DNA from: Escherichia phage AV118 | Sequence record: OR352948.1 | DNA: 64,000 bases | Reading direction: 5' to 3' (one strand) | Shown: piece by piece, positions 1 to 64,000 of the stretch | How the letters are laid out: the number at the start of each line of letters is the position of its first letter | How positions within the stretch are numbered: the first letter of the stretch is position 1 | Program-made: the position numbers and the translations under genes | Notes under the pieces: model-generated | The model's input: only the letters and a program-made list of their open reading frames with translations | Database searches by the model: none | Told to the model about the DNA's origin: nothing

Positions 1-325
1 TTGTGAACACATCATGGTTTTGGCAAAGACGAATATAATCCTGTTCATAAACGTCAAGAACCGAGTCCGCATCTTGTCGAATACGTCCGTAAACCCAGTT
101 ACTAATATATCCACGGTCTAACAGATAAATCTTAGTAGGGTCTAAATAATTCAACATCGTTTCGAAACAGCCAACTTCATTTCGAGACTTAACATCGAAA
201 CGTCCATCAACTGTTCGTTTAGGGAAATCAATCTTTACATATCTTTCACTAATTTCCATTATGTCATTAATGAAAGTTGTTTTACCAGCATTATCCGGTC
301 CATCTACTAAAATAATTTTAGCCAT
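1..325 (-). CDS. P-loop nucleoside/nucleotide kinase-like protein (N-terminal part; gene runs off window edge)
   Basis: Manual minus-strand translation from ATG 325..323: MAKIILVDGPDNAGKTT (Walker A) ... LLDRGYISNWVYG (DRY-like kinase motif); truncated at position 1. Confidence 0.5.
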   Translation of the reverse strand, partial: MAKIILVDGPDNAGKTTFINDIMEISERYVKIDFPKRTVDGRFDVKSRNEVGCFETMLNYLDPTKIYLLDRGYISNWVYGRIRQDADSVLDVYEQDYIRLCQNHDVFT

Positions 326-326
326 T

Positions 327-1226
327 TTATTCCTCGATTACGACATCTTCATATTTAGGTATATTATATGGTGAAGAAATTAAAGCATTAAAGTAGATGA
401 ACTCACCAAGACCTGGATGAAATACTTCTTCAGGATTTTCGAAATATTGAATCTTCGGACGTCCTTTAAGAATTTGATAGTACTCGGTTTTAGTTGGTTT
501 AAAAATTCGAATCAACGCTTCTTCAGGATACTTATTTCTGTCAAAGCTATTATTTGGATCTGTTATATAAAGCGGTTGACCTAATTGAATTGCGCATTCA
601 ACAACTTGTTCAAAACGATAGCATGGGTCACTAATTCGAAATGGATGAAAAATACCATCTAGATTAATAGGAGCCAAATCACCTACAAGACGCTGCATGA
701 TGGAAGGACGTATAACTTTCTGCGTTACGATAATCTTATTACCATCTGCACCTGCGTTAACCAGCACTTCTTTTTGACGTTCATTCAACACAGTTGTTTG
801 GATTGAACGATTAACCGACAATATGTCGGTTTTTAAGAATTCGTCAATATAAAAACGTGGTTTATTAGGGTCTGCGGTGATATTGAAATTGAATTCTACA
901 TCAAAAGCGCCGTCATATCCAGTGATATCTGTGATTAGAAAATCACAATCATAATAAGCAATTAATGAATCAACCACAAATTCATTTTCAGACCAGAAAT
1001 ATTTACGAGTGTTATACGCGTTATCTTTATACCATAATGGAACAAACTTAAATTCTGGAAAAAGACGTTCGCATTCTTTAATATCAGATGCATTACGTGG
1101 ATATGTAATCACATCACCCGGATTAGCACGGTGCAAATGAAGTTGGAAGTTGCCATCCTTAAGGATAGCATACTGTCCAGTTTCATAAGACCGCATACTC
1201 AAGATAGGTACGCGGAAAATAGCCAT
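327..1226 (-). CDS. hypothetical protein at the T4 beta-glucosyltransferase position (candidate DNA-sugar transferase, unproven)
   Basis: 299-aa ORF, ATG start overlapping gp42 stop (TAATG); no motif I can assign with confidence; possible DxD-like DCD near residue 93. Confidence 0.5.
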   Translation of the reverse strand: MAIFRVPILSMRSYETGQYAILKDGNFQLHLHRANPGDVITYPRNASDIKECERLFPEFKFVPLWYKDNAYNTRKYFWSENEFVVDSLIAYYDCDFLITDITGYDGAFDVEFNFNITADPNKPRFYIDEFLKTDILSVNRSIQTTVLNERQKEVLVNAGADGNKIIVTQKVIRPSIMQRLVGDLAPINLDGIFHPFRISDPCYRFEQVVECAIQLGQPLYITDPNNSFDRNKYPEEALIRIFKPTKTEYYQILKGRPKIQYFENPEEVFHPGLGEFIYFNALISSPYNIPKYEDVVIEE

Positions 1227-1942
1227 TAGTCAAGGAATCCTTTAACATAATCAAAATCACGTTCAAACACATGGGCACTTACCATGGTATGAGTATAATC
1301 ACCAACTTCTACACCACATTCGTTAGCGATATAATGAAGTAATTTTCCTTGGAGATAAAAATCCAACTGCATAACAACAGCACAGTTCTGAGAACGCATA
1401 TGACAGTGGGTATAAAGCTTACCATCACGAATATAATAAGTCACTGAGTCAGTACATGGATATTCAAGCGTTTCGTCTGAATCAAGCAAAGCCTGATCAG
1501 AACTTTCTAGAATTTGGAACACAACTCTTCGGGAGTTAGGCTTCTCTTTAAGTTCTTTTAGAAGAGCTGGTAATTGAGCCGCAATGCGAGGACCATAGAA
1601 AGTGTTGAAGTTCGCCGGCAAAACATCTGATTTTGGTTTAGAAATAAATTTAGCGACATTAGGATATGCCTTAAACGCTTCTTCTGCATTGGTACCACCA
1701 GAAATCATAAACTTCCAGAAGTCTTCGGCATATTCATAAGAGATGCGGTTAATACGTGGGTCGGTCATTTTGAATGTCGATGGAGTGTCAACAACTACTG
1801 TCATAGACCCAATTTCATTACAACGTCCAATACGAGAATCAGTTACGAATTCCGGGTTTTCTAAAATTTCACGATTGACTGCTTTAAATGCGGCTTGAAA
1901 ATCTGCGGCTTTGATATATTTCATTGTGTTATGTTTTCCCAT
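1226..1942 (-). CDS. 42: dCMP hydroxymethylase
   Basis: 238-aa ORF, thymidylate-synthase-like core with PCTDS catalytic-Cys region; size and position as T4 gp42; SD GAGGTAAAC before ATG. Confidence 0.8.
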   Translation of the reverse strand: MGKHNTMKYIKAADFQAAFKAVNREILENPEFVTDSRIGRCNEIGSMTVVVDTPSTFKMTDPRINRISYEYAEDFWKFMISGGTNAEEAFKAYPNVAKFISKPKSDVLPANFNTFYGPRIAAQLPALLKELKEKPNSRRVVFQILESSDQALLDSDETLEYPCTDSVTYYIRDGKLYTHCHMRSQNCAVVMQLDFYLQGKLLHYIANECGVEVGDYTHTMVSAHVFERDFDYVKGFLD

Positions 1943-2124
1943 GTTTACCTCAATACAATTTATTATATACTCAATTTGTAAAGCTTATTTGAATTTCTTG
2001 ACAATGTTGATATAACGTAAAGCTTCAGCATCGATACTTCCAAGAACACTATGAAGAAATGCGTCAGCGTAGTATTCCAATTGAACAGGTTTCTTTAATC
2101 ACTTTAGCCGCTTTAGTTTTAAAC

Positions 2125-2145
2125 AGGCCCATCAGGGCCTTTTTA
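2125..2145. terminator. GC-rich hairpin AGGCCC-ATCA-GGGCCT followed by T5 (orientation ambiguous)
   Basis: Inverted repeat plus T-run read directly; lies between gp42 and the 391-aa gene. Confidence 0.3.
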
Positions 2146-2221
2146 AGAATTTGTTCGTTAGTGTTCAGTTTAATAGTCAAAATCTCTTCGTTAAGTTTAT
2201 AATTAAAAGTTTTTCTAGAAA

Positions 2222-3397
2222 TCATTCCGGGTACCTCAAAGCGTCATCAGAGTTAGTTATATCAATAATAGATATAGAGTTTTCTGCTAACCCGTTTTTA
2301 GATAATTGACGTTTATAATATCTTTCACAATATGTACACGTCGTCCCGCAGATTTCATTAGCACAATCGAAATCTGGATGTCTGAACCACCTTTTTTCTA
2401 AAAAGCCATCTAACAAAGAGGTTTCAATATTTACTGTATGTGAAAACTCAGTTTCGTTTTCAAGAGTGAAAATGGTCTCTAAAGGCTTCCACAGTTCTAA
2501 CAAATTACCTTCAAACTTTTCAGAAGCGTATGCTTCAAGAACTTTCAAAATGTAGTCTGTGCTACCTGTACGTCCTGAAACTTTGAATTGAGTGATACCA
2601 ATATCATTATAAAGTTTCAAATCTTGAGGACGAACAAAACGAGTTCTCAACCAGTTAAATGGGTCTGTATCACGAGCTTTAATACAGTGCTGCATAGGAT
2701 ATCCGTTTAAGGATTTAGCATCATCAGCTGTAACATCAGTACTATGGAAAATATAGCAAGAGTCACGATAGCTACAATGTGTTGTATACCCTTTACCAGC
2801 ATTAGAACAGAACTCATTTACAAGAACTTCAAATATTATATTGTTCTTATTGCAAAACTCTGCTGCACGCTTCAGGAAAGAAACTGAACGGTTCTTATGA
2901 ATTCCACAGCAGACCTTTTTGATATTATATTGGTCATGCAAGTATTTGATTTGAGTTACAGCATCGACATGTAGAATTGTTGAAACTTCAATCTCAATGT
3001 CTTTATTGACTTCACGAACAATTTCCATAACAACAGGGTTAGCGATAGTAATACGCCATACGCCTATTGACCAAAGATACTGAACATAATCCTGAATAGC
3101 TTTCTTCTTCCACTCAACTAGTTCTCTTTTTGAACCAGGATTTATCGTGTTGAGTGTATAGTTAAAGCAAATACCTAATTCGTTACAACGTTTAACGTAA
3201 TCTTCTAACATCTTTTTGTCAACGTCAGGAAGCCTAAAATCAGGTCTGGCTGCTACAAAAGCCATTTCTCTTGTAGAGCCGTATACTTCGTTTATCAAGC
3301 TATTAGGATAAGTTTTATTGAGCTCTACGATTTTATCAAGAAGAGCTAAATCAAAATTCGTTCCAATTTTAAAAGTATTCATTTTTTTGCATCTCAC
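2222..3397 (-). CDS. Cys-rich protein of unknown function (weak peptidase-U32-like / Fe-S enzyme resemblance)
   Basis: 391-aa ORF; Cys cluster FCSNAGKGYTTHCSYRDSC and C-terminal CANEICGTTCTYC; start may be internal Met (MNTFKIG). Confidence 0.6.
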   Translation of the reverse strand: MRCKKMNTFKIGTNFDLALLDKIVELNKTYPNSLINEVYGSTREMAFVAARPDFRLPDVDKKMLEDYVKRCNELGICFNYTLNTINPGSKRELVEWKKKAIQDYVQYLWSIGVWRITIANPVVMEIVREVNKDIEIEVSTILHVDAVTQIKYLHDQYNIKKVCCGIHKNRSVSFLKRAAEFCNKNNIIFEVLVNEFCSNAGKGYTTHCSYRDSCYIFHSTDVTADDAKSLNGYPMQHCIKARDTDPFNWLRTRFVRPQDLKLYNDIGITQFKVSGRTGSTDYILKVLEAYASEKFEGNLLELWKPLETIFTLENETEFSHTVNIETSLLDGFLEKRWFRHPDFDCANEICGTTCTYCERYYKRQLSKNGLAENSISIIDITNSDDALRYPE

Positions 3398-3438
3398 GTT
3401 AATTGATGCGATGGTTTTTGCAGGTCTTACTTAAATTA

Positions 3439-3840
3439 TTATAGATTCGGTTTATATGATTTAAATGTTTCGAATTCGCCTTTATTCATAAGAGCTTTGA
3501 ATTCGTCAGGACGCATAGCTTTGTCGTCGATAATCCAATCATATACTGGTTTATGTGTTAGCAAATTATGGTACTTCAAACCAATGTTTTCCAAGTTCTG
3601 AATCAGACTTGGGAGAATGTCAATTGCTATACGTCCAGGACCTACTGACTTCATACCGCGAGCAGTGTAAAGCGTTATGGTATGCCCTGCATCATACAGG
3701 GCATTAATGGCAGACACCATTTCGACGTCTGGTTTGAAGTTCACGTAATCACGATTGTTATTCCACTCTGTTATACAATCATCGACATCAAAACAAAGAT
3801 TAAGCATGTTTTCTACACGGTGCATTAGATTCGTTCCCAT
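3439..3840 (-). CDS. HAD-superfamily phosphatase-like protein (putative sugar-phosphate phosphatase)
   Basis: 133-aa ORF; N-terminal FDVDDCIT (DxD motif I-like), LYTARG, HKP, IIDD motifs in HAD order. Confidence 0.55.
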   Translation of the reverse strand: MGTNLMHRVENMLNLCFDVDDCITEWNNNRDYVNFKPDVEMVSAINALYDAGHTITLYTARGMKSVGPGRIAIDILPSLIQNLENIGLKYHNLLTHKPVYDWIIDDKAMRPDEFKALMNKGEFETFKSYKPNL

Positions 3841-5510
3841 TGATGAGTGATATCGCCACCGATTGGACGATAGGAAACACCAGTTTCTTTATCAGTTAGT
3901 ACCCATTTACCAGGATTTTTTGTAATCAGAGTAGCCGTTACAGGTTCTGCTACGTCATAACTAATAGAGCCGTCTTGAAGTACACGGCCCATATTACGTA
4001 ATTGCTTAGTCAGAAGTTCCATACCTTTATAATATGCGGCTACCGCTTTAAGTGGATTATTCTTGAAATAACCACCTAATGCAATCCAGATAATTGCCAC
4101 TGCCAAATGATGATACTCGTTAAACGAACTCATCTTTCCATATTTGTAAACTAATGGATTGATGTTAATAGTCACATTACAAGTTGTTTCATCAATAGTA
4201 AACTGTCCCCAGGTCGGATTAGCATTGAATTCATCATAACCTGAAACAGCATAAAGCACTTTAGCTTCATCATACAATTTTGGCCCGTAAATCTTGGTTT
4301 CGCCAAAATATCCACGAGGGTCGATAAACTTGACTTCGCCGTTATCAGTAATCATAGTATTACTGAAGTTCGGGTCACCATGAATAACAGAGTACTGTCC
4401 CTGAGAACGGTTATGATAACGAATAAGGTGTTCTAAAGCTTGTTTCAGCATTGGCTTCAGACGTCCAATCTTAGTGTAGTTCACATGTGTGATTTTACCA
4501 AATGAATCAATCAATGGTTGAATGCTTTCACAACGATCAATAACTTTCGTATAGAATTCTTTAGTGAAATCACGACGAACAGTTTCAGGACTTACAAAAT
4601 AAGTGTCTGTGCTGAATTTCAGTGCATCTAAAATTGCATCAACAATTTGTGGACGAGCAAGACTTGATTTGGATTTAATATATTCAAATGCCGGCTTACC
4701 TTTAATGCGTTCCATTTCAAAGTTATTTTCATTAACAGAAACTAACTGAGGAACTGAATCTGATTTCACTTTCAAATACCACGAAATCTCATCTTTCTGA
4801 AGAGCTCGACCCTGTTCGGTTAATGCGAATTTAGTTACAGTTTCTTCACCAATTTCAACTGCATTAAAACTACGATTAAGTTCACGAACTTCATGAGCCT
4901 TTTCAAGTTTAGGCATATCACCAAGGTCGATGATATTCATAAGCTCTGATTTATTGAATGCGCCACTGTAAAGGAATTCTACGAAATCACGTCCTTTGCA
5001 GTATTCATGAATTTCCTCATCAGTAGAACCCATATAGAATTCCCAGTCTTTGAACTGATAAATTCCTACAACATTACCACCTGTTGAACCTACGTTAGTG
5101 ATATTTTCACCGTCGAAATTATATCGACATTCGTCACCCTTAACATAGATTGCATTAACATTCCAAGACCATGAACCAAAATCGGGAATAATATCACACC
5201 AGTTAACAATTACGTTATGGCCGTCTAAATCTTTGTGTAATTTAGCAAGAGCATAAGCAGAACCATACGCTTCATCAACTGTACGAATAGTCACATTGAA
5301 CCCTTCTTGCTCACAATAAGCTCGAACAGTTTCAGCAAATTTTGAATGAACTACTACAATAATTTCATCTGCGCCAAGGTCAGAATAAATTGTATACAAA
5401 TTGCTCAGAATAGTGTCTTGTTTATAGTTAACAAGCACCTTAGGAATATGATGCGTTATTGGATACAAACGAGTTGCCAGTCCAGCACCAAGAATAACAG
5501 CTTTTTTCAT
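3825..5510 (-). CDS. bifunctional sugar-1-phosphate nucleotidyltransferase / sugar kinase (APH-like kinase domain)
   Basis: 561 aa; N-term ILGAGLATRLYPIT..PK (GxGTRLxPxT NTase signature); C-term VIHGDPNFSN...FIDPRG (Brenner kinase motif); SD GAGGA 7 nt upstream. Confidence 0.8.
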   Translation of the reverse strand: MKKAVILGAGLATRLYPITHHIPKVLVNYKQDTILSNLYTIYSDLGADEIIVVVHSKFAETVRAYCEQEGFNVTIRTVDEAYGSAYALAKLHKDLDGHNVIVNWCDIIPDFGSWSWNVNAIYVKGDECRYNFDGENITNVGSTGGNVVGIYQFKDWEFYMGSTDEEIHEYCKGRDFVEFLYSGAFNKSELMNIIDLGDMPKLEKAHEVRELNRSFNAVEIGEETVTKFALTEQGRALQKDEISWYLKVKSDSVPQLVSVNENNFEMERIKGKPAFEYIKSKSSLARPQIVDAILDALKFSTDTYFVSPETVRRDFTKEFYTKVIDRCESIQPLIDSFGKITHVNYTKIGRLKPMLKQALEHLIRYHNRSQGQYSVIHGDPNFSNTMITDNGEVKFIDPRGYFGETKIYGPKLYDEAKVLYAVSGYDEFNANPTWGQFTIDETTCNVTININPLVYKYGKMSSFNEYHHLAVAIIWIALGGYFKNNPLKAVAAYYKGMELLTKQLRNMGRVLQDGSISYDVAEPVTATLITKNPGKWVLTDKETGVSYRPIGGDITHQWERI

Positions 5511-5551
5511 GTTGAAGTCCTCATTGGTAAGTAGGAGTATTGTACACTATT

Positions 5552-5695
5552 CTAGTTAAAGCATTCATACTTTGCTTGTAGTCCAATCATAATCCATCCA
5601 ATTACAAGTGTTGGAATCATTACCGGAGCCGTTAAGCTCCAGTAGATAGTCATGACAAGCATCAATAGTAAAAGTCCTATTGTTATTGCTTTCAT
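5552..5695 (-). CDS. small hydrophobic membrane protein (47 aa)
   Basis: Manual translation MKAITIGLLLLMLVMTIYWSLTAPVMIPTLVIGWIMIGLQAKYECFN; ATGA start/stop overlap with upstream SIS gene; below ORF-track size cutoff. Confidence 0.35.
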   Translation of the reverse strand: MKAITIGLLLLMLVMTIYWSLTAPVMIPTLVIGWIMIGLQAKYECFN

Positions 5696-6327
5696 TGTTC
5701 GCCTCGTAACATGGCACCTAGTGCACCGCCTGGATGGAACTTAAGGAAATCATTAGAGGTAAATCCACGTTCAGACGAAAGGTTGATAGCAAACGTATCG
5801 ATAAGCGCTAACAACAATGTAGTGGACATTGTCGGAGCTAAAGAGTTCTCGTCAACTTCTACCGCGATACCAGTACAGAACGTATAATCAAAAAGAGCTT
5901 CGTATTCTTGTGGAATGTCAGGGTTACAATGTAACAGAATCTGTTTAACCTGAGGACGAATCATACGAAGATGTTTAGCAACACCTATCATTTCTTCAGT
6001 CTTACCAGAACGACTGATGTGAACTAATACATCATTAGGTGCAATAAATCCTGCGTCACCATGAGAATAATGCCCAGTGTTCAAGTACATACTTGGGATA
6101 CCGAGTGAAGCAAAAGTCTCGGAAGCTTTAGTTGCGATATTAGCGTTCTTACCAACACCTGTAATAATTACCCGGCTTTCATAATTACTAAGTCCAGGGC
6201 GTCGAAGAGTTTCTAGAATAGCGTTATAACGAGCAGGGTTTTGACTAATTACTTTAGCCATAGTGGCAAGAGATGAAGCTTGTTTTACGATTGCGTCAAT
6301 AGCGATAGTGATTGGTGTAGTTTTCAT
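5692..6327 (-). CDS. SIS-domain sugar-phosphate isomerase, KdsD/GutQ-like arabinose-5-phosphate isomerase
   Basis: 211 aa; ITGVGKNANIATKASETFASLGIPS, SHGD, ISRSGKT, LAPTMSTT, HPGGALG motifs match KdsD SIS domain. Confidence 0.8.
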   Translation of the reverse strand: MKTTPITIAIDAIVKQASSLATMAKVISQNPARYNAILETLRRPGLSNYESRVIITGVGKNANIATKASETFASLGIPSMYLNTGHYSHGDAGFIAPNDVLVHISRSGKTEEMIGVAKHLRMIRPQVKQILLHCNPDIPQEYEALFDYTFCTGIAVEVDENSLAPTMSTTLLLALIDTFAINLSSERGFTSNDFLKFHPGGALGAMLRGEQ

Positions 6328-6367
6328 ATTTCTCTCATTTAATTAGTTGGCCGTCCTTGGCATTATA

Positions 6368-9079
6368 TCAAAAATCAAACATATCGAACAGAGATGCTTT
6401 CTTCTCGTAATCGAGTTTAGCTGCTGATGTGAATCCTTCAAGTGGTTTAATAAATGTCTTCTCAAGGAGAACAGTGTAGTCCATCCAATGAAGTACATCG
6501 TCTTTAATTAAATCTGTGATTTCAGTACCAGAAGGCCATGCGATACATTTATCACCGAATGGGTTTCCTTCACGTAAAGGCAGAACATATACTTTTTCAC
6601 CTTCTACAACTTGCGGTGCATCGATATTACCTTTGATAGCCCGGTTATACGTCAGAATTCCACGAATATGGAACGGGCATTTAGGACCAGGGAATCCACC
6701 GACATCATATTTAGCAATGTTATTCGCAGAAGATACCGACGCGATGCTAATATAATTCAATTGACGGAATTCTTTTTCAAACTCTTTAAAATATTCTTGT
6801 AATGATTCTTCACCTTCTTGAAGCATACGACGAATACATTCTTTAAGAGCTTTCTGTACTGCTTTAGGGGTCGAAGATTTCTGAGTCTCTAGACCCATGA
6901 TTTTGAGTTTAGGCTCAGCGTAACGAGTGCCTTCCATATCCCACACGTTTAATGCATAACGTTTCTTACCAGTCCAGAATCCACCAATACCTTTAGAACC
7001 GAGCGGAGGACCAGCGATAGCTTCTCGGTCCATGAACATTAAGTGTTGTTTATTGTTCATGTATTCACACATTTCACGGAAACCTCTATCAATAGCTGGT
7101 TCCATACGTTCACGTGCAAACTTATCTAAGAAGTCTACCCAATGGTTGGTATCACGGAATTTAGATTCACCAACCTTATCGATAATTTTATCAGCAGATA
7201 CGTAAATAGAGTCTGTATCACCATAAAGAACGAAAGCTTTACCTTCTGTACCACAAACTTCATTCAGATATTCATTAACTTTACGTTCAATCCACTGTAA
7301 AGCCATTTGCCCGAATGTTGTGATTGCAGTAGCATTACGCAAATCATAATAACGGAACCAAACGTTGCCAAGTGCACCATAAAGTGAGTTGATAAGCAAT
7401 TTACGGTTAATTTGTGCAGTCATACCTGCAACTTCAGTACGTTGAGCTCTAAACAACATTTCATTAAGAGATTTAGCAGACAACTTTTTAATCTTTTCTT
7501 TAATCTCATCACTGAAGTCGAAACGATAATCAACATCTAATGGTTCGTCAATAGAAAGATTAGGATTATGCAATGCCTCTTTAATTATTTCACCATTACG
7601 TTGAGCTGCAAGCATGTAACCTTTATGTTCTTTACGTTGATTAAAGACCTTAGTGATTTCAGTTGGAACTACACCATCACGGTCTTTATAATACATCATG
7701 CCGTTAGGAGAGCAACTGTACACATCTGAAGGACGTTCAGCGATTGCGTTAATATAATCATGCAATGGAGCTACTTTAAACGTTCCTGCTATTGTTTCCG
7801 GGCTAATATTCACTTGGCGAATAATACTTGGATACAGAGATGTAAGGTCGAAACTCATTACATATTTGTATCGATTTGGAATAGGTTCCTTAACAAAAGC
7901 GCCAGGATAAGGTTGAACCGGGTGAGAACGACCTTGTGGAATCACCTTGTTTTGTTCTTTAAGGCTATTAAAAATAATAGCATCCCAAGTTTTAATTGGA
8001 CTGAACACAGATTGAATCTGAATTTTAGCATAATAACCCATGTCCAAGCTCAAGTTGATGAACTGACGCTTAGAATCAATTTGCAATACACGATACACGT
8101 CGATAATGTTATAAGAAATATATCGTTGGTGATTGCTTTCACGAAGCTTAGAAATAGGGCCGTCATATTTCAGTTTACCAACGTTCAATTCAAATTCTGA
8201 AATGTAATCCAGAGAATACGACGGTTGATTGGTAAAAGAGAATTTTTTGTAAAGGTCAATGTAATCAAGAACAGAGATACCGAACAATGTAATGATTTCA
8301 CGAGAACCATACATGTTTTCGATAACTTTAACACGAGTTTTACGATGTGGCGATAAACGTTTCGCAGTAGATTCGCCAAAAATATTCTTGATTCGGTTAT
8401 ACACATATGGAATATCAAATGACTCAACGTTCCATCCGGTTAAAATGACAGGAGTTTTCTGTTGCCAGAAATTGAGATATTCCATCAATAATTCTTTTTC
8501 ATTATCAAACGGCATATAAACAATTTTGTCGATAATTTCGGATGGAACTTCATCACCACCTTGTTCTTGAAGCTTAGCCGCAATTTCGATAGACCATTCT
8601 TCTACATTGCCGTATGGAGAATTCAAAAGGTCAAATACGTAGAACCTGTCGTCAATTGAGTCATAATGGGTGATAGCATCAATCGGATGTTTTGCTTGTG
8701 ACGGCTCAGGGAACCCGTCCGGAGATGTTACTTCGATGTCGAAGTTAGCCACACGAATTTTTGTATGGTCGTATTTGATTTCATAGTTATAAGTGTCAGA
8801 CAAATACGCCAATTTGAAATCGTCCATGCCAAGTGCTTCAAGTCCGATATCTTCCATGCGTTTAATCCATTGGGAGGCATCACGCATATTAGCGAACAAC
8901 TTACGAGTACACGGCTTACCGTAGATATCGAAATATTTCGTAGCCTGACTTTCCGGACAATGAGCAAACAGTGATGGTTTATATTCTACTTCACGAGTAC
9001 GTTCACGGCCATTAGAATCGATGTAACGTTCAAAAATTGAATCACCAATCTGTTCAACCGTTAAGTAAAATTCTTTCAT
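6368..9079 (-). CDS. 43: DNA polymerase (family B, T4/RB69-type)
   Basis: 903-aa ORF; exonuclease FDIE, polymerase motifs DLTSLYPSII, KILINSLYG, YGDTDS; SD AAGGAAA upstream. Confidence 0.97.
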   Translation of the reverse strand: MKEFYLTVEQIGDSIFERYIDSNGRERTREVEYKPSLFAHCPESQATKYFDIYGKPCTRKLFANMRDASQWIKRMEDIGLEALGMDDFKLAYLSDTYNYEIKYDHTKIRVANFDIEVTSPDGFPEPSQAKHPIDAITHYDSIDDRFYVFDLLNSPYGNVEEWSIEIAAKLQEQGGDEVPSEIIDKIVYMPFDNEKELLMEYLNFWQQKTPVILTGWNVESFDIPYVYNRIKNIFGESTAKRLSPHRKTRVKVIENMYGSREIITLFGISVLDYIDLYKKFSFTNQPSYSLDYISEFELNVGKLKYDGPISKLRESNHQRYISYNIIDVYRVLQIDSKRQFINLSLDMGYYAKIQIQSVFSPIKTWDAIIFNSLKEQNKVIPQGRSHPVQPYPGAFVKEPIPNRYKYVMSFDLTSLYPSIIRQVNISPETIAGTFKVAPLHDYINAIAERPSDVYSCSPNGMMYYKDRDGVVPTEITKVFNQRKEHKGYMLAAQRNGEIIKEALHNPNLSIDEPLDVDYRFDFSDEIKEKIKKLSAKSLNEMLFRAQRTEVAGMTAQINRKLLINSLYGALGNVWFRYYDLRNATAITTFGQMALQWIERKVNEYLNEVCGTEGKAFVLYGDTDSIYVSADKIIDKVGESKFRDTNHWVDFLDKFARERMEPAIDRGFREMCEYMNNKQHLMFMDREAIAGPPLGSKGIGGFWTGKKRYALNVWDMEGTRYAEPKLKIMGLETQKSSTPKAVQKALKECIRRMLQEGEESLQEYFKEFEKEFRQLNYISIASVSSANNIAKYDVGGFPGPKCPFHIRGILTYNRAIKGNIDAPQVVEGEKVYVLPLREGNPFGDKCIAWPSGTEITDLIKDDVLHWMDYTVLLEKTFIKPLEGFTSAAKLDYEKKASLFDMFDF

Positions 9080-9137
9080 TTAATTTCCTTTAGACGAGTT
9101 ATTGTCTTTTGTTTGTTGATGAACTTATTATACTCCA

Positions 9138-9157
9138 AATGGGACCGAAGTCCCATT
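9138..9157 (-). promoter_or_regulatory. stable hairpin (8-bp stem, UUCG loop on mRNA) upstream of gene 43; candidate translational operator/RNA element
   Basis: AATGGGAC-CGAA-GTCCCATT inverted repeat in regA-43 intergenic region. Confidence 0.35.
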
Positions 9158-9160
9158 GCT

Positions 9161-9529
9161 TTAATTACCAATTGTATATTTTGCTTTCAAAGTCCAGTCA
9201 TCTTTCTGTTTAAAAGAGATAACACGGAAGTTATTAGTAAGGCCAAATAGATCTTCACGAGCAGAGTCTTCAATAACAATCAATCCCCAGTCTTCAAGCA
9301 ACTGGGCAATCGAATCACGTCGCTGATAGTCTTCACCGTCAATATCAACCTGACGTCCATCCATACGCAGCATTTCTTTAAAGTGGACGATGTAGTATTT
9401 ACCTTGCTTTTGGAGGATATGACAGGACTGATAAAGGACTTTATCCTTGTTATTAGCGATGCCCATACGGGTCAGAGTCTCTTTGACTTTCAGAAAATCT
9501 TCAGGGTTCTTCAATTTAATTTCAATCAT
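9161..9529 (-). CDS. regA: translational repressor RegA
   Basis: 122 aa from ATG 9529 (MIEIKLK...); sequence and position between gp62 and gp43 as in T4. Confidence 0.9.
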   Translation of the reverse strand: MIEIKLKNPEDFLKVKETLTRMGIANNKDKVLYQSCHILQKQGKYYIVHFKEMLRMDGRQVDIDGEDYQRRDSIAQLLEDWGLIVIEDSAREDLFGLTNNFRVISFKQKDDWTLKAKYTIGN

Positions 9530-9531
9530 TT

Positions 9532-10095
9532 TTACCATTCCAATGCTAATTTTTTAAATTGTTTTTGTTCTTTCACATTTTTTGTAACTTCTTTGAGAAA
9601 CTCATCAGTGACCATGGCCTTCAGTTCTTTAAGGACTATTGGCAGCTTGTTATTTTTTTCAAGGAGCCGTTTATACTCGGTGGCATCATTCATGTTGATT
9701 GTGTAATGTTTCATCAACAATTTGATAACTAGTAACTCTGAAGTGTCTTCGACTAGTTTAGCCCATTTAGAGAATCGTCGGCCACGTGGAATTGCCGCCA
9801 TCATATAGTTGAAGTGCGCTTCATCACTTAATTCAGAACCGACTAAGTTCATCATGTAAACAGCTGGCATACATTCCTGGAACTGGGATAATGAGTTCTC
9901 AACCATAAATTTTGAGTAGTCGACCTGAGCAATTGACATAGATTTCTTTTCATTAATAGCATTAATGATTTTAAAGAATTCGTTCTCAGGTTTTTCTTTA
10001 AACATGTCAGCACATTTTTGAATCGCATCAGCGTCATTAGACTTCCATGCAATTTGGTGCTCGTTAAGTTGGACGTCATCATCAAATAAGTTCAT
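9532..10095 (-). CDS. 62: clamp loader small subunit
   Basis: 187-aa ORF directly downstream of gp44; size/synteny of T4 gp62. Confidence 0.85.
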
Positions 10096-10096
10096 A

Positions 10097-11059
10097 TTAT
10101 TTCCAAGTCAGTTCGCAGGTCAGTTGAAGAAGCATATACATAACATGTAATTCAATATTACTTGCTAATCCATGAAACTTATTATTTTCGCCTGCAATTT
10201 CATAAAGCGAAATAATACTTTTACCTGGTGCAACTTGGTCATAACATTCTGAAACTAATTTATCGATGAACCATGAATAATCTGCAGCATATTTTGGAGC
10301 TAATGCACGAAGTTGTTTGATATCTTTGTTCTTCATTGCTTCTATGACATCATCTACCGTGCCACGGTCATTAGTTACGATAGACAAAATACCCGCATCA
10401 AGAACACCTTTAGACGAGTACTGGTCTAATTGACCAATTGTACGACGAAAGTCCGGGAAGTTCTTTTTAACCAGAGCTGCAACAACTTTCATATCAGCGA
10501 TTTCGATATTTTCGTTCTTACAGATTTCAACCATACGATGAATCATTTTCTTCATCATCGAGATTTTATCTTCTTCGGTTGGACGTCCGAATTCGATAAC
10601 TCGACAACGACTACGTAACGGTTCGATAATTCCATCGATGTTGTTAGCAGTAATAATAATAGAACAGTTACTAGAGAATTCTTCCATAAACGTACGAAGG
10701 TGACGTTGTGATTCGGCGAGGCCACTACGGTCAAATTCATCGATAACGATAACTTTCGGCTTGCCTTCCATTGAGACTGAACGAGCGAATGCAGTTAATG
10801 GACCACGCACAAAATCAATCTTACAATCAGAACCGTTGACGAACATCATTTCGGCATTAATATCATTACATAATGCTTTTGCTACGGTTGTTTTACCTGT
10901 ACCAGGAGAAGGAGAGTGTAAAATAATATGAGGAAGTTTTCCTTTAGATACTAAAGACTTGAATGTTTCATGGTCATACGCAGGCAGAATACATTCGTCA
11001 ATGGAAGAAGGACGATATTTCTGTTCTAGAATGTGTTCTTTGGAATTGATAGTAATCAT
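10097..11059 (-). CDS. 44: clamp loader large subunit (AAA+ ATPase)
   Basis: 320 aa; Walker [11 protein letters not shown], Walker B VIVIDEFD. Confidence 0.95.
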
Positions 11060-11134
11060 GTAATTTTCCTCATTATCATTAAACTGGAGGATTTCTCCTC
11101 CATAATCGTATCACAATAAACGTAAAGCTTTGAC

Positions 11135-11821
11135 TTAGAAGTCGTGAGTAGAATCGGCTTCCATCGCAATAACATAACTTACTTGAGAGCTTTCAAACTT
11201 GGCTGCAACTTTATCACCAGCTCCCCACAACATTACTTTATAGTTACCTGGCTGGATTTTCATATTAGCCATATTGATTACGAAGTTAAAGTTGTTAGAA
11301 CCATCATAATCGGTAAGAGTCAAAGAATACTTAGGACGAGTTAGTCCTGAATCTTCAACTTTATTATAGCCATTGATAACAATTTTACCATCTTTATTTG
11401 TAATAGCAATTGTATCAATCTGAAGACCACGTGAAACTCGAAGCAATTGTTGAAGGTCTTCAGCTTTAATTTCAGTAATCACAGAAGCTACTGGGAATTG
11501 AATTGGCTTATTAGGAAAAACAATTGTGCTCTTGTCAGCGGCAGGCCAATAAACTGTGGAACGTGTATCTGCAATTTTAATATTGCCATCAGTGTGCATT
11601 GAAATTTCAGCATCATCAGACACTAGACTCAAAATGCTTAAGAAGCTATTCAAATCATAAAGTGCTACGTCAAAATCAATTTCATCAGAGATATTTGCTT
11701 CCGCATAAGTGGTGCCATTAACTGCACGAGTCATAATAAATTTACCTTGACTCAGCAGAATGCCAGAGTTAATAGAAGCGAAGTTTTTCAGAATATTTAC
11801 GGTTTCACGGCTAAGTTTCAT
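11135..11821 (-). CDS. 45: sliding clamp
   Basis: 228-aa ORF; sequence and size match T4 gp45. Confidence 0.95.
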   Translation of the reverse strand: MKLSRETVNILKNFASINSGILLSQGKFIMTRAVNGTTYAEANISDEIDFDVALYDLNSFLSILSLVSDDAEISMHTDGNIKIADTRSTVYWPAADKSTIVFPNKPIQFPVASVITEIKAEDLQQLLRVSRGLQIDTIAITNKDGKIVINGYNKVEDSGLTRPKYSLTLTDYDGSNNFNFVINMANMKIQPGNYKVMLWGAGDKVAAKFESSQVSYVIAMEADSTHDF

Positions 11822-12708
11822 TTAGGTTTCCTATTAGCATAATAATTTGTCCAAGACCGGATAGCACCTTGGTATGATTCATCATTAAAACCATGCTGAA
11901 TTGCATGTTTTCTAAATGTAATATAACTTGGTTTTCCTAAAGCAATCCACAATTCCTTTAATTTTTGTTCATGAAATATCCATGTACCTCTAGCTTTAGA
12001 TTTTCTGAATTTATCCTTAAATTCTTTGGTTGCATTTCTTTTCGAAGCTGCGATAGAGGCCTTTGCTCTATTTTCAGGTTTAGACCAATACAATGTTTTA
12101 GATATTTTTATTTTATCTTTAACATTAGGAGAATTCATTATATCTTTAAATTTTAAAGCAAAATCTCTATCGCTAAACATTTTTTTAGAAAGAATAGAAA
12201 CTTTCTCTCTTCGTTCTTTGGTCCAATATGTTTTTTGAAATTCTCTAATTGCGTTTAAATGATTCTCCGACAATTTGCAATTTTTTCTAACACCGACGTA
12301 ATCTTCGTTTATTTCGTTTTTAGAAAGTTTTACTATTTTGCCTGTTTTTAAATTTTTATACGGTGCATATCCTTTAGCTGATATTCTAGACTTCTCGTTA
12401 GCATAAGCCTTATTAAAATATTTTTCATTTGAAACGGCTTTAACATTGAGTTGGAATAGTCTTTCTATTCTTCTAGGGTCTAATGTGGTTTCGCCTAAAA
12501 TTTTTACAGAATATTCGCCTTGGTCTATTAATCTGGTATATAAAGGAGAATACGAGGAATTAACACTACCGGTATATATTTTACCGGTAGAATCTTCAAT
12601 AATATCCTTTCCATTAAAATGACACGAAACTTTAGAACCTATATAATAACACGGGTATTCATTTTTAATCTCACGATTATAAAAGGTTATAAGATATATT
12701 AAATTCAT
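11818..12708 (-). mobile_element. GIY-YIG homing endonuclease gene (Seg-like), free-standing between rpbA and gene 45
   Basis: 296 aa from ATG 12708; N-term LIYLITF...YYIGSK; basic HTH-like C-terminus; paralogous to ORFs at 16570 and 23522. Confidence 0.6.
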
Positions 12709-12713
12709 AATTA

Positions 12714-13130
12714 TCAAGCAGCAACCATCTGCTTTTTAATAGTTTCAGGCAGTGATTCAATATATTCTGGAATTTTAGAAGCAACAATTTCGCCAGCTGC
12801 AATTAGTTGTTCGTCGGCATCAACACAGTAGGAATCTTCCAGACGCTCAGAACCGTCTTTATCAAGAACGATTTTTGCGCCAGCTTCAATAGAATCGTTA
12901 TAGTGCTTACGCATCAGATGAATCCACATATCAGATACATCGTTATCAATAAAACCATAAATCATAAAACGAGTTTCTTGTGGCAAAGATTGGAGTTTTT
13001 TAGCACTTGCGTCATCACAATGCAGGACCCATGCTTTACGAACACGATTATGGTTATGTGGGTTAGCGTCAGTACGGATAGAAGTAACTTTCAGATCAGC
13101 AGCAGTGAAACCTTTAGCAGTAGTAAACAT
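12714..13130 (-). CDS. rpbA: RNA polymerase-binding protein RpbA (by synteny)
   Basis: 138-aa ORF between gp46/45.2 and gp45 region; start uncertain. Confidence 0.5.
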   Translation of the reverse strand: MFTTAKGFTAADLKVTSIRTDANPHNHNRVRKAWVLHCDDASAKKLQSLPQETRFMIYGFIDNDVSDMWIHLMRKHYNDSIEAGAKIVLDKDGSERLEDSYCVDADEQLIAAGEIVASKIPEYIESLPETIKKQMVAA

Positions 13131-13142
13131 ATTATTTCTCTC

Positions 13143-13343
13143 TTATTCGTAGAAGTCGGTAACTGTCCATGCAGAATTGCGATTAGACATTATTTTATTA
13201 TACTCGTCTTTAAAAGCAGATTTGAGCATTTGTTCAGTAACAATATGTTCTTCACCTGAAAACGTATTGGTCAGAACATATTTTTTAATTTCAGGGACAA
13301 CAAGAAGATGTTGTCCGGTTGAATACTCCATGTTGTTCTCCAT
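13143..13343 (-). CDS. hypothetical protein (45.2-like)
   Basis: 66-aa ORF between gp46 and rpbA. Confidence 0.5.
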   Translation of the reverse strand: MENNMEYSTGQHLLVVPEIKKYVLTNTFSGEEHIVTEQMLKSAFKDEYNKIMSNRNSAWTVTDFYE

Positions 13344-13385
13344 TTAATTTGATGTGGTCATTATAACCACATCGTGTTAAAGCGT

Positions 13386-15074
13386 TTATGAAACAGTCAT
13401 TACCGTAAATCGTCCAACTTTGCTCATTTGAAGATGTTGTCCATAAGCTTGTGGGTCATGGTCTCTGTGACTAATTATAAACACGTTTGCATCGGTTAGA
13501 GAGTTAAGAATTGTTGAAATAGCTTTAATACCTTCAGAATCAGTCGCGGAATCCATGACTTCGTCCATAATTAATGTATTGATTCTAACACCAGAGACCT
13601 TTTCAGCAATATCTCGCCATGTAAACAACAACGCGATATCGATACGTGCTTTTTCACCTTGACTAAATGAAGCATAACTGAACTCTTCACGACCACGTGA
13701 TTTTATAGATTCATTGAATTCTTCGTCAATAGAAAACACGTAATCAGCTTCCATGATTTTAAGATAATGGTTAATCTGCTTGTTGAACAGAGGCACATAT
13801 TTTTTAATGATAGCACCTTTAATACCAGAATCTTTTAACATATCTGTGATAATACCACGATGGTATTTTTCAAGAACGATATCCGATTTTGTTTTAATGA
13901 TTTTATCAAGTTCTTTTTGAAGCAAAGCTATCTCATCGGCATGGTCGATAAATTCCGCTGAGGCTTGTTCTATTGCAGCTTTAACTTTCTTAGCTTTATC
14001 AATAGTGGCAATCATTGCTTGTTTCTTGGTACGAATATCAGATGCAAGGTCCTGTTTAGTCTTAACATTAGCTCTATATTCGTCCACTAGGACACTCAGA
14101 TTATCTCTGTGGCAGGTAAGTTGCTCGAATGAGTGATTACATTCATGAAGCTTATCGGTAATCTTAGAGACAATAGGATCACCCTGGTGCAACTGTGATG
14201 CGCAAGTAGGACATGTACCGCCATCATGATACATCTTAATAACTTTGTTGTATGAGTCAATTTTAGATTTAATCAAGAATGCTTCTTGTCCTATCTTGTT
14301 GAATGCCTCAGTAGGGTCTTCATCAAGAACGATATTAAGTAGTCGCTCATTAGCTTCTTCGATTTCTGCTTTTAATGAACGAGCTTCTTTAGCTAGGTCG
14401 TCATACATATTCTGTAGACGCGCTACATTATCACCAGATAATTTCTTTTGACGTTCGATATTCTCGTTATAAATCTTAATTTGTTGGATAACACCATCTT
14501 TCTTGGCATCGAGAACTTGTCCCTGGGAATTAAGTTCTCGAACTTGAGACTTATTGATTTTATCCATTTCAGCGAGTGTGCCGACTTCTAAAAGGTCTTC
14601 GACAAGTTTTCTACGAGCAGGGGTGCTAAGAGCCATGAAAGGGGTATACCCTGCCGTCCCAAGCACAACGATCTGTTTAAAAGACGCGTATGACATTCCG
14701 ATGCTACGTTCAAATTCTTCTTGGAAGTCACGACTGCTGGCAGATTCATCAAGACGAACACCGTCAACGGAGATTTCGAAAATATTGGGCTTTTGGCCAC
14801 GTTTAATGAAGTATTTTTTATCATCGAATTCCATCCAAAGCTCAACTAAGAGCTCTTTCTTGTTCGTGCTATTAATGATTTGTCCTTTCTTAACATCACG
14901 AAATGGTTTACCGAAAAGTCCGAAAGTAATGGCTTCTAACATCGTAGATTTACCACCGCCATTTTTACCAGTGATTAATGTCTTTTGAACTTTATCTAAT
15001 TGGATATCAATAGGATTCCCACCTACCGACATGATGTTTTGATAACGAACACGATTTAATTTAAATGATTTCAT
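13386..15074 (-). CDS. 46: recombination endonuclease subunit (Rad50/SbcC-like ATPase)
   Basis: 562 aa; Walker A GKNGGGKST, coiled-coil middle, Walker B IMDEVMD. Confidence 0.95.
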   Translation of the reverse strand: MKSFKLNRVRYQNIMSVGGNPIDIQLDKVQKTLITGKNGGGKSTMLEAITFGLFGKPFRDVKKGQIINSTNKKELLVELWMEFDDKKYFIKRGQKPNIFEISVDGVRLDESASSRDFQEEFERSIGMSYASFKQIVVLGTAGYTPFMALSTPARRKLVEDLLEVGTLAEMDKINKSQVRELNSQGQVLDAKKDGVIQQIKIYNENIERQKKLSGDNVARLQNMYDDLAKEARSLKAEIEEANERLLNIVLDEDPTEAFNKIGQEAFLIKSKIDSYNKVIKMYHDGGTCPTCASQLHQGDPIVSKITDKLHECNHSFEQLTCHRDNLSVLVDEYRANVKTKQDLASDIRTKKQAMIATIDKAKKVKAAIEQASAEFIDHADEIALLQKELDKIIKTKSDIVLEKYHRGIITDMLKDSGIKGAIIKKYVPLFNKQINHYLKIMEADYVFSIDEEFNESIKSRGREEFSYASFSQGEKARIDIALLFTWRDIAEKVSGVRINTLIMDEVMDSATDSEGIKAISTILNSLTDANVFIISHRDHDPQAYGQHLQMSKVGRFTVMTVS

Positions 15075-15325
15075 ATGTATTCTCTTCGAATGAAGTCCTC
15101 TACATATTTTAACATGTCATCCCTATCAGCAAAATATTCATCTAGTTCTGCATACATAACAACACCTGGTGCATACTCACAGGTAACATACATTGTTCCA
15201 AAGAAACGAGGAGTTGATTCCTCGTAATTCTCAGTCCATTCAACGATACCAATATAACCGTCACCAATACTAAATTCATGACGATGGATTTCATAATCAG
15301 TCTTCGTCATTATACGCATCCTCAA
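15071..15325 (-). CDS. hypothetical protein (46.1-like)
   Basis: 84-aa ORF between gp47 and gp46. Confidence 0.5.
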   Translation of the reverse strand: MRMRIMTKTDYEIHRHEFSIGDGYIGIVEWTENYEESTPRFFGTMYVTCEYAPGVVMYAELDEYFADRDDMLKYVEDFIRREYI

Positions 15326-15554
15326 TACACGCTTCAGCCATTTTAAGAATAGAGCCAGGAGTATCGTTGTCCATTATATTAAAGCTAAATTCAATAGCCC
15401 AGTCAGTGCAGACATGAACTGCTTTAACTTCATTGCCTTCAACGCGTAATGGCTCAATCCAATACTTGATAGTGTTCTCGAATCCATCGTCATCTTTAAC
15501 GTCCATTTCAACTTCAAGCCTGAGTCCAGCATTGTTAAATTCATCTAAAGTCAT
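15297..15554 (-). CDS. hypothetical protein (46.2-like)
   Basis: 85-aa ORF, overlaps neighbours by a few nt. Confidence 0.5.
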   Translation of the reverse strand: MTLDEFNNAGLRLEVEMDVKDDDGFENTIKYWIEPLRVEGNEVKAVHVCTDWAIEFSFNIMDNDTPGSILKMAEACIEDAYNDED

Positions 15555-16573
15555 TGTGTTGCCTCAATATAAAGTTCGTTGGAATATTTGACCAGCGCTT
15601 CTCTGTCTTCATCTGAGATATCTGGAATCGCGTCAATATATTCTTTAATGATATCTTGAAGTGATTTAATCTCGATTTCCTGGTCGTCATCAGATTCAAC
15701 ACTGTTATCAACTTTAGAAACCATACGAAGAGAGTGAACTACTTTTTCAAGTTCAGATTCAAACTTAGTCAACTCTGAATCAATTTCTGATACTATAACA
15801 CGTACGGCTAGATTAGTATAATCAGAATAATTGATTTTGCCTTTAAATGGATAAGTGATTCGTCGATGCCATGTTGTTTCATTAGGAATAAATTCCATAC
15901 GTTCAACATCAGTGTCAAATACCCAGAATCCGCGAGGGTCGTTCTCATCACCTGCAGTAAGGGTCCATGGTGTCCCAATATATTTGACGTTAGCAGCTTC
16001 AGAGATTGTGTGGAAGTGGCCAGACCAGACTTGTTTATAGGTCTTTAAGAAATCAGGTTCAAGCCCATGAGACTTCATTCCTTTATAGAAATAGAAGCCA
16101 TTTAATTCCCAGTGCCCAACACAATACGCTGCAGAAGAAGTCTTGATGTGCTCTAAGATTTCACCTGTATTTTCTTCACACATCCATGGAATCAAATCAA
16201 TCAAGCACCCATCAAAATCTACTGTAGTTGGCTTATCATAAATTATTACGTTTTTACGATGGCTCAATAATTCTTGAACAGTGTTAGGATATAAGGTTGT
16301 TTTATAAAAGAGATCATGATTCCCAAGTATTGTATGGACTGTTATACCAGCGGCTTCCACCAAATCAAACATTTCACGCGTGAATTCCATACAACGTTGT
16401 GTGGTGTGGGCTCTGACATCAAATGTATCACCATATTGAATCCATGTTGTTATTCCATTTGCGACGGAATAGTCGATCATTTGTCTGAAACCGTCACGTT
16501 GTATAGCTTGAATCCAATCGTCGTCTTTTTTGACGCCTAGATGCAAATCGCCTATATTAAGTATTTTCATCAC
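15551..16573 (-). CDS. 47: recombination endonuclease subunit (Mre11/SbcD-like phosphoesterase)
   Basis: 340 aa; ILNIGDLHLG, GNHD metallophosphatase motifs. Confidence 0.95.
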   Translation of the reverse strand: MMKILNIGDLHLGVKKDDDWIQAIQRDGFRQMIDYSVANGITTWIQYGDTFDVRAHTTQRCMEFTREMFDLVEAAGITVHTILGNHDLFYKTTLYPNTVQELLSHRKNVIIYDKPTTVDFDGCLIDLIPWMCEENTGEILEHIKTSSAAYCVGHWELNGFYFYKGMKSHGLEPDFLKTYKQVWSGHFHTISEAANVKYIGTPWTLTAGDENDPRGFWVFDTDVERMEFIPNETTWHRRITYPFKGKINYSDYTNLAVRVIVSEIDSELTKFESELEKVVHSLRMVSKVDNSVESDDDQEIEIKSLQDIIKEYIDAIPDISDEDREALVKYSNELYIEATQ

Positions 16574-17373
16574 ATACCTTTAAATTTGGAGTAAATTATA
16601 TTGTGGTACGATATATCAGGAAACCCTTTATCGACCGCAATTTTTCTAAACTTATTAGGACTTATTTTACCACACTCCATCCATAATGCAAACAACTCGT
16701 CAAAATGCTCATATGCTGGACCTCGACGAGCTTTTGACACAGCAGCACTTATGCGAGCCTTTTTCTCAGAATCAAGGTTTTTAAGAGAATTACTTATTTT
16801 ATTTTTTTGCTCTTCTGAATTGAAGGTGCCTTTTTCCCAGCCTAAAGGTTGGCTTCCTTCATGGAACATTTTTCTTGAAGTTCCATTGGTATACCATATT
16901 TTACCTTTATTGTGCCCTGATGCTTTATATTTTGGTGAGCGTCCTTTTATAAATCCTTCAGGTATAGTAGGAGCAAATGTTTGTTCAAGGGTTTCTGGGT
17001 TATACGAATGTATGTTATTTTTGGCGTTATGAGACCCATATAATGGGTGATTTTTACCAGAAACATCACGCCCAAAGAAACCAGTTGGTGATGCCAAAGA
17101 CATATTCATATACAAAGGATTTTTATGAGCTTGAACTCTAATTTGATAGTCCTTTTCCACCTTTAAAGCTTCTTCTCGTGTTGGATGTTCGCTCAAAATA
17201 CAAGAATCAAACAACGTAGGATTTTCTAAAAGTTCTTTGTTATAAATTTTACGATAGGCTTTAGATAGAATAGTACCATGATACCCGTTTAAATGTTTTT
17301 CTAAGCTAGTCGAACCTATGTAAAAAGGTGGTAGCTTATCTCCAGAATAAATTGTCAAATAGACTATAAACAT
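16570..17373 (-). mobile_element. GIY-YIG homing endonuclease gene (Seg-like) at the locus where T4 carries alpha-glucosyltransferase
   Basis: 267 aa from ATG 17373 with SD AAAGGAGA; VYLTIYSG..FYIGST; NUMOD3-like GKNHPLYG and GHNKGKIW repeats. Confidence 0.65.
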
Positions 17374-17427
17374 ATATTTCTCCTTTGATTTAAGGAGATT
17401 ATAACACGCCTTTAATGAAGCGTAAAC

Positions 17428-17456
17428 AAAAAAAGGAAGCACTAGGCTTCCTTTTG
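17428..17456. terminator. bidirectional intrinsic-terminator-like hairpin (A7-GGAAGC-loop-GCTTCC-T4)
   Basis: Inverted repeat flanked by A-run and T-run. Confidence 0.5.
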
Positions 17457-17518
17457 ATATCGCCTAAGGCTTATAGGTCCTTAGAAATCTGGATGTTCAT
17501 CTTCAACAAAGCTAGTAT

Positions 17519-17734
17519 TCATCGCTGCCACCATTTTTTAAGTTGATGTGAATCTACCCATACCTTCGCTACAGGCTCAATATTAAAAATACCATCGGAC
17601 GTACGTCCAATCATTTTGTATTCGGTTTCAGATTGCTTGATACAAATATCACCATAAGAGCGAAGTCTAAAAGCGGCTCCTACTAGAAGCCGTTTAAACT
17701 TTGTTTGAACTAGCGCCATTAATGATGTCCTCAA
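17519..17734 (-). CDS. hypothetical protein
   Basis: 71-aa ORF. Confidence 0.45.
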   Translation of the reverse strand: MRTSLMALVQTKFKRLLVGAAFRLRSYGDICIKQSETEYKMIGRTSDGIFNIEPVAKVWVDSHQLKKWWQR

Positions 17735-18017
17735 TAGCCTGACGAGTAGTAACCCACTGGATTTTAATTAACTTGTCATTATATGGTTGTCTTAGAATAT
17801 CCCGAGATTTCTTAATAGCATATTCGTAAGCTTCGAAGTTGTTTTGAATTGCTGCTTCTTGAGCATGAGCATAAAGACGGTTTAGTTCAAAACGATTCTT
17901 TTTAAGAATCTTTTCGGATTTTTTACGTGCTTCAGCTTCATTTTTCTTTTGGATTTCTTGTAGCATTTTAGCTACTGCATCTTCTGCTTCTTTATTTTCA
18001 ATAATCTCGGTAGTCAT
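17694..18017 (-). CDS. hypothetical protein (coiled-coil rich)
   Basis: 107-aa ORF. Confidence 0.5.
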   Translation of the reverse strand: MTTEIIENKEAEDAVAKMLQEIQKKNEAEARKKSEKILKKNRFELNRLYAHAQEAAIQNNFEAYEYAIKKSRDILRQPYNDKLIKIQWVTTRQAIEDIINGASSNKV

Positions 18018-18018
18018 A

Positions 18019-18234
18019 TTATCTCATTAAATTAAAATAAAAACGTCCGTCCTCTTCAATACAGAACTCATACTCAACCGGAGTCCCATTTATCGAAAAT
18101 AACACGTCATGTGGGTTCAAAGGGTCGATGTCAAAATTAATTTTAAATTCACGACCCAACAGTTTTACCAAATAAGGGATTGCTTCGTCAAAAGGTTCTT
18201 CTAAGTAGTTAGAGATGTCAATTGTCATCCTCAT
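18019..18234 (-). CDS. hypothetical protein
   Basis: 72 aa from ATG 18234 (MRMTIDIS...), ORF-track N-terminal extension overlaps gp55. Confidence 0.45.
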
Positions 18235-18793
18235 ATAAAAAATCCAAACTAGGCGAATCGCTAACAACTTCCTTCTTTTCAGCCCCAGGAGCTTTATAAG
18301 CGGATTCTTCATAATGCGTCATTTTATCGTAGATGTCTTGAATAAACGTTTCATCTACCAACGCTACCATATCATCGTCATGACTGTCGTAGACATTATG
18401 AACGAAGTAACTATATTTCTTTGCAACTTCCTTACGTTCTTTTTTGATACGTTGGACAAAAGCATTAAAACAAGCTCGAGTTATGTATGCATGTGGGTTA
18501 TTGTACTTAGTTTCGTCGAAATTATGAAGTCCCTTAATAGAGGCTTCAATCCCATCTGCAATCATCTCCTGCTTCCAAGACTGGGTATATCCTGAAAAGT
18601 TGAAACGTTTGGACAGGCCTTCGGCGATAAGCATAATTGCTAAACCGATGGTATCATTCTGACGAATAATTTTGTTTGGGTCTTTATTATTTAAGAGCTC
18701 CTTTTTCCACTCGATTATAGCGGCGAGAAGCTCTTTATTATTCACATAGTTATTTTTAGGTTTTTGTTCAGTCATAAGTACCTCTTGGCTCAA
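18218..18793 (-). CDS. 55: late-transcription sigma factor
   Basis: 191 aa; sequence and size match T4 gp55. Confidence 0.95.
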
Positions 18794-18930
18794 TTCATAG
18801 GTCTATTATATCATAATATTTAGAGACCTATCTTAAAGCACGAGATACTATCAAAGATACGTAACTTTCATAAAGTTGTCGACTTAAAATTCACCAAACT
18901 TTTCTTCGGTTATAGCGATTCAAGATAGTT

Positions 18931-19158
18931 TCATTCTATTTCCTTTGCTGCAAATAAGGCAGCATCCAACGAATCAAATTGGTCAACAAAATCAATATTT
19001 AACGCATCGTCAACCGTAGCATATAACCACCATTGTTTGAATTCATATTCAAGAATAAATCCAGGCCCTTCAATCTGAGGAAGACCTAGGCTATTTGTAC
19101 CAACTTCGTAACCAGCTAGACGGAGGTCATTAATCAAAGTTTCTGTTAATACGCTCAT
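18931..19158 (-). CDS. hypothetical protein
   Basis: 75-aa ORF. Confidence 0.45.
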   Translation of the reverse strand: MSVLTETLINDLRLAGYEVGTNSLGLPQIEGPGFILEYEFKQWWLYATVDDALNIDFVDQFDSLDAALFAAKEIE

Positions 19159-19487
19159 TTTACCGCCTTAACAATTTTCAAGTCAACGAATTTTTTCTTA
19201 CGTTGATTTTTCATACGACGGATAGTCTTTTCAGAGATTTCATGTTTCTGATAAGCTTTAGATTCAACACCAAATGCAGCAACGTCAAATTCAGAAAGAA
19301 TATATTGTACTAGAATTTCACGAATAGAATTACGTCCAATTTTCTGGTCGTGTTTTTGCATGATTTCATAAAGACGGAATTCCCACGCGTCAAGAACTTG
19401 AGGAGTAACAATATTGCCGGATTCCAGAAGAGCAACAACTTTATCGAAAGCGAAAGAATTAACTACGTTTTTGATTTTAGTAGACAT
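19155..19487 (-). CDS. hypothetical protein
   Basis: 110 aa from ATG 19487 with SD GAGGAAA; follows duplicated early promoter. Confidence 0.5.
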   Translation of the reverse strand: MSTKIKNVVNSFAFDKVVALLESGNIVTPQVLDAWEFRLYEIMQKHDQKIGRNSIREILVQYILSEFDVAAFGVESKAYQKHEISEKTIRRMKNQRKKKFVDLKIVKAVK

Positions 19488-19524
19488 ATTATTTTCCTCG
19501 GTTATTTTATTATCCAATGAGAGC

Positions 19525-19554
19525 ATTATACTCTGCTCTCAAGAGTTTGTAAAT
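19525..19554 (-). promoter_or_regulatory. sigma70/T4-early-type promoter TTTACA-N17-TATAAT
   Basis: On minus strand: TTTACA, 17-nt spacer, TATAAT; 49-bp element identical to 48178..48226. Confidence 0.6.
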
Positions 19555-19556
19555 CG

Positions 19557-19757
19557 TTATCCGAACTTTTTAGCGCCTTTCCAGCCTTCGTACATAACTG
19601 CACAAGTCAGTAGTACAGCATGCTGGCATTCTTTGTATTTGTAAATCCAGAACCAGCGTAAGAAGTCTTCATCCTCAACGCCGTTGAGTTTCATATTGGC
19701 AAAGAATTCGGCACGTTCTTCACGAAGCTTTTGCGATAACATAGATTCAGGATTCAT
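19557..19757 (-). CDS. hypothetical protein
   Basis: 66-aa ORF. Confidence 0.45.
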   Translation of the reverse strand: MNPESMLSQKLREERAEFFANMKLNGVEDEDFLRWFWIYKYKECQHAVLLTCAVMYEGWKGAKKFG

Positions 19758-19981
19758 TTTGTGTTCCAGGCCCCATTTTCATCGATGAACTTAATCCAGT
19801 CATTTACAGACCATTTAGTTGTATCGCCCTTTGGATTAACATTTAAAGTATATAATCCCTGCTTAAAAAGCATTCGTTTGATATTCATAATTTCCTCAAC
19901 TGTAACGATAACATTCGTTAGCTTTACGTTTGGCTTCAGTATGAGAAGTATTATAATCATAATCTTCTTTACTGTAAACAT
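19754..19981 (-). CDS. hypothetical protein (start uncertain)
   Basis: 75-aa ORF; N-terminal part overlaps next gene, real start probably internal. Confidence 0.35.
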   Translation of the reverse strand: MFTVKKIMIIILLILKPNVKLTNVIVTVEEIMNIKRMLFKQGLYTLNVNPKGDTTKWSVNDWIKFIDENGAWNTK

Positions 19982-20188
19982 CTTTTTTCAACTTACGAAC
20001 TTCTTTGCGGAGTTGTCGATTCATTTCATTCTTGACTTCAGAATCAACGCCTTTCATACGTTTCCATTTATCTGAGCGGAAGATGTTTTCAACCATGTCT
20101 TTGTGGCTAACACCGTCAGGAGCTTTACGCTTACCAAAATAGTCGTAATCGCGAACTTTCAAATCTTTACGACGATATGTTTTACCCA
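19896..20188 (-). CDS. hypothetical basic protein
   Basis: 97 aa from ATG 20188 (MGKTYRRK...), SD GAGG. Confidence 0.5.
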
Positions 20189-20196
20189 TAAGTACC

Positions 20197-20445
20197 TCAG
20201 AGGTTGATTGATACAATGCGTTTGATAAAATTCACTTCACTTACTGAAAGGTCTTTAAGACCGATTGATTCTAAACGCTGAGTAAGCGTCAACATCGTGA
20301 TATAGTCCCATTGTGTTTTAGACGTTTGATAAGTACGGACGCCATTAGCAATTTCAACATGCAAATCGGAAATGGTAACGAATACCGGTCGCTCGTCATT
20401 AACTTTAAGGGTTAGAACAACTTTCTTTGAATCTAAACTAATCAT
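20197..20445 (-). CDS. hypothetical protein
   Basis: 82 aa from ATG 20445 (MISLDSKK...), SD GAGGAAA. Confidence 0.5.
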   Translation of the reverse strand: MISLDSKKVVLTLKVNDERPVFVTISDLHVEIANGVRTYQTSKTQWDYITMLTLTQRLESIGLKDLSVSEVNFIKRIVSINL

Positions 20446-20612
20446 TTTATTTTCCTCTGTGGTAGATGGTGTTAATCTTAACATATCTATCGAGGATGTA
20501 AACTGTTTTATGAAAATATTTTTTGATTTGAGAGGGGCACAAGGAGATAGTGAAGTGAAGATTCCAATGGATTATATTAGAAATGAGATAAAGAAGACCA
20601 GGCGGCACCTGG

Positions 20613-20921
20613 TCAATCTTCTATGATATCAGAGTCATATCCTAATGAAATCAAGGACTTTTTAAACTCTGCAATATTCTTTTGTTTCTTATCATTTAAA
20701 AATATGACAGGATAACGAATATTAAGTGAAGTGAATCCTGCACGTTTAGCAAGAGATACGATTAAAGGACGGTCATATTCAATCTTACCATTATTAGTGA
20801 GGACTTTATAAAATGTATAAGGAGCATTGAGCTCCTTTAAAAGTTTTGTAACAGTATAACATCCTGGACAACGTCCAACTTCTTCAGGGATGCCATAAAT
20901 TTCAATCTTGTTGTGTTCCAC
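20613..20921 (-). CDS. nrdH: glutaredoxin/NrdH-like redoxin
   Basis: 102 aa; CPGC redox motif; position downstream of nrdG as T4 nrdH. Confidence 0.6.
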   Translation of the reverse strand: MEHNKIEIYGIPEEVGRCPGCYTVTKLLKELNAPYTFYKVLTNNGKIEYDRPLIVSLAKRAGFTSLNIRYPVIFLNDKKQKNIAEFKKSLISLGYDSDIIED

Positions 20922-20923
20922 AA

Positions 20924-21136
20924 TTATTCCTTGCCAAGAACAGAATTCAGTTTATTAGTAATTTTGTCCAAACGTTCATTGAATTCGCTGGAGGATAAAC
21001 CCTTTTCCGGAGAAATTAAACTAATCACGAAAAATACAACAGTAAAAGGAATAAGAAAAATAGCTCCAACTGCCATAAATGAAAAGAACGTTACAGTTGT
21101 AAGAAAATCAGCTAAACCTTTACGAAATTTATACAT
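20924..21136 (-). CDS. small membrane protein
   Basis: 70-aa ORF with two hydrophobic segments. Confidence 0.45.
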   Translation of the reverse strand: MYKFRKGLADFLTTVTFFSFMAVGAIFLIPFTVVFFVISLISPEKGLSSSEFNERLDKITNKLNSVLGKE

Positions 21137-21246
21137 ATTTGCCCTTAATTAACTAAGCATTGATAAGCACTAAACTATATTGCGAATAAAATTCTGGACC
21201 AAAACGAAAAATCATATCATTTATAGTATCCATAATGTAATTCAAT

Positions 21247-21717
21247 TTAATCATGTTTCCACACCCCATCGGTATTTGACCAAAGTCGCTGATTATCTGA
21301 TCCTCGCCACAGCTTTTTAGTCGGAAGATTTTTCTCATACTTCCCATCAATAATAACATCAACATATTTAAGCATTTCTAGTTGTTTAATATCTTCAAAA
21401 TTATATCCTGTCCACAACCAAATGCTTTTATTGGGATAAAGATTTTTAATAGTTTGAACCACAGAGTGAATCACATCTCTGTTATCAGGATAGAGAGGGT
21501 CACCTCCGGTTATAGTCAATCCTTCTATATAATCATTATTCAAACATTCAATTAATTGTTCTAGTGTTTCACCAGTGAATGGAATACCATTTCTAGCATT
21601 CCATGTTGATTTATTATAACACCCTTCGCATTTATGCAAACAACCCGTAACGAAAAGAACGACCCTGCAACCAGGGCCATTCACAAAATCGCAAGGATAA
21701 AATCTATCATAATTCAT
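21247..21717 (-). CDS. nrdG: anaerobic ribonucleotide reductase activating protein (radical SAM)
   Basis: 156 aa; CLHKCEGC (Cx3Cx2C) motif; ATGA coupling with nrdD. Confidence 0.9.
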   Translation of the reverse strand: MNYDRFYPCDFVNGPGCRVVLFVTGCLHKCEGCYNKSTWNARNGIPFTGETLEQLIECLNNDYIEGLTITGGDPLYPDNRDVIHSVVQTIKNLYPNKSIWLWTGYNFEDIKQLEMLKYVDVIIDGKYEKNLPTKKLWRGSDNQRLWSNTDGVWKHD

Positions 21718-23531
21718 TGGTGTTTAACCCTATGCATGATTTCTTTATTTTTACCGAGATTAAATCCGCGTTCGTTCGGATTTCCCAAATAACCGCATGT
21801 TCTTCTTATGGTGTTCATCTTTTTAGGATCAGTTTCTCCACAGATAGAACAAACAAATCCGTTTTCAGTAGGAGTCATTTCATGGGTACTTCCACATGTA
21901 AAACATTTATCTACTGGCATATTAACACCAAAATAATCTAAATGTTGTGCAGCATAATCCCACACGGCCTCAAGTCCTTTTAAGTTATTTTTCATATCAG
22001 GAAGTTCAACATAAGAAATGTGACCACCTGTCGCAATGAAATGATATGGCGCTTCACGAGAAATCTTTTCAAACGGAGTAATATTTTCTTCTACTGAAAC
22101 GTGGAAACTGTTAGTGTACCAGCCTTTATCGGTAACATCTTTTACACTTCCATATTTTTCTGTATCGAGTTTACAGAAGCGATAACAAAGGTTTTCAGCA
22201 GGAGTCGAATATAAACTAAAAGCAAATCCAGTTCTTTCGGTCCACTGCTTAAGATGAGCATTCATTTTAGTTAAAATTTCTTGCCCAATATCACGACCGA
22301 CAAGAATATTCAATTCGTGAATACCAATGTATCCTAAAGACACTGAACTTCTACCGTTTTTAAATAACTCAATTATGTCGTCATCAGGTTTAAGACGAAC
22401 CCCGAATGCACCTTCTTGGTAAAGAATAGGAGCTACAGTTGCTTTAACACCCTTTAAAGAACTAATTCTACACATCAAGGCTTCAAAACACAGATCCATT
22501 CGTTCATTGAATAATTCAACAAATTTCTGTTCATTGAACTGTGTTCCAATATAAGAATCTAATGCGATACGAGGAAGATTCAGTGTTACAACGCCGAGAT
22601 TATTACGACCGTCAAGAATTTCATTTCCAGTTGAATCTTTCCATACGCTCAAGAAACTACGGCAACCCATCGGAGAAACTGGAACTGAAGAACCGGTAAT
22701 AGCTTTATTATTCTTAACTGAAATAATGTCAGGATACATTCTTTTGCTTGCACATTCTAACGCAAGTTGTTTAATATCATAGTTTGGATCATCTTTATAA
22801 AGATTAACACCTTCTTCAAAAAACATAACAAGCTTAGGGAAAATAGGAGTTATTCCATCACGTCCAAGGCCTTTAATGCGGTTTTTAAGAATTGCCTTCT
22901 GAATCATTCGTTCAGTCCAGTCAGTTCCTGTACCAAATGTAATTGTTACAAAAGGTGTTTGTCCGTTTGAACTAAAGAGAGTATTTACTTCATATTCATA
23001 AGCTTGGAATGCATCGTATACATCTTTTTCTGTTTTAGATTGAGCATAATTCAACGCATCAGCGATTTGCCATTTTTCTGCATCCTCAATATGTTTTGCA
23101 TAGGTGCGTTTAACATAAGGAGAAAGTACTTTATCTACATTAGCAAAAGTCGTTCCGCCGTATTGATGGGAAGCAACCTGTGCAGTAATTTGTGCCATAA
23201 TTGCAGTAGCAACACCGATTGATTTAGGAGTTTCAATCTGTGCATTACCAAGCTTAAATCCATTCTCAAGCATTCCTTTTAAATCTACTAAACAGCAATT
23301 AGTAAAAGGCAATGATATACTGTAATCTAAATCGTGAAAATGAATTAATCCGACATTATGAGCATTTACAATATGGCTCGGAAGAATACTACAAGCGATA
23401 TGTTTAGAAACAATACCGGCCATTAAATCTCTTTTTGTTGGAAAGACACGAGAATCTTTGTTGGCATTTTCGGTATTTAATTCTTTATCTTTATTTGAAA
23501 TAAAATTTAAAACATCTTTCTCTAAAGACAT
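21714..23531 (-). CDS. nrdD: anaerobic ribonucleoside-triphosphate reductase (class III)
   Basis: 605 aa; C-terminal glycyl-radical motif RRTCGYLG; uninterrupted ORF. Confidence 0.95.
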   Translation of the reverse strand: MSLEKDVLNFISNKDKELNTENANKDSRVFPTKRDLMAGIVSKHIACSILPSHIVNAHNVGLIHFHDLDYSISLPFTNCCLVDLKGMLENGFKLGNAQIETPKSIGVATAIMAQITAQVASHQYGGTTFANVDKVLSPYVKRTYAKHIEDAEKWQIADALNYAQSKTEKDVYDAFQAYEYEVNTLFSSNGQTPFVTITFGTGTDWTERMIQKAILKNRIKGLGRDGITPIFPKLVMFFEEGVNLYKDDPNYDIKQLALECASKRMYPDIISVKNNKAITGSSVPVSPMGCRSFLSVWKDSTGNEILDGRNNLGVVTLNLPRIALDSYIGTQFNEQKFVELFNERMDLCFEALMCRISSLKGVKATVAPILYQEGAFGVRLKPDDDIIELFKNGRSSVSLGYIGIHELNILVGRDIGQEILTKMNAHLKQWTERTGFAFSLYSTPAENLCYRFCKLDTEKYGSVKDVTDKGWYTNSFHVSVEENITPFEKISREAPYHFIATGGHISYVELPDMKNNLKGLEAVWDYAAQHLDYFGVNMPVDKCFTCGSTHEMTPTENGFVCSICGETDPKKMNTIRRTCGYLGNPNERGFNLGKNKEIMHRVKHQ

Positions 23532-24343
23532 AATTCTAATTTATCCTTTTGAAATTCTTCGTCTAAATATGGGTTCCAACCCATTTTAAACCTTTTGATG
23601 AAATTATCAATTCTAAATTTCGGTAAATTTAACTCCGCAAAAATAGATGATTTACTTTTAAAATCTGGACCTAAATAATCATATAAAATTTCTGCGTATT
23701 TTAACCATAATATATAAGTACCAGATTTAATTGCTCTAGGAGTTTTCCAAGGTTTTACGCCGTACATCGGATTTCCACTTCCTTTATGCCTGATAGAAGA
23801 TGAAATTCCAATTTTAATTTTAGCTTCCTTTGTGTGCGAAAATCCATGATGTGGATTTTCTTTCCAGTATTTTTTAGAAGCTTCTGATATTTTCTTTCTG
23901 GCTAAATTAGTATGATGCTTTCCATAAAATCCATGATTTTTACCTTTATTACGATTTCTTTTAATCATGGTTATTGATTGCTTTTCTCTAGTTTCTTTAG
24001 AAGGAGAAACACCGTACGTTGTAAATTGACCATTAGCATATGCTAAATTAAAATACTCTTTATTCCATATATCTTTTTCTATATTCTTTTGAAATTCAGC
24101 TTCAATGCTAGTTATTTGTTCATCTCCGACTAATTGAAAATATAATATTTCAACTTTCGGTGTTTCTTTCAACAGAGCTTTTTGAAATTCGGAAGATGAC
24201 GAAGACGAATAATAAAATTTACCATTTTTATCAATAATATTCGTTCCGTCAAAAGTGCAATTGGTTTTACTTCCAATATAATAATATGGCGGGGTTTTAG
24301 CATTAATTCTACTAATAAATGATAGTTTATATACTACATTCAT
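23522..24343 (-). mobile_element. GIY-YIG homing endonuclease gene (Seg-like), free-standing between gene 49 and nrdD
   Basis: 273 aa; VYKLSF..YYYIGSK; NUMOD3-like GKNHGFYG, GSGNPMYG; paralog of 11818 and 16570 ORFs. Confidence 0.65.
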
Positions 24344-24813
24344 TTTAAACTCTTTCTAAGCTGCTTCTTAAATGAAGCTATTAATTGTGTTTTGGTGTCA
24401 GATTCATTATATTCAAATCCTCTTTGAAGCATCTCGGCCATCATTTCCTCTTTTCCTAAACGAGAAAATTCCTTTGATTTATCTCCAACGAAGTTAGGGT
24501 GAATATTATTTTGGGTGTAATCGGATTTTAAATAAGTAAGTAAATTTTCTAACCATTCAAGATAATCAACGCCTTGTCCCTTTAAACCAGAGCGATTAAA
24601 TTTATGTTTCATTTGACCTTCTGCAGCATTGCAGAGATTACAAAGCAATCCACGTACCTTTCCTGCTTTTGGTCCATTTAATTCATGGTCATGATCGAGG
24701 TGATTAGCTTGAACATCAGGATTTAGTTCTCGTTGGCAAATTAAGCATTTACCGTTTTGTGCATCATAAAATTTCTGTTTTTCTTCTTTATATAATTTGC
24801 CAGTCAATAACAT
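24340..24813 (-). CDS. 49: endonuclease VII (Holliday junction resolvase)
   Basis: 157 aa; Zn-binding CLICQ...HLDHDH...CNLCN; sequence matches T4 gp49. Confidence 0.95.
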   Translation of the reverse strand: MLLTGKLYKEEKQKFYDAQNGKCLICQRELNPDVQANHLDHDHELNGPKAGKVRGLLCNLCNAAEGQMKHKFNRSGLKGQGVDYLEWLENLLTYLKSDYTQNNIHPNFVGDKSKEFSRLGKEEMMAEMLQRGFEYNESDTKTQLIASFKKQLRKSLK

Positions 24814-24819
24814 AATAAA

Positions 24820-24852
24820 ACCCTTACCTTAAATAGATAAGGGTATTTATTA
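24820..24852 (-). promoter_or_regulatory. hairpin sequestering gene 49 SD, preceded by late-promoter-like AATAAATA
   Basis: ACCCTTA...TAAGGGT inverted repeat 7 nt upstream of ATG; AATAAATA on minus strand at 24852..24845. Confidence 0.4.
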
Positions 24853-24855
24853 TTT

Positions 24856-25341
24856 TCAAGTATTGTAAAACATTTGATGCAATCGCTTATATTGCCGAAT
24901 CATTTGGTCAGAAAAAGAAATTTGAGTTTCAAGCCATTCAATGTATTCTGCGGCAGCTTGCATCAGGTTACCTTCATAGCCATCGTTATTTTCTTGTGCA
25001 GCTAATTTAGCTAATGCGTATGAAATACGTTCACCTTGAAAATCGGCTTTAGGCTTCTGAACAACTTGATTAGTTCGCTCTACAACTTCTTCAATTTCGC
25101 CATTTTCGACTGATTCAGTATTCCACAAACACCAATACGTAATTGGCTTATCGTAGATGTTAATAATCTTTCCATCAGAAAGTTCAATTTCAATAATTCC
25201 AGTATCAGGTTCTATATCATCTTCACATTCTTTTGCAAGTTCACGAACTTTAAAGACAGTACCTGCACTAAGTTCCGGCCAGTAATTACACAGCCCTGTA
25301 TCAGCACGATTAATTCTAAACCACTTATCTACTGTAATCAT
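24856..25341 (-). CDS. hypothetical protein (pin-like by position and size)
   Basis: 161 aa from internal Met; lies where T4 pin lies; no motif support. Confidence 0.4.
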   Translation of the reverse strand: MITVDKWFRINRADTGLCNYWPELSAGTVFKVRELAKECEDDIEPDTGIIEIELSDGKIINIYDKPITYWCLWNTESVENGEIEEVVERTNQVVQKPKADFQGERISYALAKLAAQENNDGYEGNLMQAAAEYIEWLETQISFSDQMIRQYKRLHQMFYNT

Positions 25342-25464
25342 GTCCCATCTCCATATCAATTAAGTCATTTATCGTTGGTTCATTATACACCGTTTCTTCA
25401 TCAGTGTAAACCGGTTCTTCCGGCTCTGGCTCTACAGTTTCCCATCTAGCCGCCCACCAAGGTT

Positions 25465-25785
25465 TTATAGCGTAATCCATTCTCTTACTGTCTGAGTTAC
25501 TACACGTTCTCGAAGCTCAACCAGTTCAACGGTAGGAACTGCATAATACCAATCAGAATGGTAAGAACCTGAGCGAGATTCATTTACAGCCACATGTACA
25601 TTATGTTTTGGACTAAAATAAACACACTGACGATATTGGCATTTACCATCTTGCACCCAGTCTTCTATTTCGACAGGTTTAAGATAATCGGAAAAATCGA
25701 AATCATAGTTTTCTGAAAATGCATCATGGTCTTCAATGATTTCACTCAGAACTGCATCAACATCTAATTTATTTTCAATAGTCAT
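25465..25785 (-). CDS. hypothetical protein
   Basis: 106-aa ORF. Confidence 0.5.
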   Translation of the reverse strand: MTIENKLDVDAVLSEIIEDHDAFSENYDFDFSDYLKPVEIEDWVQDGKCQYRQCVYFSPKHNVHVAVNESRSGSYHSDWYYAVPTVELVELRERVVTQTVREWITL

Positions 25786-25795
25786 TTTTCACCAA

Positions 25796-26005
25796 TTAAT
25801 TTCGCAATTTATTAAGTTCTTCATAATCAATCCAGGATTCTAATCCTGATGGCAAATCAGATTCAATTTCCCAAAGAAGTTCTTCAATTTTATGAAGACG
25901 ATCTAGTTCTTCAGCAGGAATAGTAACCATTGACGGAGCTTTTGCTACATTAATATCGTAAATCATATTTACCCCAGTTTGACCATACAATCGCCGTATT
26001 TCCAC
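25796..26005 (-). CDS. hypothetical protein
   Basis: 69-aa ORF. Confidence 0.45.
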   Translation of the reverse strand: MEIRRLYGQTGVNMIYDINVAKAPSMVTIPAEELDRLHKIEELLWEIESDLPSGLESWIDYEELNKLRN

Positions 26006-26184
26006 TTAGAAATAGACTTTTCACCGTTAGAATAATAAACTTCAAGTTTAGCACGATTATTTTTAATTTGAATAACCTTTGCTGTCATCAAAGTTCCATA
26101 CCCATAATAAACTGCAACTTCATCACCTACATATACCGCGCTTCCGCGGTAATCGTGAATATAGTCAGTTCCTTCGAGCATCAT
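25969..26184 (-). CDS. hypothetical protein
   Basis: 71-aa ORF. Confidence 0.45.
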   Translation of the reverse strand: MMLEGTDYIHDYRGSAVYVGDEVAVYYGYGTLMTAKVIQIKNNRAKLEVYYSNGEKSISKWKYGDCMVKLG

Positions 26185-26444
26185 TTAAAATATTCTCGCA
26201 GTTGGTCAAATCCACCAATATGACTTCCATCAGGAGCAAATACTTGTGGCATTGTCAAACCAATTTGAGTATCACGACCTAGTTTAGCCAGAAGCTCAGC
26301 GATTTTCTCATCATCAAAAACACCTTTTTCCGGCATAATGTTGATAAATTCAAACGGCTGTTTCTTCACGGTCAAAAGACGTTTTGCATTATCGCAATAC
26401 ACACATTTATGAATGTTGCTATCATAACCATATACTTTAAACAT
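26181..26444 (-). CDS. nrdC: thioredoxin (glutaredoxin-like)
   Basis: 87 aa; CVYC active site; sequence matches T4 NrdC. Confidence 0.9.
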   Translation of the reverse strand: MFKVYGYDSNIHKCVYCDNAKRLLTVKKQPFEFINIMPEKGVFDDEKIAELLAKLGRDTQIGLTMPQVFAPDGSHIGGFDQLREYFK

Positions 26445-26466
26445 ATTATTCCTTAATTCCTAGTAC

Positions 26467-26688
26467 TCATTTAAAAGTCTCGTCGTAATCAAGACTTTGG
26501 CCCGTTTGTTCTTTATGTTTGTATATAATATCACTTACTTCTGATAGCATATTTTTATATGAACGAGTTAAAGCAGATTTAAGCACGCTGTATCTATCAG
26601 GAAATTTACCATGTTCATTATAATACGCTATTGCTAATTCACGGACTGCCTTTTCAGCAGTCTCCGTATATTCTTTACGCTTTGTCAT
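26467..26688 (-). CDS. hypothetical protein
   Basis: 73-aa ORF. Confidence 0.45.
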
Positions 26689-26690
26689 TT

Positions 26691-27080
26691 TTAATCCAAA
26701 ATATTATTAGGCATTGGTTGAACACTCACAAGTTCTTTAAAGAACTCAGTAGAATCAGGCAATTTAACCATTTCCGGAGCATGCTTACTGAATTTATGTT
26801 TACATTGACGGCATTTATATTCAAGCTCTGGTTTACGCCAGTTAATCAATTGAACTTGTTCAGTACCGCATTCAGGGCAATTAGGAACGTTTTTAGAAGC
26901 TCTTTCACGTCGTTCAACCATAGCCATAATAGCATCCCATGCTGGAGGTTTAAAATCTAAATCGTCGCAGCCGTGAATCTTTCCACGCATTTCCATATCA
27001 TCTTCCTCACCAGCCATAATAATTTTAATTAAACTGGAATTACTTGAAGCTGCAATGTCTTCTAATAAACGCTTTTTCAT
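26691..27080 (-). CDS. zinc-ribbon protein
   Basis: 129 aa; CPECG...CRQCKH Cys4 pattern. Confidence 0.5.
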
Positions 27081-28027
27081 TTCAATACCTCAATAGCATT
27101 ACGTAAACCATTTGCTTTTGCATTAAGAGCTTTTAACAATTTGGTGTGTTCTGCAATTTGGGCTTCAACTCCAATCAAACGGGCATTGAGATATTCACGT
27201 TCTTCACTCAGATTATCAACCTTTTCTACTTTAGGCTCTTTTACAACTGTCTTATATGTATTAGGGTTCTTCAGTTTAATTAGAATGCGTGAACTGTACA
27301 GCATTGAATCATTATCTTCGGATTCGTCGAACGTTTCAACAACATCCATAGTCTCTAACAATGTAATAAGTTTATAAGACAACGAACGAATAGTTTTGTT
27401 GTGCTTATTAATTTCTTCGGCTTTCATGGTACCGAGATTACGTGAGTAATAATAAGGAACCTGGATATCAATTGATAATGATGCGTTACCATTACCGGTT
27501 GGTTTGAATACTGCAGTAACCCAATCTTTAACATGAACTTTATTTGTACGACCATCACCGCCTGTGAATAATTTACGAGAATGTTTAAAAAGCATATTCA
27601 CTTGTTTATTGAATTCACAAGCAAATTTATCAGCGAATTTAGTTTCAGGAATGGTAGATAACCAATCAGCCAAATGAGTCTTTTTAACATCATTAACAAT
27701 AGTGAATTCAACCAAATCGGTTTTAGATGTCACAGATTTAATAAAGCTCGGCTTCATAAAGTTTTTAATGTTATCGCGAGCTACAGTAGAAGATAATAAA
27801 CGAGAACGTTTGAACCATTGAAGCAGTGTCCCTAATGAATGAGAATACGCATTCTGAGTATCTTTACAGATATGATTTTCTTGGCCTGTATATGTACCAA
27901 AATCTCGAAGAATACCACTTACTACATCTCGGTGTGGAACATCAAATCCTAGTGCACCAGAAGCGCGCTGAGCATGAACGTTAGCGATAAGACCGGCAAA
28001 GTATTCAATGTAATGTGAACGTGTCAT
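27077..28027 (-). CDS. hypothetical protein with C-terminal coiled coil
   Basis: 316-aa ORF. Confidence 0.55.
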   Translation of the reverse strand: MTRSHYIEYFAGLIANVHAQRASGALGFDVPHRDVVSGILRDFGTYTGQENHICKDTQNAYSHSLGTLLQWFKRSRLLSSTVARDNIKNFMKPSFIKSVTSKTDLVEFTIVNDVKKTHLADWLSTIPETKFADKFACEFNKQVNMLFKHSRKLFTGGDGRTNKVHVKDWVTAVFKPTGNGNASLSIDIQVPYYYSRNLGTMKAEEINKHNKTIRSLSYKLITLLETMDVVETFDESEDNDSMLYSSRILIKLKNPNTYKTVVKEPKVEKVDNLSEEREYLNARLIGVEAQIAEHTKLLKALNAKANGLRNAIEVLK

Positions 28028-28054
28028 AATATTTTCCTCTCGTTAAGATAGAAA

Positions 28055-28083
28055 GATTATACTCCAACCATCCTTGGTTGTAC
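28055..28083 (-). promoter_or_regulatory. sigma70/T4-early-type promoter TGTACA-N17-TATAAT
   Basis: Hexamers and 17-nt spacer read on minus strand; spacer contains small inverted repeat. Confidence 0.5.
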
Positions 28084-28084
28084 A

Positions 28085-29080
28085 TCATTCCTTAAGAAGT
28101 TTTACTACCTGAATAAGATTAGCTCGTTCTGTTTTATTTTTACCGTTTAAGCCTGCTAATCGTGAGATTTCATCGTCGGTCTGTTGAATAGTTACATTAA
28201 GTTCGTTAATCAAAGCTTCAAAGTATTTGATTTGCTCAGCATGTTTTGATTCAAATTTCTGAACCGGAATAACGTCTTGGTTTAGTTCATCAATAAGGTC
28301 TTTAAGAGCATCTTCTTGGTTGATATCATATTCAACTTCTTTTATTTCTTCAACAAGCTCGTCTTTATATCTAACGTCTTTTAGTCCTGGGATCGGGCCT
28401 AAAATCTCTTCTTTAAGAGTACAAACATATCCAATACGGTATCCAATGCCGTCTCGCTTGATATCAACTTCGTCGATAAATCCACAATGTTTAAAACCAG
28501 AGCCGATTAGGTCAAAATATCCTTGACGTCGTCCTTCAAACGTTACACGAACTACTAAGATGGTTTTGCCACCAACCTTTTGAAGCTCACATTTATAAAA
28601 GTCTGTTGAACCTGAATAACGTGGATGAGTTTTAAAGTTCATCTGACGATCTAGGCCCATTTGTAAACGTGCTGTTACGGCCAGAAAACGTGTTTGGTTC
28701 TCGTTAAGATGAGCAACAATCCATTTCAAAGGCATTTTACCATGTTCACGACCGAACAAATCAGTACGTCCTAAATTACGCAGGATATTGTTAGAGTTAA
28801 TCATCGACAGAACGTTAAGTTTATTCAGCGCGCTGAAGATTCCATCGGCCATTGATTTTCCGTAACCTTTACATGCTTTAATAAGCGCTCGCGGTAGATT
28901 AGTATAGATTTCAGACGGCATATGAAAATCAAATTTACTAGTCAGTAATTGATGAACTTGGATAGCAATTTGTTCATAATTAAGTGCTCTGCGATCGTTA
29001 TGGTCTTTAAACCACACTTTAATCTGTGAAGCACATAAACCGTTAATTTCATGTTTTACCGCATCAGATGTAATGCTCAT
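28085..29080 (-). CDS. hypothetical protein with C-terminal coiled coil
   Basis: 331-aa ORF. Confidence 0.55.
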   Translation of the reverse strand: MSITSDAVKHEINGLCASQIKVWFKDHNDRRALNYEQIAIQVHQLLTSKFDFHMPSEIYTNLPRALIKACKGYGKSMADGIFSALNKLNVLSMINSNNILRNLGRTDLFGREHGKMPLKWIVAHLNENQTRFLAVTARLQMGLDRQMNFKTHPRYSGSTDFYKCELQKVGGKTILVVRVTFEGRRQGYFDLIGSGFKHCGFIDEVDIKRDGIGYRIGYVCTLKEEILGPIPGLKDVRYKDELVEEIKEVEYDINQEDALKDLIDELNQDVIPVQKFESKHAEQIKYFEALINELNVTIQQTDDEISRLAGLNGKNKTERANLIQVVKLLKE

Positions 29081-29142
29081 AACTATTTCCTCAGATTGAA
29101 TTGGAATTCAAAACCATTATAACCCGTCCTTGGGTAAAGCGT

Positions 29143-29670
29143 TTATGCGTGAACCGTCTTTAAACGTTCTTCAAATTTCCGAAGAGTACTAATACGTTCT
29201 GCTTTCTGTTTTGTATAGTTTGCAATACGTTCTGAAGTGAGAGCGTATCGTTCGTTTACTGATTCTTTCATGAAGTCAGGGATTTCACGAGAAGCTTTAA
29301 TTTCATCAAACTTATCGAGTACTGCCTGGTCTTCAGCGATTAAATTTTCGTACATCTCGATATCTTTCTTGATAAACTCGATATCTTCCTGGGTTACTTT
29401 GGATAAACGAGATGCTTTATCCTTTTTGTACTGCTCGTTAGTTTCACGAGACCAGAATAATGTACGTTTTTTGTTAGTGTTTTTGTAGACTTCCACAATT
29501 CCAACTGAATCGATGATAACAATCCAATTCCAGCGAGATTTGAAAATCTGACCTCCGTCCACGGTAATCTCGTTACCATAAGCAATGTCATTAAAGAACT
29601 TACTTTGTGCTTCAGATTTAAATTTACCGTCGTTATAATTTACCAGGTTGAAAATATCTTTAGCGTTCAT
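29143..29670 (-). CDS. hypothetical protein
   Basis: 175-aa ORF, SD GGAGG. Confidence 0.55.
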   Translation of the reverse strand: MNAKDIFNLVNYNDGKFKSEAQSKFFNDIAYGNEITVDGGQIFKSRWNWIVIIDSVGIVEVYKNTNKKRTLFWSRETNEQYKKDKASRLSKVTQEDIEFIKKDIEMYENLIAEDQAVLDKFDEIKASREIPDFMKESVNERYALTSERIANYTKQKAERISTLRKFEERLKTVHA

Positions 29671-29697
29671 GTTTTACCTCCAGTAGTTGATAGGTCT

Positions 29698-29726
29698 ATA
29701 ATAACATAACCATAGACCTTGTAAAC
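29698..29726 (-). promoter_or_regulatory. T4-early-type promoter GTTTAC-N17-TATTAT in palindromic element
   Basis: Member of repeated GATAGGTCTAT...ATAGACC family. Confidence 0.5.
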
Positions 29727-29728
29727 AA

Positions 29729-30016
29729 CTAAAAGAAACTTTTTTCGGTATTTTTTCCACTGAACCAAACAGACTTCGGGATTTTTTGTAATTTTTCAGA
29801 TTTAAGTTTCTCTTCCTGTTCTTTCTTATATACACCCTTGTCGTACTGGAGCATCTCTATGGCATTCTTTTGCAAACGATCTAAGGTAATTAAGGCTTTA
29901 GTTTTTCCTTTCAAGGAAGAGTCTTGGCGAACCTCCTCGCTATATTGCATCGTAGAACTAACCATACGATGAGCATACAGTTCTACTGCGGCTTTAATTT
30001 TTTGCATAAAATCCAT
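29729..30016 (-). CDS. hypothetical protein
   Basis: 95-aa ORF. Confidence 0.45.
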   Translation of the reverse strand: MDFMQKIKAAVELYAHRMVSSTMQYSEEVRQDSSLKGKTKALITLDRLQKNAIEMLQYDKGVYKKEQEEKLKSEKLQKIPKSVWFSGKNTEKSFF

Positions 30017-30192
30017 AACATATCCTCTTTGATTTGTACATCATTATTTTTAAATATTTCTATGCCCTCAGTAGGTTCCTGGTGTCCTTCTTTGAGGTAA
30101 GCCATATGATTATTCATCTTTATGGCTTTTGTTACCTCAGAACTTCCTATAAAGCTTATTTCAGTAAAGTAACTTCCGAGATTTCTTCCCAA
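29983..30192 (-). CDS. hypothetical protein (start uncertain)
   Basis: 69-aa ORF overlapping both neighbours; likely shorter. Confidence 0.3.
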   Translation of the reverse strand: MGRNLGSYFTEISFIGSSEVTKAIKMNNHMAYLKEGHQEPTEGIEIFKNNDVQIKEDMLWILCKKLKPQ

Positions 30193-31157
30193 CCATCTTT
30201 ATCAGTTGAAATAAAATCTGCTACATAAAGAGCCGTACGTAATGATACATTGCGAAGACGAGATACGTTAGCCTTCATCCAGGACAATGCTTTGTACGTT
30301 TCTGCATCCGTCAGGCCACGTTTCTGCATCATGTCAGTAGATAATATTACATCTTCAACTCGAACCATAATCTCTTCATTAGAGTGTACTCCAAGGTCGA
30401 GATACACTGAACGAGATACTAAAGCTTGAAGGTGTGGAGCAAGTTTCGAACCCCGTTCTAACTCTTTATCGATATCAACGTTTGTAATGAAAACGATAGT
30501 ACCTTCAAACTCAAATTCTTTATCAATACCCTTATCCTCGAGATAAGATGACGCAGTGCTCCAACAAACTTTGCGTTTATCGCCGGTATCTAATGCTGCT
30601 TTAAGAAGGTTCAAGATGTCCATATCTGAGAATACGTCAACGTCGTCGATTAAGAGAACGCTGTCTGCATCACGGTTGAGCCAAAGTTGTTCGTAAAGGC
30701 CAATACCAGAGATTTTACCATTAATGCTTTTGTATTTGATGAAACCATTATCATTAGCGTTATTAAGTGCTTTATCCAGAGAATACGTCTTACCAATACC
30801 GGCTGCACCTGAAATAATGAGTGAACGAATTTTGCCATCGATAATGCCATTCGTCATCATGTTCATTACTTTAAAGCGTTTGTTGATACGAGTTTTCATA
30901 TCTTCAGTGCTTTCAATAACTGCAACTGGTGACGTCCCAACTCCTTCCATTACGATGTCTGATTTGAAGACCCATACTCCACGTTCAGAACCATCAATCA
31001 TAACGAAAATTTTACCATCACCTAAGTGGGAACATTCAGGATTAAGCTTTGCCGGGAACCATGTCTTTGTGGCAACATAAGAACCAGAGATTTCGTTATT
31101 ACGATAGATACCTTTTTTGATTTGAACGTTGAACATTTTATTCTCCAATTTACTCAT
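30156..31157 (-). CDS. AAA+/P-loop ATPase
   Basis: 333 aa; Walker A GAAGIGKT, Walker B VLLIDDVD. Confidence 0.7.
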   Translation of the reverse strand: MSKLENKMFNVQIKKGIYRNNEISGSYVATKTWFPAKLNPECSHLGDGKIFVMIDGSERGVWVFKSDIVMEGVGTSPVAVIESTEDMKTRINKRFKVMNMMTNGIIDGKIRSLIISGAAGIGKTYSLDKALNNANDNGFIKYKSINGKISGIGLYEQLWLNRDADSVLLIDDVDVFSDMDILNLLKAALDTGDKRKVCWSTASSYLEDKGIDKEFEFEGTIVFITNVDIDKELERGSKLAPHLQALVSRSVYLDLGVHSNEEIMVRVEDVILSTDMMQKRGLTDAETYKALSWMKANVSRLRNVSLRTALYVADFISTDKDGWEEISEVTLLK

Positions 31158-31174
31158 TTCGTTTCGATAGGTCT

Positions 31175-31203
31175 ATAATAACATGTTTAAAGCAAAAGTA
31201 AAC
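31175..31203 (-). promoter_or_regulatory. T4-early-type promoter GTTTAC-N17-TATTAT
   Basis: Palindromic promoter-family element. Confidence 0.5.
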
Positions 31204-31205
31204 AA

Positions 31206-31424
31206 TTATTTGCGACGAGATTTTTTGGTAAGAGGTTGAAAGAACACTGCTTTACCGGCTGGGGTTAAGGTGACCCGTAATGCATTACCGATTCCTAAGG
31301 ATGCTTTAACTAGACCTTTAGCTTTCAGTTCACCGAATGCTTGACATTGGTCTGCATCACGAGTGTTAACCATAAGACCTTTATCACCGGCTTCACGAAT
31401 CATTTCTAACATTTTGGTTTTCAT
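31206..31424 (-). CDS. hypothetical protein
   Basis: 72 aa from ATG 31424 (MKTKMLEM...), SD AGAGGAG. Confidence 0.5.
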   Translation of the reverse strand: MKTKMLEMIREAGDKGLMVNTRDADQCQAFGELKAKGLVKASLGIGNALRVTLTPAGKAVFFQPLTKKSRRK

Positions 31425-31452
31425 TTTGTTCTCCTCTTGTTTTGATAGGTCT

Positions 31453-31481
31453 ATAATAACATATCCTAAAAGCATGTACAC
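31453..31481 (-). promoter_or_regulatory. T4-early-type promoter (GTGTAC-N17-TATTAT)
   Basis: Palindromic promoter-family element, one -35 mismatch. Confidence 0.4.
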
Positions 31482-31529
31482 TACTTTTTAAAAATATTTT
31501 AACCCCCTAAAGGGACCCGAAGGCCCTTA

Positions 31530-32519
31530 TCATTTATAGTATGAATTGTGGTTTTCTAAGTAGACTTGTTCAAGGAAATCATCCCAGAAACTCATATCTA
31601 CTTTTTGTTGCATACCGTTCTTAGCGGCTTGTTCCGATGCTTGTTCAACTTGGTCAACGATATCTTCTAGGAATTCTTGTACAGTTTTAAACGTATGTTT
31701 ACCAAGCTTAACATCGAGAATAAATGGAGCATCCTGAAGTGGGTAAACCAGGTCGCCGGTTTTGTAAATTTCCAATAATTGAAGTCCACCACGACATGCA
31801 TGACTCAATGCTTTCCAGTCAATACCTTCGTTGGCTTCAGCCTTACGAGCACGTTCACCATAGTTCTCTTCCAGTTTAACCAGGATGGCATTGAACTCTT
31901 TGTTAGTTAACGTATCTTGGAATTTACGGTCCAACAGACTATAAAATGTTTGCTTACCTGTTTTCTCGTTTTCGGTTTCAACCCATGAAGCAAATTCACC
32001 TACAGGCAGAACATTCTTCATATGTGATAAACGAATTACTGCACCATTATCAAAGTATTGTCCCCATTCATTAGAACGTTTAAGGGCTTGACGAAGAACA
32101 GCCAGTCGAGAACCCTTGACACCGTATTTAGAAGCTTGCTTACGGACATACCCTAAATAAGATTTCATGTTAGTAGTATAGAAACGAGACCTGTTATCTT
32201 GAATATACTTCCATACATCAGGCAAATCAGATTTAACTACTAGACTTTGTGGAGTGTGAAGCATATCTAATGCGACGGTTTCACCATCCGCAGCTAGTTT
32301 AAAGAAATATTTGAGACTGTACAACTCATGGTCCACGTCGTCTTTTGTGTTCTTAGAAGATGTGTTATTCGTGTTCTTGCTCATGTGTTCTTTAACGTTA
32401 CCGGTCAAAATATCACGAGCATGAGGGACATAAATTTCTTTAAAATCGATGTCAGATTCAGGAGTAGACGTTCCATAAAGGTGGCTGCCAAAGTAGCCTT
32501 TCATAATTGTTTTCATCAT
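31530..32519 (-). CDS. nucleotidyltransferase-fold (Pol-beta-like) protein
   Basis: 329 aa; N-terminal GSHLYGTSTPESDIDF matches hG[GS]x9-13DhD NTase motif. Confidence 0.6.
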   Translation of the reverse strand: MMKTIMKGYFGSHLYGTSTPESDIDFKEIYVPHARDILTGNVKEHMSKNTNNTSSKNTKDDVDHELYSLKYFFKLAADGETVALDMLHTPQSLVVKSDLPDVWKYIQDNRSRFYTTNMKSYLGYVRKQASKYGVKGSRLAVLRQALKRSNEWGQYFDNGAVIRLSHMKNVLPVGEFASWVETENEKTGKQTFYSLLDRKFQDTLTNKEFNAILVKLEENYGERARKAEANEGIDWKALSHACRGGLQLLEIYKTGDLVYPLQDAPFILDVKLGKHTFKTVQEFLEDIVDQVEQASEQAAKNGMQQKVDMSFWDDFLEQVYLENHNSYYK

Positions 32520-32989
32520 TTAGCCTTATATTCAAGAGTAGGACAGACTTTTTCTTTACGAGCTTTAAGGTATTCGCCTATTAATGATTTCTTACGTTCA
32601 ATAGGCTCAAGTCCATTTTTAATTCGTTCTTGGTTTTGTGCAATGAGCTCAATTTCTTTATAATATTTTCTGTCGTTATATTTGTCTAACAACCAAGACG
32701 GACCAATTACCAACCCGGTAGCAATAAAAGCCATGACTGCTACCATTAAAATGCCTACACCAATTGAAGCTGGAACTAATGTCCATAGACTGCTAAAAAC
32801 AAAGAATTTAGTTAAAATTTCCTGGCCAATGATTGTGACTGCTGCTAAAATAGCAAATCCAATAATTGAAACGGCCAATACCGGGATTAACGTTTTCCAA
32901 AAATAAGCACACAACGTTTTCGGCCGATTCCATGTACTATTGAACGCGGCATAAATTTTAAAATGCCAAGAGTTTTCATTGATAATCAT
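32516..32989 (-). CDS. integral membrane protein
   Basis: 157 aa; at least three hydrophobic helices. Confidence 0.55.
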   Translation of the reverse strand: MIINENSWHFKIYAAFNSTWNRPKTLCAYFWKTLIPVLAVSIIGFAILAAVTIIGQEILTKFFVFSSLWTLVPASIGVGILMVAVMAFIATGLVIGPSWLLDKYNDRKYYKEIELIAQNQERIKNGLEPIERKKSLIGEYLKARKEKVCPTLEYKAK

Positions 32990-32998
32990 AATAATTCC

Positions 32999-33529
32999 TT
33001 ATTTCAAAGTCGGGATAATGGAATCAAGATAAGCTTTAAGAGCAACTGCTTCATCTTTGTCTAATGTAATGATATGTTGACGAAGGTCATCAATTTGACG
33101 AATAACTACGACATCACCGTCTTCATAAGAAGGATTAACGCCTAGGACTGTTGTATAGTCAGGGCGGTCCTGATTTGTAATAAAAGCATTACGGCATTTA
33201 GCCCATTGAAGTTTGGCCTTTTTGGCTGTTTCAGATTCAATGAATTCTTTCACCTTAGCGACAAATGTTTTCCAATTATTAATATAAAAACATTCATCTT
33301 CGGTTTCGATATTAACCCCACTATAAAGTCCGTGATAAAAACGAACTTGAAGGTCTTCATCAATGTTAATTACAGATGCATGACCAGGTGGATTGAGTTT
33401 CAAAATCTTGTCTAGTTCCATAGGAAGAATAGTAACAACATCATCTTCTTGCGTCAGAACATACGCATAACCACGTTTTTCGATACATAAATCGCCAAAC
33501 AACTCGGTTGTTTCAATTACAGTTTTCAT
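32999..33529 (-). CDS. hypothetical protein
   Basis: 176 aa from ATG 33529 (MKTVIET...). Confidence 0.55.
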   Translation of the reverse strand: MKTVIETTELFGDLCIEKRGYAYVLTQEDDVVTILPMELDKILKLNPPGHASVINIDEDLQVRFYHGLYSGVNIETEDECFYINNWKTFVAKVKEFIESETAKKAKLQWAKCRNAFITNQDRPDYTTVLGVNPSYEDGDVVVIRQIDDLRQHIITLDKDEAVALKAYLDSIIPTLK

Positions 33530-33530
33530 A

Positions 33531-33710
33531 TTATTCACCAATTAAAGTTTCAACAAAATTCACCAAAGCATCCTGGCAAGCATCAACCTGATTTTCATAA
33601 AAGTCTCCGTTATCATTTACCGCGTGATAAGCTACAACATTCAAATCTGAATCGGCTTCACGTAGGTCACGGATAAGGTCCATCAATTTATTAGCTTGTT
33701 CACGGGTCAT
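33531..33710 (-). CDS. small hypothetical protein (59 aa)
   Basis: Manual translation MTREQANKLMDLIRDLREADSDL...; below ORF-track cutoff. Confidence 0.35.
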   Translation of the reverse strand: MTREQANKLMDLIRDLREADSDLNVVAYHAVNDNGDFYENQVDACQDALVNFVETLIGE

Positions 33711-33845
33711 TTTACCATACTCGTTTCAATAAGATTCACTATGCCGTTTACCATGTTATAAGTAAACATCGGATAATTGTATTGTATCACAACGTATACG
33801 ATAAGCAAAAGTTTCATTTTGTTCTCCATTTGTTTTGATAGGACT

Positions 33846-33874
33846 ACTATAACATAGTCCTATCAAGATGTAAA
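33846..33874 (-). promoter_or_regulatory. T4-early-type promoter TTTACA-N17-TATAGT inside inverted repeat GATAGGACTA/TAGTCCTATC
   Basis: Palindromic promoter-family element. Confidence 0.5.
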
Positions 33875-34081
33875 CTACCGATTATGTTTTAAATGTTGAT
33901 AAAGTTCTTCAACTTGTTTAGGGTCCAAAACAATTAGGTCATTTTCTTGGCGAAGATAAATCCATCCCTTATCTCCAGGACCATTTTTACAAAACATCAC
34001 CGCCATATCATCATCTTCAGCGCTTTCAGGTAAAAGTTCAAGTACACCGTCTTCAGATTTTCCAGTATAATCGTAAAGCAT
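33875..34081 (-). CDS. hypothetical protein
   Basis: 68 aa from ATG 34081, SD GAGGA. Confidence 0.45.
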   Translation of the reverse strand: MLYDYTGKSEDGVLELLPESAEDDDMAVMFCKNGPGDKGWIYLRQENDLIVLDPKQVEELYQHLKHNR

Positions 34082-34088
34082 AATATCC

Positions 34089-34268
34089 TCACATAATCTC
34101 GTTAACATACATTTGCAATTCGGTGTGGGCGTCAGCCATCTTTTTCATAGCTCTGTTAATGTCGATGTCTCCATCTTCGCAACCATGAGCATTTTCCCAA
34201 TCAGATACCGCATTAGCGTACTCTTCAATCAAAAACATTAACTTAGAAATTTTTTCTTTACGTGACAT
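34089..34268 (-). CDS. hypothetical protein
   Basis: 59 aa from ATG 34268 (MSRKEKIS...), SD AGAGGAG. Confidence 0.45.
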   Translation of the reverse strand: MSRKEKISKLMFLIEEYANAVSDWENAHGCEDGDIDINRAMKKMADAHTELQMYVNEIM

Positions 34269-34295
34269 AACGTTCTCCTCTAGTAAGTAAGGTTT

Positions 34296-34324
34296 ACTAT
34301 AACACAACCTGAGGAGAAGTAAAC
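34296..34324 (-). promoter_or_regulatory. T4-early-type promoter GTTTAC-N17-TATAGT
   Basis: Palindromic promoter-family element. Confidence 0.5.
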
Positions 34325-34333
34325 TGATAGATG

Positions 34334-34363
34334 CCAAAAAGCCCCGACCTTTCGGAAGGGGCT
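34334..34363 (-). terminator. intrinsic terminator hairpin + U-run
   Basis: AGCCCC...GGGGCT stem with GAAA-type loop followed by T5 on minus strand; 34-bp element identical to 49455..49488. Confidence 0.55.
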
Positions 34364-34369
34364 AGTAAA

Positions 34370-34672
34370 TTAGATAGATGTAGGCTCTAATTTTATTTTC
34401 ATGAACTCGGCAAATTGTCTGGCAGTTTTTATGCCTTGTTCATGACATTCAAATGCATCATCACAGGGACTATTTTTGTAATGCTTTGCCATATACTTAT
34501 AGAATTTTTCAGAATTCTCGACATTTTGAATTTCAAACAAAGTATATACGTTTTTAATCCCTGATTCCATAAAGTTATCAAAATATGGGTCGATATATGC
34601 AGTACCAACGATAGGAGTTGTTGCTGCAAAAAACCCCAGCATCGCCATGACAGCTATCGCTCTTAAGGCCAT
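34370..34672 (-). CDS. rI: lysis-inhibition regulator RI-like periplasmic protein
   Basis: 100 aa; N-terminal signal/anchor MALRAIAVMAMLGFFAA; position next to tk as T4 rI. Confidence 0.6.
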   Translation of the reverse strand: MALRAIAVMAMLGFFAATTPIVGTAYIDPYFDNFMESGIKNVYTLFEIQNVENSEKFYKYMAKHYKNSPCDDAFECHEQGIKTARQFAEFMKIKLEPTSI

Positions 34673-34684
34673 ATAGGCCTCCTG

Positions 34685-34897
34685 TTAATTTTGGCCAGTA
34701 TTTATTTTTCGCCTTTGGACGGCCTTAACATCTGTGAGGTATTTTTCCAGCTTGCGCTTGCGTGTATAATCAGCTTTAGAACCAGTTTGACGGATATCCT
34801 CGTTTAAATGAGAAATAGAATGTCCTAATTCTCTTCGGATTTCATCCAATTGGGTTACAGTAAGATTACGAAGTTGTCTTTCGTTTAATTGCTGCAT
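34685..34897 (-). CDS. hypothetical protein
   Basis: 70-aa ORF between tk and rI. Confidence 0.5.
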
Positions 34898-34924
34898 ATA
34901 TACCTCTTGGTTAGATATTAGTAT

Positions 34925-35506
34925 TTATAACAACCCTGTCAAATCGTTCCAATGCTTCCGGCATAATGACACATATCTATCGGTATCACCAATTTCAATT
35001 TGACTGCCATCTGTAATTGGAAGTCCGTCTTCCGTGACTCTAGCTACCATTGTGGCCTTTTTACCACAATGACAAACACCTTTAAGTTCAACAAGTTTAT
35101 CGGCAATAGCCATTAATGCTTGAGAACCTTCAAATAGATTACCTTTAAAATCTGTTCGTAGTCCATATGCCATTACCGGCACATTGTACACGTCAACAAT
35201 ACGACTAAGTTGATACACCTTTTCAGTAGTTAAGAACTGAGCTTCGTCAACAAATACACAATGAATATCCTTTTGTGCTGCAGCCCATTTATAAAATTCA
35301 AAGATATCCATGTCTTTTGTAATTATATTGGCATCCTGACGAATACCAATACGAGAGACTATTTCACCTTTTGAATCACGAGTATCAATAGCCGGTTTAA
35401 GAACTAATACACCCATGCCACGTTCTTTATAGTTATGTGCGGCAGTAAGTAATGAAGCAGACTTACCAGCGTTCATAGCGGCATAGGTAAAAATTAAACT
35501 AGCCAT
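34925..35506 (-). CDS. tk: thymidine kinase
   Basis: 193 aa; P-loop NAGKSASL, Zn-binding CHCGKKA...C motifs. Confidence 0.95.
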   Translation of the reverse strand: MASLIFTYAAMNAGKSASLLTAAHNYKERGMGVLVLKPAIDTRDSKGEIVSRIGIRQDANIITKDMDIFEFYKWAAAQKDIHCVFVDEAQFLTTEKVYQLSRIVDVYNVPVMAYGLRTDFKGNLFEGSQALMAIADKLVELKGVCHCGKKATMVARVTEDGLPITDGSQIEIGDTDRYVSLCRKHWNDLTGLL

Positions 35507-35515
35507 AAGAGTCCC

Positions 35516-35698
35516 TTATAGTGAATTCACGTAGTCAATGAGTTCTTGTTCTTTCCTGTCAAATGATTCCAACAATGCTTGATATTCTTCGTCCGTCAAA
35601 GGAGCATATTCATCATACGCATTGGTGGCTGCTTGCTCATCCAATAGGTCATGGATAAGTTCAAACAGTTTAGTTTTCTCTTCTTTAGTCAATTTCAT
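35516..35698 (-). CDS. hypothetical acidic protein
   Basis: 60-aa ORF. Confidence 0.45.
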   Translation of the reverse strand: MKLTKEEKTKLFELIHDLLDEQAATNAYDEYAPLTDEEYQALLESFDRKEQELIDYVNSL

Positions 35699-35922
35699 TT
35701 AGGTTCACCTTCTTTAACGAAATCTGGGTAAGGGTAAAATCCTGAGTAAAACCCTTCACCTTTATGATTGCTACAACCTTTGTTCGAACAGTAACACCAA
35801 TAATCAAAATCACAAGCCATTTCGTCATTGCATAAAGCAAAAACTACAGGCCATTCGCATTTTTCGCATTTAGCACCTGTAAGAATTTTTGTTTGACTCA
35901 TAGCCATGTCACCTTTAAGCAA
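35695..35922 (-). CDS. Cys-rich small protein (putative Zn-binding)
   Basis: 75 aa with about 10 Cys (CEKCEW, CYCSNKGC). Confidence 0.5.
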   Translation of the reverse strand: MLKGDMAMSQTKILTGAKCEKCEWPVVFALCNDEMACDFDYWCYCSNKGCSNHKGEGFYSGFYPYPDFVKEGEPK

Positions 35923-36125
35923 TATTCTTCTACATGTTGTTTACGGCCTTTCTTATCAATAAAGGTATATTCAACGAATGTTCCGATGTAGTCTTTATCT
36001 ACATCATGTGGACTATTAATTGGACATTTAGTACGACAAATGCGTTCCCATTGACGAATAATTACTGCCTTATTCTTTGGATCATATGGATGTGGATAAT
36101 GTATATTCATAATAACGGTTCCCAA
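35898..36125 (-). CDS. hypothetical protein
   Basis: 75-aa ORF. Confidence 0.45.
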   Translation of the reverse strand: MGTVIMNIHYPHPYDPKNKAVIIRQWERICRTKCPINSPHDVDKDYIGTFVEYTFIDKKGRKQHVEEYCLKVTWL

Positions 36126-36604
36126 TCAACAATCACAATTTCTAGTTTAGTGGAATACGTATCTAAAATCTCTTCGATGACATCCCAGTTTCCACCACCA
36201 ATACCTGCACCAATTCTTGGCATATAAATTACAGGCTTTGTTATCTTATTCTTTCCGAATTCATTTAATTCTATTATACAATTCATTAAAGCAGAGTACT
36301 CAAAATTAGGTCCCGGCTCAAACTGTGTATAAAGATTAAAGCAATAAGCTTTATGGGTCTTAAAATATTTTTCATAAACCGAATAAGTCCCGAGTTTAGA
36401 CTTGTCTCCGAATTCGGTTTGAAGTTTATCGGCTTCTAAAATTTTTGGATAAGCCTTTGCTAATTGGCCTGCTACACCGGCGCCCATTGTATGAAAACAA
36501 TTACACCCATGAGCAATATTATTACCTTTAGAAAACAGGGCGACAATATCGCCCTTGATATAGTTTTTAATCACTTGCTGCAAGTCCTCTATTATAAGAG
36601 TCAA
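36107..36604 (-). CDS. macro-domain protein (ADP-ribose binding/processing)
   Basis: 165 aa; GDIVAL...HGCNCFHTMGAGVAGQLA and YMPRIGAGIGGG motifs typical of macro domains. Confidence 0.6.
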   Translation of the reverse strand: MTLIIEDLQQVIKNYIKGDIVALFSKGNNIAHGCNCFHTMGAGVAGQLAKAYPKILEADKLQTEFGDKSKLGTYSVYEKYFKTHKAYCFNLYTQFEPGPNFEYSALMNCIIELNEFGKNKITKPVIYMPRIGAGIGGGNWDVIEEILDTYSTKLEIVIVDWEPLL

Positions 36605-36914
36605 CTAGACGGTCCACCATAGAATTGCATGCTGCCTTATCTTTAGGTTCCGCCACCGAGCATTCTAATATTTGCCATTTTTTATAGTATCTTTTAATTA
36701 AGGTAGACGCCTTGAACCTACTAGACGCCCCATCTTTTTCTCCGTCTTTATACGCGTATAACAATTTTTGTGAAAAATCTACTTTACACTCTTGACTTTT
36801 ACCACAATAATCAGACGCCGTTCTGTTTGTATACTCCGTTACATCAGTATATGTAGTATTAGCAAGAGCGTTAAATGAAACCAAGCTAACTATTAAAGCC
36901 AACATTTTGGTCAT
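36567..36914 (-). CDS. secreted/periplasmic protein with signal peptide
   Basis: 115 aa; N-terminal MTKMLALIVSLVSFNALA signal-like segment, 4 Cys. Confidence 0.5.
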   Translation of the reverse strand: MTKMLALIVSLVSFNALANTTYTDVTEYTNRTASDYCGKSQECKVDFSQKLLYAYKDGEKDGASSRFKASTLIKRYYKKWQILECSVAEPKDKAACNSMVDRLVDSYNRGLAASD

Positions 36915-37453
36915 TCTTTTATTTCCAGTAGTTTATTTGATTTAAGGTAATTAGCCTTTTCTAGGACTTCAGAAGCATATTTACTTCCAGCACTTGTCTT
37001 CCATCCTGCATTATATGAGGATATAGCTTTTCTTATATCCCCATTATGTATATTTAACCAATAAGAAAATTCGATATAAGCCCATCTGGCTGAATTAGAC
37101 CGCTTAGATAGCATTTTCTTAATTTGGGCATCAGACATATTATAACCAAGCTGGTTAATTCTTGCCCTCATTGTTGGTAGATAATTTTGGAACATTCCAT
37201 ACGCATGGTGACCTTTCTTATCTTTAAGATTAATACCGGCAGATGATTCCTGCCATAGTATTGCGGCCATTATGTATCCAAGTCCTTTCTTATGCATATT
37301 TTCATGCGTTTTAAATTTTCCGTCCTTAGAAAACTGTTCCCCAAACTGATAAGCATAATTCAAGTTATCGAGTTGGACATTACTAAAAGTATGCTCGGAG
37401 CTATGTGCTGATAACGAAAGAGCAAATAGACCAGCGAGTAGTGCTTTTCTCAT
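36911..37453 (-). CDS. secreted lytic transglycosylase (SLT domain)
   Basis: 180 aa; signal peptide MRKALLAGLFALSLSAHS; catalytic-region motif AAILWQESSAG...YGMFQ. Confidence 0.7.
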   Translation of the reverse strand: MRKALLAGLFALSLSAHSSEHTFSNVQLDNLNYAYQFGEQFSKDGKFKTHENMHKKGLGYIMAAILWQESSAGINLKDKKGHHAYGMFQNYLPTMRARINQLGYNMSDAQIKKMLSKRSNSARWAYIEFSYWLNIHNGDIRKAISSYNAGWKTSAGSKYASEVLEKANYLKSNKLLEIKE

Positions 37454-37461
37454 GTTTACCT

Positions 37462-37920
37462 CTAGATTTTAATCACTGCTTTAGAAGCTTTTCCTGGTAG
37501 TCGTTTACTGTTAATAATAGCCATTCTACATTGAAGAGTCTTCATTTTGAATGCCGGATTTTCGCGACAAACTGTAAGTCCTAACCAAAGATTTCCGTCA
37601 GTTATTTCTAAACGGCCTGGGCGATATTCGACACCTTCGACAAAATCTTCATCAACATCCGGACGTGCCGGCATTGATAAAAATTCTGCAACTTCTTTAA
37701 CGTGATTTTTTACTTTATGAAATAATTCAAAAACGTAATTCTCATCTATTTCTCTCTGGATGGCACGATCTAAGAGATGTTGAGAATACTTGATATGAAA
37801 GCCTGGTAGTCCAAGAGACTTTGCAGCATCTTTTATACCGGCATTTATTTTGCGGAACTCCGTTTCAAAGATTCGACGGAGTTTATTACGGCGGATAAAA
37901 ACATCCGAATTGATAGTCAT
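37462..37920 (-). CDS. regB: endoribonuclease RegB
   Basis: 152 aa; sequence/size as T4 RegB, position relative to tk and e. Confidence 0.75.
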   Translation of the reverse strand: MTINSDVFIRRNKLRRIFETEFRKINAGIKDAAKSLGLPGFHIKYSQHLLDRAIQREIDENYVFELFHKVKNHVKEVAEFLSMPARPDVDEDFVEGVEYRPGRLEITDGNLWLGLTVCRENPAFKMKTLQCRMAIINSKRLPGKASKAVIKI

Positions 37921-37948
37921 TTTGATTTCTCCTCTAGTTGACAGGTCT

Positions 37949-37977
37949 ATAGTAACACAACTAGAGGAGAAGTAAAC
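37949..37977 (-). promoter_or_regulatory. T4-early-type promoter GTTTAC-N17-TACTAT
   Basis: Palindromic promoter-family element. Confidence 0.5.
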
Positions 37978-37981
37978 TACT

Positions 37982-38197
37982 TTATTGATAAAATGGAGTT
38001 AAAGCCCAGGATTCTTTAGATACTATATTGGCGAAATGCCTCATCTCTTCGATTTGGCGACGACGCTGGTCAGCATAGTCTTCTTCGCCTTCTTCCTTAC
38101 AGTCTTCAAGGTCTTCTTCAAGATACTTTAAGTATTCACTACAAATTTTGTTGACCTTTTCTTGGAAGTCCAATAACCCAGTAATAGTAGAAGCCAT
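37982..38197 (-). CDS. hypothetical protein
   Basis: 71-aa ORF. Confidence 0.45.
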   Translation of the reverse strand: MASTITGLLDFQEKVNKICSEYLKYLEEDLEDCKEEGEEDYADQRRRQIEEMRHFANIVSKESWALTPFYQ

Positions 38198-38463
38198 TAG
38201 TATTTTTCCTCAGGTCGAAATACCGCACGACATGCCCACATACTGGCTTCTTTTAGATGTTGCTTAGCGTACTTAAGAGCCTGCACTGCATCCATATCTT
38301 CTTTGGTTTGTTGCTCTGTTTCATTTTCTTTCAAGATATATGCTTCTTCAATCAGAGCATCAAACAACAATCCAAGACGGACTTCAGCATCTTTAATAGC
38401 GTTCACTTTACCAATTTTATCATCGGTATGCGGCTTGTAACCTTTAATATCTTCAATCGACAT
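38197..38463 (-). CDS. hypothetical protein
   Basis: 88 aa from ATG 38463 (MSIEDIKG...), SD GAGGAAA; ORF-track extension overlaps upstream gene. Confidence 0.45.
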   Translation of the reverse strand: MSIEDIKGYKPHTDDKIGKVNAIKDAEVRLGLLFDALIEEAYILKENETEQQTKEDMDAVQALKYAKQHLKEASMWACRAVFRPEEKY

Positions 38464-38677
38464 AAGGAATTTCCTCATCTGTGGCAAGGTCATATTCGAC
38501 CAATTGGATAGGCTCATTAATACCATATCCACGTACAGTGATATCAGTTGTCGGATAGTTTCCAGTAATATCACCCGTTCTAAATGCTTCAATGAATGAT
38601 TGCTCGCCTGAGCAACTAAACCAGGCGGCAAAACATTTTAAAACATCTTCAGACCCTTCTATAATCAATTTAGCCAT
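38453..38677 (-). CDS. hypothetical protein
   Basis: 74-aa ORF. Confidence 0.45.
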   Translation of the reverse strand: MAKLIIEGSEDVLKCFAAWFSCSGEQSFIEAFRTGDITGNYPTTDITVRGYGINEPIQLVEYDLATDEEIPYVD

Positions 38678-39039
38678 TATAGACTCTCAGTAAAGGTACG
38701 AGCGATAACGTCGCGTTGCTGTTCCGGAGTCAGAGAGTTAAAGCGAACTGCATATCCGGATACACGGATGGTCAGCTGCGGATATTTTTCTGGATGCTTA
38801 ACTGCATCTTCCAAAGTTTCACGACGCAGAACGTTAACGTTCAGATGTTGACCACCTTCAATTTTAACTTTAGGTTGATGTTCAATTTCAATTTCACGGG
38901 CATTCAAACCGTAGAAAATTTCCGGGTCTACAATAGCGTCTTCTTTAAAAGTCTTAGAGACAATAATCCGGGCTTGAGTACCGTCTTCAAAATAAATAGT
39001 GCCTTTATGTGCACCTTCAAGAATTTGATATGCTTTCAT
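38677..39039 (-). CDS. hypothetical protein
   Basis: 120-aa ORF. Confidence 0.5.
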
Positions 39040-39045
39040 ATAACC

Positions 39046-39354
39046 TCAGTTAGAAAATAAATTTATCCAAGTTTTTTCTTTAATCAAAAATGGGTCGGAA
39101 TTAAACGCCATTAAACTTTGAGTGATTAATCCCTTAAATGGCCCATCAATAAATTCCATTTTGAAATGCGGAATACTAGTCATCAACCGTGCATTAGGAG
39201 CAGTACAAAGAACCTGCTGCCCTGCGAACGGTCCTTTAGTCAAACGGTATCGTTTAGGTTTAAAATGGTAAATCTCGTAATTTTCTACAAGAGCCATTTT
39301 ATTGCATACTGGGCTGTTATAACAATATTCAAAAACTTCAATAGTGGTCATCAT
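39046..39354 (-). CDS. hypothetical protein
   Basis: 102-aa ORF. Confidence 0.5.
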   Translation of the reverse strand: MMTTIEVFEYCYNSPVCNKMALVENYEIYHFKPKRYRLTKGPFAGQQVLCTAPNARLMTSIPHFKMEFIDGPFKGLITQSLMAFNSDPFLIKEKTWINLFSN

Positions 39355-39890
39355 TGCATTCCAATCACAAAAAATTGAGGACGAGCATTACCGCCGATGC
39401 AATATTTGCTTTTGCAACAGTGTTGGACTGTTTTAATATGTACATTGTAAATCTTATCCATATCAGGAGCTTTAATAGGCTCGTCAATTATGTACAGAAT
39501 ACGAGAAAGCGTTAATCCACGGAATTTAGAACCTTCATTGCCAATAAAACTACGAACAGAATCAGTAAATAAACGGAATCGAATATCGTCGCTAGAATAA
39601 CGAGAAAATTCTTTTTTAATGTTGCCGGCAGAAATTTTAGCATAAGCTGAAGTATTAGAAAGAACAATAACTGTTCCACCATCATACAGCCAATTAACAG
39701 CAAAATTAGTTACTGCGGTCGATTTACCTGATTGTCTGCCGCCGTCTAAACGAAGTGTACAGTACTGCTTGAGTACGTCTTCAAATGGTGGGACATAACC
39801 GTTCTTACAAATTTCTTCTACTCTAGCATCAGAATGGTGTGTAAAAGCATTCATCAGGGATAGATAAGGACCAGTTAAAAATGTTCTCAT
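39351..39890 (-). CDS. P-loop NTPase-like protein
   Basis: 179 aa; Walker A GGRQSGKST. Confidence 0.55.
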   Translation of the reverse strand: MRTFLTGPYLSLMNAFTHHSDARVEEICKNGYVPPFEDVLKQYCTLRLDGGRQSGKSTAVTNFAVNWLYDGGTVIVLSNTSAYAKISAGNIKKEFSRYSSDDIRFRLFTDSVRSFIGNEGSKFRGLTLSRILYIIDEPIKAPDMDKIYNVHIKTVQHCCKSKYCIGGNARPQFFVIGMQ

Positions 39891-39972
39891 TTAGTTTCTC
39901 TTTTAGGTTGGGCCATTCCGTGGCGCATGAATTGTCCATTTCTGTATTTACCCCTCCAAGTAATTATGAATA

Positions 39973-40001
39973 TACTATCACAATTCTAGGAGAAAGTAAA
40001 C
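39973..40001 (-). promoter_or_regulatory. T4-early-type promoter (GTTTAC + TAnnnT)
   Basis: Promoter-family element upstream of internal-protein gene. Confidence 0.4.
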
Positions 40002-40003
40002 TG

Positions 40004-40306
40004 TTATTTACCTTTAATTACTTTAGCTGCTTCGATAGCCGCTTGCTGAAGGTCATCCATAGACATACCAAATTTAGAAGCAAAGTTATCAATTTTCTTT
40101 TCGACAGCATTCAAAGGCTTGGCCTGTTTACCTTCATTAGCGCCAGGAAGAGCGAGAATACGCTCTTTGTCAATATAAAGGCTTACAAGTTTCTTACGGT
40201 CTTTATCGGACAAATCATGAAATGAATGGGCCTTTTTATTTATAGCGGCTTCTAATTTACCTGCACTCACTCGCGCTTCAGTAATAAATTCTTGATATGT
40301 TTTCAT
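40004..40306 (-). CDS. capsid internal protein with capsid-targeting sequence (IPII/IPIII-like)
   Basis: 100 aa; N-terminal CTS MKTYQEFITEA. Confidence 0.8.
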   Translation of the reverse strand: MKTYQEFITEARVSAGKLEAAINKKAHSFHDLSDKDRKKLVSLYIDKERILALPGANEGKQAKPLNAVEKKIDNFASKFGMSMDDLQQAAIEAAKVIKGK

Positions 40307-40336
40307 TTTTGTTTCCTTGTTTGTTTTGATAGAGTA

Positions 40337-40366
40337 ATTATACCATATTAATACTTAAGCGTAAAC
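40337..40366 (-). promoter_or_regulatory. T4-early-type promoter (GTTTAC-N18-TATAAT)
   Basis: Promoter-family element. Confidence 0.45.
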
Positions 40367-40369
40367 AAT

Positions 40370-40630
40370 TTAAGCTTTACCGCCAGAAATAATTCCGAAG
40401 TTGTTAAAATCGTATCCAATATCGTCAACATCTACTTTAGGACTTACTACAACATAAGCAATTTCACTACGTTTTGCATAGGTGTTGATTTCTTTACCAT
40501 CGCCACCTAAGAAAGAATACCCATTACGTTTTAATGAGCCAAAGTCTTCGGCATCACCAATGAAAGCTTTAACTTTAAATTTAGGACCTTTGGCATCTGC
40601 TTCAGCGATAAATTCTTGATACATTTTCAT
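40370..40630 (-). CDS. capsid internal protein with capsid-targeting sequence
   Basis: 86 aa; N-terminal CTS MKMYQEFIAEA. Confidence 0.75.
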   Translation of the reverse strand: MKMYQEFIAEADAKGPKFKVKAFIGDAEDFGSLKRNGYSFLGGDGKEINTYAKRSEIAYVVVSPKVDVDDIGYDFNNFGIISGGKA

Positions 40631-40636
40631 TTTTCC

Positions 40637-41050
40637 TTAGTAAATTGATTTACCATAGTATTTGTACCAAGTCGGACGTTGAGCAATTTTTTCATCTAAG
40701 CGTGCTTGACTTATCGCAATGGACGCTTCAGACGGGACGTAATTATTACGAAATTCTATAGGAATGTCGGAAATATCCTGGACAGTCGTGTCCTTGATTT
40801 TGAAACCACGTTTCAAGCATTCAGCGATTAGTTCGATTTGACGTAAACGTAAAAATTCGAGTTTGTCGTAAAAGAATGTTACGTGACCTGTGCCTAAGAT
40901 AAATGTTGGAGAGATTTTAAAATCCTTTACACGTTTACCGTTTTGAACATGTTTACGGACTGCACCAAATACGCGTGGTAATTCACGATACTCAGCCATA
41001 AGATGTTGGTCGGTCAGTTCAGAAACAAGTGTTAAATTGATACGGGTCAT
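40637..41050 (-). CDS. denV: endonuclease V (pyrimidine dimer DNA glycosylase)
   Basis: 138 aa from ATG 41050 ([12 protein letters not shown]...), SD GGAGGAAA; sequence matches T4 DenV. Confidence 0.9.
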
Positions 41051-41077
41051 AATTTCCTCCAAGTAGTTGATGAATGT

Positions 41078-41107
41078 ATAGTATCAAAGTCCTTGGAGGA
41101 AGTAAAC
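41078..41107 (-). promoter_or_regulatory. T4-early-type promoter (GTTTAC + TACTAT)
   Basis: Promoter-family element. Confidence 0.45.
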
Positions 41108-41108
41108 A

Positions 41109-41390
41109 CTATTTTTCTGAAGCGCCTGAAATATATTTTTCAAGACGTTGTTTCATTAGCGAGCCGTTCTTAGCGATTTCTTCCGGTTTATCGCACATAC
41201 GTAACAAGGCTTCAAGCTTAGCGATATCGCTGGTACGTTCAAATTTGCGAGTATCTATCTTACTAGCAAGTTCAGAAATACGTGCTAATAGACTTTCAGC
41301 TTCAACCAAAGCTGCACCTAGCTTAGTTGCAAATGTGTCAGTAGCTTCATTAAGAATAGATTCTGATAAAAATTCATTGTATGTTTTCAT
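41109..41390 (-). CDS. capsid internal protein with capsid-targeting sequence
   Basis: 93 aa from ATG 41390; N-terminal [14 protein letters not shown]. Confidence 0.7.
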
Positions 41391-41875
41391 ATATACGCTT
41401 TCCAAGTTCCTGTTTTAAATGTTGAGATTACGCGTTTCGCGCGATTAGGTGTCTGACGATACCATTTAGATTGGGCTAGATTTACTGCCGCTTCGTCCCA
41501 ACGTTTCTGTTGAAGCATACGAAGAGAATTAGTAAAACCGGCGACGCCTGCTACACCCATTTGGAAGACCATATTGACCAATGCACATCGACGAACCGCA
41601 TCTAAAGAATCATATACCGGTTTAAGTTTAGCATTACCCAAGATTCCGCGAACGGCTTTATCAACGTCTTCATTAAATAGCTTTTCAGCCTCATCGAGGG
41701 TAATTGTACCGTTGCATTTACGTCCGATCATTCTGTCAAGTTCAGCTTTAGCTACGGCTAAAGACGGGTTCTTTGTTACTAAATGGCCTATGCCAATCGT
41801 CCAAAAGCCTTCAGTGTCTTTGTATAAAGTTAGTCTAAGACCTTCGTCATTACGAAGCATTTCAAATATATTCAT
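41387..41875 (-). CDS. e: endolysin (T4 lysozyme)
   Basis: 162 aa from ATG 41875 (MNIFEMLR...); catalytic E11/D20 region [14 protein letters not shown]; matches T4 e. Confidence 0.95.
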
Positions 41876-41877
41876 AA

Positions 41878-41907
41878 TACCTCCCACGTTTATAGGAGGT
41901 ATTTATT
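41878..41907 (-). promoter_or_regulatory. hairpin sequestering the endolysin SD, with late-promoter-like AATAAATA at its 5' side
   Basis: TACCTCC-loop-GGGAGGTA inverted repeat; SD GGAGG in 3' arm 5 nt before ATG. Confidence 0.5.
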
Positions 41908-41909
41908 AC

Positions 41910-42368
41910 TTATAGGAGGGTAGTGAGCACCTTATATAATGATTTGCCCATTACATATTCCCATTGAGAAGGTTTAATTAAAGCGAATGCATCAAATTCA
42001 GGAATCTGACGTCCGTCTGGGAATGTATGATAGGAATTACAAACACTGTTTCTGAATTGCTCGTGCTCTACAGGGATGGTATATAGGAACAGATGAATAT
42101 TCTTATTATCTGAGTAATGATGTTCACCTAGGTCTTTCAGGAAGGCAGGGTCATATTGTGTAAACCCAGTTTCTTCTTCGCATTCACGAATAGCGGCTTC
42201 AATAGGAGATTCGCCAGGTTCGACATGGCCTTTAGGAATATCCCACCGATGAGCTAAAGAACCTTTAGGACGAGAACCAGTTACACGCCCCATGAATAAT
42301 TCTTTATCTTCGGTAAGGAAAATAATACCGGCTGATAGTTCTTTCACTTTATTTTTCTTACTCATCAT
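41910..42368 (-). CDS. nudE: Nudix hydrolase
   Basis: 152 aa; Nudix box GHVEPGESPIEAAIRECEEETG. Confidence 0.9.
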   Translation of the reverse strand: MMSKKNKVKELSAGIIFLTEDKELFMGRVTGSRPKGSLAHRWDIPKGHVEPGESPIEAAIRECEEETGFTQYDPAFLKDLGEHHYSDNKNIHLFLYTIPVEHEQFRNSVCNSYHTFPDGRQIPEFDAFALIKPSQWEYVMGKSLYKVLTTLL

Positions 42369-42609
42369 CTCGGTCCCATGATTTGGCCATTAATTCGGAC
42401 ATAAATTCTTCAATGCGCGTTTCTTTAGATGGACTTTCACTATTAGAGACCGCAAGTTTGTAATCTGCAATAGGACAGAACATATCAAGGTCCATATTAA
42501 GGTCGTCTTTGATTTTTTCTTCTGACACATCTTTATCGTATGTGTACAGATAACTATCACATGATTCTGATTTAATGTAAATTGCTATACTCATCTCAAA
42601 TTCCTGCAT
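42358..42609 (-). CDS. hypothetical acidic protein
   Basis: 83-aa ORF. Confidence 0.45.
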   Translation of the reverse strand: MQEFEMSIAIYIKSESCDSYLYTYDKDVSEEKIKDDLNMDLDMFCPIADYKLAVSNSESPSKETRIEEFMSELMAKSWDRDDE

Positions 42610-43070
42610 TCGGTAATAAAACGTTCAACTTCATTATTCTTGGCTTTTATCTTGTCTTTATGTTCTTGTAAACTACTTTTAATAAGATTAATAATGATAG
42701 CGACAGTGCCGCCGCCAATGATGCCACCAATAATACTTACGATAGTAGATGCTAATAAGATAGCAATAATATCAACAAAACCGAAAGAACTCACCTTAGT
42801 ACTAAAAAACCATATAGACGGTACAAATATAATCCATCCTGTTATCCATTGGCACTTATTGAAAAACTTTTCAAGCTCAGCTTGAGTTGTTCGTATTACT
42901 TCATCGATAGGTTGATATCCGTTAATGTATCTGTTCACGATAATACCTGCTGACTGGTCGATTTTAAATTCTTGGCAAATATGTTTCACTAAGTATGATG
43001 GACATCCTGTCCAATCTACTGAATAGTATGAAATACCTTCATTGCCGTCGTCTATATTATTGTTAATCAT
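42591..43070 (-). CDS. membrane protein with C-terminal ERFITECR motif (FIKECR family)
   Basis: 159 aa; hydrophobic core segments; C-terminus ...EVERFITECRNLR. Confidence 0.6.
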   Translation of the reverse strand: MINNNIDDGNEGISYYSVDWTGCPSYLVKHICQEFKIDQSAGIIVNRYINGYQPIDEVIRTTQAELEKFFNKCQWITGWIIFVPSIWFFSTKVSSFGFVDIIAILLASTIVSIIGGIIGGGTVAIIINLIKSSLQEHKDKIKAKNNEVERFITECRNLR

Positions 43071-43756
43071 TACCAGCCTTCCATAGGGAATTCCAGATAA
43101 ACTTGAGCATTGACACGAATTTCATTGGTAATCTTTTTAACTCGGTCTGTATTACGAGATACACGTCCGAACCAACGCCATCCGTTACTAATTGCACGAG
43201 AACCAGTGTGCCATGTTTGCCAATCAAATTGAAGAAGAGTACGGTCTGGAGCTTCCCATTTCTCTAGTTCGCCTTTTTCGATTTTTTCGAGGACTTCTTT
43301 GTGCCACTGGCGATAGATAAGTTTGCCATCAGGAATCTGACTGAACTCTGCAGTTCCTGTTGCAAAATGAGTAGGACACACATCAGCGTTAACAAGACCA
43401 AGAATATGTTCAGACAAATAGCGAGGATTGTCATAGTCAGGTTGTCCTGCAGTAATAAAGTGTTGACCAACTGGAATATCAGGGCGTGGAACATCGTCAT
43501 GGTGATATCCAGGAATAGCAGGGTACCAGCCAGGCATCAGCATGTGGACTCGTGAATCAAATACAACATCCGAGTCTTTCCAATCGTCAGGGAGATTTTG
43601 GATAAAGCTACGAGTAATTGGACCGCCATTATCAAAAGCAAAATTCAAATCGCAATTAAAGAACATAGGCTCGTTTTTAATCTGGCCATTTTTAATCGCA
43701 TGAGCAAAACCACCTACTGCACGAGCTTGACTATTAAACACTTTAGAACTATTCAT
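43070..43756 (-). CDS. hypothetical protein
   Basis: 228-aa ORF, His/Asp-rich central region, SD GAGGAAA. Confidence 0.55.
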   Translation of the reverse strand: MNSSKVFNSQARAVGGFAHAIKNGQIKNEPMFFNCDLNFAFDNGGPITRSFIQNLPDDWKDSDVVFDSRVHMLMPGWYPAIPGYHHDDVPRPDIPVGQHFITAGQPDYDNPRYLSEHILGLVNADVCPTHFATGTAEFSQIPDGKLIYRQWHKEVLEKIEKGELEKWEAPDRTLLQFDWQTWHTGSRAISNGWRWFGRVSRNTDRVKKITNEIRVNAQVYLEFPMEGW

Positions 43757-43757
43757 A

Positions 43758-44063
43758 TTATTTTCCTCGGCATTCTTTAATGAAATTTTCTAGATTGGTA
43801 GATTCAATAGCTTTTTTACGAGCTTCTGCATGTTCTTCTTCGGACAATTTACATTTATAATTGACCCAGACATTATGGTCGAAACTAGTCGTGGCATATA
43901 ATAACAATGCTCCAACGAATAGCAAAAACGGTGATAAGAATACAAAACCAGGAACACCATCCATACTGTAAGCCTTTTGTAATACTGCAACAGAAAGAGC
44001 TGCGTAAAAAGGTGATGCAAATATTGTTAAAAGACCAATTCGGTTGGTTTCGCCTAATTTCAT
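43758..44063 (-). CDS. membrane protein with C-terminal ENFIKECR motif (FIKECR family)
   Basis: 101 aa; two hydrophobic helices; C-terminus ...LENFIKECRGK. Confidence 0.6.
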   Translation of the reverse strand: MKLGETNRIGLLTIFASPFYAALSVAVLQKAYSMDGVPGFVFLSPFLLFVGALLLYATTSFDHNVWVNYKCKLSEEEHAEARKKAIESTNLENFIKECRGK

Positions 44064-44091
44064 AATATTCTCCTCATGTTTTAATAGGACT

Positions 44092-44121
44092 ACTATAACA
44101 TAATCCTATAATTATGTAAAC
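44092..44121 (-). promoter_or_regulatory. T4-early-type promoter in palindromic element
   Basis: GTTTAC + TATAGT inside GATAGGACTA-type inverted repeat. Confidence 0.45.
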
Positions 44122-44133
44122 AGTTTTGCGAAA

Positions 44134-45090
44134 TTATTTGAAAGGTTTTACCATATGAAAATTTTCTTTAAACCGTTTGATGTAATCATTTTTGCCGAGC
44201 TTATGATACATAGCCACTACTTCATAATAGTTCTCGTATGCGTACTCACGGAACCAACCGGAGGTGATGCTTGTGCAGACTTTTTCTAATGCCATCATGA
44301 AACTGGCTTCAGGGTTAATTTTAAAGTCATTAGGAATTTGAGAACGTTCTAATGCTAGTACACATGATTCTTCATATACACCAGCCAGTTTAATCATTTC
44401 GGGTAACGATTCGAACTTCTCGCGTGAGGTCATGACTTCAGAACCGTCTTTCATATAAAATGTATACGCTGGACGGTCTGTTAGTGCAATGGCTTCATGA
44501 ATAGTATCATGGTCATATGTATAGATGTCATCTTTAAAGAACGCACTTTTAGAAGTGTCAAGAACTGGGTGAGCATAGTTCAAGGTTTCTTTCTGGCGTT
44601 TCAGCATAATTTCAGTAAGTTCATCGTTCAGTGTAACACCTTTACCACGAAGATACTGAATATGGTTCATAGTCTTTAAAAAGAATGGATTATTTTTCTT
44701 GAAACGATGAGACATCTTAATTGCAAGACCTATCTCAGGAGTTGCCCAGTAAAACCCGTTCAAACGGTCTTTAGTCAAATTTTTCTTGGCGTATTTTAAA
44801 AGGTCATAAGAAGACGTGAAATCTTCAGGAGTGAGTTCACCGACTAATTCACGGACATTAGTGATTGCCGGAACAATATATGCTTCAAAATGAGTTTCGC
44901 GTCCATTATGGAAGCATTTGAAAACTTGGACATCAGGGTTATCTTGGTGAACATATACACCCATCATTTGATTTTTGAATGCATTCCAAGAACCTTGGTC
45001 CGCAATAAAGTCCCAATCACTATTTTTGATAGCGCTAGAATCAATAAGACCGTGATAGTGAAGTGCACGAGAACCAATAACTAACATCAT
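44134..45090 (-). CDS. hypothetical protein (possible divergent nucleotidyltransferase-like N-terminus)
   Basis: 318 aa; N-term GSRALHYHGL...SDWDF loosely resembles GS...DxD. Confidence 0.5.
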   Translation of the reverse strand: MMLVIGSRALHYHGLIDSSAIKNSDWDFIADQGSWNAFKNQMMGVYVHQDNPDVQVFKCFHNGRETHFEAYIVPAITNVRELVGELTPEDFTSSYDLLKYAKKNLTKDRLNGFYWATPEIGLAIKMSHRFKKNNPFFLKTMNHIQYLRGKGVTLNDELTEIMLKRQKETLNYAHPVLDTSKSAFFKDDIYTYDHDTIHEAIALTDRPAYTFYMKDGSEVMTSREKFESLPEMIKLAGVYEESCVLALERSQIPNDFKINPEASFMMALEKVCTSITSGWFREYAYENYYEVVAMYHKLGKNDYIKRFKENFHMVKPFK

Positions 45091-45115
45091 AATAATTTCC
45101 TCGAATTTAGATTAC

Positions 45116-45367
45116 TTAAATTTCGCGACATGCGATATCATATTCATCCCAGAGGTCATCATGTGAAGCCTCTACCAATGGAACGATTGTACCGTTTATG
45201 TCTTCATTATAAGGGCAAATTGTACAGTGCGCATCTTCGAATCGGATGCCTTTGTGTTCAGATTTTTTATAACGCATATCGAATATCTTTGCAAACTTTT
45301 CACGAGTAATGGTTTTAGCAACCACTTTGGTTCCAATACTTTCATAATAAATCATCGTGGACTCCAT
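45116..45367 (-). CDS. hypothetical protein (C-terminus ...DIACREI)
   Basis: 83-aa ORF. Confidence 0.5.
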   Translation of the reverse strand: MESTMIYYESIGTKVVAKTITREKFAKIFDMRYKKSEHKGIRFEDAHCTICPYNEDINGTIVPLVEASHDDLWDEYDIACREI

Positions 45368-45383
45368 TTAATTTGATAGGACT

Positions 45384-45413
45384 ACTATAACATAGCCCTA
45401 TCTTGTTGTAAAC
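45384..45413 (-). promoter_or_regulatory. T4-early-type promoter in palindromic element
   Basis: GTTTAC + TATAGT inside GATAGGACTA-type inverted repeat. Confidence 0.45.
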
Positions 45414-45417
45414 TGTT

Positions 45418-45615
45418 TTAGCAAGAATAACTAGATGATACCCAGCCTTGAACAGTGATACTATTGTGGGATAATGAGATCGCGTCCTGGAGATTCAGAC
45501 CTGCGTTATCTTCAATCCATAATGTAACTTCTTCGCGTTCTTCTGTTGCAATTTGGAACAGGTTTTCCAGGGCAGCTACTGCCGTACGTACAGCACAATC
45601 TAATTCACGAGACAT
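45418..45615 (-). CDS. small protein ending ...GWVSSSYSC (WVSSSxxC family)
   Basis: 65-aa ORF; last tandem paralog. Confidence 0.55.
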   Translation of the reverse strand: MSRELDCAVRTAVAALENLFQIATEEREEVTLWIEDNAGLNLQDAISLSHNSITVQGWVSSSYSC

Positions 45616-45624
45616 ATCGTTTCC

Positions 45625-45897
45625 TTAGCAAGTGTGAGAAGATGCGACCCAACCACCAGTTTCGAGGCTCAGGTTGTAGTCGTATTGGTAAACGTCAGCC
45701 CATTCAGCATAGCCGTTTTTTGTACAACGTTCAAGATCGGCTTTAAGATGTCCGGGTGAATGATAGGTTCCACCCATACCATAAGCTGGGTACAAGTCGA
45801 ATGTTGTGTTTTGTTTATCAGCAATTTCTTTGGCAGCCTCAATAGCTGCATAGATTTTTGCTACAGCTTCAGCCAGTTCGGTTTGTTCTTTAGACAT
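45625..45897 (-). CDS. small protein ending ...GWVASSHTC (WVSSSxxC family)
   Basis: 90-aa ORF; SD TAAGGAA overlaps upstream stop. Confidence 0.55.
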   Translation of the reverse strand: MSKEQTELAEAVAKIYAAIEAAKEIADKQNTTFDLYPAYGMGGTYHSPGHLKADLERCTKNGYAEWADVYQYDYNLSLETGGWVASSHTC

Positions 45898-45906
45898 AAT
45901 GATTCC

Positions 45907-46212
45907 TTAGCACAACGCAGAAGACGAAACCCAAGCACCTTCAGTAATAACGTAACCATTACCTTCACGCTTAACATCGCCACCGTTATTTTCAATTTCA
46001 TTTTTCATCCACTGGGATACGATTTCACCCTTAGGATAATAAGTACGACCGCTACCATAATCACCTACAGAAAATGATACGGCATATTGGTCTGCGATCT
46101 TTGTTGCTTCTTCTTCGATACGTTCAGATTGATTCAGAAGTTTATAAATTGCATCTGAAGCAGATTTGGCATCATTAAACTCTGGTACTTTAATTTCAAT
46201 AATCTTACTCAT
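45907..46212 (-). CDS. small protein ending ...AWVSSSALC (WVSSSxxC family)
   Basis: 101-aa ORF; ATGA coupling with upstream membrane-protein gene. Confidence 0.55.
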   Translation of the reverse strand: MSKIIEIKVPEFNDAKSASDAIYKLLNQSERIEEEATKIADQYAVSFSVGDYGSGRTYYPKGEIVSQWMKNEIENNGGDVKREGNGYVITEGAWVSSSALC

Positions 46213-46568
46213 TTTCTACATTCCTTAATAAAGTTTTCGATTGTTTCATTTTCACGTCTAGCTAGGAGTTCATTATAACTAATCATTTGAGAAGCGTAAA
46301 TCTTTTTATTTTTCTTGTTATGGTAAATAAAGTCATAGTAAAAATAGACTACAGTACAAAATGATGCGATGGATGCAAAGGCTTGGGTATACCGTAAGTC
46401 CTGCCATTGGTCTGTGAATCCGCCAGTGTTCCCTATAAATCCTAACACAACGCCGTCAATAAGAAATCCAACTAATCCAAAGGCAAATCCCATGCCAATA
46501 CTCATAATAAAAATTAGAATGTTCTCACCAAGAGAAGGCCATACGGTTAAGAGTTGAGGCTTTTGCAT
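46209..46568 (-). CDS. membrane protein with C-terminal ENFIKECR motif (FIKECR family)
   Basis: 119 aa; hydrophobic N-terminal half; C-terminus ...IENFIKECRK. Confidence 0.6.
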   Translation of the reverse strand: MQKPQLLTVWPSLGENILIFIMSIGMGFAFGLVGFLIDGVVLGFIGNTGGFTDQWQDLRYTQAFASIASFCTVVYFYYDFIYHNKKNKKIYASQMISYNELLARRENETIENFIKECRK

Positions 46569-46909
46569 CTTATTTCCTTAACGAATTCCATAGCTTCTTC
46601 ATATTCATACTTTTTAACAACTTCATCATACTGAGCTTGGGCTTTTGCGCACTGAACTTTCCATTCACGAACTCGAGCTCTGTGATGACGGCCTTGGTAC
46701 CAATATCCCACTCAGTTAATAGGCATTAATAAAAATGGCACAATAAACGACCCGGCTATAATAAGTAAAAACACTGCATCAGACGATATAACTTTATTGG
46801 AATCTAAAATAGCTCCTATAATCATAAAGATTAAAAATGCTAAAGCTAAAATAGGGCCAAATAATACTTCGTTTGGGATTAATTTACGTTTGTATTCGTA
46901 TGCCCAGGC
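46569..46909 (-). pseudogene. putative decayed FIKECR-family membrane-protein gene
   Basis: No ATG; hydrophobic reading frame interrupted by TGA, followed in another frame by ...EEAMEFVKEIR tail; no ORF-track call. Confidence 0.3.
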
Positions 46910-47533
46910 TTAATTGGCATGTACAGGGTTGGCTTTGACATATTCTCTACATTCCATAATAAATTGCTCAAGGATTAAATTGTTAGTGAAATTAGGACTA
47001 ACAACCATAGTTTCATAAAGCGCATCAATAGCACTTAAAGCATCAACTCTTTTAAGCAAAGGCTTGCCTTCATACATAGTTTCAGAATCGACGATTAAAG
47101 TGAAGTAGTATTTTTTATTATCGACTAGAACTTCTGTATCGATATAAAACATATTAGACCTCAGAAGCTTATCTCTAAAACCATAATAATCTTTAGAGCG
47201 TTCGCTGATATATTCCCATTCAGTGTTTAAACAACAAACAGACCATGTAGGAGCAACGAAATCGGTGAATCTAATATCATGGTCTGCAACTAGTTTAGCA
47301 ATAGCTCCGATATCATGAATCATAATACCTGGGGCTAATAAAGATTTTCTGCTATGGCTAGCCGTTTTCTCAGTAGTCTCATAAGAAGACGACCAGTACC
47401 ATTTACGTCCAGTTGCAACATATCGTAATGAATCAACTAAAGACGTAGGTGGATTTACCTTATCTCGGAACTCTTCGAACATTGAGTCAATATCATTATT
47501 TTGGTTTCGCATGTTAACTCCTTTATTATCCAA
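46910..47533 (-). CDS. hypothetical protein carrying EQFIMECR motif near C-terminus
   Basis: 207-aa ORF, not obviously membrane-embedded. Confidence 0.55.
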   Translation of the reverse strand: MDNKGVNMRNQNNDIDSMFEEFRDKVNPPTSLVDSLRYVATGRKWYWSSSYETTEKTASHSRKSLLAPGIMIHDIGAIAKLVADHDIRFTDFVAPTWSVCCLNTEWEYISERSKDYYGFRDKLLRSNMFYIDTEVLVDNKKYYFTLIVDSETMYEGKPLLKRVDALSAIDALYETMVVSPNFTNNLILEQFIMECREYVKANPVHAN

Positions 47534-47554
47534 AAGGAGGACCGGAGTCCTCCG
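47531..47554 (-). terminator. intrinsic terminator hairpin + U-run
   Basis: GGAGGAC-CGGA-GTCCTCC followed by T4 on minus strand. Confidence 0.5.
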
Positions 47555-47561
47555 TATTATT

Positions 47562-48155
47562 TTATTTCAAAGAGTTAATATATTCTTGTACATCAGCAGA
47601 AGTGGTTTCGACACCAGCTGGAGTGCCATTGAACGTTTCAACACGAGTCAGAGTGTCTTCGATATCAACCTTAGTCAGTGCAGCGATTTCAATTACATCA
47701 TCGGCCGTAGAGATACCAAGGGCATTAGCTGCTCGAGTTTCACGAATGTATTCGAGTTTGATTGCCAGATTCTGACGAGCATCATCAAGTTCAACCACCT
47801 TACGAGCAATTTCAATTCGCATAGCGGCATACCCGTCAGCTTTTGTATTAAGTTGTTCGGCAGTTCGACGATACAGAAGACCAAGCTTAGCATGCATGGT
47901 AACATCTTGTCCTTCAGCCAAGAGCTTACGAATTTCACGTTCCTTAGAAGCGGCTTGCTTGTTCTTTTCATTAACAAGTTCGCGAATACGTTTTTCTTCA
48001 TTAATAGATTTAACAGAAGCCGTTTTTAGTTCTTTGATTTGGGTAATCAACTTATCTGCAGCTGCGTTATACTGTTCTTCGACAGTCAGATTTTTAGCCA
48101 TAGCAGTACCCAGTTTAGTGCGGATGAATTCAACAAGTTTTTTCAGTGTGTTCAT
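47562..48155 (-). CDS. coiled-coil protein (weak PspA/IM30-like resemblance)
   Basis: 197 aa from ATG 48155; long heptad-rich helices; follows duplicated early promoter. Confidence 0.5.
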
Positions 48156-48196
48156 ATTATTACCTTTCAATTGGTGGTTTATTATCCAATGAGAGC

Positions 48197-48226
48197 ATTA
48201 TACTCTGCTCTCAAGAGTTTGTAAAT
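48197..48226 (-). promoter_or_regulatory. sigma70/T4-early-type promoter TTTACA-N17-TATAAT
   Basis: 49-bp element identical to 19506..19554. Confidence 0.6.
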
Positions 48227-48453
48227 TATTTTTTAATCAAATTGACATAAAACTCGGCGTCTTCCGGGTGCATGCCTTCACAGTATTCTTCAACCATGAA
48301 CTTCTTAACGGCTTCATAAGGACCACTCAGATTAAGCTCAGTTGTCCAGAACTTGGAATCTTGGACTGAATCGATACGAACTTCAGGGTGACGGTTGCGA
48401 ATAACTTCTTCAGTGTATTCATAATCAACGACATCAATACTAACTGTAGCCAT
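48226..48453 (-). CDS. hypothetical acidic protein
   Basis: 75-aa ORF. Confidence 0.5.
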   Translation of the reverse strand: MATVSIDVVDYEYTEEVIRNRHPEVRIDSVQDSKFWTTELNLSGPYEAVKKFMVEEYCEGMHPEDAEFYVNLIKK

Positions 48454-48520
48454 TTTGTTTCTCCTCTGTAGTTGATAAGTCTATAGTATCATAGACCATA
48501 GTTGTTGTACATCATTATTT

Positions 48521-48826
48521 TTAATTTTTCCAACTTAACAACTTGTAGTGTCCTTCATTAATACGTGGTTTATCCCAAGAAATACTAATATATGATTCAC
48601 TGTCAATAGAAGTCGTTTGGTTTTTCTCTACCGTAAGACCTTCACTTTCCAGCCATTCAATAGTATTTGCGCATAAATCAGAAGAACACCTCATTGGAAA
48701 CCGGCAAGATTTTTCACCTTTAGCTGCAGTGTTATACATCTTTTCTAAAATACGCTTTTGCACGTTTTTAAAAATAGTTTCAGCAGATTCTTCAGATTTT
48801 TTATTCAGTTCAGTGTAAAGACTCAT
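48521..48826 (-). CDS. hypothetical protein
   Basis: 101-aa ORF. Confidence 0.5.
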   Translation of the reverse strand: MSLYTELNKKSEESAETIFKNVQKRILEKMYNTAAKGEKSCRFPMRCSSDLCANTIEWLESEGLTVEKNQTTSIDSESYISISWDKPRINEGHYKLLSWKN

Positions 48827-48854
48827 AACATTTTCCTCTATGGTTGATAAGTCT

Positions 48855-48883
48855 ATAGTATCATGTCCTTAGAAGAAGTAAAC
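48855..48883 (-). promoter_or_regulatory. T4-early-type promoter GTTTAC-N17-TACTAT
   Basis: Promoter-family element. Confidence 0.5.
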
Positions 48884-48949
48884 ATCTTTATGAAATATTT
48901 TTATGCCCTAGATACCAAAAGGCCCCAACCATAAGGAAGGGGCATTCTA

Positions 48950-49414
48950 TTATTTAATTTGTTTAGCAGACCAGATACGGTCTTTAATAAGTTTTTGGAT
49001 ATCTTCAACATACTCAAGGCTATGAGCGTGAGGATTATCTTTGAAGCTATGTGCTCGTGCCAGTTTCTGTCCTTCTGTTTTGATTACTAAAAGCTCTTTA
49101 AGAATTGCTTCATACTTAGAAATAATTCCTTTGGCGATATTTTTTTCTTGAGCTGCTTTAGGGTCCACTTTTGGCGCAGGTGCTTTACCTGTAGCTTTCT
49201 GGAACAATTCACCTGATGCAGCTAGGCTTTTAAAAACTCGGCTAACAGTATTAGCATTAGTAAAACCTTCGGCTTTAAAATCTCTAATAAAACGGAAACG
49301 TTCTTCATCAGAGGCGTCTTTGTAAGAATATTTACCTGCTTGAATTGCTGCAATCGCAGCGGCTTTTACATCTGAACTAGATTGTTCAGTCAAAAATTCA
49401 GCGTATGATTTCAT
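48950..49414 (-). CDS. capsid internal protein with capsid-targeting sequence
   Basis: 154 aa; N-terminal CTS MKSYAEFLTEQ. Confidence 0.7.
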   Translation of the reverse strand: MKSYAEFLTEQSSSDVKAAAIAAIQAGKYSYKDASDEERFRFIRDFKAEGFTNANTVSRVFKSLAASGELFQKATGKAPAPKVDPKAAQEKNIAKGIISKYEAILKELLVIKTEGQKLARAHSFKDNPHAHSLEYVEDIQKLIKDRIWSAKQIK

Positions 49415-49457
49415 GTTGCTTTTCCTAAGTTAATTAACTTATCTATTTATTATTATG

Positions 49458-49487
49458 CCAAAAAGCCCCGACCTTTCGGAAGGGGCT
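49458..49487 (-). terminator. intrinsic terminator hairpin + U-run
   Basis: Same 34-bp sequence as at 34331..34364. Confidence 0.55.
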
Positions 49488-49798
49488 AAGCCTTGCGGCA
49501 ACCTTGTCGGGGTTCCACCTGCTAAGGCAAGTGTTTGTACGAAACGCCGGGATTCGAACCCGGTTATTAAGCAGTTGACGCTACTCAATATTTTTAAAAG
49601 GCCATATCTCGACCATATCCGAACGTTCCGTCAAAAACGCTACTCGGCTTACGGCAAAGATATTTCCTCGAATCGATAATTCGGTGCGCCGTTTCTGCTG
49701 TGATATAAGGGGGCATTAACAAAACATAAAGATTTATTAATGCCAGTCCTTACTCAGGGAACATCAGTCCGACGACTTACCGGTAGCGACCCGGCTTC

Positions 49799-50143
49799 TT
49801 ATTTTGACATATCATCAATTTGCTCTCGACGCCGACGCCATAGATTAATCGCTTCATAAACACATTCTGCGTTTGGTATATGACGGCAATAATATAATGA
49901 TTCGCGTTTCTGGAATCGATGTTGCAATTGGATTTCGTTTAAAAGGTCTTTACGGTCAAAGTATTCAAAACTAGTTAACCTGGAACGGTTTTTAATGAAC
50001 TTCCAATGACCAAATTCATTTTGAACATAGATGTAATCTGCATGTTGGTATAACAAATTAATCAATCGGTCTGAAATAACTGTATCATGTTCGTTAAAAT
50101 AAAACGTTAAATCATGAACTACTAAGTAAACATTACCTTTCAT
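49799..50143 (-). CDS. hypothetical protein
   Basis: 114 aa from ATG 50143 with SD GAGGAAA; ORF-track extension would overlap tRNA-Arg. Confidence 0.5.
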   Translation of the reverse strand: MKGNVYLVVHDLTFYFNEHDTVISDRLINLLYQHADYIYVQNEFGHWKFIKNRSRLTSFEYFDRKDLLNEIQLQHRFQKRESLYYCRHIPNAECVYEAINLWRRRREQIDDMSK

Positions 50144-50161
50144 ATTTTCCTCACTTAAAAT

Positions 50162-50238
<77 letters not shown>

Positions 50239-50338
50239 ATGATGCGGCTTTGGGTGTTTCAGTGTTACTCGTTTGTAGGTTCTACTTTTAACCCTTATTC
50301 GAACAACTTACCTACCTAAGAGCGTACTCACCGCGAAT

Positions 50339-50413
50339 TGGTGGCCCTGGCTGGTTTCGATCCAGCTACCTATCAGTTATGAGCTGACAGCTCTCCCATT
50401 GAGCTACAGGGCC
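50339..50413 (-). tRNA. tRNA with anticodon CAU (elongator Met or Ile2/lysidine)
   Basis: Manual cloverleaf: acceptor GGCCCTG/CAGGGCC, D-stem GCTC/GAGC, anticodon loop CTCATAA, T-stem GCTGG/CCAGC, encoded CCA. Confidence 0.75.
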
Positions 50414-50509
50414 TAAATAACTTTCTATTATGAAAGGCACTTGAGGGAGCACCTTTGGTAATAGAGGGTAGATTAATAATAACACATAATTCTTAAAGCA
50501 AATTACGTT

Positions 50510-50800
50510 TTACCGTACCATATTAATGTAGTTATATTCAATGCAACGTAATTTCAAAGGGTTCTTGAAAATATCATATTCAAGAGGGCCTTTTTCTGTT
50601 TCAATAAAGAAATCAAAGTTAACTGTGTTAAATTTAACGTCTTCACAGAGTAATTTAACTTGTGAAGATGAACGGTCGATATAAACCTTTTCAACCTCAA
50701 AGATAGTCAGAATACCGTAGTCATTAACCAGTGCTTTAGCTGCACGTTGGTCGCTTTCATATCCGTTCTCAATGGACGATACTTTAGCATAAAGAATCAT
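50510..50800 (-). CDS. hypothetical protein
   Basis: 96-aa ORF. Confidence 0.5.
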   Translation of the reverse strand: MILYAKVSSIENGYESDQRAAKALVNDYGILTIFEVEKVYIDRSSSQVKLLCEDVKFNTVNFDFFIETEKGPLEYDIFKNPLKLRCIEYNYINMVR

Positions 50801-51159
50801 GAATGTTCCACCATTTCAAAGGTATGAGCATCAACAATATGATACCAGTCAAAATTTTCTTCCGCGTTTTTATAAATTTCGCGAAGAGCTTCAACAGTTT
50901 TTCCTGTAGCAACAAGATCGTCAATACCACCAAGAGGATAACAGTAATAACCAGCAAACAGAAGGAAATTAATAGTTTCTGTAGGTTCTGGATGCAGAAC
51001 ACCGTTATCATCTACCACTTCAAAGAAAGTGTAAGAAGGAGTACAAGTTTTAATCCAAGCCCATGCTTGGGCTGCTGAATCAAATGGACTGCGTATCAAA
51101 CGACAATCAGGGTCTTTAGAAGGATTTGCTTCAAAATCCGCATATACGTGATATTTCAT
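50797..51159 (-). CDS. hypothetical protein
   Basis: 120 aa from ATG 51159, SD AGGTGA. Confidence 0.5.
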   Translation of the reverse strand: MKYHVYADFEANPSKDPDCRLIRSPFDSAAQAWAWIKTCTPSYTFFEVVDDNGVLHPEPTETINFLLFAGYYCYPLGGIDDLVATGKTVEALREIYKNAEENFDWYHIVDAHTFEMVEHS

Positions 51160-51160
51160 T

Positions 51161-51367
51161 TTACTCACCTTTTGCAATTTTATCCATAACGATAGCGATT
51201 AAGCCGATTAGAAATGCTACTACCAATGAGATAGAATTTTCTGTTGTTGTCAGTAGTCCACAAATGAATCCTACAAACATCGAAAAACTAAAAGCCATTG
51301 AAGCAATTACTACAGCAACATTACGAATCAGTTCAGCGCGTTTCATTTTATTTCTCCATTTACTCAT
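51161..51367 (-). CDS. small membrane protein
   Basis: 68 aa; two hydrophobic helices. Confidence 0.5.
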   Translation of the reverse strand: MSKWRNKMKRAELIRNVAVVIASMAFSFSMFVGFICGLLTTTENSISLVVAFLIGLIAIVMDKIAKGE

Positions 51368-51383
51368 TTGTTTTGATAGGACT

Positions 51384-51413
51384 ACTATAACATATCCCTA
51401 TAGGCTTGTATAC
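51384..51413 (-). promoter_or_regulatory. T4-early-type promoter-like palindromic element (weaker -35)
   Basis: GATAGGACTACTATAACAT element; -35-like GTATAC. Confidence 0.35.
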
Positions 51414-51415
51414 CT

Positions 51416-51679
51416 TTATTTCAAATATATTGCGTATTTTTTATAGCCACCAGGCTCGTGTCGAAGACCTTTATCATTCGCAAAACGTTGAATGTTATTG
51501 AACTGATTTTCATCAAGTTCGGATGTGTCAAATACGAAAAAGTTTCGTTTGTTACCAAGCGTGATATGCGGAGTTAAGTCAATGTTATACAAATTAAGAA
51601 TATCAGCAATAACCTGATTGACCGCTTTGTTAATTTTCACACCAGATGATTCTGAGATGAATTCGTTGAAAGTTTTCAT
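51416..51679 (-). CDS. capsid internal protein with capsid-targeting sequence
   Basis: 87 aa from ATG 51679; N-terminal CTS MKTFNEFISES. Confidence 0.7.
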   Translation of the reverse strand: MKTFNEFISESSGVKINKAVNQVIADILNLYNIDLTPHITLGNKRNFFVFDTSELDENQFNNIQRFANDKGLRHEPGGYKKYAIYLK

Positions 51680-51711
51680 TTTAGGTTCCATTTGGTTGTT
51701 TTGATAGGACT

Positions 51712-51741
51712 ACTATAACATAGTCCTATCGTGTTGTAAAT
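51712..51741 (-). promoter_or_regulatory. T4-early-type promoter-like palindromic element
   Basis: GATAGGACTA/TAGTCCTATC inverted repeat with TATAGT and ATTTAC. Confidence 0.4.
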
Positions 51742-52052
51742 TATTTTATGCCTTTAGAAGAAATGGTATTTTGGCGTTTGACCCCTGTTTGTGAAAAATC
51801 GTGGTTATCGATTTGGTCGACTCGCATAACACCAAATGCAGATTTAATTTTAGCCTTTGAACCTTTTTTAATACTAATTACCATATAAGTATCATTTTTC
51901 TTATATTCGAAATTTGTTACTTCAACGCCTTGATTAGAAATTGACTTAATAATAGCATTAGCGTATTCATCATCTAACGGACCGGTGGTGTTAATAATAA
52001 AATTTTTATCGGCTTTAGTAGCTTCAGCGATAAACTCTTGATAAGTTTTCAT
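51741..52052 (-). CDS. capsid internal protein with capsid-targeting sequence (IPI-position)
   Basis: 103 aa; N-terminal CTS MKTYQEFIAEA; adjacent to 57B as T4 ipI. Confidence 0.75.
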   Translation of the reverse strand: MKTYQEFIAEATKADKNFIINTTGPLDDEYANAIIKSISNQGVEVTNFEYKKNDTYMVISIKKGSKAKIKSAFGVMRVDQIDNHDFSQTGVKRQNTISSKGIK

Positions 52053-52097
52053 TTTATTTCCTTGAGGTTGTTTATTTGATAGGATGATAGTAACACA

Positions 52098-52127
52098 CCA
52101 TCATCCTTATGTAAACTGTTTTGTGAA
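52098..52127 (-). promoter_or_regulatory. T4-early-type promoter (GTTTAC + TACTAT)
   Basis: Palindromic promoter-family element. Confidence 0.45.
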
Positions 52128-52129
52128 AA

Positions 52130-52815
<686 letters not shown>

Positions 52816-52819
52816 TTTA

Positions 52820-53554
52820 TTACCTTAAGATTGTTTCAATTTTAGAATAAAGCTCTTCTAAAGAGCCGTCGTTTGTAATAACTAAATCGCCTTCTTCAAT
52901 AGGCAACCCAGCTTCTGTAATATGTTTATCTGTGGATTCCGTACCAGAGCGAACCACATGAATAACTGTAGCACCCATCGCTCTAGCGGTTTCCATTTCA
53001 TGGACTTGGCGTGTATCGGTCACAACATAGTAATCGAAATCACTTCCAATATAATCCATATAGTTTAATGCAAAAAGTTTAACCCAATACATACGGTCAA
53101 ATAAATTAACGACAACATCCGTACCGAGGGCTTGCATAAGACGGCGGATTGACCATGTGTCGTTGATATTATTTATAGCTTCACGCAGGGCTTCATATGG
53201 TTTAATATCTAGATACGAATATCCACCTTCTAACGATGATAATACTTTAACATTATTAATTGGTAAATATTGACTTTGCAAATAAATTAGCGCTTCTTCC
53301 AATAATTCAATAACATCCAACTTATTGATATTTAATGGCGTTTCACGGTCATATCCGATACCTTCAAAGTATTCGTATTTCAACTCTGTGAATACATCAG
53401 GATTTTCAGCATGCCTACGTCCCCAGGCTATTGCTAGAGAGTCTTTAATTGGATATGCTAATTGGTATTTTACGGATTTAAAGTTTGAATTGATGTAATC
53501 AGCAGTAGTGTCTTTACCACTACGTTTGATGCCACTTAAAAAGATTAGCTCCAT
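52820..53554 (-). CDS. 1: deoxynucleoside monophosphate kinase
   Basis: 244 aa; P-loop GIKRSGKDT; matches T4 gp1. Confidence 0.9.
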   Translation of the reverse strand: MELIFLSGIKRSGKDTTADYINSNFKSVKYQLAYPIKDSLAIAWGRRHAENPDVFTELKYEYFEGIGYDRETPLNINKLDVIELLEEALIYLQSQYLPINNVKVLSSLEGGYSYLDIKPYEALREAINNINDTWSIRRLMQALGTDVVVNLFDRMYWVKLFALNYMDYIGSDFDYYVVTDTRQVHEMETARAMGATVIHVVRSGTESTDKHITEAGLPIEEGDLVITNDGSLEELYSKIETILR

Positions 53555-53607
53555 AGGTTTTCCTCATATAATTTATGAGTGATTATAACATACGGAGCTA
53601 GAAGCGA

Positions 53608-54198
53608 TTAACGCAAGGAAGGGTGTCTAGAAATGGATTTAGATTCGACCGCTTGACGTGGTTGTTGAGATACAATGACTTCACCATCCTTTTCTATCGT
53701 CATATACGCATAGTGAATAGTTGCTACGCACGTAACGGCAGGGTCAGAATCTTCAGTGTAACTAAATTCAATTTCACTCAAATCAGAAATCCATGGTTTA
53801 TAGAAATTTGCCGTCAAAACTACTTCTGTCTTATTGTTGTTTAAAATGTGCAAAGTAACAAACTCAGGACCATCGGAGTGGGCCGTATTATGCCCAGTTA
53901 TATAGTTATTAGTGCTGAGCATCCATTTATACATGTTCATCCAGGACGTCATGTCTTCATCAACTATAAATCGTACAACAAAAGGGTCATATTCAAATGT
54001 GGTGCCTGCACGCATTGCACGTCCTAACCCCATCGTGCCTGTCACAGTTTCAACAACAGGAATTCTCACACCTGGCAACGGTGCCGTTTGGGCATTGAGC
54101 ACAAAACCTGAAGTTCGTGTACTATCTGGGATATCCACAACAAAGTTTGTTATATTTGTTTGGTTAAAAATCTGTCTCGTTGGACGAGTCATAAGCAC
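53608..54198 (-). CDS. 3: tail completion / sheath stabilizer protein
   Basis: 196-aa ORF (start may be internal) at T4 gp3 position. Confidence 0.7.
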   Translation of the reverse strand: MLMTRPTRQIFNQTNITNFVVDIPDSTRTSGFVLNAQTAPLPGVRIPVVETVTGTMGLGRAMRAGTTFEYDPFVVRFIVDEDMTSWMNMYKWMLSTNNYITGHNTAHSDGPEFVTLHILNNNKTEVVLTANFYKPWISDLSEIEFSYTEDSDPAVTCVATIHYAYMTIEKDGEVIVSQQPRQAVESKSISRHPSLR

Positions 54199-54294
54199 CT
54201 CAAAAACGCTTTAATAAAAATGCAGTATAATGGTTTTAGGTCTCTTCCATTAATCTGGTTCAACAGAATATCAGAAGAACGGAAGAGAATAGAA

Positions 54295-55116
54295 TTAAGA
54301 TTTCCAAACAGTATTCGCAGAGAAACGTTTTCCTTTTGACATAAACTGCTGAGTAGGTAACATGATTATGTTAGCCCAGTCTTTAGGAGCTATTTCTGTT
54401 ATTGTTCCTCTAATGTGGCCTGGCAGGTATGCTTTAATCATTTTGTCAGCACCTTGAAATCCTTTCACCTTGCTCCAGTCTATCTTCAACTTTGTGTTAT
54501 TAGTAATAGTAGTTGTGCTAGCATATTGCTTCAGCAATTCTTCAAGAAACTGTTGTCGTGCTTTAGGTGGGATATAGTGCAAGTTTAACCCATACATCAA
54601 ATTATGTTTACCTAATCCTAAATAAATAATCAAAGGATAACGGTCCCAGTATGGCAGAGTATCTTTATGTTTAGCATCATACACGTAAGTATAAATTTTG
54701 CCTGGCGTAGGCTTGACTACTTTATGACCTTTTACACTTTTCTTAATTGTTTCAACAAACCACTTAGATGATTTGTTGTTTACTGCTGCGCCTTCATTTC
54801 TAATCTTTTCTCGTATTGAACTGCGAAACGAGTTTATCATCAGAAGTTGACGTTCTTGCTTATTGAGTTTATTTTTAGGTTTAGATTCAAGCGTTTCAAT
54901 TTTCTGTGCAGTCTTAATAGATGATGCATATCTAGACATTGCAGATGTAAACGACGAGTATTTTATTCCTTTTGATTCTGCAAATGCTTTTGCGGTGATT
55001 CCTTTCTCTTTAGCTTTCTTGTATTCTAATCCTATCTCAATCCATTTTCTTTCATTCATAGACTGAGCAATCTTAGGGGCTTGTGCGCCTTCAGATATAA
55101 TTTGGAATATGCTCAT
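54295..55116 (-). CDS. 2: DNA end-protector protein
   Basis: 273-aa ORF, size/position of T4 gp2. Confidence 0.8.
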
Positions 55117-55118
55117 AA

Positions 55119-55568
55119 TTACCCCTTGTATCCGAGTTTTCTAAGTCCGTCTTCGGTTAGAACTCGAAATTTTATATTTCTCTTTTCAGCAACAGCTGAG
55201 GCAGCTTTCCATTTGTCACAGTTCACAGACCAGGTATATATTTCATTCATATAACGTTTCTTTGCTGCGGTCGTAAGATTTGCGGGCTTAATAGGTGGCT
55301 GAGTTTCTTTCTTTGGTTTTATTTCTACAAAAAACTCTTGACCTGATGCATCTTTCATCCATATGTCCATATAGTATCGACGTTTCTTACCTTCAGCATT
55401 ACAAAAATATGGAATTACTGCTGTTTCACTACCCCATGCAATAATTTCTGGATTTTTATCCAACCATTCGAAAAAGAATTTTTCCCAGTTTGAACGATAC
55501 GTTATTTTGGTATGGTCTCCACGGTATTTTTTTAAATTTTTTGGGACCCATTTACCAGAGTAGGCCAT
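55119..55568 (-). CDS. 4: head completion protein
   Basis: 149 aa from ATG 55568 (MAYSGKWVP...), SD AAGGAGG; ORF-track extension overlaps gp53. Confidence 0.8.
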
Positions 55569-55579
55569 GTTGTCCTCCT

Positions 55580-55587
55580 TATAAATA
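55580..55587 (+). promoter_or_regulatory. T4 late promoter TATAAATA (gene 53)
   Basis: Exact TATAAATA about 50 nt upstream of gp53 start. Confidence 0.6.
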
Positions 55588-55594
55588 GTATTAT

Positions 55595-55602
55595 TATTTA
55601 TA
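55595..55602 (-). promoter_or_regulatory. T4 late promoter TATAAATA (gene 4), divergent from the gene 53 promoter
   Basis: Exact TATAAATA on minus strand about 27 nt upstream of gp4 ATG. Confidence 0.6.
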
Positions 55603-55629
55603 CCAATTTCATATTGGAAGGAGACTATC

Positions 55630-56205
55630 TTGTTATTTACATTCTTCGACCCAATAGGATATAGTGCTAAAACAGTTAATAAGAATGCACCTACTATTCC
55701 TATGACAGACATATTTCGTAACTATAAAGAGTACTTTAAGCGTGTGGCTGCCAATTATAGATTACGTTCTTATTACATTAAAGGCTCTCCACGTCCTGAA
55801 GAACTAGCGAATATCATTTATGGCAACCCGCAATTATACTGGGTTCTTTTGATGTGCAACGATAACTACGACCCGTATTATGGTTGGATTACATCTCAGG
55901 AAGCAGCGTATCAAGCTTCTATTCAGAAATATGCTAATGCTGGTGGAGACCAAATTCTTTACCATATTAATGAGAACCGTGAGAAATTTTACAATTTAGT
56001 TTCATATCCTGATGAGCCTTTAGTGTGGTACGATAAAGGTGATGAAGCTCGTAAGTATCCGCAATATAAAGGACCTTTAGCTGCAGTAGATACTTATGAA
56101 GCGGCAGTATTAGATAATGAAAAACTTCGTAAAATAAAAATTGTTGCAAAAGAAGATATAAACTCGTTTATCACAGATTTGATTCGTGAGATGGAGATTG
56201 CATAA
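55630..56205 (+). CDS. 53: baseplate wedge protein
   Basis: 191-aa ORF; apparent TTG start with SD AAGGAG 7 nt upstream; precedes gp5. Confidence 0.85.
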   Translation: MLFTFFDPIGYSAKTVNKNAPTIPMTDIFRNYKEYFKRVAANYRLRSYYIKGSPRPEELANIIYGNPQLYWVLLMCNDNYDPYYGWITSQEAAYQASIQKYANAGGDQILYHINENREKFYNLVSYPDEPLVWYDKGDEARKYPQYKGPLAAVDTYEAAVLDNEKLRKIKIVAKEDINSFITDLIREMEIA

Positions 56206-57938
56206 TGGAAATGATTAGCAGTAGCCTTAATTGGTTCGTGGGTGTTGTCGAGGACAGAATGGACCCATTAAAACAAGGGCGAGTTCGAGTTCGAGTCGTT
56301 GGTCTTCATCCGGCACAGAGAGCACAAGGTGATGTACAAGGTATTCCTACAGAAAAACTTCCATGGATGACTGTTATTCAACCTATTACGTCTGCATCAA
56401 TGTCAGGTATTGGTGGTTCTGTTACAGGTCCTGTTGAAGGAACTCGAGTATATGGTCATTTCTTAGACAAATGGAAAACAAACGGGATTGTACTTGGTAC
56501 GTATGGCGGAATTGTACGTGAAAAGCCTAATAAACTTGAAGGTTTTTCAGACCCGACAGGCCAGTATCCGCGACGTTTAGGTAATGATACGAACGTATTA
56601 AACCAAGGTGGTGAAGCTGGTTATTATTCGAACTCTAACGTAATTCAAGATAACAACTTGGATTATGGTATAAACCCAGACGATACAGATTTAGCAAATA
56701 TTCCAGAAGATGATGACCCTAATTTTACAATAACAGAAATGTTACGTCGTGACGAAGGTCTTCGTGATAAAGTGTATTGGGACCATCTCGGATATCCTAC
56801 CGTAGGTATTGGTCACCTTATCGTAATGGAAAAGACCCGAGATATGTCTCGAATTAATAAATTGTTATCTGATCAAGTAGGGCGTGAAGTAACAGGAAAT
56901 CCCGGAACTATTACATTAGAAGAAGCAACAGCGTTATTTGAGAAAGACCTTGCTAAGATGCAGAAAGACATTCGTTCTAATTCTAAAGTAGGTCCTGTTT
57001 ATGCTAAAATGAACAGGTCTCGTCAAATGGCATTAGAAAACATGTGCTTCCAAATGGGTGTTGGTGGTGTAGCAAAATTCAATACTATGCTTAAAGCAAT
57101 GGCCACAGGCGATTGGAAAACTGCATACAAATCTGGACGCGATTCATTATGGTTCCAACAGACTAAAGGACGCGCTTCACGTGTAACAACAATTATTTTA
57201 ACCGGTAATATGGAATCATACGGTGTTCCTGTTAAAACACCGCCTTCACCAGGAGTTGGTGCCGATTTAGTTACTAGAAATACCGATCCAGAAGACCCGG
57301 CCGGTCCTCCTGTTCCATTAGATTCACGTATCCTTTTTAAAGAACCAGAATCAAGTTATCGTGGTGAGTATCCATACGTTCATGCTATGGAAACAGAAAG
57401 TGGTCATATCCAAGAATTTGACGATACTCCAGGTAATGAACGTTATCGCTTAGTTCATCCAACAGGGTCATATGAGGAAGTTTCTCCGTCTGGGCGTCGT
57501 ACTCGTAAAACTGTAGAAGACCTTTTTGACATCACTAATGGTGATGGGAACTTCTTGATTTCTGGCGATAAGCTTGTTAACGTTGGTGCTAATGAAATAT
57601 ATTATAACATGGCAGACCGCCTCCATCAAATAGACGGCAATGACACAATCTTTATTCGTGGTAACCAATCTAAAACTGTTGAAGGCGATGGAACTCTTTA
57701 CGTTAAGGGTAATATCAAAATAGTTGTTGACGGAAATGCAGATATTCTTGTTAAAGGTGATGCTAAAACTCAGGTCGAAGGGAATCATGATTACACCGTC
57801 AACGGAAACGTTAAATGGACTGTTAATGGTAATGTTGATATGACTGTTGCCGGGGATTGGGCAGAAACAATGTCTACAATGAGCTCAGTAGCTTCAGGAC
57901 AATACACTGTTGACGGATCTCGTATTGATATTGGGTAA
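56205..57938 (+). CDS. 5: baseplate hub + tail lysozyme (cell-puncturing device)
   Basis: 577 aa; central lysozyme domain EGLRDKVYWDHLGYPTVGIGH; C-terminal beta-helix VxGxxxxx repeats. Confidence 0.95.
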   Translation: MEMISSSLNWFVGVVEDRMDPLKQGRVRVRVVGLHPAQRAQGDVQGIPTEKLPWMTVIQPITSASMSGIGGSVTGPVEGTRVYGHFLDKWKTNGIVLGTYGGIVREKPNKLEGFSDPTGQYPRRLGNDTNVLNQGGEAGYYSNSNVIQDNNLDYGINPDDTDLANIPEDDDPNFTITEMLRRDEGLRDKVYWDHLGYPTVGIGHLIVMEKTRDMSRINKLLSDQVGREVTGNPGTITLEEATALFEKDLAKMQKDIRSNSKVGPVYAKMNRSRQMALENMCFQMGVGGVAKFNTMLKAMATGDWKTAYKSGRDSLWFQQTKGRASRVTTIILTGNMESYGVPVKTPPSPGVGADLVTRNTDPEDPAGPPVPLDSRILFKEPESSYRGEYPYVHAMETESGHIQEFDDTPGNERYRLVHPTGSYEEVSPSGRRTRKTVEDLFDITNGDGNFLISGDKLVNVGANEIYYNMADRLHQIDGNDTIFIRGNQSKTVEGDGTLYVKGNIKIVVDGNADILVKGDAKTQVEGNHDYTVNGNVKWTVNGNVDMTVAGDWAETMSTMSSVASGQYTVDGSRIDIG

Positions 57939-57941
57939 TAT

Positions 57942-58457
57942 ATGGCACAAATACTTCCTTTAAATACCGACTTAGGAGAAGACATGGAAGGGGCGTCTAT
58001 TGACGTCCTTTTTACTCCGCAGTTAGAAACAACCGAAACTTTAGTGTCAATAAATATAACAGATTATGAACCGACACAAGGCATTACGGTAGATGGTAAT
58101 CGTTTATATGGAACATATGAAAGTGTGTTTAGCTTTTCTTCGGACGCATTGAAATACCGATTAAATGATGATTTTGAAACCGCATCTTCATGGGATGATT
58201 TACCAAAAGATGAGTCCACACAGTTATATTTGTGGAGAGCTCCTCAGAATCTTCGTAAAGTGTTTAGTTATACGGTTGAAATGATTTATAACTACCAAGA
58301 AGAAAGTTCATCAGGCGGTTCTAGAAGCGACTCTGGTACAGAACCTCCACCGGCTCCAGTACAAAAAACTCTTACTAAGGTTTATACAAAAACTATAGTA
58401 GGAAATTGGAGCAAATGGGCTCATCAATTACGAAACTATGTTTATGAGAGGCCGTGA
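57942..58457 (+). CDS. 5.1: baseplate-associated protein 5.1
   Basis: 171-aa ORF between gp5 and PAAR gene. Confidence 0.6.
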
Positions 58458-58753
58458 AAATGTCTGGCTTAAGTTACGACAAGTGCGTTACAACAGGTCA
58501 TGAAGCATGGCCTCCTACTGTAATAAATGCTTCCCAATCTAAAGTGTTCACCGGCGGTATTCCTGTTCTTGTGGCAGGAGACCAAATAACACCTCATACA
58601 GAAATTAAAAAACCATACGAGACTCATGGAGGTGTTACTGAACCTCGTACATCTAAAGTATACGTCACCGGTAAAAAGGCCGTTCAAATGGCTGACCCAA
58701 TTTCATGCGGGGATACTGTTTCTCAGGCCTCGTCAAAAGTCTTTATAAAATAG
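58454..58753 (+). CDS. 5.4: PAAR-repeat spike tip protein
   Basis: 99-aa ORF with Cys/His-rich PAAR-like core at T4 gp5.4 position. Confidence 0.7.
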
Positions 58754-58761
58754 GAATTAAA

Positions 58762-60735
58762 ATGGCAAACACTCCTGTAAATTATCAATTAACCCGAACA
58801 GCGAATGCTATTCCCGAGATTTTTATCGGGGGCACATTTGCCGAAATCAAACAGAACATTATCGAATGGCTTAATGGGCAGAATGAATTTCTTGATTATG
58901 ATTTTGAAGGTTCACGCTTAAACGTATTGTGCGACCTTTTAGCATATAACACTCTTTACATCCAACAGTTCAGTAATAGTGCAGTGTATGAAAGTTTTAT
59001 GCGTACTGCAAACTTGCGTAGTTCTGTTGTACAAGCGGCTCAAGATAACGGATATCTGCCTTCATCTAAATCAGCAGCACAAACAGAAATTATGCTAACA
59101 TGTACAGATGCATTAAATAGAAACTATATCACCATTCCACGTGGCACTCGTTTCTTAGCATACGCTAAAGATACTTCTGTTAACCCGTATAACTTTGTTT
59201 CTACTGAAGATGTCATTGTAGTTAAAGACAAAAATAACCAATATTTTCCACGTCTTCGATTAGCTCAAGGACGTATTGTTCGCACTGAATTAACATTTGA
59301 TAGATTAAAACCTATCATTATTCGTGATAAGAATATTGACCGTAATTTGGTTAAGTTGTATGTTGACGGAGCAGAATGGATTAACTGGACTCGTAAGTCG
59401 ATGGTTCACGCTGGTTCTACGTCAACAATCTATTATATGCGTGAAACAGTTGATGGGAACACCGAATTTTATTTTGGTGAAGGCGAAATCTCTATTAACA
59501 CGTCAGAAGGTGCGTTAACATCTAACTATATTGGTGGCCTTAAACCTGTTCAGGGTTCTAAAATCGTAATTGAGTATATTTCTACTAATGGCGCAGATGC
59601 TAACGGTGCTGTAGGATTTTCTTATGCTGATACATTAGCTAATATCACGGTAATCGATATTAATGAGAACCCTAGCAATAACCCAGACTTTGTTGGGGCC
59701 GACGGCGGTGGTGACCCTGAAGATATTGAACGTATCCGCGAATTAGGCACAATTAAACGCGAAACTCAACAACGTTGTGTAACCGCTTCCGACTATGACA
59801 CATTCGTTTCTGAGCGGTTTGGTTCTATTATTCAAGCGGTTCAAACATTCACAGATTCATCTAAACCAGGGTACGCCTATATTGCTGCTAAGCCTAAATC
59901 TGGATTGTATTTGACTTCTGTCCAACGTGATGATATCAAAAACTATTTGAATGATTATAACTTAGGGACTATTACACCTGTTGTTATTTCGCCTGATTAT
60001 TTGTTTATCAAAATGAATATCAAAGTTACATATGCGTTGAATAAACTCCAAGAATCAGAACAATATCTTGAAGGGCAAATTATTAATAAAATTGACCGAT
60101 ATTATATTGAAGATGTAGAAATTTTTAACTCATCGTTTGCAAAATCTAAAATGCTAACTTATGTCGATGATGCAGATATTTCTATTATTGGTTCTTCAGC
60201 TACTATTCAAATGGTTCGCGAAGTACAAAACTTCTATAAAACGCCTGAGGCCGGTATTAAATACAATAATCAGATTAAAGATAGATCGATGGAATCTAAT
60301 ATATTCTCGTTTGATTCGCACAGACCTAATCCGGAAAATGCAAACGAAACTATTAAATACGGTGTTCGCATAGTATCTTCTGACCGTAATGACCGTGGCA
60401 TAGGTCAAGTTATTATTGGTCCATTTGCAGATGGTGATGTTGTTGAAAACGAAAATATACAACCTTATACAGGTAATGATTTTAATAAACTTACTGTTAC
60501 TGACGGACGAAACAAATACTATTCAATTGGTGAAGTGAATTATCCTGCCGATTCGATTTATTGGAACATTGCTAAAATTGACCTCACTTCAGACCGTTTT
60601 GAAGTTCAAACAATTGAACTTTATTCCGACCCTGCAGATGATATTATTTTTACAAAGGATGGTTCTTTAATCGTATTCGAAAATGACTTACGTCCTCAGT
60701 ACTTAACTATAGATTTGGAGCCTATTTCACAATGA
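58762..60735 (+). CDS. 6: baseplate wedge protein
   Basis: 657 aa from ATG 58762 (MANTPVNY...), SD AGGA. Confidence 0.9.
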   Translation: MANTPVNYQLTRTANAIPEIFIGGTFAEIKQNIIEWLNGQNEFLDYDFEGSRLNVLCDLLAYNTLYIQQFSNSAVYESFMRTANLRSSVVQAAQDNGYLPSSKSAAQTEIMLTCTDALNRNYITIPRGTRFLAYAKDTSVNPYNFVSTEDVIVVKDKNNQYFPRLRLAQGRIVRTELTFDRLKPIIIRDKNIDRNLVKLYVDGAEWINWTRKSMVHAGSTSTIYYMRETVDGNTEFYFGEGEISINTSEGALTSNYIGGLKPVQGSKIVIEYISTNGADANGAVGFSYADTLANITVIDINENPSNNPDFVGADGGGDPEDIERIRELGTIKRETQQRCVTASDYDTFVSERFGSIIQAVQTFTDSSKPGYAYIAAKPKSGLYLTSVQRDDIKNYLNDYNLGTITPVVISPDYLFIKMNIKVTYALNKLQESEQYLEGQIINKIDRYYIEDVEIFNSSFAKSKMLTYVDDADISIIGSSATIQMVREVQNFYKTPEAGIKYNNQIKDRSMESNIFSFDSHRPNPENANETIKYGVRIVSSDRNDRGIGQVIIGPFADGDVVENENIQPYTGNDFNKLTVTDGRNKYYSIGEVNYPADSIYWNIAKIDLTSDRFEVQTIELYSDPADDIIFTKDGSLIVFENDLRPQYLTIDLEPISQ

Positions 60736-63700
60736 CAGTAAAAGCGCCAGCAGTCACAAGTCTCAGAATATCCAAGTTGTCCGCTAACCAAGTTCAAATA
60801 CGCTGGGATGACGTTGGTGCTAATTTCTACTATTTCGTAGAAATCGCTGAGACTAAAACGGCAGACGGGGGAATAATTCCCACTGCCAGCTACAGATGGA
60901 TAAATTTAGGATATACTCCTAATAGCAACTGGTTCGAAAGTAGCTTAGACCCATTAACTTCTTATATTATTCGTGTATCAACTGCCGCCGAAGGCTTCGA
61001 GAGATCTGATTGGGTATATACCGAAATATTTGAATCATTTCAGACTAACGCGTATACATTTCAACATATGATTGAAATGCAATTGGCTAACACTTTTATT
61101 AGAGAAAAATTTACAAATAACAACATGTCTTATGTCGATTTTAATAACGACACTATAATGGCAGCTCTAATGAATGAATCGTTCCAATTTAGCCCTGCTT
61201 ATGCGGATATTTCATCTATTAAAAATTTCATTATTGGCGAAAATGAGTATCATGAAATTCAAGGTTCGATTCAACAGGTGTGTCATGATATAAACCGTGT
61301 TTATTTGATGGAATCCGAAGGAATTCTTTATTTGTTTGAACGGTATCAGCCTGTGGTTAAAGTCTCTAATGATAAGGGACAAACCTGGAAATCGGTTAAA
61401 TTGTTTAATGACCGTGTAGGATACCCTGTATCAAGAACAGTGTATTACCAGACAGATTACACCACGTATGTTCTTGGGTATGATAAATTATTTTACGGCC
61501 GTAAATCAACAGATGTTCGTTGGTCTGCTAATGATGTGAGATTTAGTTCTCAAGATATAACATTTGCTAAAATTGGTGACCAGTTAAATTTAGGATTTGA
61601 TGTAGAAATATTTGGTAACTACGCATCATTACCTGCTAACGTATCACGTATTGCAGAAGCTATCGTTTGCAATGACGATTATGTATACGTTGCTGCTCGA
61701 GATAAAGTTCGTTTTATTAAAACTAGTAATGCCCCTATTGATTCAGACCCGTTATCTCCGACATATTCCGAACGTTTGTTTGAACAAGAAACATTTAACA
61801 TCACAGGTAACCCTAAGGCAGTTTGCTATAAAATGGATTCTGTCGGCGGTAAAATATTTGCACTGATTATTGGTGAAGTTGTTAATCTTAATGACGACCC
61901 GAGGACCACTCCTATTGTTGATTCTGTTGATAAGGGTGTTTACGTTCTAGACCATGATGCTGGCACATTTAAACGTGTGTTTGGTAATACTGAAGAAGAA
62001 CGCCGTCGTATTGAACCAGGGTACACCAGTATGTCTACTGATGGTGTTGAGTTATCTATTTCATCTAGTAATTTTAAATTTCTAGAATCGGATATTGTTG
62101 GTGACCCGAAAACACAAGTCAAGTATGGTTTAATCGGTGCTGTTAAATATGAGTATCCTCGTGAATGGCTGGCTGATAAACATTATCATATGATGGCATT
62201 TATTTCAACTGAAGACTCTCAATGGGAATCGTTCACTCCCCAACCAATGGAATACTATGCTGAGCCATTCTTTAGTTATTCTAGAAAGTCTGGTACTCGT
62301 TGTTGGATTAATAACTCAGACAAGGCCGTTGTAATTTATTCTGATTTACTTTACACTAAAGTTATTGAGAATCGTCCGCTTAGTTCTTCAGATCGAGAAG
62401 TTCATGAATATTGGAAGGATGGCGACTGTACAATAGTGATGCCTAACGTAGATTTCACCGGATTTAAAAAATATGCATCCGGCATGATTTTCTATAAAGC
62501 ATCAGGTGAGATTATTTCTTATTATGATTTTAGTTATCGTGTTAGAGATAATGTTTCTATAATTTGGAAGCCTACTAATATATTCTTAACAGCATCGTTA
62601 CAAAACCAAGAAAAAGATACCACATGGACTCCTGTAGAAGAGAACGGCATTGCAGACCCAGATTTACGACCATTGCTCACTACAATGATGCCGGAGTCTT
62701 ATCTTTTAGATAATACAAACTTCGAAGCATTCTGCGAGGCTTATATTCAGTATCTTTCTGACGGTTATGGGACCCATTATAACAACCTTTTGAATCTTAT
62801 TAAAAATCAATATCCGCGCGAAGAACATGCGTGGGAATACTTATGGTCTGAGATTTATAAACGAAACATTTACTTAAACGCCGAAAAACGCGATTTAGTG
62901 TCTCGTTTCTTTGAATCAAGAAGTTATGACTTCTATTCAACTAAAGGAACTGAAGCATCATATAAATTCTTGTTTAAAGTGCTTTATAACGAAGATGTTG
63001 AAATTGAAATTGAATCTAGTTCCGGGACCGAATATGATATCATCATTGAATCTGATTCGTTGACAGAAGATTTGGTCGGACAAACCATATACACCGCGAC
63101 AGGGCGTTGTAATGTGACGTATATCGAGAGAAGTTACTCTAAAGGTAAATTACAATGGACAGTAACAATTCACAACCTCTTAGGTCGTTTAATCCAAGGA
63201 CAGGAAGTTAAAGCTGAAAGACTCCCTGGTTTTGAAGGTGAAATTGTTCGTGGTATTAAAGGTAAAGAGCTTTCTCAGAACAACATTGATTACATAAATC
63301 GTGGTAGAGCATACTACGTAATGAAGATTAAATCTAAACTTCCATCATCTCGTTGGAAATCAGACGTATTACGTTTTGTTCATCCGGTTGGATTTGGATT
63401 TATCGCAATTACACTTCTCACAATGTTTATTAACACTGGATTAACACTTAAACATGTTGAAACCATTATTAATAAATACAAAAACTATAAGTGGGATTCT
63501 GGATTACCGACTAAATATGCAGACCGAGTGGCTAAATTAGACCCACAAGGAAATGTTGAGTTTGACCCTATTACAGGTAAAGCGATATATGAAATAGGCC
63601 CTATGGCTGGTCAAGATTATCCATTGCCTGAAGATTATAACGCTGAAAACAATAACTCCATATTTCAAGGTCAACTTCCATCGGAACGACGTAAACTGAT

Positions 63701-63830
63701 GAGCCCGTTATTTGATGCTTCCGGAACAACATTCTCTAGATTTAGAGATTTGGTTGAACAACGGTTAATCGATAATGTGGGAAATCCAAGAGACCCCGTG
63801 AATCCACCACAGGTTAAATTAGATGAATGA
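60732..63830 (+). CDS. 7: baseplate wedge initiator protein
   Basis: 1032-aa ORF, size and position of T4 gp7. Confidence 0.9.
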   Translation: MTVKAPAVTSLRISKLSANQVQIRWDDVGANFYYFVEIAETKTADGGIIPTASYRWINLGYTPNSNWFESSLDPLTSYIIRVSTAAEGFERSDWVYTEIFESFQTNAYTFQHMIEMQLANTFIREKFTNNNMSYVDFNNDTIMAALMNESFQFSPAYADISSIKNFIIGENEYHEIQGSIQQVCHDINRVYLMESEGILYLFERYQPVVKVSNDKGQTWKSVKLFNDRVGYPVSRTVYYQTDYTTYVLGYDKLFYGRKSTDVRWSANDVRFSSQDITFAKIGDQLNLGFDVEIFGNYASLPANVSRIAEAIVCNDDYVYVAARDKVRFIKTSNAPIDSDPLSPTYSERLFEQETFNITGNPKAVCYKMDSVGGKIFALIIGEVVNLNDDPRTTPIVDSVDKGVYVLDHDAGTFKRVFGNTEEERRRIEPGYTSMSTDGVELSISSSNFKFLESDIVGDPKTQVKYGLIGAVKYEYPREWLADKHYHMMAFISTEDSQWESFTPQPMEYYAEPFFSYSRKSGTRCWINNSDKAVVIYSDLLYTKVIENRPLSSSDREVHEYWKDGDCTIVMPNVDFTGFKKYASGMIFYKASGEIISYYDFSYRVRDNVSIIWKPTNIFLTASLQNQEKDTTWTPVEENGIADPDLRPLLTTMMPESYLLDNTNFEAFCEAYIQYLSDGYGTHYNNLLNLIKNQYPREEHAWEYLWSEIYKRNIYLNAEKRDLVSRFFESRSYDFYSTKGTEASYKFLFKVLYNEDVEIEIESSSGTEYDIIIESDSLTEDLVGQTIYTATGRCNVTYIERSYSKGKLQWTVTIHNLLGRLIQGQEVKAERLPGFEGEIVRGIKGKELSQNNIDYINRGRAYYVMKIKSKLPSSRWKSDVLRFVHPVGFGFIAITLLTMFINTGLTLKHVETIINKYKNYKWDSGLPTKYADRVAKLDPQGNVEFDPITGKAIYEIGPMAGQDYPLPEDYNAENNNSIFQGQLPSERRKLMSPLFDASGTTFSRFRDLVEQRLIDNVGNPRDPVNPPQVKLDE

Positions 63831-64000
63831 TTCAAGTGTTATCTATCGTGCAATAGTTACATCAAAATTTAGAACAGAGAAAATGCTGAATTTTTATAAT
63901 TCAGTTGGGGATGGAGATGATAAGAACTCCATTTATATTACGTTTGGACGTTCAGAGCCTTGGGCGTCAAATGAAAATGAGGTGGGCTTCGCCCCACCTT
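63823..64000 (+). CDS. 8: baseplate wedge protein (5' part; continues beyond window)
   Basis: ATG 63823 overlapping gp7 stop; translation MNDSSVIYRAIVTSKFRTEKM... open to window end. Confidence 0.8.
   Translation, partial: MNDSSVIYRAIVTSKFRTEKMLNFYNSVGDGDDKNSIYITFGRSEPWASNENEVGFAPP

What the first reader, a model, noticed from the sequence alone, without database searches (positions are those of the whole stretch)
29698..52127. Family of palindromic early-promoter elements (GTTTAC-N17/18-TAnnnT inside an inverted repeat)
At least 15 intergenic sites on the transcribed strand carry a T4-early-like -35 GTTTAC and a TATAGT/TACTAT/TATTAT -10, with the -10 embedded between 10-nt inverted repeats such as GATAGGACTA/TAGTCCTATC. 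Transcripts starting here lack the 5' arm, whereas read-through transcripts could fold the hairpin, so the element may double as a processing or termination site. The density defines an array of single-gene early cassettes typical of accessory regions.
Basis: partly seen in the sequence, partly recalled or inferred. Interest (0 to 1): 0.55.

Follow-up and report, generated by a model that had tools for sequence, protein, structure and literature searches.

The report
Early promoters hidden inside RNA hairpins
In this T4-like phage, and in T4 itself, about half of the early promoters carry, between their -35 and -10 boxes, a short sequence that can pair with the RNA just downstream, so only transcripts arriving from an upstream gene can fold a hairpin, which in many cases covers the next gene's ribosome-binding site.

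Summary
The window is an RB69-like (Mosigvirus) T4-type coliphage. Positions 29.6-52.1 kb on the minus strand hold 17 T4-type early promoter cassettes (GTTTAC, 17/18 nt, TGn-TAnnnT, conserved AGNCCTATCAA start region, SD, ATG).

About 12 of them have a significant stem straddling the -10, but it is not one palindrome:
- **Class A (7 sites):** the spacer pairs with the discriminator/+1 region (GATAGGACTA/TAGTCCTATC and variants).
- **Class B (5 sites, including regB and denV):** the spacer pairs with the Shine-Dalgarno region.
- **No significant stem:** about 5 sites, two of them with only a weak class A stem.

Across 264 distinct promoters (window, T4, IMG/VR contigs):
- 48% have such a duplex, against 7% with shuffled spacers.
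- Cognate arms beat non-cognate ones (z = -17.5).
- G·U is tolerated more than A·C.
- regB and denV orthologues keep SD masking with different helix sequences.
- Spacer arms and upstream terminators are anticorrelated.

Best reading: spacer-encoded, isoform-specific RNA hairpins acting on read-through transcripts. Class B gates translation; the role of class A is uncertain. They sit in PeSL-like recombination cassettes and are not terminators. This is a new variant of known kinds (PeSL; the T4 e/soc/I-TevI hairpins).

The parts
52050..52116 (-). Early promoter cassette, class A. -35 52111-52116, -10 52087-52092, inferred TSS ~52080, ATG 52052. Arms AAGGATGATGGTGT (52095-52108) and TACTATCATCCTA (52080-52092). 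Downstream gene is IP-like (MKTYQEFI..., 103 aa).
   Evidence: z = -3.9; duplex -17.3
51677..51741 (-). Early promoter cassette, class A. The -35 is ATTTAC. Exact arms GATAGGACTA (51721-51730) and TAGTCCTATC (51703-51712), with the -10 TATAGT in the loop. Downstream gene is IP-like, 87 aa.
   Evidence: (z = -5.9)
51365..51413 (-). Early promoter cassette with a -35 of GTATAC. It has the conserved TAGTCCTATC start region, but the spacer arm is degraded (weak stem or none). Downstream gene is a trna.4 homologue.
   Evidence: (z = +0.5)
48824..48883 (-). Early promoter cassette, class B. Spacer TTCTTCTA pairs with the SD region TAGAGGAA (one G.U). A terminator-like hairpin lies upstream, giving a PeSL-type layout.
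   Evidence: (z = -2.2)
48451..48512 (-). Early promoter cassette with a -35 of ATGTAC and a weak class A stem, GGTCTAT/ATAGAC(T). Downstream gene is a frd.3 homologue.
   Evidence: (z = -1.0)
48168..48225 (-). Early-type promoter: ATTTAC, 17 nt spacer, TATAAT, no TGn. Class A stem TGAGAGC/GCTCTCA around the -10. TTG start at 48170.
   Evidence: duplex -14.3
45353..45413 (-). Early promoter cassette, class A. Arms GATAGGGCTA/TAGTCCTATC with one G.U wobble in the sense orientation.
   Evidence: (z = -3.3)
44061..44121 (-). Early promoter cassette, class A. Arms TATAGGATTA/TAGTCCTATT with one U.G wobble.
   Evidence: (z = -2.3)
41048..41107 (-). denV early promoter, class B. Spacer TTCCTCCAAG (just after the -35) pairs with CTTGGAGGAA, which contains the SD.
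   Evidence: (z = -5.2)
40304..40366 (-). Early promoter cassette with no significant stem. Downstream gene is ipII-like.
   Evidence: (z = -0.5)
39937..40001 (-). Early promoter cassette, class B with a nested inner helix. Outer helix TTTCTCC.../...GGAGGGG(TAA) covers the SD. Inner helix is AATTGTGA/TCATAATT. Downstream is a fragment matching the vs.8 N-terminus.
   Evidence: (z = -4.5)
37918..37977 (-). regB early promoter, class B. A 14-bp helix, TTCTCCTCTAGTTG (37958-37971) with CAACTAGAGGAGAA (37927-37940), covers the SD GGAG.
   Evidence: z = -4.9; duplex -23.4
34266..34324 (-). Early promoter cassette, class B. TTCTCCTC pairs with GAGGAGAA, plus an inner helix AGGTT/AACCT. An upstream terminator at 34342-34357 gives a PeSL-type layout. 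Downstream gene is a mobD.2a homologue.
   Evidence: (z = -1.5)
33815..33875 (-). TTGATAGGACTA (33854-33865) pairs with TAGTCCTATCAA (33835-33846). Loop is TGTTATAG. Downstream gene is a mobD.2 homologue.
   Evidence: (z = -5.0)
31422..31481 (-). Early promoter cassette with a -35 of GTGTAC and no significant stem. A terminator-like hairpin lies upstream at 31501-31517.
   Evidence: (z = -0.15)
31134..31203 (-). Early promoter cassette with no stem. Downstream gene is nrdC.10. The orthologous T4 promoter also has no stem.
   Evidence: (z = +0.9)
29668..29726 (-). nrdC.8 early promoter, class A. Arms AGGTCTAT(GG)/(TT)ATAGACCT. The orthologous promoters in T4-type and other lineages are class B.
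   Evidence: (z = -1.9)
20443..20503 (-). It has a two-helix stem: TCCTC/GAGGA (SD) plus TAGAT/ATCTA.
   Evidence: (z = -3.1)
17371..17427 (-). Early promoter of a seg-like GIY-YIG endonuclease gene, outside the interval, class C. The discriminator CTCCTT (-6..-1) pairs with the SD AAGGAG. A transcript starting at the inferred +1 lacks the 5' arm.
   Evidence: (z = -5.0)

Best explanation
These are T4-type early (host sigma-70) promoter cassettes of an RB69-like phage. They lie in the nrdC-tk-regB-denV-e-tRNA-ipI hyperplastic region.

The 17-18 nt between the -35 and the -10 is largely free of RNA-polymerase sequence constraints. It has been used to encode the 5' arm of an RNA hairpin. That arm is upstream of the start site, so it is present only in RNA made from an upstream promoter that reads through the cassette.

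- **Class B.** The arm pairs with the Shine-Dalgarno region of the downstream gene. In the rarer class C the discriminator itself does this. Read-through RNA is therefore closed to ribosomes and to RegB, which cuts single-stranded GGAG. The short transcript from the gene's own early promoter is open. The gene is then translated essentially only while its own immediate-early promoter fires.
- **Class A.** This gives a compact hairpin that begins about 12-13 nt after the upstream stop codon and leaves the SD as accessible as in the short transcript. It most likely insulates the ribosome-binding site or protects an RNA end. This step is the least certain.

At the DNA level, the shared promoter sequence also serves as short homology for cassette shuffling, in the manner of PeSL elements.

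**Shown:** the sequence architecture, the statistics, the covariation, and conservation across orthologues and in T4.
**Inferred:** the start sites, the existence of read-through RNA, and every functional consequence.
For: 1. **Frequency.** In 264 distinct early promoters (window, T4 NC_000866, 120 IMG/VR loci), the spacer/downstream duplex is <= -10 kcal/mol in 48.5%, against 6.6% with shuffled spacers. It is <= -12 in 40% against 1.4%. T4 itself has 16 of 32.
2. **Covariation among paralogues.** In 148 representatives below 80% identity, cognate duplexes average -9.73 against -6.43 +/- 0.19 for permuted partners (z = -17.5, 0 of 20,000 permutations). Discriminator AG[N]CCT against spacer AGG[N']CT gives 36 Watson-Crick pairs, 3 G.U and 1 mismatch out of 40. 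A fixed-register count on all 147 promoters with 18-nt spacers gives a covariation score of 0.225, against 0.175 +/- 0.009 for shuffles (0 of 500) and 0.10-0.18 for slid controls.
3. **Orthologues.** The regB promoter keeps a spacer-SD helix in 5 of 6 lineages, each with a different sequence. The denV SD is masked in most lineages examined, by at least five different class B helices or by class C. For mobD.2, the window and T4 differ by three double compensatory changes.
4. **Strand.** Interior G.U against A.C is 27:5 for class A and 11:2 for class B. It is 21:6 after removing positions fixed by TGn and the -10. This fits pairing in sense-strand RNA.
5. **Predicted SD accessibility.** Class B: 0.07 in read-through RNA, 0.30 with a shuffled spacer, 0.53 in the gene's own transcript. 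Class A: 0.52, 0.43 (p = 0.002) and 0.50.
6. **Context.** The upstream stop codon lies within 20 nt of the -35 in 92% of class A, 63% of class B and 29% of stem-less promoters. A terminator-like hairpin upstream is found in 3%, 16% and 35% respectively (p = 6e-7). Spacer arms therefore occur where read-through is expected.
7. **Start site.** The T4 GenBank label Pe133295 matches a start at the 7th nt after the -10.
8. **Precedent.** The same logic is established for the T4 late genes e, soc, 49 and I-TevI (PMC3014915, PMC2988022). The e hairpin is present in this window.
Against: - There is no transcript, structure-probing or translation data for this phage. Start sites and read-through are inferred.
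- Pooled over all promoters, predicted SD accessibility in read-through RNA does not differ from shuffled or swapped spacers. The effect is confined to the class B subset.
- About half of early promoters have no such stem.
- nrdC.8 is class B in T4 but class A here, so the class is not a fixed property of a gene.
- Class A has no demonstrated consequence, and its predicted insulating effect is small (+0.09).
- The G.U/A.C asymmetry is modest once constrained positions are removed (p = 0.03 against the compositional baseline), and related sequences are not independent.
- Covariation within short inverted repeats could in part come from templated (quasi-palindrome) mutation, which is known in T4.
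- The IMG/VR loci were fetched with a pattern that required the AGNCCTATC start region, which biases the composition of that set. The T4 and window sets are unbiased.
Confidence: 0.6

Rival explanations
1. DNA-level recombination cassettes only. The elements are PeSL-like repeated promoter modules whose similarity promotes modular gene shuffling. On this view the inverted repeats are by-products, either inherited with the cassette or created and kept perfect by templated quasi-palindrome mutation or cruciform processing, with no RNA function.
For: - Homology blocks between the window and JS09 end inside the elements (9 of 22 block ends, p = 4e-6). The trend against RB69 is weaker (3 of 14).
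- PeSL elements are documented recombination junctions in RB49/phi1, T4/PST and KVP40/nt-1 (PMC2839356, PMC4122927).
- The loop between the arms of the T4 cd.3 promoter was once reported in inverted orientation.
Against: - G.U is tolerated but A.C is not, in the sense orientation.
- In class B the arms are 25-35 nt apart and the 3' arm is the SD.
- denV and regB keep SD masking through different helices, and even different architectures, across lineages.
- Spacer arms are anticorrelated with upstream terminators. A pure DNA-repeat model predicts none of these.
- The recombination role is compatible with the RNA role rather than an alternative to it.
Confidence: 0.15
2. RNA processing or termination element. 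In read-through RNA the hairpin would terminate transcription or mark an endonuclease site. Alternatively it would act as a protective stem-loop, at the 3' end of the upstream cistron after RegB or RNase E cleavage, or at the 5' end of the downstream cistron.
For: - Class A hairpins leave the SD free.
- They start about 12-13 nt after the upstream stop codon.
- They are followed by an A-rich single strand and a RegB-type GGAGAAnAAAA site. A cut there would leave the hairpin near a new 3' end.
Against: - No U-run follows any of the stems, and the terminator scan did not report them.
- The stems are 8-14 bp, short for RNase III.
- In class B the GGAG is paired, and RegB is inhibited by secondary structure (PMC1702504).
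- No cleavage data are available.
Confidence: 0.15
3. Palindromic operator. A dimeric phage or host protein would bind the inverted repeat over the -10 to shut off early promoters. The mechanism of early-promoter shut-off in T4 is unknown.
For: - The repeat is centred on the -10.
- GATAGGACTA/TAGTCCTATC recurs at four sites in the window.
- Reviews state that early shut-off is unexplained (PMC2988021, PMC3014915).
Against: - Arm sequences differ widely between sites while staying complementary: AGGTCT/AGACCT, AGGGCT/AGCCCT, GATGAGGTA/TACCTCATC, ATATTATGAGA/TCTCATAATAT.
- Several registers and arm spacings occur, and half of the stems reach the SD.
- About half of early promoters have no repeat.
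- G.U wobbles are tolerated.
Confidence: 0.04

Closest known systems
PeSL (promoter-early stem-loop) cassettes of T4-type phages (Arbiol et al. 2010, PMC2839356; Comeau et al. 2014, PMC4122927)
   Same: - Repeated intergenic modules with an A/T-rich region, a strong sigma-70-type early promoter, an SD and a start codon.
- Concentrated in hyperplastic regions next to small ORFs of unknown function.
- Junctions of insertions, deletions and replacements between close relatives.
- Three or four of the window's elements also have the upstream terminator (34324, 48883, 31481).
   Different: - In PeSLs the stem-loop is a terminator placed upstream of the -35.
- Here the 5' arm lies inside the -35/-10 spacer, and the 3' arm is the discriminator/+1 region or the SD. 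The stem has no U-run.
- Spacer arms are anticorrelated with upstream terminators.
- The PeSL papers do not describe stems around the -10.
RBS-sequestering hairpins with an internal promoter in T4 (e, soc, 49, I-TevI, segB; mobE of Aeh1)
   Same: - The promoter sits inside or at the edge of the hairpin, so long transcripts mask the SD and/or AUG while the promoter-proximal transcript lacks the 5' arm and is translated.
- Classes B and C here have exactly this geometry.
- The e hairpin itself is present in the window.
   Different: - The known cases use late (or middle) promoters and delay translation to late times. Reviews state they are all late genes (PMC2988022).
- Here the promoter is an early sigma-70 promoter, and the 5' arm is packed into its spacer.
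- The predicted effect is the mirror image: translation restricted to the immediate-early window.
- It recurs at about a quarter of early promoters rather than at single genes.
- Class A does not mask the SD.
T4 early promoter consensus (Liebig and Ruger 1989; logos for RB69 in Nolan et al. 2006, PMC1524935)
   Same: - -35 GTTTAC, TGn-extended -10, A-rich UP region.
- Conserved bases around +1, with C preferred at -3..-1. This fits AGNCCT-A(+1)TCAA.
   Different: The consensus descriptions treat the spacer as non-conserved. They do not report its complementarity to the leader or SD, at least in the papers I could read.
Isoform-specific translation from alternative promoters in bacteria (for example sigma-B against sigma-A transcripts in Bacillus subtilis, PMC8208050)
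   Same: A longer mRNA isoform folds a structure that hides the RBS. A shorter isoform from an internal promoter is translated.
   Different: This is a different organism, sigma factor and sequence family. There is no homology; only the logic is shared.

Membership tests
T4-type early promoter | -35 hexamer GTTTAC (or one mismatch), 17-18 nt spacer, -10 TAnnnT | tested here: met
21 exact pattern hits against 3.9 expected.
T4-type early promoter | TGn extended -10 and A/T-rich UP region upstream of the -35 | tested here: met
   TGn is present in 16 of 17 elements, all but 48225. A-rich tracts upstream can be read directly.
T4-type early promoter | Active immediately after infection with unmodified host RNA polymerase; start about 7 nt after the -10 | not testable with these tools
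   The only support is indirect. The T4 label Pe133295 fits a start at the 7th nt after the -10.
PeSL cassette | Early promoter plus SD plus start codon as a repeated intergenic module in a hyperplastic region | tested here: met
   Neighbouring genes are nrdC.x, mobD.x, vs.x, IP genes and RB69 ORFans.
PeSL cassette | Stable stem-loop (terminator) immediately upstream of the promoter | tested here: not met
   Present at only 3-4 of 19 window elements. In the large set, an upstream terminator is found in 3% of class A, 16% of class B and 35% of stem-less promoters.
PeSL cassette | Indel and replacement junctions between close relatives fall in the elements | tested here: met
   JS09: 9 of 22 block ends lie inside elements that cover 6.4% of the region (p = 4e-6). 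RB69: 3 of 14 (p = 0.056).
PeSL cassette | Recombination between neighbouring elements yields mini-circles | not testable with these tools
   Needs PCR or sequencing of phage DNA.
RBS-sequestering hairpin with internal promoter (T4 e/soc/49/I-TevI type) | 3' arm includes the SD and/or start codon | tested here: met
   Met for class B (37977, 41107, 40001, 34324, 48883, 20503) and class C (17427). Not met for the seven class A sites.
RBS-sequestering hairpin with internal promoter (T4 e/soc/49/I-TevI type) | Start site lies 3' of the 5' arm, so the promoter-proximal transcript cannot fold | tested here: met
   True by geometry: the 5' arm is in the spacer, or in the discriminator for class C. 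The start site itself is inferred.
RBS-sequestering hairpin with internal promoter (T4 e/soc/49/I-TevI type) | Longer transcripts from upstream promoters exist and are poorly translated | not testable with these tools
   Indirect support only. The upstream stop codon abuts the -35, and a terminator is rarely present. Predicted SD accessibility is 0.07 against 0.53.
RBS-sequestering hairpin with internal promoter (T4 e/soc/49/I-TevI type) | Internal promoter is of the late (or middle) class | tested here: not met
   The promoters here are early sigma-70 type. This is why I call it a variant rather than a member.
Intrinsic terminator | G+C-rich stem followed directly by a U-run | tested here: not met
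   The stems are followed by ATCAAAAC or AATnAAAATG. None was reported by the terminator scan.
Palindromic protein operator | Constant half-site sequence at constant spacing | tested here: not met
   Arms covary between sites, with several registers and spacings.
Any curated RNA family (Rfam 15) | Match at gathering score | tested here: not met
   The only matches are two tRNAs, at 50165-50413.

The most novel reading that the evidence does not exclude
The -35/-10 spacer of T-even early promoters is a second coding layer. It is a 17-18 nt, freely evolvable RNA switch that decides, gene by gene in tandem early arrays, whether read-through mRNA is translatable. Class A would leave the ribosome-binding site insulated and open. 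Classes B and C would mask it and make it RegB-resistant. Swapping a spacer, as seen for nrdC.8, would re-programme a gene's temporal class. The class B genes (regB, denV, alc, dexA, modB in T4) would be confined to an immediate-early burst. This would help explain the abrupt decline of early protein synthesis, which current reviews call incompletely understood.
Probability: 0.4. Interest if true: 0.75.

Novelty: new variant of a known kind. Interest (0 to 1): 0.58.

Why it matters
T4 is one of the best-studied gene-expression systems, yet its early promoter spacers are treated as featureless. If the spacer systematically encodes an arm that acts on read-through RNA, several things follow.

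1. The temporal class of an early gene would depend on which transcript isoform is translatable, not only on which promoter fires.
2. Part of the rapid drop in early protein synthesis would be explained without a repressor, alongside RegB.
3. Potentially toxic enzymes (RegB, DenV, Alc, DexA, a seg endonuclease) would be limited to a short burst.
4. Annotation of T4-like genomes could predict expression windows from sequence.
5. Compact promoter and translational-gate modules of about 60 nt would be useful parts for phage engineering.

It also refines the PeSL concept. Upstream terminators and spacer-encoded arms appear to be alternative ways of dealing with transcription coming from the neighbouring cassette.

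Tried and rejected
- **RNAalifold on regB promoters.** RNAalifold on a MAFFT alignment of eight regB promoters gave no consensus structure. The arms shift register between lineages, so I compared helices by eye and by script instead.
- **Pooled SD accessibility.** Across all 264 promoters, SD accessibility in read-through RNA (0.35) was no different from swapped (0.37) or shuffled spacers (0.36). The idea that all early promoters mask their SD is rejected. Only the class B subset does.
- **One palindrome family.** Searching GATAGGACTA with two mismatches is not enriched in the window (60 hits against 49 expected). The signal is complementarity, not a shared word.
- **Intrinsic terminator reading.** Rejected.
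- **Operator reading.** Rejected on covariation.
- **Translational coupling by a terminating ribosome melting the stem.** The 5' arm starts a median 12-13 nt after the first base of the stop codon. From general knowledge of the ribosome footprint, that is just beyond the reach of a terminating ribosome. I consider coupling unlikely, but this is inference.
- **Rfam.** Nothing but tRNAs.
- **Prior art.** I found no description of spacer-embedded arms in the PeSL papers, the 2010 T4 reviews, Nolan 2006 or Durand 2006. The 2003 T4 genome review was not available. Liebig and Ruger 1989 is also not in the library I searched. An earlier mention therefore cannot be excluded.

Full report
**What the window is.** The interval 29,000-53,000 matches Mosigvirus (RB69-like) coliphages at 95-98% identity: JS09, SF, PTE-Eco05 and SHSML-52-1. 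Genes from about 1 to 55 kb run on the minus strand.

**Checking the observation.** GTTTAC-N16-19-TANNNT occurs 21 times against 3.9 +/- 2.2 in shuffles, 17 of them on the minus strand. Read on the minus strand, the elements are:

A-rich region - GTTTAC - 17/18 nt - TGn-TA(T/C)(A/T)(A/G)T - AG(A/T)CCTATCAA - about 10-25 nt - SD - ATG.

Adding sites with one or two -35 mismatches, and one without TGn, gives 17 elements between 29.6 and 52.1 kb. Two more lie at 20.5 and 17.4 kb.

The inverted repeat is real but heterogeneous. GATAGGACTA/TAGTCCTATC is exact at 33875 and 51741. It carries sense-strand G.U wobbles at 45413 and 44121. Sites 29726, 52116 and 48225 have other arms. At 37977, 41107, 40001, 34324 and 48883 the spacer arm pairs with the Shine-Dalgarno region instead. 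Sites 40366, 31481 and 31203 have no stem, and 51413 and 48512 have only weak ones.

The pairing is well beyond chance. Cognate duplexes average -11.6 kcal/mol, against -8.2 for non-cognate partners (permutation p = 5e-5) and -6.1 +/- 0.5 with shuffled spacers. Eleven of the 18 elements first folded have z <= -1.9 against dinucleotide shuffles, although one of them, 17427, adopts a different fold.

**Anatomy.** Nolan et al. (PMC1524935) report a C preference at -3..-1 for RB69. The T4 GenBank label Pe133295 also matches a start at the 7th nt after the -10. I therefore place +1 at the A of CCT-A-TCAA. Three architectures follow.
- **Class A:** a 5' arm in the spacer, a 3' arm covering the last base(s) of the -10 through about +3/+5, and most of the -10 in an 8-nt loop.
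- **Class B:** a 5' arm starting right after the -35, and a 3' arm covering the SD.
- **Class C (rare):** the 5' arm is the 3' half of the -10 plus the discriminator, and the 3' arm is the SD. Window site 17427, a seg-like endonuclease gene, is of this type.

In all three, a transcript started at the promoter lacks the 5' arm, so only read-through RNA can fold. None of the stems is followed by a U-run, and none was reported by the terminator scan. Rfam finds only two tRNAs.

**Generality.** A scan of IMG/VR for GTTTAC-N17/18-TANNNT-AGNCCTATC returned 120 loci from T4-like contigs. I also fetched 149 kb of T4. A uniform promoter definition gave 264 distinct elements.
- The spacer/downstream duplex is <= -10 kcal/mol in 48.5%, against 6.6% with shuffled spacers, and <= -12 in 40% against 1.4%.
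- The classes are A 67, B 61 and none 136.
- The window has 6/6/6 and T4 has 7/9/16 (A/B/none).

T4 examples of class B are regB (Pe at 62797), denV (65413), dexA (8218), nrdC.8 (53943) and alc (136336). T4 examples of class A are dmd (20612), mobD.2 (57990), 57B (73939) and cd.3 (133331). This is therefore a property of T-even early promoters, not of this phage alone.

**Covariation.** Among 148 representatives below 80% identity, cognate arms average -9.73 kcal/mol against -6.43 +/- 0.19 for permuted partners (z = -17.5, 0 of 20,000 permutations). The variable base of the discriminator AG[N]CCT is matched by AGG[N']CT in the spacer in 36 of 40 cases, with 3 G.U and 1 mismatch.

Other arm pairs differ completely: GATGAGGTA/TACCTCATC, GATAGGGTA/TACCCTATC, ATATTATGAGA/TCTCATAATAT and GGTAGG/CCTACC.

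I also counted one fixed register on all 147 promoters with 18-nt spacers, with no selection for pairing. This gives 51.2% paired cells against 47.3 +/- 0.8 in shuffles (0 of 500). The covariation score is 0.225 against 0.175 +/- 0.009 (0 of 500) and 0.10-0.18 for slid partners.

In class B the helix extends beyond the exact SD core by 2.0 pairs with the cognate partner and by 0.77 with non-cognate partners. The pairing is therefore not just a generic pyrimidine-rich spacer meeting GGAG.

**Orthologues.**
- **regB.** The helices are TTCTCCTCTAGTTG/CAACTAGAGGAGAA (window type), TTTTCCTCTTGACTG/CAGTTAAGAGGAGAA (T4 type, two G.U), TTTCTCCTCTTTATG/CATAAAGAGGAGAAA, TCTCCTGTAAG/CTTACAGGAGA, and a nested TTTCCTT + GGGCCAT form. 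Only the most distant lineage lacks a helix.
- **denV.** The SD is masked in most lineages examined. Class B helices include TTCCTCCAAG/CTTGGAGGAA, TCTCCTGTAG/CTACAGGAGA, TCTCCGTTTG/CAAACGGAGA and TCTCCTGTG/CACAGGAGA. Class C helices include ATGATGTCTTCC/GGAGGACATCAT and ATGTCCTCCTA/TAGGAGGACAT. Keeping the same outcome through different sequences and architectures is the strongest argument that masking the SD is the selected property.
- **mobD.2 (class A).** The window and T4 differ by three double compensatory changes.
- **nrdC.8.** It is class B in T4-type and other lineages, but class A in the window lineage with the same SD region. The spacer can be exchanged and the class is evolvable.

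**RNA or DNA?** Inside helices, G.U (sense orientation) outnumbers A.C by 27:5 in class A and 11:2 in class B, against a compositional baseline of 56%. After removing positions fixed by TGn or the -10, the ratio is 21:6 (p = 0.006 against 0.5; p = 0.03 against the baseline). Most of the A.C cases sit in doubtful short helices. This favours pairing in sense RNA over a DNA cruciform or antisense RNA. The support is moderate, because related sequences are not independent.

**Context.** The upstream gene's stop codon lies within 20 nt of the -35 in 92% of class A, 63% of class B and 29% of stem-less promoters (Fisher p = 6e-17 and 2e-5). A terminator-like hairpin with a T-run within 90 nt upstream is found in 3%, 16% and 35% respectively (A+B against none, p = 6e-7). 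Spacer arms therefore occur where transcription from the upstream gene must run through the promoter. Classical PeSL terminators occur where they do not. This complementary distribution is what a function on read-through RNA predicts.

**Predicted consequence.** The partition-function probability that the SD is unpaired is as follows.

| Class | Native read-through RNA | Shuffled spacer | Own transcript |
|---|---|---|---|
| B | 0.07 | 0.30 | 0.53 |
| A | 0.52 | 0.43 (p = 0.002) | 0.50 |
| No stem | 0.36 | 0.36 | 0.55 |

Class B closes the SD. Class A makes the read-through RNA resemble the short transcript around the SD.

RegB cuts single-stranded GGAG followed by an A-rich tract and is inhibited by structure (PMC1702504, PMC3014915). 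Many of these SDs are GGAGAAnAAAA. A class B stem should therefore also protect the long RNA from RegB while keeping it untranslated.

**DNA-level role.** Against JS09, 9 of 22 homology-block ends fall inside the elements, which cover 6.4% of the region (p = 4e-6). JS09 insertions are flanked by duplicated element sequence. Against RB69 the figure is 3 of 14 (p = 0.056).

**Comparison with what is known.** PeSLs place their stem-loop, a terminator, upstream of the -35. Here the stem straddles the -10. Hairpins that hide the RBS and contain a promoter are established for T4 e, soc, 49, I-TevI and segB, and for Aeh1 mobE. Reviews stress that these are all late genes (PMC2988022, PMC3014915). The e hairpin is present in this window as expected.

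The present elements combine the two: PeSL-like early cassettes with an e-type gate, whose 5' arm is packed into the promoter spacer. I found no description of this in the literature I could read. The 2003 T4 genome review and Liebig and Ruger 1989 were not available to me, so prior mention cannot be excluded.

**Verdict.** The promoter and cassette interpretation holds. The termination idea does not. The key feature, SD masking specific to read-through RNA, was missed.

Confidence by claim:
- Selected RNA-level stems in read-through transcripts: about 0.8.
- Translational gating for class B/C: about 0.6-0.7.
- Any specific role for class A: about 0.3.

Novelty: a new variant of known kinds. 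Interest: moderate to fairly high, because it holds in T4 itself and bears on how early gene expression is curtailed.

Noticed in passing
window 17371-17427 (-), gene 16570-17373: A seg-like GIY-YIG homing-endonuclease gene (267 aa) has its own early-type promoter. The discriminator CTCCTT (-6..-1) pairs with the SD AAGGAG, so the SD would be masked only in read-through RNA. T4 homing endonucleases are reported to use late or middle promoters for this trick.
   Followed up: partly
window ~41878-41912 (-): The classical lysozyme (e) translational hairpin ATACCTCC/GGAGGTAT is present, with a late-promoter-like TAAATA just upstream. It served as an in-window example of the known architecture.
   Followed up: partly
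window 50165-50238 and 50342-50413 (-); gaps 50192-50509 and 29081-29142: There are two tRNA genes. Upstream of them, and also upstream of the gene starting at 29080, are MotA-box-like middle promoters (TTGCTTTA-N12-TATTAT and GCTTTAC-N12-TATAAT) rather than early promoters.
   Followed up: no
L123 (T4 NC_000866) 133300-133313: A GenBank note says this 14-nt stretch was earlier reported as its inverted complement, and that the correction restores early promoter Pe133295. The stretch is exactly the loop between the arms GGTAGAG/CTCTACC of the cd.3 promoter hairpin. This could be a sequencing artefact or a real inversion between the arms.
   Followed up: partly
L163, L166, L169, L170 (denV loci of 345-378 kb phage contigs), about 60-85 nt upstream of the ATG: The sequence GGGTTGAC-TTCG-GTCAGCCC-TTTTTGC-TATAAT is a UUCG-tetraloop terminator. 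Its 5' arm contains the -35 TTGAC, and its 3' arm plus T-run forms the promoter spacer. This is a different way of overlaying an RNA structure on a promoter spacer.
   Followed up: no
window 39351-39939 (-): vs.8 appears split. A 36-aa ORF starting at 39939 matches the T4 vs.8 N-terminus in two frames, and is followed by the 179-aa ORF 39351-39890. The early promoter at 40001 serves the short ORF.
   Followed up: no
window 51741-52052, 51416-51679, 40004-40306 (-): Three small genes begin with the internal-protein leader MKT(Y/F)(Q/N)EFI. They lie in segments that are replaced by other IP genes in JS09 and RB69. This is the IP-locus polymorphism noted by Repoila et al. 1994, as cited in PMC4122927.
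   Followed up: partly
L134, L135, L138 (regB promoters): The leader carries a tandem CTTACA-CTTACA. The spacer arm TGTAAG can therefore pair either with the discriminator copy (class A-like) or with the SD-proximal copy (class B). These are possible alternative structures.
   Followed up: no

Follow-up and report, generated by a model that had tools for sequence, protein, structure and literature searches.

DarTG systems halt phages through ADP-ribosylation of the phage DNA, and phage-encoded erasers, AdfN and AdfM among them, account for how T-even phages withstand this attack. T4 without adfA and adfN remains DarTG2-resistant (PMC11825919), which predicts a further anti-DarTG2 factor, and tk.4 fills this gap. 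With the HIDEN-SEQ approach, T4 tk.4 was the only significant match of a saturated transposon library on DarTG2-expressing E. coli; a clean T4 tk.4 knockout was DarTG2-sensitive, and the gene was named adfM, for anti-DarT factor, macrodomain (bioRxiv 10.1101/2025.11.20.689424). The authors of that study write that the removal of ADP-ribose from DNA by the enzyme “seems likely.” The same name and proposed role belong to gp104 of PhiKZ, the AdfM of the chimalliviruses, which like Tk.4 stands alone and counters DarTG2. This protein removes DarT2-made ADP-ribose from DNA in vitro, less so when it carries the N23A substitution, and it is imported into the phage nucleus (Cell Reports 2026, PMC13309987). 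The role of gp104 is backed by biochemistry, whereas that of Tk.4 is backed by T4 genetics and sequence.

Two catalytic types have been described among the related macrodomains. The K80A form of DarG is inactive (PMC5179494), and TARG1 has a Lys84/Asp125 dyad (PMC9411070). SCO6735, without the catalytic lysine, rapidly cleaves DarT-made dT-ADPr; Q85A and Q85E abolish this activity and N27S nearly does so, and the study proposes that water initiates the reaction, with the glutamine positioning the distal ribose (PMC9411070). The long mobile loop of SCO6735 has been tied to DNA handling (PMC9411070).

The window that we analyzed, a stretch of 64,000 nucleotides from Escherichia phage AV118 (OR352948.1), comes from a T4-like Mosigvirus, whereas T4 itself is a Tequatrovirus. 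The 2.2 kb tested around the gene (35400..37600) match Escherichia phage AV115 at 100% identity and Mosigvirus phages, NBG1 and JK36 among them, at 99% or more. An earlier note, made from the sequence alone, had described an ORF at 36107..36604 on the minus strand as a macro-domain protein in the tk-regB interval. This ORF is present in the window, its translation reads KGDIV, HGCNCFHTMGAGVAG and YMPRIGAGIGGGNW as quoted in that note, and tk and regB indeed lie on either side of it:

34925..35506: tk (Pfam TK, 7e-57)
35898..36125: counterpart of tk.3, immediate downstream neighbor of tk.4 (70 aa, Pfam DUF7202)
36107..36574, minus strand: tk.4/adfM coding sequence, a stand-alone macro domain of 155 aa with a GTG start
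36567..36914: vs, immediate upstream neighbor of tk.4
36911..37453: counterpart of vs.1
37462..37920: regB (Pfam REGB_T4, 6e-69)

The protein is 83-84% identical to T4 Tk.4 over its full length (coverage 94-100%), and the gene order, from vs through tk.4 and tk.3 on to tk, matches that of T4. By sequence and gene order, then, the window gene and T4 tk.4 (adfM) are syntenic orthologs. Many GenBank records already label the gene “macro domain protein,” “phosphatase” or “Poa1p-like macro domain.” The macro-domain finding is correct; it is also already described, since public records annotate the macro domain and the T4 ortholog has an assigned function.

The neighbors of tk.4 are vs and the DUF7202 gene, with no ART nearby and no adjoining darT gene. 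Public labels in the neighborhood look unreliable (records MN850622 and MK962754). The 70-aa tk.3 counterpart carries the label “putative ABC transporter ATP-binding protein,” and the vs.1 counterpart, for which no Pfam match was found at E <= 1e-3, is called “endoribonuclease RegB” or “SLT transglycosylase,” depending on the record. A promoter scan of the tk.4 neighborhood returned 13 sites against 13.6 expected from shuffled sequence, that is, no excess. About 5.3 kb from tk.4, adjoining the lysozyme gene, there is a NUDIX hydrolase gene (41910..42368, minus strand; Pfam 8.5e-17), which we presume to be the counterpart of T4 e.1/NudE. It is a further possible NAD/ADP-ribose-metabolizing enzyme of the same early region.

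The real start of tk.4 is most likely the GTG at 36574..36572, giving 155 aa, rather than the TTG at 36604 of the listed ORF. This assignment follows from three points: the T4 ATG has an in-frame stop directly upstream; the tblastn alignments to T4 and to orthologs of 60% identity or less begin at residue 11; and the CDS annotated in two related records, mobillu and JK36, has 468 nt. The 165-aa ORF with the TTG start was set aside, as its extra 10 residues are unconserved and overlap vs. Three short elements lie at this junction:

36575..36604, minus strand: TTG extension of the listed ORF, 30 nt, overlapping the 3' end of vs
36586..36589, minus strand: Shine-Dalgarno-like GAGG, 11 nt 5' of the GTG start, read from the sequence
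36567..36574, minus strand: vs/tk.4 overlap, 8 nt, GTGATTAA, with the vs stop TAA at 36569..36567

The extension, which is absent or blocked in T4 and falls outside the homolog alignments, is probably not translated as part of the tk.4 protein. Judged by its Shine-Dalgarno-like sequence, the GAGG may act as the ribosome-binding signal of tk.4; the T4 gene has a GAGG 12 nt 5' of its ATG, compared with 11 nt 5' of the GTG here. The 8-nt overlap arises because the GTG start overlaps the vs stop codon. T4 has the same start-stop arrangement with an overlap of 4 nt (ATGA, ATG start), whereas it is 8 nt with GTG here. The overlap suggests that translation of tk.4 may be coupled to that of vs. The vs gene is the most strongly depleted T4 gene in M9 glucose, which is also the medium of the DarTG2 assay (bioRxiv 10.1101/2025.11.20.689424).

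Just past the vs stop, codons 7-13 of tk.4 contain a terminator-like structure:

36537..36555, minus strand: 8-bp GC-rich hairpin followed by GUUUUCU

The hairpin reads AGGGCGAT-ATT-GTCGCCCT, with a dG of about -13 kcal/mol. It is kept in T4, JS98 and ECD7, the ECD7 version having another loop, a closing pair T:A for T:G and altered amino acids, whereas Karamvirus RZH and Jiaodavirus Metamorpho have lost it. The hairpin could terminate vs transcripts, or it could arise incidentally from the conserved sequence that codes for KGDIVALF. In record MH243438, a “terminator” is annotated at this hairpin and tk.4 is truncated. For phage T2, Hfq RIL-seq captured chimeras of the tk.4 transcript and the host sRNA ArcZ, and proteomics of infected cells detected the Tk.4 protein (bioRxiv 10.64898/2026.06.19.733364); that preprint mislabels tk.4 as “putative thymidine kinase.” A link between the T2 ArcZ chimeras and the hairpin with its U-tract is possible.

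The macro domain is upheld by the sequence profile, the predicted fold and the conserved ADP-ribose-binding loops. The match to Pfam Macro (PF01661) spans profile positions 2-117 of 118 and scores 28.2 bits, above the gathering cut-off of 22, and PHROG 335 is matched at 1e-66; the macro-domain match is far beyond chance. In phmmer searches against PDB sequences, Bt_1257 (1.8e-10), yeast Poa1p (1.4e-8) and SCO6735 (6.8e-5) were followed by TARG1/OARD1 (about 1e-3) and the DarG macrodomains (1e-3 to 7e-3). A predicted structure unlike a macro domain had been named beforehand as an outcome that would speak against the reading; run through AlphaFold2 and Foldseek, the protein came out with a macro fold. 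The AlphaFold2 model, built with 76 homologs as input (mean pLDDT 95.7, pTM 0.91; six strands and six helices), predicts an alpha/beta/alpha sandwich with a six-stranded mixed sheet, and its best Foldseek matches in the PDB are TARG1, Poa1p, DarG and Bt_1257. The nearest structural neighbors of this model belong to the ALC1-like class, set apart from other macrodomain classes. From the Pfam, phmmer, AlphaFold2 and Foldseek results, the protein is in the ALC1-like macrodomain class, together with TARG1, DarG and SCO6735.

The predicted active site is made up of three elements:

36476..36511, minus strand: loop 1 of the ADP-ribose pocket, H22-G-C-N25-C-F-H-T-M-G-A-G33
36323..36337, minus strand: motif N80-L-Y-T-Q84 at the end of a beta-strand (from the translation, hhalign and MAFFT)
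36185..36220, minus strand: loop 2, diphosphate-binding, P119-R-I-G-A-G-I-G-G-G-N-W130

Within the family, G23, N25, C26 and G33 of loop 1 are invariant and H22 is nearly so, and P119, I121, G122 and G124 of loop 2 are invariant. The putative ADP-ribose loops thus comprise N25, G31-A-G33 and P119-x-I-G-x-G-x-G-G, all invariant or nearly so. Residue invariance was checked in 120 listed homologs and 141 further 50%-cluster representatives (261), throughout which Q84, N25, C26, D49, Y82, G122 and G124 do not vary. When the Tk.4 family was aligned with a DarG-like set by hhalign (probability 98.7%), NLYTQ fell on N-F-P-T-K, with Q84 on the catalytic lysine; against SCO6735 and Bt_1257 (probability 99.0%, E 4.8e-18), H22, N25 and Q84 fell on H24, N27 and Q85. 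A joint MAFFT alignment agrees with the hhalign placement of Q84, and N25 pairs with DarG N22 and PhiKZ AdfM N23. The catalytic lysine (DarG K80, TARG1 K84) is not present in the window protein, which has Gln84 there. An ungapped phmmer pairing after strand 5 had set Q84 opposite an Asp of Bt_1257; we regard this as a register error, because the gapped hhalign alignment, MAFFT and the predicted strand boundaries disagree with it. The Tk.4 ortholog of Krischvirus ECD7 (L007:401-856) reads NLYTK, with a lysine at the DarG/TARG1 position where the 261 others have glutamine, and it gives independent support for the alignment of Q84 with the lysine. This ortholog suggests that glutamine and lysine solutions at position 84 may interchange. 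Because of the invariant glutamine at the lysine position and the His/Asn/Gln site of SCO6735, the protein is not just a copy of DarG. We infer a chemistry like that of SCO6735, in which Gln84 would be positioned by Asn25 and the reaction initiated by water, rather than the lysine-dependent DarG/TARG1 type.

SCO6735 (PDB 5E3B) and Bt_1257 (PDB 2FG1/2AFC) are, like Tk.4, stand-alone proteins of about 150 aa, with an identity of about 24-29% to the window protein. The catalytic type is shared, with glutamine at the lysine position and a positioning His and Asn, and their loop PRIGCGLAGGxW matches loop 2 of Tk.4 (PRIGxGxxGGxW). In contrast, of the two DNA-contacting lysines of SCO6735, K34 is replaced by Ala32 in the window protein and the K89 position is without a lysine, the mobile loop is 6 residues shorter, and the Tk.4 family invariants G23, C26, D49, K60 and Y82 are not in SCO6735. 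T4 Tk.4 has the same conserved pocket residues as the window protein; near the pocket it differs in having S where the window protein has A32 and K where it has G127.

DarG was the sole match in both PADLOC and NCBIfam, the latter through NF048014 (DarG2) with 31.3 bits against a cut-off of 250, over profile positions 4-146 of 338. The DarG2 macrodomain (PDB 5M31/5M3E/5M3I) has Lys80 where the window protein has Gln84, and DarG2 has a C-terminal DarT-binding domain, whereas the window protein has neither such a domain nor an adjoining darT. Membership of the DarG family was ruled out because of the low NCBIfam score, the missing C-terminal domain, the lack of a darT neighbor and the glutamine in place of lysine. 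The same architecture bears on whether the protein neutralizes DarT2 chiefly by binding the toxin, as a stoichiometric inhibitor and not as a catalyst. Full-length DarG inhibits DarT by binding, but its macrodomain alone, as K80A, does not (PMC5179494), and the C-terminal DarT-binding domain of DarG is what the window protein lacks; dead SCO6735 Q85A does inhibit DarT in vitro, more than dead DarG or TARG1 (PMC9411070). N25, Q84 and G122/G124 are strictly invariant in hundreds of diverged homologs; this is enzyme-like, and it favors an enzyme, since more variation would be expected of an inhibitor that follows a single toxin surface. We therefore hold inhibition by binding to be very improbable as the main mode of action.

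With PhiKZ gp104, Tk.4 shares the conserved Asn and the G-A-G loop. Unlike Tk.4, gp104 is truly DarG-like: it matches the Mtb DarG macrodomain at 9e-25, and it has an FPTK motif whose lysine corresponds to DarG K80. Its BLASTP match to the window protein covers 23 residues, and we rejected sequence equivalence of the two.

Yeast Poa1p (PDB 6LFQ-6LFU) and human TARG1/OARD1 (PDB 4J5Q-S) are of the same macro class, with comparable fold scores. The lysine-aspartate dyad of TARG1 is absent from the window protein. Poa1p was deposited as an ADP-ribose-1''-phosphate phosphatase, with H23, S30 and F152 as the residues probed in its structures; it shares the H-x-C-N-C motif with Tk.4 and has Ser in the region equivalent to Q84. 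This shared motif, the label “phosphatase” of PHROG 335, the fusion of one family member to NUDIX and a general comparative-genomics argument could all point to small ADP-ribose derivatives as substrates, through a Poa1p-like phosphatase activity, deacetylation of O-acetyl-ADPr, or destruction of ADPR-derived immune signals, with the gcADPR of Thoeris as one example. Yet “phosphatase” and “O-acetyl-ADP-ribose deacetylase” are transferred names and not tests, the sole known phenotype of the T4 ortholog concerns DarTG2, a DNA-modifying system, and the papers cited here describe neither a Thoeris phenotype nor a small-molecule assay. A small-molecule role thus seems unlikely to us. The earlier note's suggestion that the protein might degrade ADPR-derived immune signals found neither support nor contradiction; the word Thoeris is absent from the main text of the T4 AdfM study (10.1101/2025.11.20.689424).

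We propose that the protein probably hydrolyzes ADP-ribose from DarT2-modified thymidines of phage single-stranded DNA and would thereby neutralize DarTG2. In this scheme, a host carrying DarTG2 would sense the infection, and DarT2 would put ADP-ribose on thymidines of single-stranded phage DNA, so that replication would be blocked. The phage macrodomain would then use its two glycine-rich loops to bind the ADP-ribose and would cut the ribose-thymine bond, leaving normal DNA on which replication could go on. The macro fold, the conserved pocket, and the orthology and synteny with T4 tk.4 are direct observations; the enzymatic step of Tk.4 is presumed by analogy with DarG, TARG1, SCO6735 and PhiKZ gp104, the proteins for which it has been shown. 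A reversal of host ADP-ribosylation, as the earlier note had put it, fits the T4 genetics, in which tk.4/adfM is needed against DarTG2, and the infection of defended hosts with a deletion mutant that it envisaged matches the published T4 tk.4 knockout on a DarTG2 host. As a refinement, the relevant host mark would be ADP-ribose on phage DNA (thymidine) and not on protein.

Several points count against reading the protein as a DNA eraser. The T4 support is genetic and comes from a preprint, and the identity with T4 Tk.4, at 84%, falls short of 100%. The window protein has no DarG/TARG1 catalytic lysine, and none of K34, K89 and the long mobile loop of SCO6735. Its BLASTP similarity to PhiKZ AdfM, a local match, is negligible, and it is about equally close to Poa1p and DarG. 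The macro fold alone is blind to substrate, and ADP-ribosylated proteins or RNA, with marks made by phage Alt/ModA/ModB or by host ARTs, might instead be the main substrates. SCO6735 and TARG1, the nearest characterized relatives, also strip mono-ADPr from protein (PMC9411070), and T-even phages have ADP-ribosyltransferases, of which Alt and ModA are named in the T4 study. We give this little credence, as tk.4 is non-essential on plain K-12 and is depleted specifically with DarTG2 (10.1101/2025.11.20.689424), no protein or RNA target has been reported, and such an activity could exist beside the removal of ADP-ribose from DNA and not instead of it. All three alternatives, namely small-molecule substrates, protein or RNA substrates and inhibition by binding, are compatible with the proposed hydrolysis of DNA-linked ADP-ribose.

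The family to which Tk.4 belongs is large. Database searches gave 382 homologs at E <= 1e-5, homologs were found in 2,800 phage records, and a full search of the profile against 1.84 billion cluster representatives returned 18,172 at E <= 1e-3, with 1,208 of them at E <= 1e-30. Among the representatives from this search (P0246, P0202 and P0250), Tk.4-type macrodomains are fused to other domains: Macro + NADAR + DUF4326 (472 aa), DUF4326 + Macro (302 aa) and Macro + NUDIX (247 aa). Such fusions point to ADP-ribose processing as a likely function, and the NADAR fusion in particular to the reversal of DNA ADP-ribosylation. NADAR is the eraser domain of the AdfN/DarG1 type for ADP-ribose on DNA. 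A Macro-NADAR fusion would join the two domain types of AdfM and AdfN.

It is conceivable, albeit at well under even chances, that the T4-type AdfM is not a captured DarG but part of a large subfamily, chiefly of short stand-alone proteins and many of them from T4-like phages, which would be lysine-independent and would possibly act on broader or different substrates. The subfamily would comprise at least 1,208 clusters at 50% identity (E <= 1e-30), and we propose H-G-C-N-C ... D49 ... N-x-Y-T-Q as its signature. Its members would work without the lysine, in the manner of SCO6735, but with invariants of their own (D49, C26 and Y82) and without the DNA-clamping loop of SCO6735. If this is true, other nucleic-acid, protein or small-molecule conjugates of ADP-ribose may be substrates, and resistance to DarTG2 would be no more than one phenotype that happens to be visible.

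The window gene is one more ortholog of an already named factor. The new element is modest: by sequence, T4 Tk.4 and PhiKZ gp104, both called AdfM, belong to different branches of one macrodomain class, with glutamine and lysine active sites, respectively, and we did not find the substitution of glutamine for lysine in the Tk.4 family in the T4 or PhiKZ AdfM papers. The difference between glutamine and lysine at this key position predicts different chemistry for the two AdfM types. The existence of two AdfM lineages suggests that phages recruited ADP-ribose erasers independently.

Follow-up and report, generated by a model that had tools for sequence, protein, structure and literature searches.

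Why would a phage that possesses gp5 and endolysin e export a third predicted muralytic enzyme early in infection? This question was raised by two neighboring genes of Escherichia phage AV118 (OR352948.1), of which we analyzed a stretch of 64,000 nucleotides, here called the window. A first-pass annotation made from the sequence alone had described the genes as encoding a secreted lytic transglycosylase and a co-secreted small protein. The pair is ordinary and annotated already. Both genes are named in T4 (vs.1 and vs), a marginal match of T4 vs.1 to SLT has been in print since 2006 (PMC1524935), and Vs.1 is a predicted enzyme. The first-pass annotation missed the T4 names and the printed similarity, and also the label of the small ORF, 'valyl-tRNA synthetase modifier', which is decades old and is carried by more than a thousand phage records. 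In the searchable literature we found no reported activity or phenotype for vs.1, and no enzymatic, localization or interaction data for Vs.1 or Vs. Functional work on vs.1 and mentions of a Vs signal peptide were not found in that literature beyond PMC1524935, PMC4177764, PMC8076793, PMC9697503 and the HIDEN-SEQ preprint.

Identity and arrangement of the gene pair

The window derives from an RB69-like T4 relative of the genus Mosigvirus and is 99.9% identical in DNA to Mosigvirus AV115. Both reported ORFs were recovered on the minus strand, one encoding a 180-aa precursor (36911..37453) and the other a 115-aa precursor (36567..36914). These are orthologs of T4 vs.1 (phrog_600, E=4.6e-67) and T4 vs (phrog_1256, E=3.3e-35; the Pfam entry given for Vs in the protein database is PF26829). 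AV118 Vs.1 is ~83% identical to the T4-type ortholog (P0002) and AV118 Vs is 66% identical to T4-type Vs (P0124), and the gene order, tk ... tk.4-vs-vs.1-regB, is that of T4. The stop codon of vs.1 and the start codon of vs overlap in an ATGA (36911..36914, minus strand), which suggests translational coupling. In relatives, the two genes overlapped or were a few bases apart in 56 of 70 loci. The enzyme gene had also been described as independent of endolysin e and the gp5 lysozyme, and this was borne out: the window has a GH24 gene of its own for each, e lying within 41387..41902 on the minus strand and gp5 within 56190..57938 on the plus strand. No paralog of Vs.1 was found within these 64 kb.

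Predicted fold and active site of Vs.1

The AlphaFold2 model of Vs.1 (pLDDT 91.7) confidently predicted an all-helical, lysozyme-like fold of the GH23/SLT type. When this model was compared with the PDB using Foldseek, 30 of the 31 best matches were lysozyme-fold muramidases, transglycosylases or chitinases, and ranks 1-23 were GH23-type without exception; TM scores were ~0.5 and probabilities reached 1.00, with weak E-values (best 8.8e-3). Top matches included a Ralstonia GH23 chitinase, MltD, Slt70, P. aeruginosa Slt, phi6 P5 and T7 gp16. Similarity at the sequence level was marginal. The match to Pfam SLT (PF01464) was below threshold (18.3 bits against a gathering cutoff of 21.3, E=0.0017), and a precomputed PF01464 match was present in some homologs, placing the family at the edge of this model. 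Direct sequence search of the PDB with Vs.1 gave no match, and the best matches of a Vs.1 profile were g-type lysozymes at a marginal E of about 0.3, an alignment that served only to set the register of motifs.

Three candidate catalytic-site motifs were recognized. The 'Q-E-S' region of the first-pass annotation corresponds to WQE69SS, in which Glu69 (codon 37247..37249, minus strand) is the predicted catalytic general acid. This residue was invariant in 42 homologs and aligned with the catalytic-Glu region SRESRAG of a goose-type lysozyme. G-L-M-Q and A-Y-N-x-G are the established motifs of family-1 lytic transglycosylases. The former resembles G86-M-F-Q89 of Vs.1 (motif II; 37187..37198, minus strand), and the latter corresponds to Y147-N-A-G150 (motif III; 37004..37015, minus strand), which aligned with ISAYNAG of a g-type lysozyme. 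Residues G86, Q89, N90, Y147, N148 and G150 were invariant together with E69 in the 42-sequence alignment. The persistence of all three motifs across deep divergence speaks for an active enzyme. Between E69 and Q89 the 42 homologs share no further invariant acidic residue, and the sole other invariant carboxylate, E128, lies ~60 residues downstream. This is no more than suggestive of a non-hydrolytic chemistry.

Predicted export of Vs.1 and Vs

Both proteins begin with a predicted Sec-type signal peptide. In Vs.1 this comprises aa 1-18, MRKALLAGLFALSLSAHS (37400..37453, minus strand), with an n-region containing R/K, a 12-residue h-region and the cleavage motif A-H-S, after which signal peptidase I is predicted to cut and leave a mature protein that starts with SEHTF. 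In Vs it comprises aa 1-18, MTKMLALIVSLVSFNALA (36861..36914, minus strand), with a predicted cut after A-L-A and a mature start at NTTY. The mature proteins would be about 162 aa (18.7 kDa, pI 9.6) and about 97 aa (11.0 kDa), respectively. Of the 184 ATG-initiated ORFs in the window with 50 aa or more, just 7 passed a crude signal-peptide filter, so that a chance neighboring pair of positives is unlikely. The n/h/c architecture was kept in nearly all of ~120 Vs.1 homologs and a signal peptide was present in all full-length members among 57 unique Vs homologs, in both cases with diverging residues. We infer that Vs.1 and Vs are exported and cleaved. The earlier description of the 180-aa product as a stand-alone SLT/GH23-type protein with an export signal thus gained support in silico from the AlphaFold2 model, the Foldseek matches and the motifs, and the description of its 115-aa follower as likewise bearing an export signal gained support from the A-L-A motif and homolog conservation.

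In the CC31/Karamvirus clade, a canonical lipoprotein lipobox, L-S-G-C, replaces the Sec-type leader of Vs. A lipoprotein form of Vs would be tethered to a membrane and face the periplasm, a position that is difficult to square with action in the cytoplasm. A leaderless cytoplasmic isoform was considered and ruled out, as the AV118 and T4 Vs translations hold no internal Met from which it could start. A weaker but consistent point is that His-tagged full-length T4 Vs was insoluble in the E. coli cytoplasm (PMC8076793).

Predicted structure of Vs

The AlphaFold2 model of Vs (pLDDT 84.8) contains four helices, at residues 15-37, 41-64, 69-85 and 90-114. Structure comparison found no fold relative and no similarity to the known lysozyme or transglycosylase inhibitor folds of Spackle, Ivy, MliC/PliC and PliG, and sequence search of the PDB returned only a chance antibody match. 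Four conserved cysteines, C37, C43, C85 and C96 (spanning 36627..36806, minus strand), are located at the turns between helices 1 and 2 and between helices 3 and 4. In close homologs they were invariant, and in a wider alignment each was either invariant or conserved to 90% or more; nearly all full-length members of the 57 unique homologs possess a mature part with all four. Their spacing varies, with CX5C or CX10C in the first pair and CX8C or CX10C in the second. This variability favors two loop-closing disulfides, which we predict for Vs, and a Zn(Cys)4 site was therefore not the preferred interpretation.

Transcription and timing

An early-promoter-like site, GTTTAC and TACTAT separated by 17 nt, is present upstream of regB (37949..37977, minus strand), and is likely to be the start of a regB-vs.1-vs transcript. 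Generic scanning for sigma-70 promoters gave no signal beyond chance. The late promoter TATAAATA was not found between 34929 and 40244 on the minus strand, which carries vs.1 and vs. In T4, where expression timing has been measured, vs.1 and vs belong to the early-RNA/middle-protein class, and mass spectrometry detected the products of both genes (PMC9697503 supplement). This class assignment indicates that the pair is not a late lysis system and, together with an early transcription unit that has no late promoter, makes a role in end-stage lysis unlikely.

The first-pass annotation had also offered lysis from without, superinfection control or envelope remodelling as possible functions. Lysis from without in T4 is caused by virion-borne gp5, and nothing that we saw marks Vs.1 as a virion protein; this function is therefore unlikely and was rejected. 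Vs.1 could conceivably serve in superinfection control or envelope remodelling.

Linkage and distribution across phages

Few non-structural accessory genes of T4-like phages are conserved as widely as vs.1, which also occurs in Ackermannviridae and FelixO1-like phages; together these account for 2058 phage records. A word-indexed protein search recovered just 8 clusters and 7 representatives of Vs, as if the family were tiny, but profile searches of loci placed Vs beside vs.1 in most T4-like lineages. The two genes shared a locus in 64 of 70 cases and were directly adjacent in 56, compared with 49 of 70 in which regB adjoins vs.1 and 28 of 70 in which tk.4 adjoins Vs. In all 23 of 23 Vs loci, vs.1 was immediately upstream. 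The pair persists in Acinetobacter phages that have neither regB nor tk.4 nearby, and in 26 of the 70 loci the gene after vs encodes a further, third secreted protein, phrog_4957.

Mirror-tree analysis gave no sign that Vs.1 and Vs co-evolve more than their shared phylogeny would predict (r=0.69 for Vs.1-Vs and 0.85 for Vs.1-regB; partial r for Vs.1-Vs 0.24). Charge complementarity between Vs.1 and Vs was inconsistent across pairs, with the pI of Vs ranging from 4.4 to 9.0. The adjacency of the two genes could be inherited synteny alone.

A proposed joint role and its alternatives

We slightly favor a model in which vs.1 and vs form a conserved, early-expressed pair with envelope products, Vs acting with or on a Vs.1 transglycosylase that uses Glu69. 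This model extends from what was observed here (gene identity, fold, conservation of motifs, signal peptides and cysteines, and gene linkage) and from the T4 timing to export, cleavage, enzymatic activity, Vs-Vs.1 contact and biological purpose. The Vs.1 precursor would pass through the Sec pathway and be cut by signal peptidase I to give a basic, soluble periplasmic enzyme of ~18.7 kDa with a GH23 (SLT) lysozyme-like fold. With Glu69 as single general acid, the enzyme would break peptidoglycan at the MurNAc-GlcNAc bond, most likely by a non-hydrolytic route that leaves 1,6-anhydroMurNAc ends. Stop-start coupling would yield Vs from the vs.1 mRNA, and Vs too would be exported, as a four-helix protein of ~11 kDa stapled by two disulfides. 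In the envelope it would act with or on Vs.1, most plausibly to restrain or direct its activity. In the pre-replicative and middle period, the two proteins would together reshape the sacculus at local sites without lysing the cell, and lysis would be left to holin t and endolysin e.

What Vs itself does is where this model meets its principal competitor. Under the existing annotation, Vs is the tau factor, binds cytoplasmic valyl-tRNA synthetase (ValRS) and alters its stability; Vs.1 would be unrelated and the adjacency merely inherited. We consider this account rather unlikely, and with it the corollary that export makes no use, or only inefficient use, of the hydrophobic Vs N-terminus. It is the annotation of the T4 reference record and of many other phage records. 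The selection of vs mutants made use of valS(ts) hosts, and the size of tau, about 10 kDa, is near the 11.0 kDa predicted for mature Vs. The lack of a mirror-tree signal also agrees with it. As relayed in PMC8076793, the sole experimentally based role of T4 Vs is binding to host ValRS, from the Marchin/Neidhardt work, and the biochemistry cited there is that of Muller and Marchin 1975 and 1977. A T4 vs knockout had a defect specific to minimal medium (bioRxiv 10.1101/2025.11.20.689424), M9, in which aminoacylation and the stringent response matter, and a translation-related role fits this phenotype equally well. However, a tau factor is hard to square with a Sec-type leader in all full-length homologs and four cysteines in nearly all of them, with a clade that exchanged the leader for a lipobox, and with a Vs that holds no internal start for a leaderless form. 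Vs is also linked more tightly to an exported enzyme, often with a third exported protein, than to its other neighbors. Furthermore, the searchable literature gave no account of how the 115-aa ORF came to be equated with the genetic vs locus. We tentatively propose instead that Vs is primarily an exported, disulfide-bonded envelope protein that works with Vs.1, perhaps as regulator or inhibitor, and that the ValRS link is secondary, arises in vitro after lysis or reflects a mis-assigned locus. With similar reserve, we suggest that Vs is lipid-anchored in some phages and that T4-like phages conserve these two or three genes as a periplasmic module.

Two further alternatives concern Vs.1. It may be a pre-positioned secretory auxiliary lysin, comparable to the signal-peptide or SAR endolysins of other phages, that is exported early, remains inactive (possibly held so by Vs or the energized membrane) and is set free to assist wall degradation once the holin fires. 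A predicted muralytic fold joined to an export signal would suit this function, as would a neighborhood that includes lysis-timing genes: rI is ~2 kb from the pair here and in T4, in Acinetobacter phages it follows vs at a distance of 0.7-1 kb, and the pair adjoins rIIA/rIIB in a FelixO1-like phage. Against this, the genes are expressed early or middle and not late; T4 e mutants do not lyse, and so Vs.1 cannot replace endolysin e; and no lysis phenotype is described for T4 vs.1 or vs in those searchable papers that name them. We therefore regard an auxiliary lysin as improbable. It is also quite improbable that Vs.1 is a weak or inert peptidoglycan binder that has kept the fold, or a true lysozyme, that is, a hydrolase and not a transglycosylase. 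GH23 includes the goose-type lysozymes, which gave the best sequence-profile matches in the PDB, and sequence alone cannot reveal chemistry. However, inertness is at odds with the invariance of the three catalytic-site motifs, and a hydrolase of the g-type would be expected to have a second, water-activating invariant carboxylate in the E69-Q89 interval, whereas the only candidate is the distant E128.

The envelope model for the pair has a consequence for annotation. Its leader, four cysteines, lipobox variant and strict linkage to vs.1 mark Vs, by prediction, as exported family-wide, and these features contradict the compartment implied by its textbook function on ValRS. If this conflict were resolved, an annotation of long standing would be corrected or Vs would emerge as an unusual protein of two compartments; the resolution would also give context to the minimal-medium phenotype newly described for T4 vs.

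Comparison with known systems

The closest counterparts are the T4 genes. T4 vs.1 (UniProt P13311, Y06E_BPT4; phrog_600) has the same length, signal peptide, motifs and position between regB and vs, and no substantive difference from AV118 vs.1. T4 vs (UniProt P13310; phrog_1256/PF26829) likewise shares length, position, leader and four cysteines; its annotated function is to bind an enzyme of the cytoplasm, with which the family-wide export features disagree.

The helical, lysozyme-like fold predicted for Vs.1, its E-S motif with one presumed catalytic Glu, and its GLMQ-like and AYNxG motifs are also those of the cellular family-1 enzymes E. coli Slt70, P. aeruginosa Slt and MltD. In contrast to these, Vs.1 is a minimal single domain with no doughnut, LysM or lipid anchor, is phage-encoded and early-expressed, and has only marginal sequence similarity to them. 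The stand-alone SLT enzymes VirB1, P19, IpgF/IagB and EtgA, small Sec-exported 'specialised' transglycosylases that belong to secretion systems or plasmids, are about 160-200 aa in length with a cleavable signal peptide, and are thought to open local gaps in the sacculus without lysing the cell. Their likeness to Vs.1 is one of general description. They serve the assembly of known trans-envelope machines, whereas we know of no machine of that kind in early T4 infection. The N-terminal domain of T7 gp16 and phi6 P5, both among the Foldseek matches, have the same fold as Vs.1; they are virion components or lysis enzymes, whereas Vs.1 is non-structural, predicted to be secreted, and early. For Vs, the concept that we propose is that of T4 Spackle (gp61.3) acting on the gp5 lysozyme, and of the bacterial inhibitors Ivy, MliC/PliC and PliG, in which a small periplasmic, disulfide-containing protein controls a muralytic enzyme.

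Identity and organization of the two ORFs

The first-pass annotation had correctly described two ORFs and their sequence features, which we confirmed on the minus strand, but had recognised neither gene as T4 vs.1 or vs. Sequence comparison identified the pair as established, named genes of T4. The 180-aa ORF (36911..37453, minus strand) matches phrog_600 (E=4.6e-67) and shows ~83% identity to T4-type Vs.1, while the 115-aa ORF (36567..36914, minus strand) matches phrog_1256 (E=3.3e-35) and shows 66% identity to T4-type Vs, orthologs of which are annotated 'valyl-tRNA synthetase modifier'. The order of tk, tk.1-tk.4, vs, vs.1 and regB is as in T4, and DNA identity over the vs.1-vs stretch is 99.9% to Escherichia phage AV115, a Mosigvirus and RB69-like T4 relative, identifying the two ORFs as the vs.1 and vs orthologs respectively. 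The vs.1 stop codon overlaps the vs start (ATGA). A GAGG ribosome-binding site 5' of vs.1 overlaps the regB stop codon, and that of vs is weak, which fits translational coupling to vs.1.

The end of vs is overlapped by 8 nt by the start of tk.4 (36107-36574, minus strand), whose product contains a macro domain (Pfam Macro, E=1.9e-6). In T4 the ortholog was named AdfM in a 2025 preprint, as an anti-DarT factor enabling the phage to overcome DarTG2 defence. The 5' end of tk.4 contains a terminator-like hairpin, AGGGCGAUAUUGUCGCCCU, with a U-run after it (36537-36555, minus strand), 12 nt past the vs stop. T4 and VR25 have the identical hairpin, and Klebsiella phage kv_tblp8 lacks it. It may serve as an attenuator at which the regB-vs.1-vs transcript ends, or may simply be a consequence of the coding of KGDIVAL.

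Linkage of vs.1 and vs in related phages

Of 70 vs.1 loci from IMG/VR, 64 had a same-strand Vs homolog downstream, in 56 cases directly adjacent to or overlapping vs.1; regB adjoined vs.1 in 49 of the 70 and tk.4 adjoined Vs in 28. In a separate set of 23 loci fetched with Vs, vs.1 was immediately upstream in every case. Acinetobacter phages retain vs.1-vs without regB and tk.4 nearby, and Slopekvirus/RB43-like phages retain Vs 0.4-1.2 kb downstream of vs.1. This distribution argues that vs.1 and vs are a conserved module.

Directly 3' of Vs, 26 of the 70 loci encode phrog_4957, a secreted protein of unknown function (~135 aa, about 130-148; for example L043:3866-4267, L065:3872-4291 and L086:3785-4210 in loci of relatives), which would make the envelope module a three-gene one in many T4-like phages. 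No phrog_4957 homolog was found in the window. Its signal peptide ends in A|W, and it has two conserved cysteines. Vs was not detectable in Aeromonas T4-like phages, which do carry vs.1. Those of the 44RR/25 type encode phrog_9490 (140-146 aa; L093:3856-4296 and L092:4375-4797) just upstream of tk.4, with a lipobox-like or SPase I leader, and this protein may stand in for Vs without being homologous to it.

Vs.1 is a predicted exported transglycosylase

The enzyme prediction for Vs.1 is an old one: marginal SLT similarity in T4 and five relatives was published in 2006 (PMC1524935). Here too, the Pfam SLT match fell below threshold (E=0.0017; 18.3 bits vs a cutoff of 21.3). An AlphaFold2 model built from a 42-sequence alignment (mean pLDDT 91.7) gave as best PDB matches a coherent GH23 set comprising Ralstonia GH23 chitinase, MltD, P. 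aeruginosa Slt, E. coli Slt70, phi6 P5 and the T7 gp16 core protein, with probability up to 1.00, TM ~0.5 and weak E-values (best 8.8e-3). All three family-1 lytic transglycosylase signature motifs were invariant in the alignment: E69 in WQESS, G86/Q89 in GMFQ, and Y147/N148/G150 in YNAG. A profile-to-PDB alignment matched E69 and YNAG in position to goose-type lysozyme's catalytic motifs. No second invariant carboxylate occurs between E69 and Q89 among the 42 homologs, the only other invariant acidic residue being E128, far downstream, a pattern more in keeping with transglycosylase than with hydrolase chemistry.

The N-terminus, MRKALLAGLFALSLSAHS|SE, reads as a textbook SPase I signal, with a predicted mature protein of 18.7 kDa and pI 9.6. 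This architecture is kept, with quite different residues, in nearly all of ~120 homologs from phages of Escherichia, Klebsiella, Serratia, Acinetobacter, Aeromonas and others; the few without it resemble truncated gene calls. The family is represented in 2058 phage records, among them Ackermannviridae and FelixO1-like phages. Vs.1 is best read as a GH23/SLT-fold protein with predicted enzymatic activity and a signal for export.

Expression timing and relation to lysis genes

No T4 late promoter (TATAAATA) was found on the minus strand from 34929 to 40244. Upstream of regB, within 37921-37977 (minus strand), is a site resembling an early-type promoter (GTTTAC, 17 nt, TACTAT), and in T4 vs.1 and vs belong to the early-RNA/middle-protein class, with both proteins detected by mass spectrometry (PMC9697503 supplement). 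Such timing places the pair outside the late lysis programme, and nothing indicated that it contributes to lysis from without or to end-stage lysis. As proposed, the sequence is best read as encoding an SLT-type enzyme and a small protein that are both exported and are independent of e and gp5. The window has separate GH24 genes for endolysin e (within 41387..41902, minus strand) and gp5 (within 56190..57938, plus strand), and no Vs.1 paralog.

The stretch containing the promoter-like site also holds an inverted repeat, CTCCTCTAGTTG / CAACTAGAGGAG, which can sequester the regB Shine-Dalgarno GGAG, RegB's own cleavage motif; in one related record this hairpin carries a terminator annotation. 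The vs.1 family recurs beside lysis-timing genes. The ortholog of rI, the lysis-inhibition antiholin (34370-34672, minus strand), lies ~2 kb from vs and, by a crude filter, is among the few other window ORFs whose N-terminus is of the export type. Acinetobacter phages carry vs.1-vs 0.7-1 kb upstream of rI, and in Salmonella phage SP116 (Felixounavirus; L008:1908-2456) a vs.1 homolog with a signal peptide directly follows rIIA-rIIB, without Vs.

Vs as a putative exported partner of Vs.1

A profile including divergent members found Vs in most T4-like lineages. Every full-length Vs among 57 unique homologs begins with a leader of the Sec type, and the mature part almost always contains exactly four cysteines. 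The AlphaFold2 model (pLDDT 84.8) has four helices (15-37, 41-64, 69-85 and 90-114), with the cysteines at the helix1-helix2 and helix3-helix4 turns. Spacing varies (CX5C or CX10C in the first pair, CX8C or CX10C in the second), as expected of loop-closing disulfides, which these cysteines would form. Vs therefore looks exported.

This conflicts with the textbook cytoplasmic role of Vs, under which synteny with vs.1 would be coincidental. As related in PMC8076793, citing Muller and Marchin, the only experimental role of T4 Vs is binding of ValRS, a cytoplasmic host enzyme; the same paper reports that His-tagged full-length T4 Vs is not soluble in the cytoplasm of E. coli. Enterobacter phage CC31 and its Karamvirus relatives (33 records with identity of 95% or more) have a leader, MKKLFVLLVVVALSG|C, that is a canonical lipoprotein lipobox, in a gene nonetheless annotated 'vs'. 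This variant would be anchored on the periplasmic side of the membrane, which is hard to square with a cytoplasmic site of action. Neither Vs here nor T4 Vs has an internal Met that would give a leaderless isoform. The tau factor, which we take to be ~10 kDa, would fit the cleaved product (predicted 11.0 kDa). We consider the cytoplasmic role, the main rival, rather unlikely.

Tests of a direct Vs-Vs.1 relationship were null. Their distance-matrix correlation (r=0.69; partial correlation 0.24) was no higher than that of Vs.1 and regB (0.85), and Vs evolves at ~2x the rate of Vs.1 (mean distance 0.57 vs 0.29). Vs.1 homologs are always strongly basic and Vs has a pI of 4.4 to 9.0, with no consistent charge pairing, and Vs showed no likeness to a known inhibitor. 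What points to a partnership is thus co-localisation, translational coupling and linkage. On balance we lean towards vs.1 and vs being an early-expressed envelope module, in which Vs.1 would act as a periplasmic lytic transglycosylase with Vs as its disulfide-stapled partner, the two locally remodelling the sacculus.

The family-wide features marking Vs as exported are the point of greatest interest, and are cheap to test. In T4, no gene was more depleted than vs in M9 minimal medium, on which a vs knockout also plaqued poorly (bioRxiv 10.1101/2025.11.20.689424); this phenotype fits either a role in translation or the stringent response, or lost restraint on a wall-cutting enzyme under slow wall synthesis.

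Follow-up and report, generated by a model that had tools for sequence, protein, structure and literature searches.

Escherichia phage AV118 very probably encodes six T-even "internal proteins", which would be packed into the head and injected against host defences. The DNA analysed (the window, a stretch of 64,000 nucleotides) derives from a Mosigvirus, i.e., an RB69-like T-even phage, with 97% identity to phage mogra, and the six small ORFs, here called A to F, are all present and all encoded on the minus strand. In all likelihood, they are exchangeable cassettes at three sites, namely e-denV-vs.8, rnaC-e.8, and tRNA.4-57B. The genes, the tag, the cassette behaviour, and the anti-restriction hypothesis are already published or annotated, and the idea of diverse injected anti-restriction proteins that share only their targeting sequence is already contained in Rao and Black (2010) and Silas et al. 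(2025). Gene D is the only one of the six that has no internal-protein label in databases.

Gene Set and Capsid-Targeting Sequence

A sequence-only reading had listed six ORFs starting with MK(T/S/M)(Y/F)xEF(I/L)xE, the capsid-targeting sequence (CTS) of T4, and all six exist. As the ORFs lie on the minus strand with their start codons at the high ends, the coordinates listed were the low, stop-codon ends.

40004..40306, minus strand: gene A, ortholog of T4 internal protein II (Ip2); 100 aa; CTS MKTYQEFITE
40370..40630, minus strand: gene B, internal head protein of the RB69 p125 family; 86 aa; CTS MKMYQEFIAE; mature pI 6.4
41109..41390, minus strand: gene C, internal head protein of the RB69 p127 family; 93 aa
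48950..49414, minus strand: gene D, CTS-bearing, not annotated as internal protein; 154 aa; CTS MKSYAEFLTE; mature pI 9.6
51416..51679, minus strand: gene E, internal head protein of the Ip9 family; 87 aa from MKTFNEFISE; mature pI 9.0
51741..52052, minus strand: gene F, internal head protein of the Ip7 family; 103 aa; CTS MKTYQEFIAE; mature pI 9.5

The program-made ORF list extends gene C upstream to a TTG at 41405 and gene E to an ATG at 51691 (MEPKM...). The MK.. starts are used here, an ATG in the case of C, and that of E is preceded by a GGAA Shine-Dalgarno-like element at the spacing seen in A and F.

When the entire 64 kb window is translated in six frames, the strict motif occurs exactly 6 times, compared with 0 in 200 shuffles of the window; a looser motif occurred 0.05 times on average (100 shuffles), and [YF]xEF[ILV]xE is found nowhere else in the window outside the six ORFs. 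The 30-nt segments coding for the motif have a mean pairwise identity of 75%, and the next 60 nt one of 33%. Beyond the targeting sequence, the bodies of A to F show no relation to each other, and they are indeed divergent, as had been claimed. Aromatic residues occupy CTS positions 4 and 7 (MKT[YF]xEF...) in 6/6 genes, and the processing motif of the prohead protease gp21, (I/L)-x-E, is present at residues 8-10 (ITE, IAE, LSE, LTE, ISE, and IAE in A to F, respectively). In T4 IPIII, mutagenesis showed that residues 4 and 7 are needed for targeting and residues 8 and 10 for processing (PMC9026906), and the aromatic residues at 4 and 7 as well as I/L and E at 8 and 10 in AV118 agree with the positions mapped there. 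The residues after the predicted cut are A, A, S, Q, S, and A in A to F, the Q in D being unusual.

Membership of these genes in the T4 internal-protein class is supported. For five of the six (A, B, C, E, and F), the PHROG family carries an internal head or virion protein annotation, and the body has homologs in an Ip family that is named or annotated; neither applies to D. The same five lie inside the classical ip loci (the e-denV region and the 57B-tRNA.4 region), syntenic with T4 ipII/ipIII (beside e and denV) and ipI (beside 57B), and D lies outside. Mature A, D, E, and F are predicted to be basic (pI 9.0-9.7) and lysine-rich, whereas B and C, with a pI of about 6.3, are close to neutral and in this differ from the classical IPs, which are basic. 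All six genes are intact, with at least 91-100% identity to intact orthologs in relatives. No virion proteome or virion mass-spectrometry study of any Mosigvirus was found in the literature. Genes 21 and 22, for the prohead protease gp21 and the scaffold gp22, are regarded as core genes in all Tevenvirinae, and both are located beyond the 64 kb window.

AV118 has more such genes than T4 (6 vs. 3), as the sequence-only reading had noted. However, its term "expanded" has to be given up: eight relatives carry 5-7 CTS genes each in the same region, in differing combinations, so six is typical for the genus. Among these eight relatives, at least 11 body families occur. GenBank contains near-identical counterparts (at least 97-100% identity) of the B, C, D, and E proteins, and mogra has near-identical A and F. 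A homolog of the 193-aa T4 IPIII (Ip3) is absent from the window; mogra encodes one, with 90% identity to that of T4, between A and B.

Genes A, B, and C in the e-denV Region

The product of gene A is 93% identical to T4 IPII over 100/100 aa (E=5e-66) and belongs to phrog_7857, 'internal virion protein' (E=4.5e-55), and its counterparts in phages mogra and SF are annotated as ipII. Its predicted mature form comprises 90 aa with a pI of 9.7. T4 Ip2 has been shown experimentally to inhibit GmrSD-ECOR21, a BrxU-type Type IV restriction enzyme (PMC12373910). Gene A and T4 Ip2 both lie in the e/denV ip region with a T4-early-type promoter in front, and a single substitution separates their CTSs; over their full length, the two proteins differ by seven substitutions, and the inhibition is demonstrated for T4 Ip2 only. 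Given this orthology, the protein of gene A is most likely an inhibitor of ECOR21-like Type IV restriction enzymes of the GmrSD/BrxU type.

40337..40366, minus strand: T4-early-type promoter of gene A (GTTTAC, 18 nt, TATAAT)

Whereas the gene order in T4 is e-ipIII-ipII-denV, it is e-C-denV-B-A in the AV118 window, because denV lies between C and B. Gene B has no promoter of its own and begins 6 nt past the denV stop codon. It is 96.5% identical to RB69 p125, annotated 'internal head protein', and is a member of phrog_2667 (E=4e-21); its family of 217 phage records is mostly from Mosigvirus, with homologs also outside this genus, e.g., in Salmonella phage Melville. The ATG of gene C overlaps the stop codon of the lysozyme gene e (ATGA). 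Gene C, a member of phrog_3499 (E=2e-46), is 91% identical to RB69 p127, whose CTS is degenerate whereas that of C is intact, and about 48% identical to Tequatrovirus genes annotated 'ipV: internal head protein'; relatives at 98% identity exist in Tequatrovirus records as well. After its CTS, C possesses a second L-x-E site (ILNE|A).

Genes E and F in the 57B Region

Gene E belongs to phrog_7673, 'internal head protein' (E=5e-49), its family comprises 181 records, and its ortholog in mogra is annotated as Ip9. It fills the slot where RB69 and T4 have ipI, and homology to RB69 breaks at its stop codon and resumes within the CTS. Gene F is 98% identical to RB69 p156 and is named Ip7 in NCBI, RB32, and BFVD records. 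For its product, a beta-alpha-beta-beta-alpha-beta core (AlphaFold2 pLDDT about 90) and a disordered basic tail are predicted, and a sequence match in the PDB was not found. Ip5, Ip7, and Ip9 of T-even phages were reportedly treated by Repoila and colleagues in 1994 in the EMBO Journal; the names are used here as taken from GenBank annotation. With F as Ip7 and E as Ip9, both are members of this T-even group and show no difference of substance from it, being adjacent and having direct repeats on their flanks, as the RB32 annotation has them.

IPI of T4 and RB69 (IPI*, Pfam PF11634) is an inhibitor of GmrS/GmrD of E. coli CT596. Its delivery principle and 57B-side locus are common to E and F, and RB69 ipI has in common with gene E the upstream MEPKM... 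leader. The PF11634 (IPI_T4) profile matched 0/6 proteins at E<=0.1, with T4 IPI as positive control at 7.3e-54. There is no IPI homolog in the window, Ip9 standing in the IPI slot. The predicted Ip7 fold of F is a generic ferredoxin-like sandwich, with no IPI* entry among its top 50 PDB matches.

Gene D and Its Site Beside rnaC

Gene D is located at the third cassette site, between rnaC and the e.8-side genes, and is preceded by rnaC and a terminator hairpin.

49444..49451, minus strand: late-promoter-like AATAAATA, 37 nt upstream of gene D, one base off consensus
49460..49486, minus strand: G+C-rich hairpin with T-run, terminator-like; upstream copy of the D-flanking repeat
48917..48943, minus strand: downstream copy of the hairpin repeat flanking cassette D

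The protein is predicted to be all-helical, with two domains and an A/P/K-rich linker between them, and its AlphaFold2 model (pLDDT 75) has no fold match in the PDB. It belongs to phrog_2280, 'unknown function', and in its family of 511 phage records, 40/40 sampled are 'hypothetical protein' or unannotated. About 400 homologs have 60-80% identity, the sampled ones being mostly from Tequatrovirus-type phages, and the CTS is kept in family members down to less than 50% identity, while the body diverges. At the position matching the promoter-like element, RB32 has a perfect TATAAATA, a canonical late promoter before its D homolog; the AATAAATA variant also precedes gene e in the window, where T4 has TATAAATA. 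The RB32 record describes the D cassette as 'flanked by 34 bp imperfect direct repeat'. The D site of RB69 and ST2 holds an unrelated CTS protein (p149 family), RB69 p148/p149 being a frameshifted copy of the gene that is intact in phage ST2.

Only two ip loci are recognised in the recent literature. We tentatively propose that D and the p149 family define a third hypervariable internal-protein locus and that D, present in about 500 T-even genomes and absent from T4, might be a widespread packaged and injected effector against a host defence, a reading that we consider possible rather than probable. Gene D is worth adding to the candidate injected proteins and to assays with arabinosylated phages rather than T2, T4, or T6. 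The Gln after the predicted cut, the location outside the two classical ip loci, and the late-promoter-like element one base off consensus speak against an internal-protein reading of D.

Promoters, Repeats, and Probable Cassette Exchange

Most of the genes had been said to have their own early promoter, which turns out to be the case for only three of the six (A, E, and F: GTTTAC or TTTAC, 17-18 nt, TAnnnT). The consensus TATAAATA is absent directly upstream of all six genes, as it is for T4 ipI, ipII, and ipIII.

51693..51757, minus strand: PeSL-type repeat (early promoter and stem-loop) between F and E, repeat family D1; E promoter at 51712-51740
52068..52132, minus strand: PeSL-type repeat upstream of F; F promoter at 52087-52116
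51365..51429, minus strand: PeSL-type repeat that closes the E cassette, directly downstream of E

The 65-nt PeSL-type element is present in five copies in the window, three of which bracket E and F, the others being at 44073 and 45365; repeats are found on the flanks of E, F, and D. The exact points at which homology to RB69 is lost are the CTS, at window positions 40277 and 51653, and the E stop codon (51413). Bodies would be swapped between phages by recombination at both flanks: on one, between copies of the conserved 30-mer that codes for the CTS or of the promoter-stem-loop repeats, and on the other, between promoter or terminator elements that are repeated. The AV118-RB69 junctions lie at the CTS and at elements like the PeSLs or mobile regulatory cassettes of T4-type phages (Arbiol et al., 2010, PMC2839356; Comeau et al., 2014, PMC4122927), whereas cassette D is bracketed by terminator hairpins, not PeSLs.

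Proposed Function and Alternative Explanations

The mechanism proposed takes its steps from T4, and we infer it for AV118. During prohead assembly, the 10-residue N-terminal CTS would dock each protein on the scaffolding core. The protease gp21 would then cleave after (I/L)-x-E, with a possible extra cut after ILNE (residue 15) in the gene C protein, so that a small mature protein is set free within the head. Copies numbering in the tens to hundreds might be packed with the DNA and injected before any phage gene is expressed, neutralising host defences against the incoming sugar-modified DNA. B, C, D, E, and F would carry the same delivery tag on unrelated bodies. DarA and DarB of phage P1 are also packaged in the head, injected with the DNA, and block restriction before any gene expression; they are not known to be related in sequence to the AV118 set, from which they differ in their large size, their Type I targets, and the pathway by which they are incorporated.

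Because injected internal proteins act in the cell ahead of all other phage molecules, they are a natural source of anti-defence factors, and the class is therefore in renewed focus since the demonstration in 2025 that different GmrSD enzymes are blocked by Ip2 and Ip3 of T4. An anti-restriction function is the accepted hypothesis for internal proteins (PMC3012670, PMC12373910) and is demonstrated for T4 Ip2, the ortholog of gene A. Each of the three T4 proteins Ip1, Ip2, and Ip3 inhibits a GmrSD enzyme of its own, that of Ip3 (IPIII) being GmrSD-ECOR17 (PMC12373910). For arabinosylated Mosigvirus DNA, both an attack by GmrSD-family enzymes and protection from them by RB69 IPI are on record (PMC6024577, PMC13390438). 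The expression of each mature protein against restriction systems, suggested by the sequence-only reading, has been carried out in part: ip4-10 of T4-like phages gave no reproducible inhibition with a panel of active GmrSD systems (Silas et al., 2025). Judging by name, this series should include relatives of Ip5, Ip7, and Ip9, and a Type IV target is thus unproven for C, E, and F. The leading guess for B to F is that they target other subtypes of modification-dependent nucleases, and the value left is practical, i.e., the targets of the Ip5-like protein, Ip7, Ip9, the p125 family, and D.

A mainly capsid role, as basic counter-ions, DNA-condensing proteins, or scaffold-assembly helpers, would be compatible with the injected-effector reading and is rather unlikely as the main explanation. 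Such a role has been suggested for T4 IPIII, the loss of which slows head assembly. It fits the basic, lysine-rich mature A, D, E, and F, the smaller burst and more frequent polyheads of a T4 IPIII mutant together with the contacts of IP lysines with DNA phosphates (PMC9026906, PMC3012670), and the lack of GmrSD inhibition by ip4-10. However, two of the proteins (B and C) lack the basic character, specific anti-restriction targets are now established for all three T4 IPs, and from a generic structural function one would expect neither unrelated folds nor replacement of cassettes from strain to strain nor dispensability. The different DNA modification claimed for this phage is supported by an RB69-type arabinosylation gene cluster in the window (97% identity). 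The activity of GmrSD enzymes differs between arabinosylated and glucosylated DNA (PMC6024577), and B is mostly found in Mosigvirus. Nevertheless, a set aimed in particular at defences recognising arabinosyl-cytosine, and thus "matched" to the modification as had been supposed, is improbable: relatives of all six genes are also found in phages other than Mosigvirus, those of at least five in Tequatrovirus records, with homologs of C, D, E, and F in glucosyl-hmC phages (RB32, PST, and Geo), Ip7 and Ip9 together in RB32, and A close to its T4 counterpart. Moreover, known IPs bind the enzyme, not the DNA.

It is equally doubtful that one or more of the proteins, with D or the promoter-less B and C as the likeliest candidates, are unpackaged and represent early cytoplasmic proteins or decaying cassettes with an ancestral N-terminus. 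Decay of this kind is seen in RB69, in the CTS of p127 and the frameshifted p148/p149, and D is never annotated as an internal protein in the records sampled. In AV118, by contrast, all six genes including the CTS of C are intact, and D has kept its CTS during divergence of the body, its RB32 homolog being preceded by a canonical late promoter.

Capsid-Targeting Sequences and Identity of Six Small Genes

All six ORFs for which the sequence-only reading had claimed the N-terminus MK(T/S/M)(Y/F)xEF(I/L)xE, i.e., the 10-residue capsid-targeting sequence (CTS) of T4-type internal proteins (IPs), are present in Escherichia phage AV118, and all are encoded on the minus strand; the single positions given for them there are the low ends, that is, the stop codons. 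The six-gene finding is a correct reading of an already known feature, and the novelty left over consists of the unannotated family of gene D and of the proposed third locus at which it resides.

CTS genes and T4-early-type promoters
40004-40306, minus strand, gene A, 100 aa, CTS at N-terminus
40337-40366, T4-early-type promoter of A
40370-40630, minus strand, gene B, 86 aa, CTS at N-terminus
41109-41390, minus strand, gene C, 93 aa, CTS at N-terminus
48950-49414, minus strand, gene D, 154 aa, CTS at N-terminus
51416-51679, minus strand, gene E, 87 aa, CTS at N-terminus
51712-51740, T4-early-type promoter of E
51741-52052, minus strand, gene F, 103 aa, CTS at N-terminus
52087-52116, T4-early-type promoter of F

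Translation of the whole window in all six frames gives exactly six copies of the strict motif, and 200 shuffles give none, which rules out a chance origin, and the relaxed pattern [YF]xEF[ILV]xE has no occurrence in the whole window beyond these ORFs. At the DNA level, the 30-nt segments coding for the tag show a mean mutual identity of 75% among the six genes, and the next 60 nt one of 33%. The protein bodies are without mutual similarity outside the tag, save for a weak relation between B and F (29% over 65 aa). Mechanical ORF calls for C and E begin further upstream, but the MK.. starts are favored: in C this ATG and the stop codon of gene e share bases (ATGA), and in E it has a GGAA element upstream, spaced as it is in A and F.

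Along its whole length, gene A shares 93% identity with T4 internal protein II. B and C correspond to p125 (96.5% identity) and p127 (91%) of RB69, both annotated as “internal head protein,” C being also about 48% identical to Tequatrovirus genes annotated as “ipV.” RB69 p127 carries a degenerate CTS (MKTYMNFYQN) and its ortholog C an intact one. Gene F (98% identical to RB69 p156) belongs to the family named Ip7 in NCBI, RB32, and BFVD records, and E to the Ip9 family; the RB32 annotation of Ip7 records a 43 bp direct repeat on its flanks, together with Ip9. In PHROGs, A, B, C, E, and F fall into “internal head/virion protein” families, and D into phrog_2280 of unknown function. Neither Pfam nor NCBIfam gives a significant match with any of these proteins; in particular, none of the six matches the Pfam family IPI_T4 (PF11634), for which T4 IPI itself scores 7e-54, and both IPI and IPIII are absent from the window. 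A word search of the literature on Ip7 and Ip9 found no relevant paper, and a PDB sequence search with F gave no match. The structure model of F has a confident β-α-β-β-α-β core and a disordered basic tail. Its matches in PDB and BFVD are limited to Ip7 itself and to generic ACT/ferredoxin-like domains (E≥3e-3), and none points to an IPI*-like fold. The predicted Ip7 structure, a generic ferredoxin/ACT-like sandwich, thus gives no functional clue, and the function of F cannot be deduced from the model.

Promoters and Cassette Exchange

The earlier statement that most of these genes have their own early promoter holds for A, E, and F and fails for the other three: B begins 6 nt past denV, C shares its first bases with the end of e, and D is preceded by rnaC and then by a terminator hairpin. 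All six lack a consensus late promoter immediately upstream. The missing TATAAATA might be taken as an argument against a role in the virion, but it is no objection, since T4 ipI, ipII, and ipIII likewise lack it and are equally served by early promoters only, having the same early promoter with stem-loop.

As to the proposed expansion of the repertoire, six CTS genes are indeed more than the three of T4, but are not unusual for the genus Mosigvirus. The same region of RB69 contains seven CTS ORFs (p123, p124, p125, p127, p149, p155=ipI, and p156), and that of mogra also seven, one of them, located between A and B, being orthologous to IPIII. The tag DNA pattern is found in 5-7 copies in SF, AV116, AlbertHofmann, SHSML-52-1, WFbE185, and ST2 versus 3 in T4; at the compared loci L006-L011, CTS genes were counted by DNA pattern search and identities were taken from translated alignment. 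Clustering of the bodies yields at least 11 families in varied combinations over three sites (e-denV-vs.8, rnaC-e.8, and tRNA.4-57B), some family assignments for L006-L011 being made by position and length only. The homology with RB69 is interrupted exactly where the tag lies (window 40277 and 51653) and where E has its stop codon (51413); in effect, bodies have been exchanged with retention of tag and upstream promoter. A 65-nt element of early promoter plus stem-loop brackets E and F (51365-51429, 51693-51757, and 52068-52132) and represents a mobile regulatory cassette of the PeSL type, as described for T4-type phages (PMC2839356, PMC4122927).

Further copies of two repeated early-promoter elements, one PeSL-type with stem-loop and one of GTTTAC...TGATACTATA type, are located at 44073-44137 and 45365-45429 and also at 41054-41108, 48459-48492, and 48831-48884. 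They precede small hypothetical genes in the interval from e to the tRNAs and mark this whole stretch as a cassette-shuffling region. Within it, three small tandem paralogous ORFs of 65, 90, and 101 aa (45418-46212, minus strand), each ending in ...GWV(S/A)SS..C and with a 48-nt direct repeat at their junctions (45610-45657 and 45892-45939), correspond to RB69 p136-p139, of which one copy seems split.

Gene D and a Proposed Third Locus

Only D is without an internal-protein label. It has homologs in 511 phage records; in about 400, mostly from Tequatrovirus-type phages, the identity is 60-80%, and all of 40 sampled records read “hypothetical protein” or carry no annotation. The note on the RB32 homolog mentions a “34 bp imperfect direct repeat” on its flanks and nothing more, and no mention of RB32ORF132c was found in the literature. 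The tag is kept in full-length homologs and is recognizable in distant relatives below 50% identity, and Tequatrovirus versions possess a second L-x-E site. A D-family profile retrieves 10 proteins only among 1.84 billion protein representatives, no cellular homolog among them, and the larger ones have CTS-like N-termini as well. On its 5′ side, the D cassette immediately adjoins a copy of T4 stable RNA rnaC (137/139 identical), and a G+C hairpin with T-run flanks the cassette at either end (49460-49486 and 48917-48943). In RB32, a perfect late promoter TATAAATA is situated between hairpin and gene, and the equivalent window position reads AATAAATA, the same variant that precedes gene e in the window. 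At this site, RB69 and ST2 encode a different CTS protein (p149 family), ST2 having D and the p149-family protein in tandem. These features make D a candidate for a genuine internal protein, encoded at what would be a third site of cassette exchange. Its AlphaFold2 model is all-helical with moderate confidence (pLDDT 75, pTM 0.44), and a PDB fold search with it gave no credible match; ferritin-like helical bundles were rejected as spurious, the best matches having E>0.5 and TM of about 0.3.

RB69 p148 and p149 (L002 15429-15991) together correspond to one 187-aa CTS protein that is intact in ST2 (L011 10779-11339), the RB69 reference copy being therefore frameshifted or a sequencing error. Homologs of rnaC (49538-49676, minus strand) and rnaD (49683-49799, minus strand), for which Rfam reports no family in the window, lie downstream of tRNA-Arg(tct) and tRNA-Met(cat), the tRNAs being at 50162-50238 and 50339-50413 (both minus strand). 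In contrast to T4, the window has a 114-aa ORF (49799-50143) between tRNA-Arg and rnaD.

DNA Modification and Predicted Targets

Escherichia phage mogra shares 96.9% identity with the region, which also resembles many other Mosigvirus (RB69-like T-even) genomes. Window 1-11795 matches RB69 24271-36066 at 97.4%, a stretch in which the sugar-nucleotide and arabinosylation gene cluster p046-p055 is located. The homologs of p046-p055 (window 1-6330, about 97% identity) include arabinose-5-phosphate isomerase-like and nucleotidyltransferase-like genes. Arabinosylated cytosine has been shown in the DNA of RB69 and phage NP (PMC6024577; PMC13390438), and judging from its RB69-type cluster AV118 almost certainly carries it too. 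The premise of a different DNA modification is therefore borne out, but a match of the internal-protein set to it is not supported: A is near-identical to T4 Ip2, glucosyl-hmC Tequatrovirus phages also possess D, Ip7, Ip9, and C (or ipV), and B is found outside Mosigvirus too.

In T4, targeting depends on CTS residues 4 and 7 and cleavage by gp21 on residues 8 and 10, and hundreds of copies per IP are packaged and then ejected into the host at infection (PMC9026906). By analogy with what is established in T4, the tag would steer each AV118 protein into the prohead scaffolding core, the prohead protease gp21 would remove it, residues 8 and 10 being needed, and the packaged proteins would enter the host during infection. 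Known targets are Type IV restriction enzymes of the GmrSD family: T4 IPI* blocks GmrS/GmrD of E. coli CT596, Ip2 blocks the GmrSD of ECOR21, and Ip3 that of ECOR17, without cross-protection (PMC12373910). Arabinosylated Mosigvirus DNA is also cut by GmrSD-family enzymes; Mosigvirus NP is restricted and RB69 is protected by RB69 IPI (PMC6024577; PMC13390438). Because T4 Ip2 blocks the ECOR21 enzyme and GmrSD-family enzymes attack such DNA, the predicted product of gene A very probably inhibits an ECOR21/BrxU-type enzyme. Silas et al. (2025) distinguish at least ten Ips and propose that all proteins of ip loci target GmrSD variants; ip4-10 gave no reproducible inhibition of their GmrSD panel in assays with glucosylated T-even phages (PMC12373910).

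Relative to RB69, the window contains two insertions of about 0.9 kb, at 11818-12717 and 16570-17442 (both minus strand), one lying between gene 45 and rpbA and the other following gene 47. The encoded proteins are about 290-300 aa long, and both have the N-terminal motif Y..YIGS; that encoded at 16570-17442 gives a GIY-YIG Pfam match below threshold (E=0.005), and both inserted genes are probably seg-like homing endonucleases.
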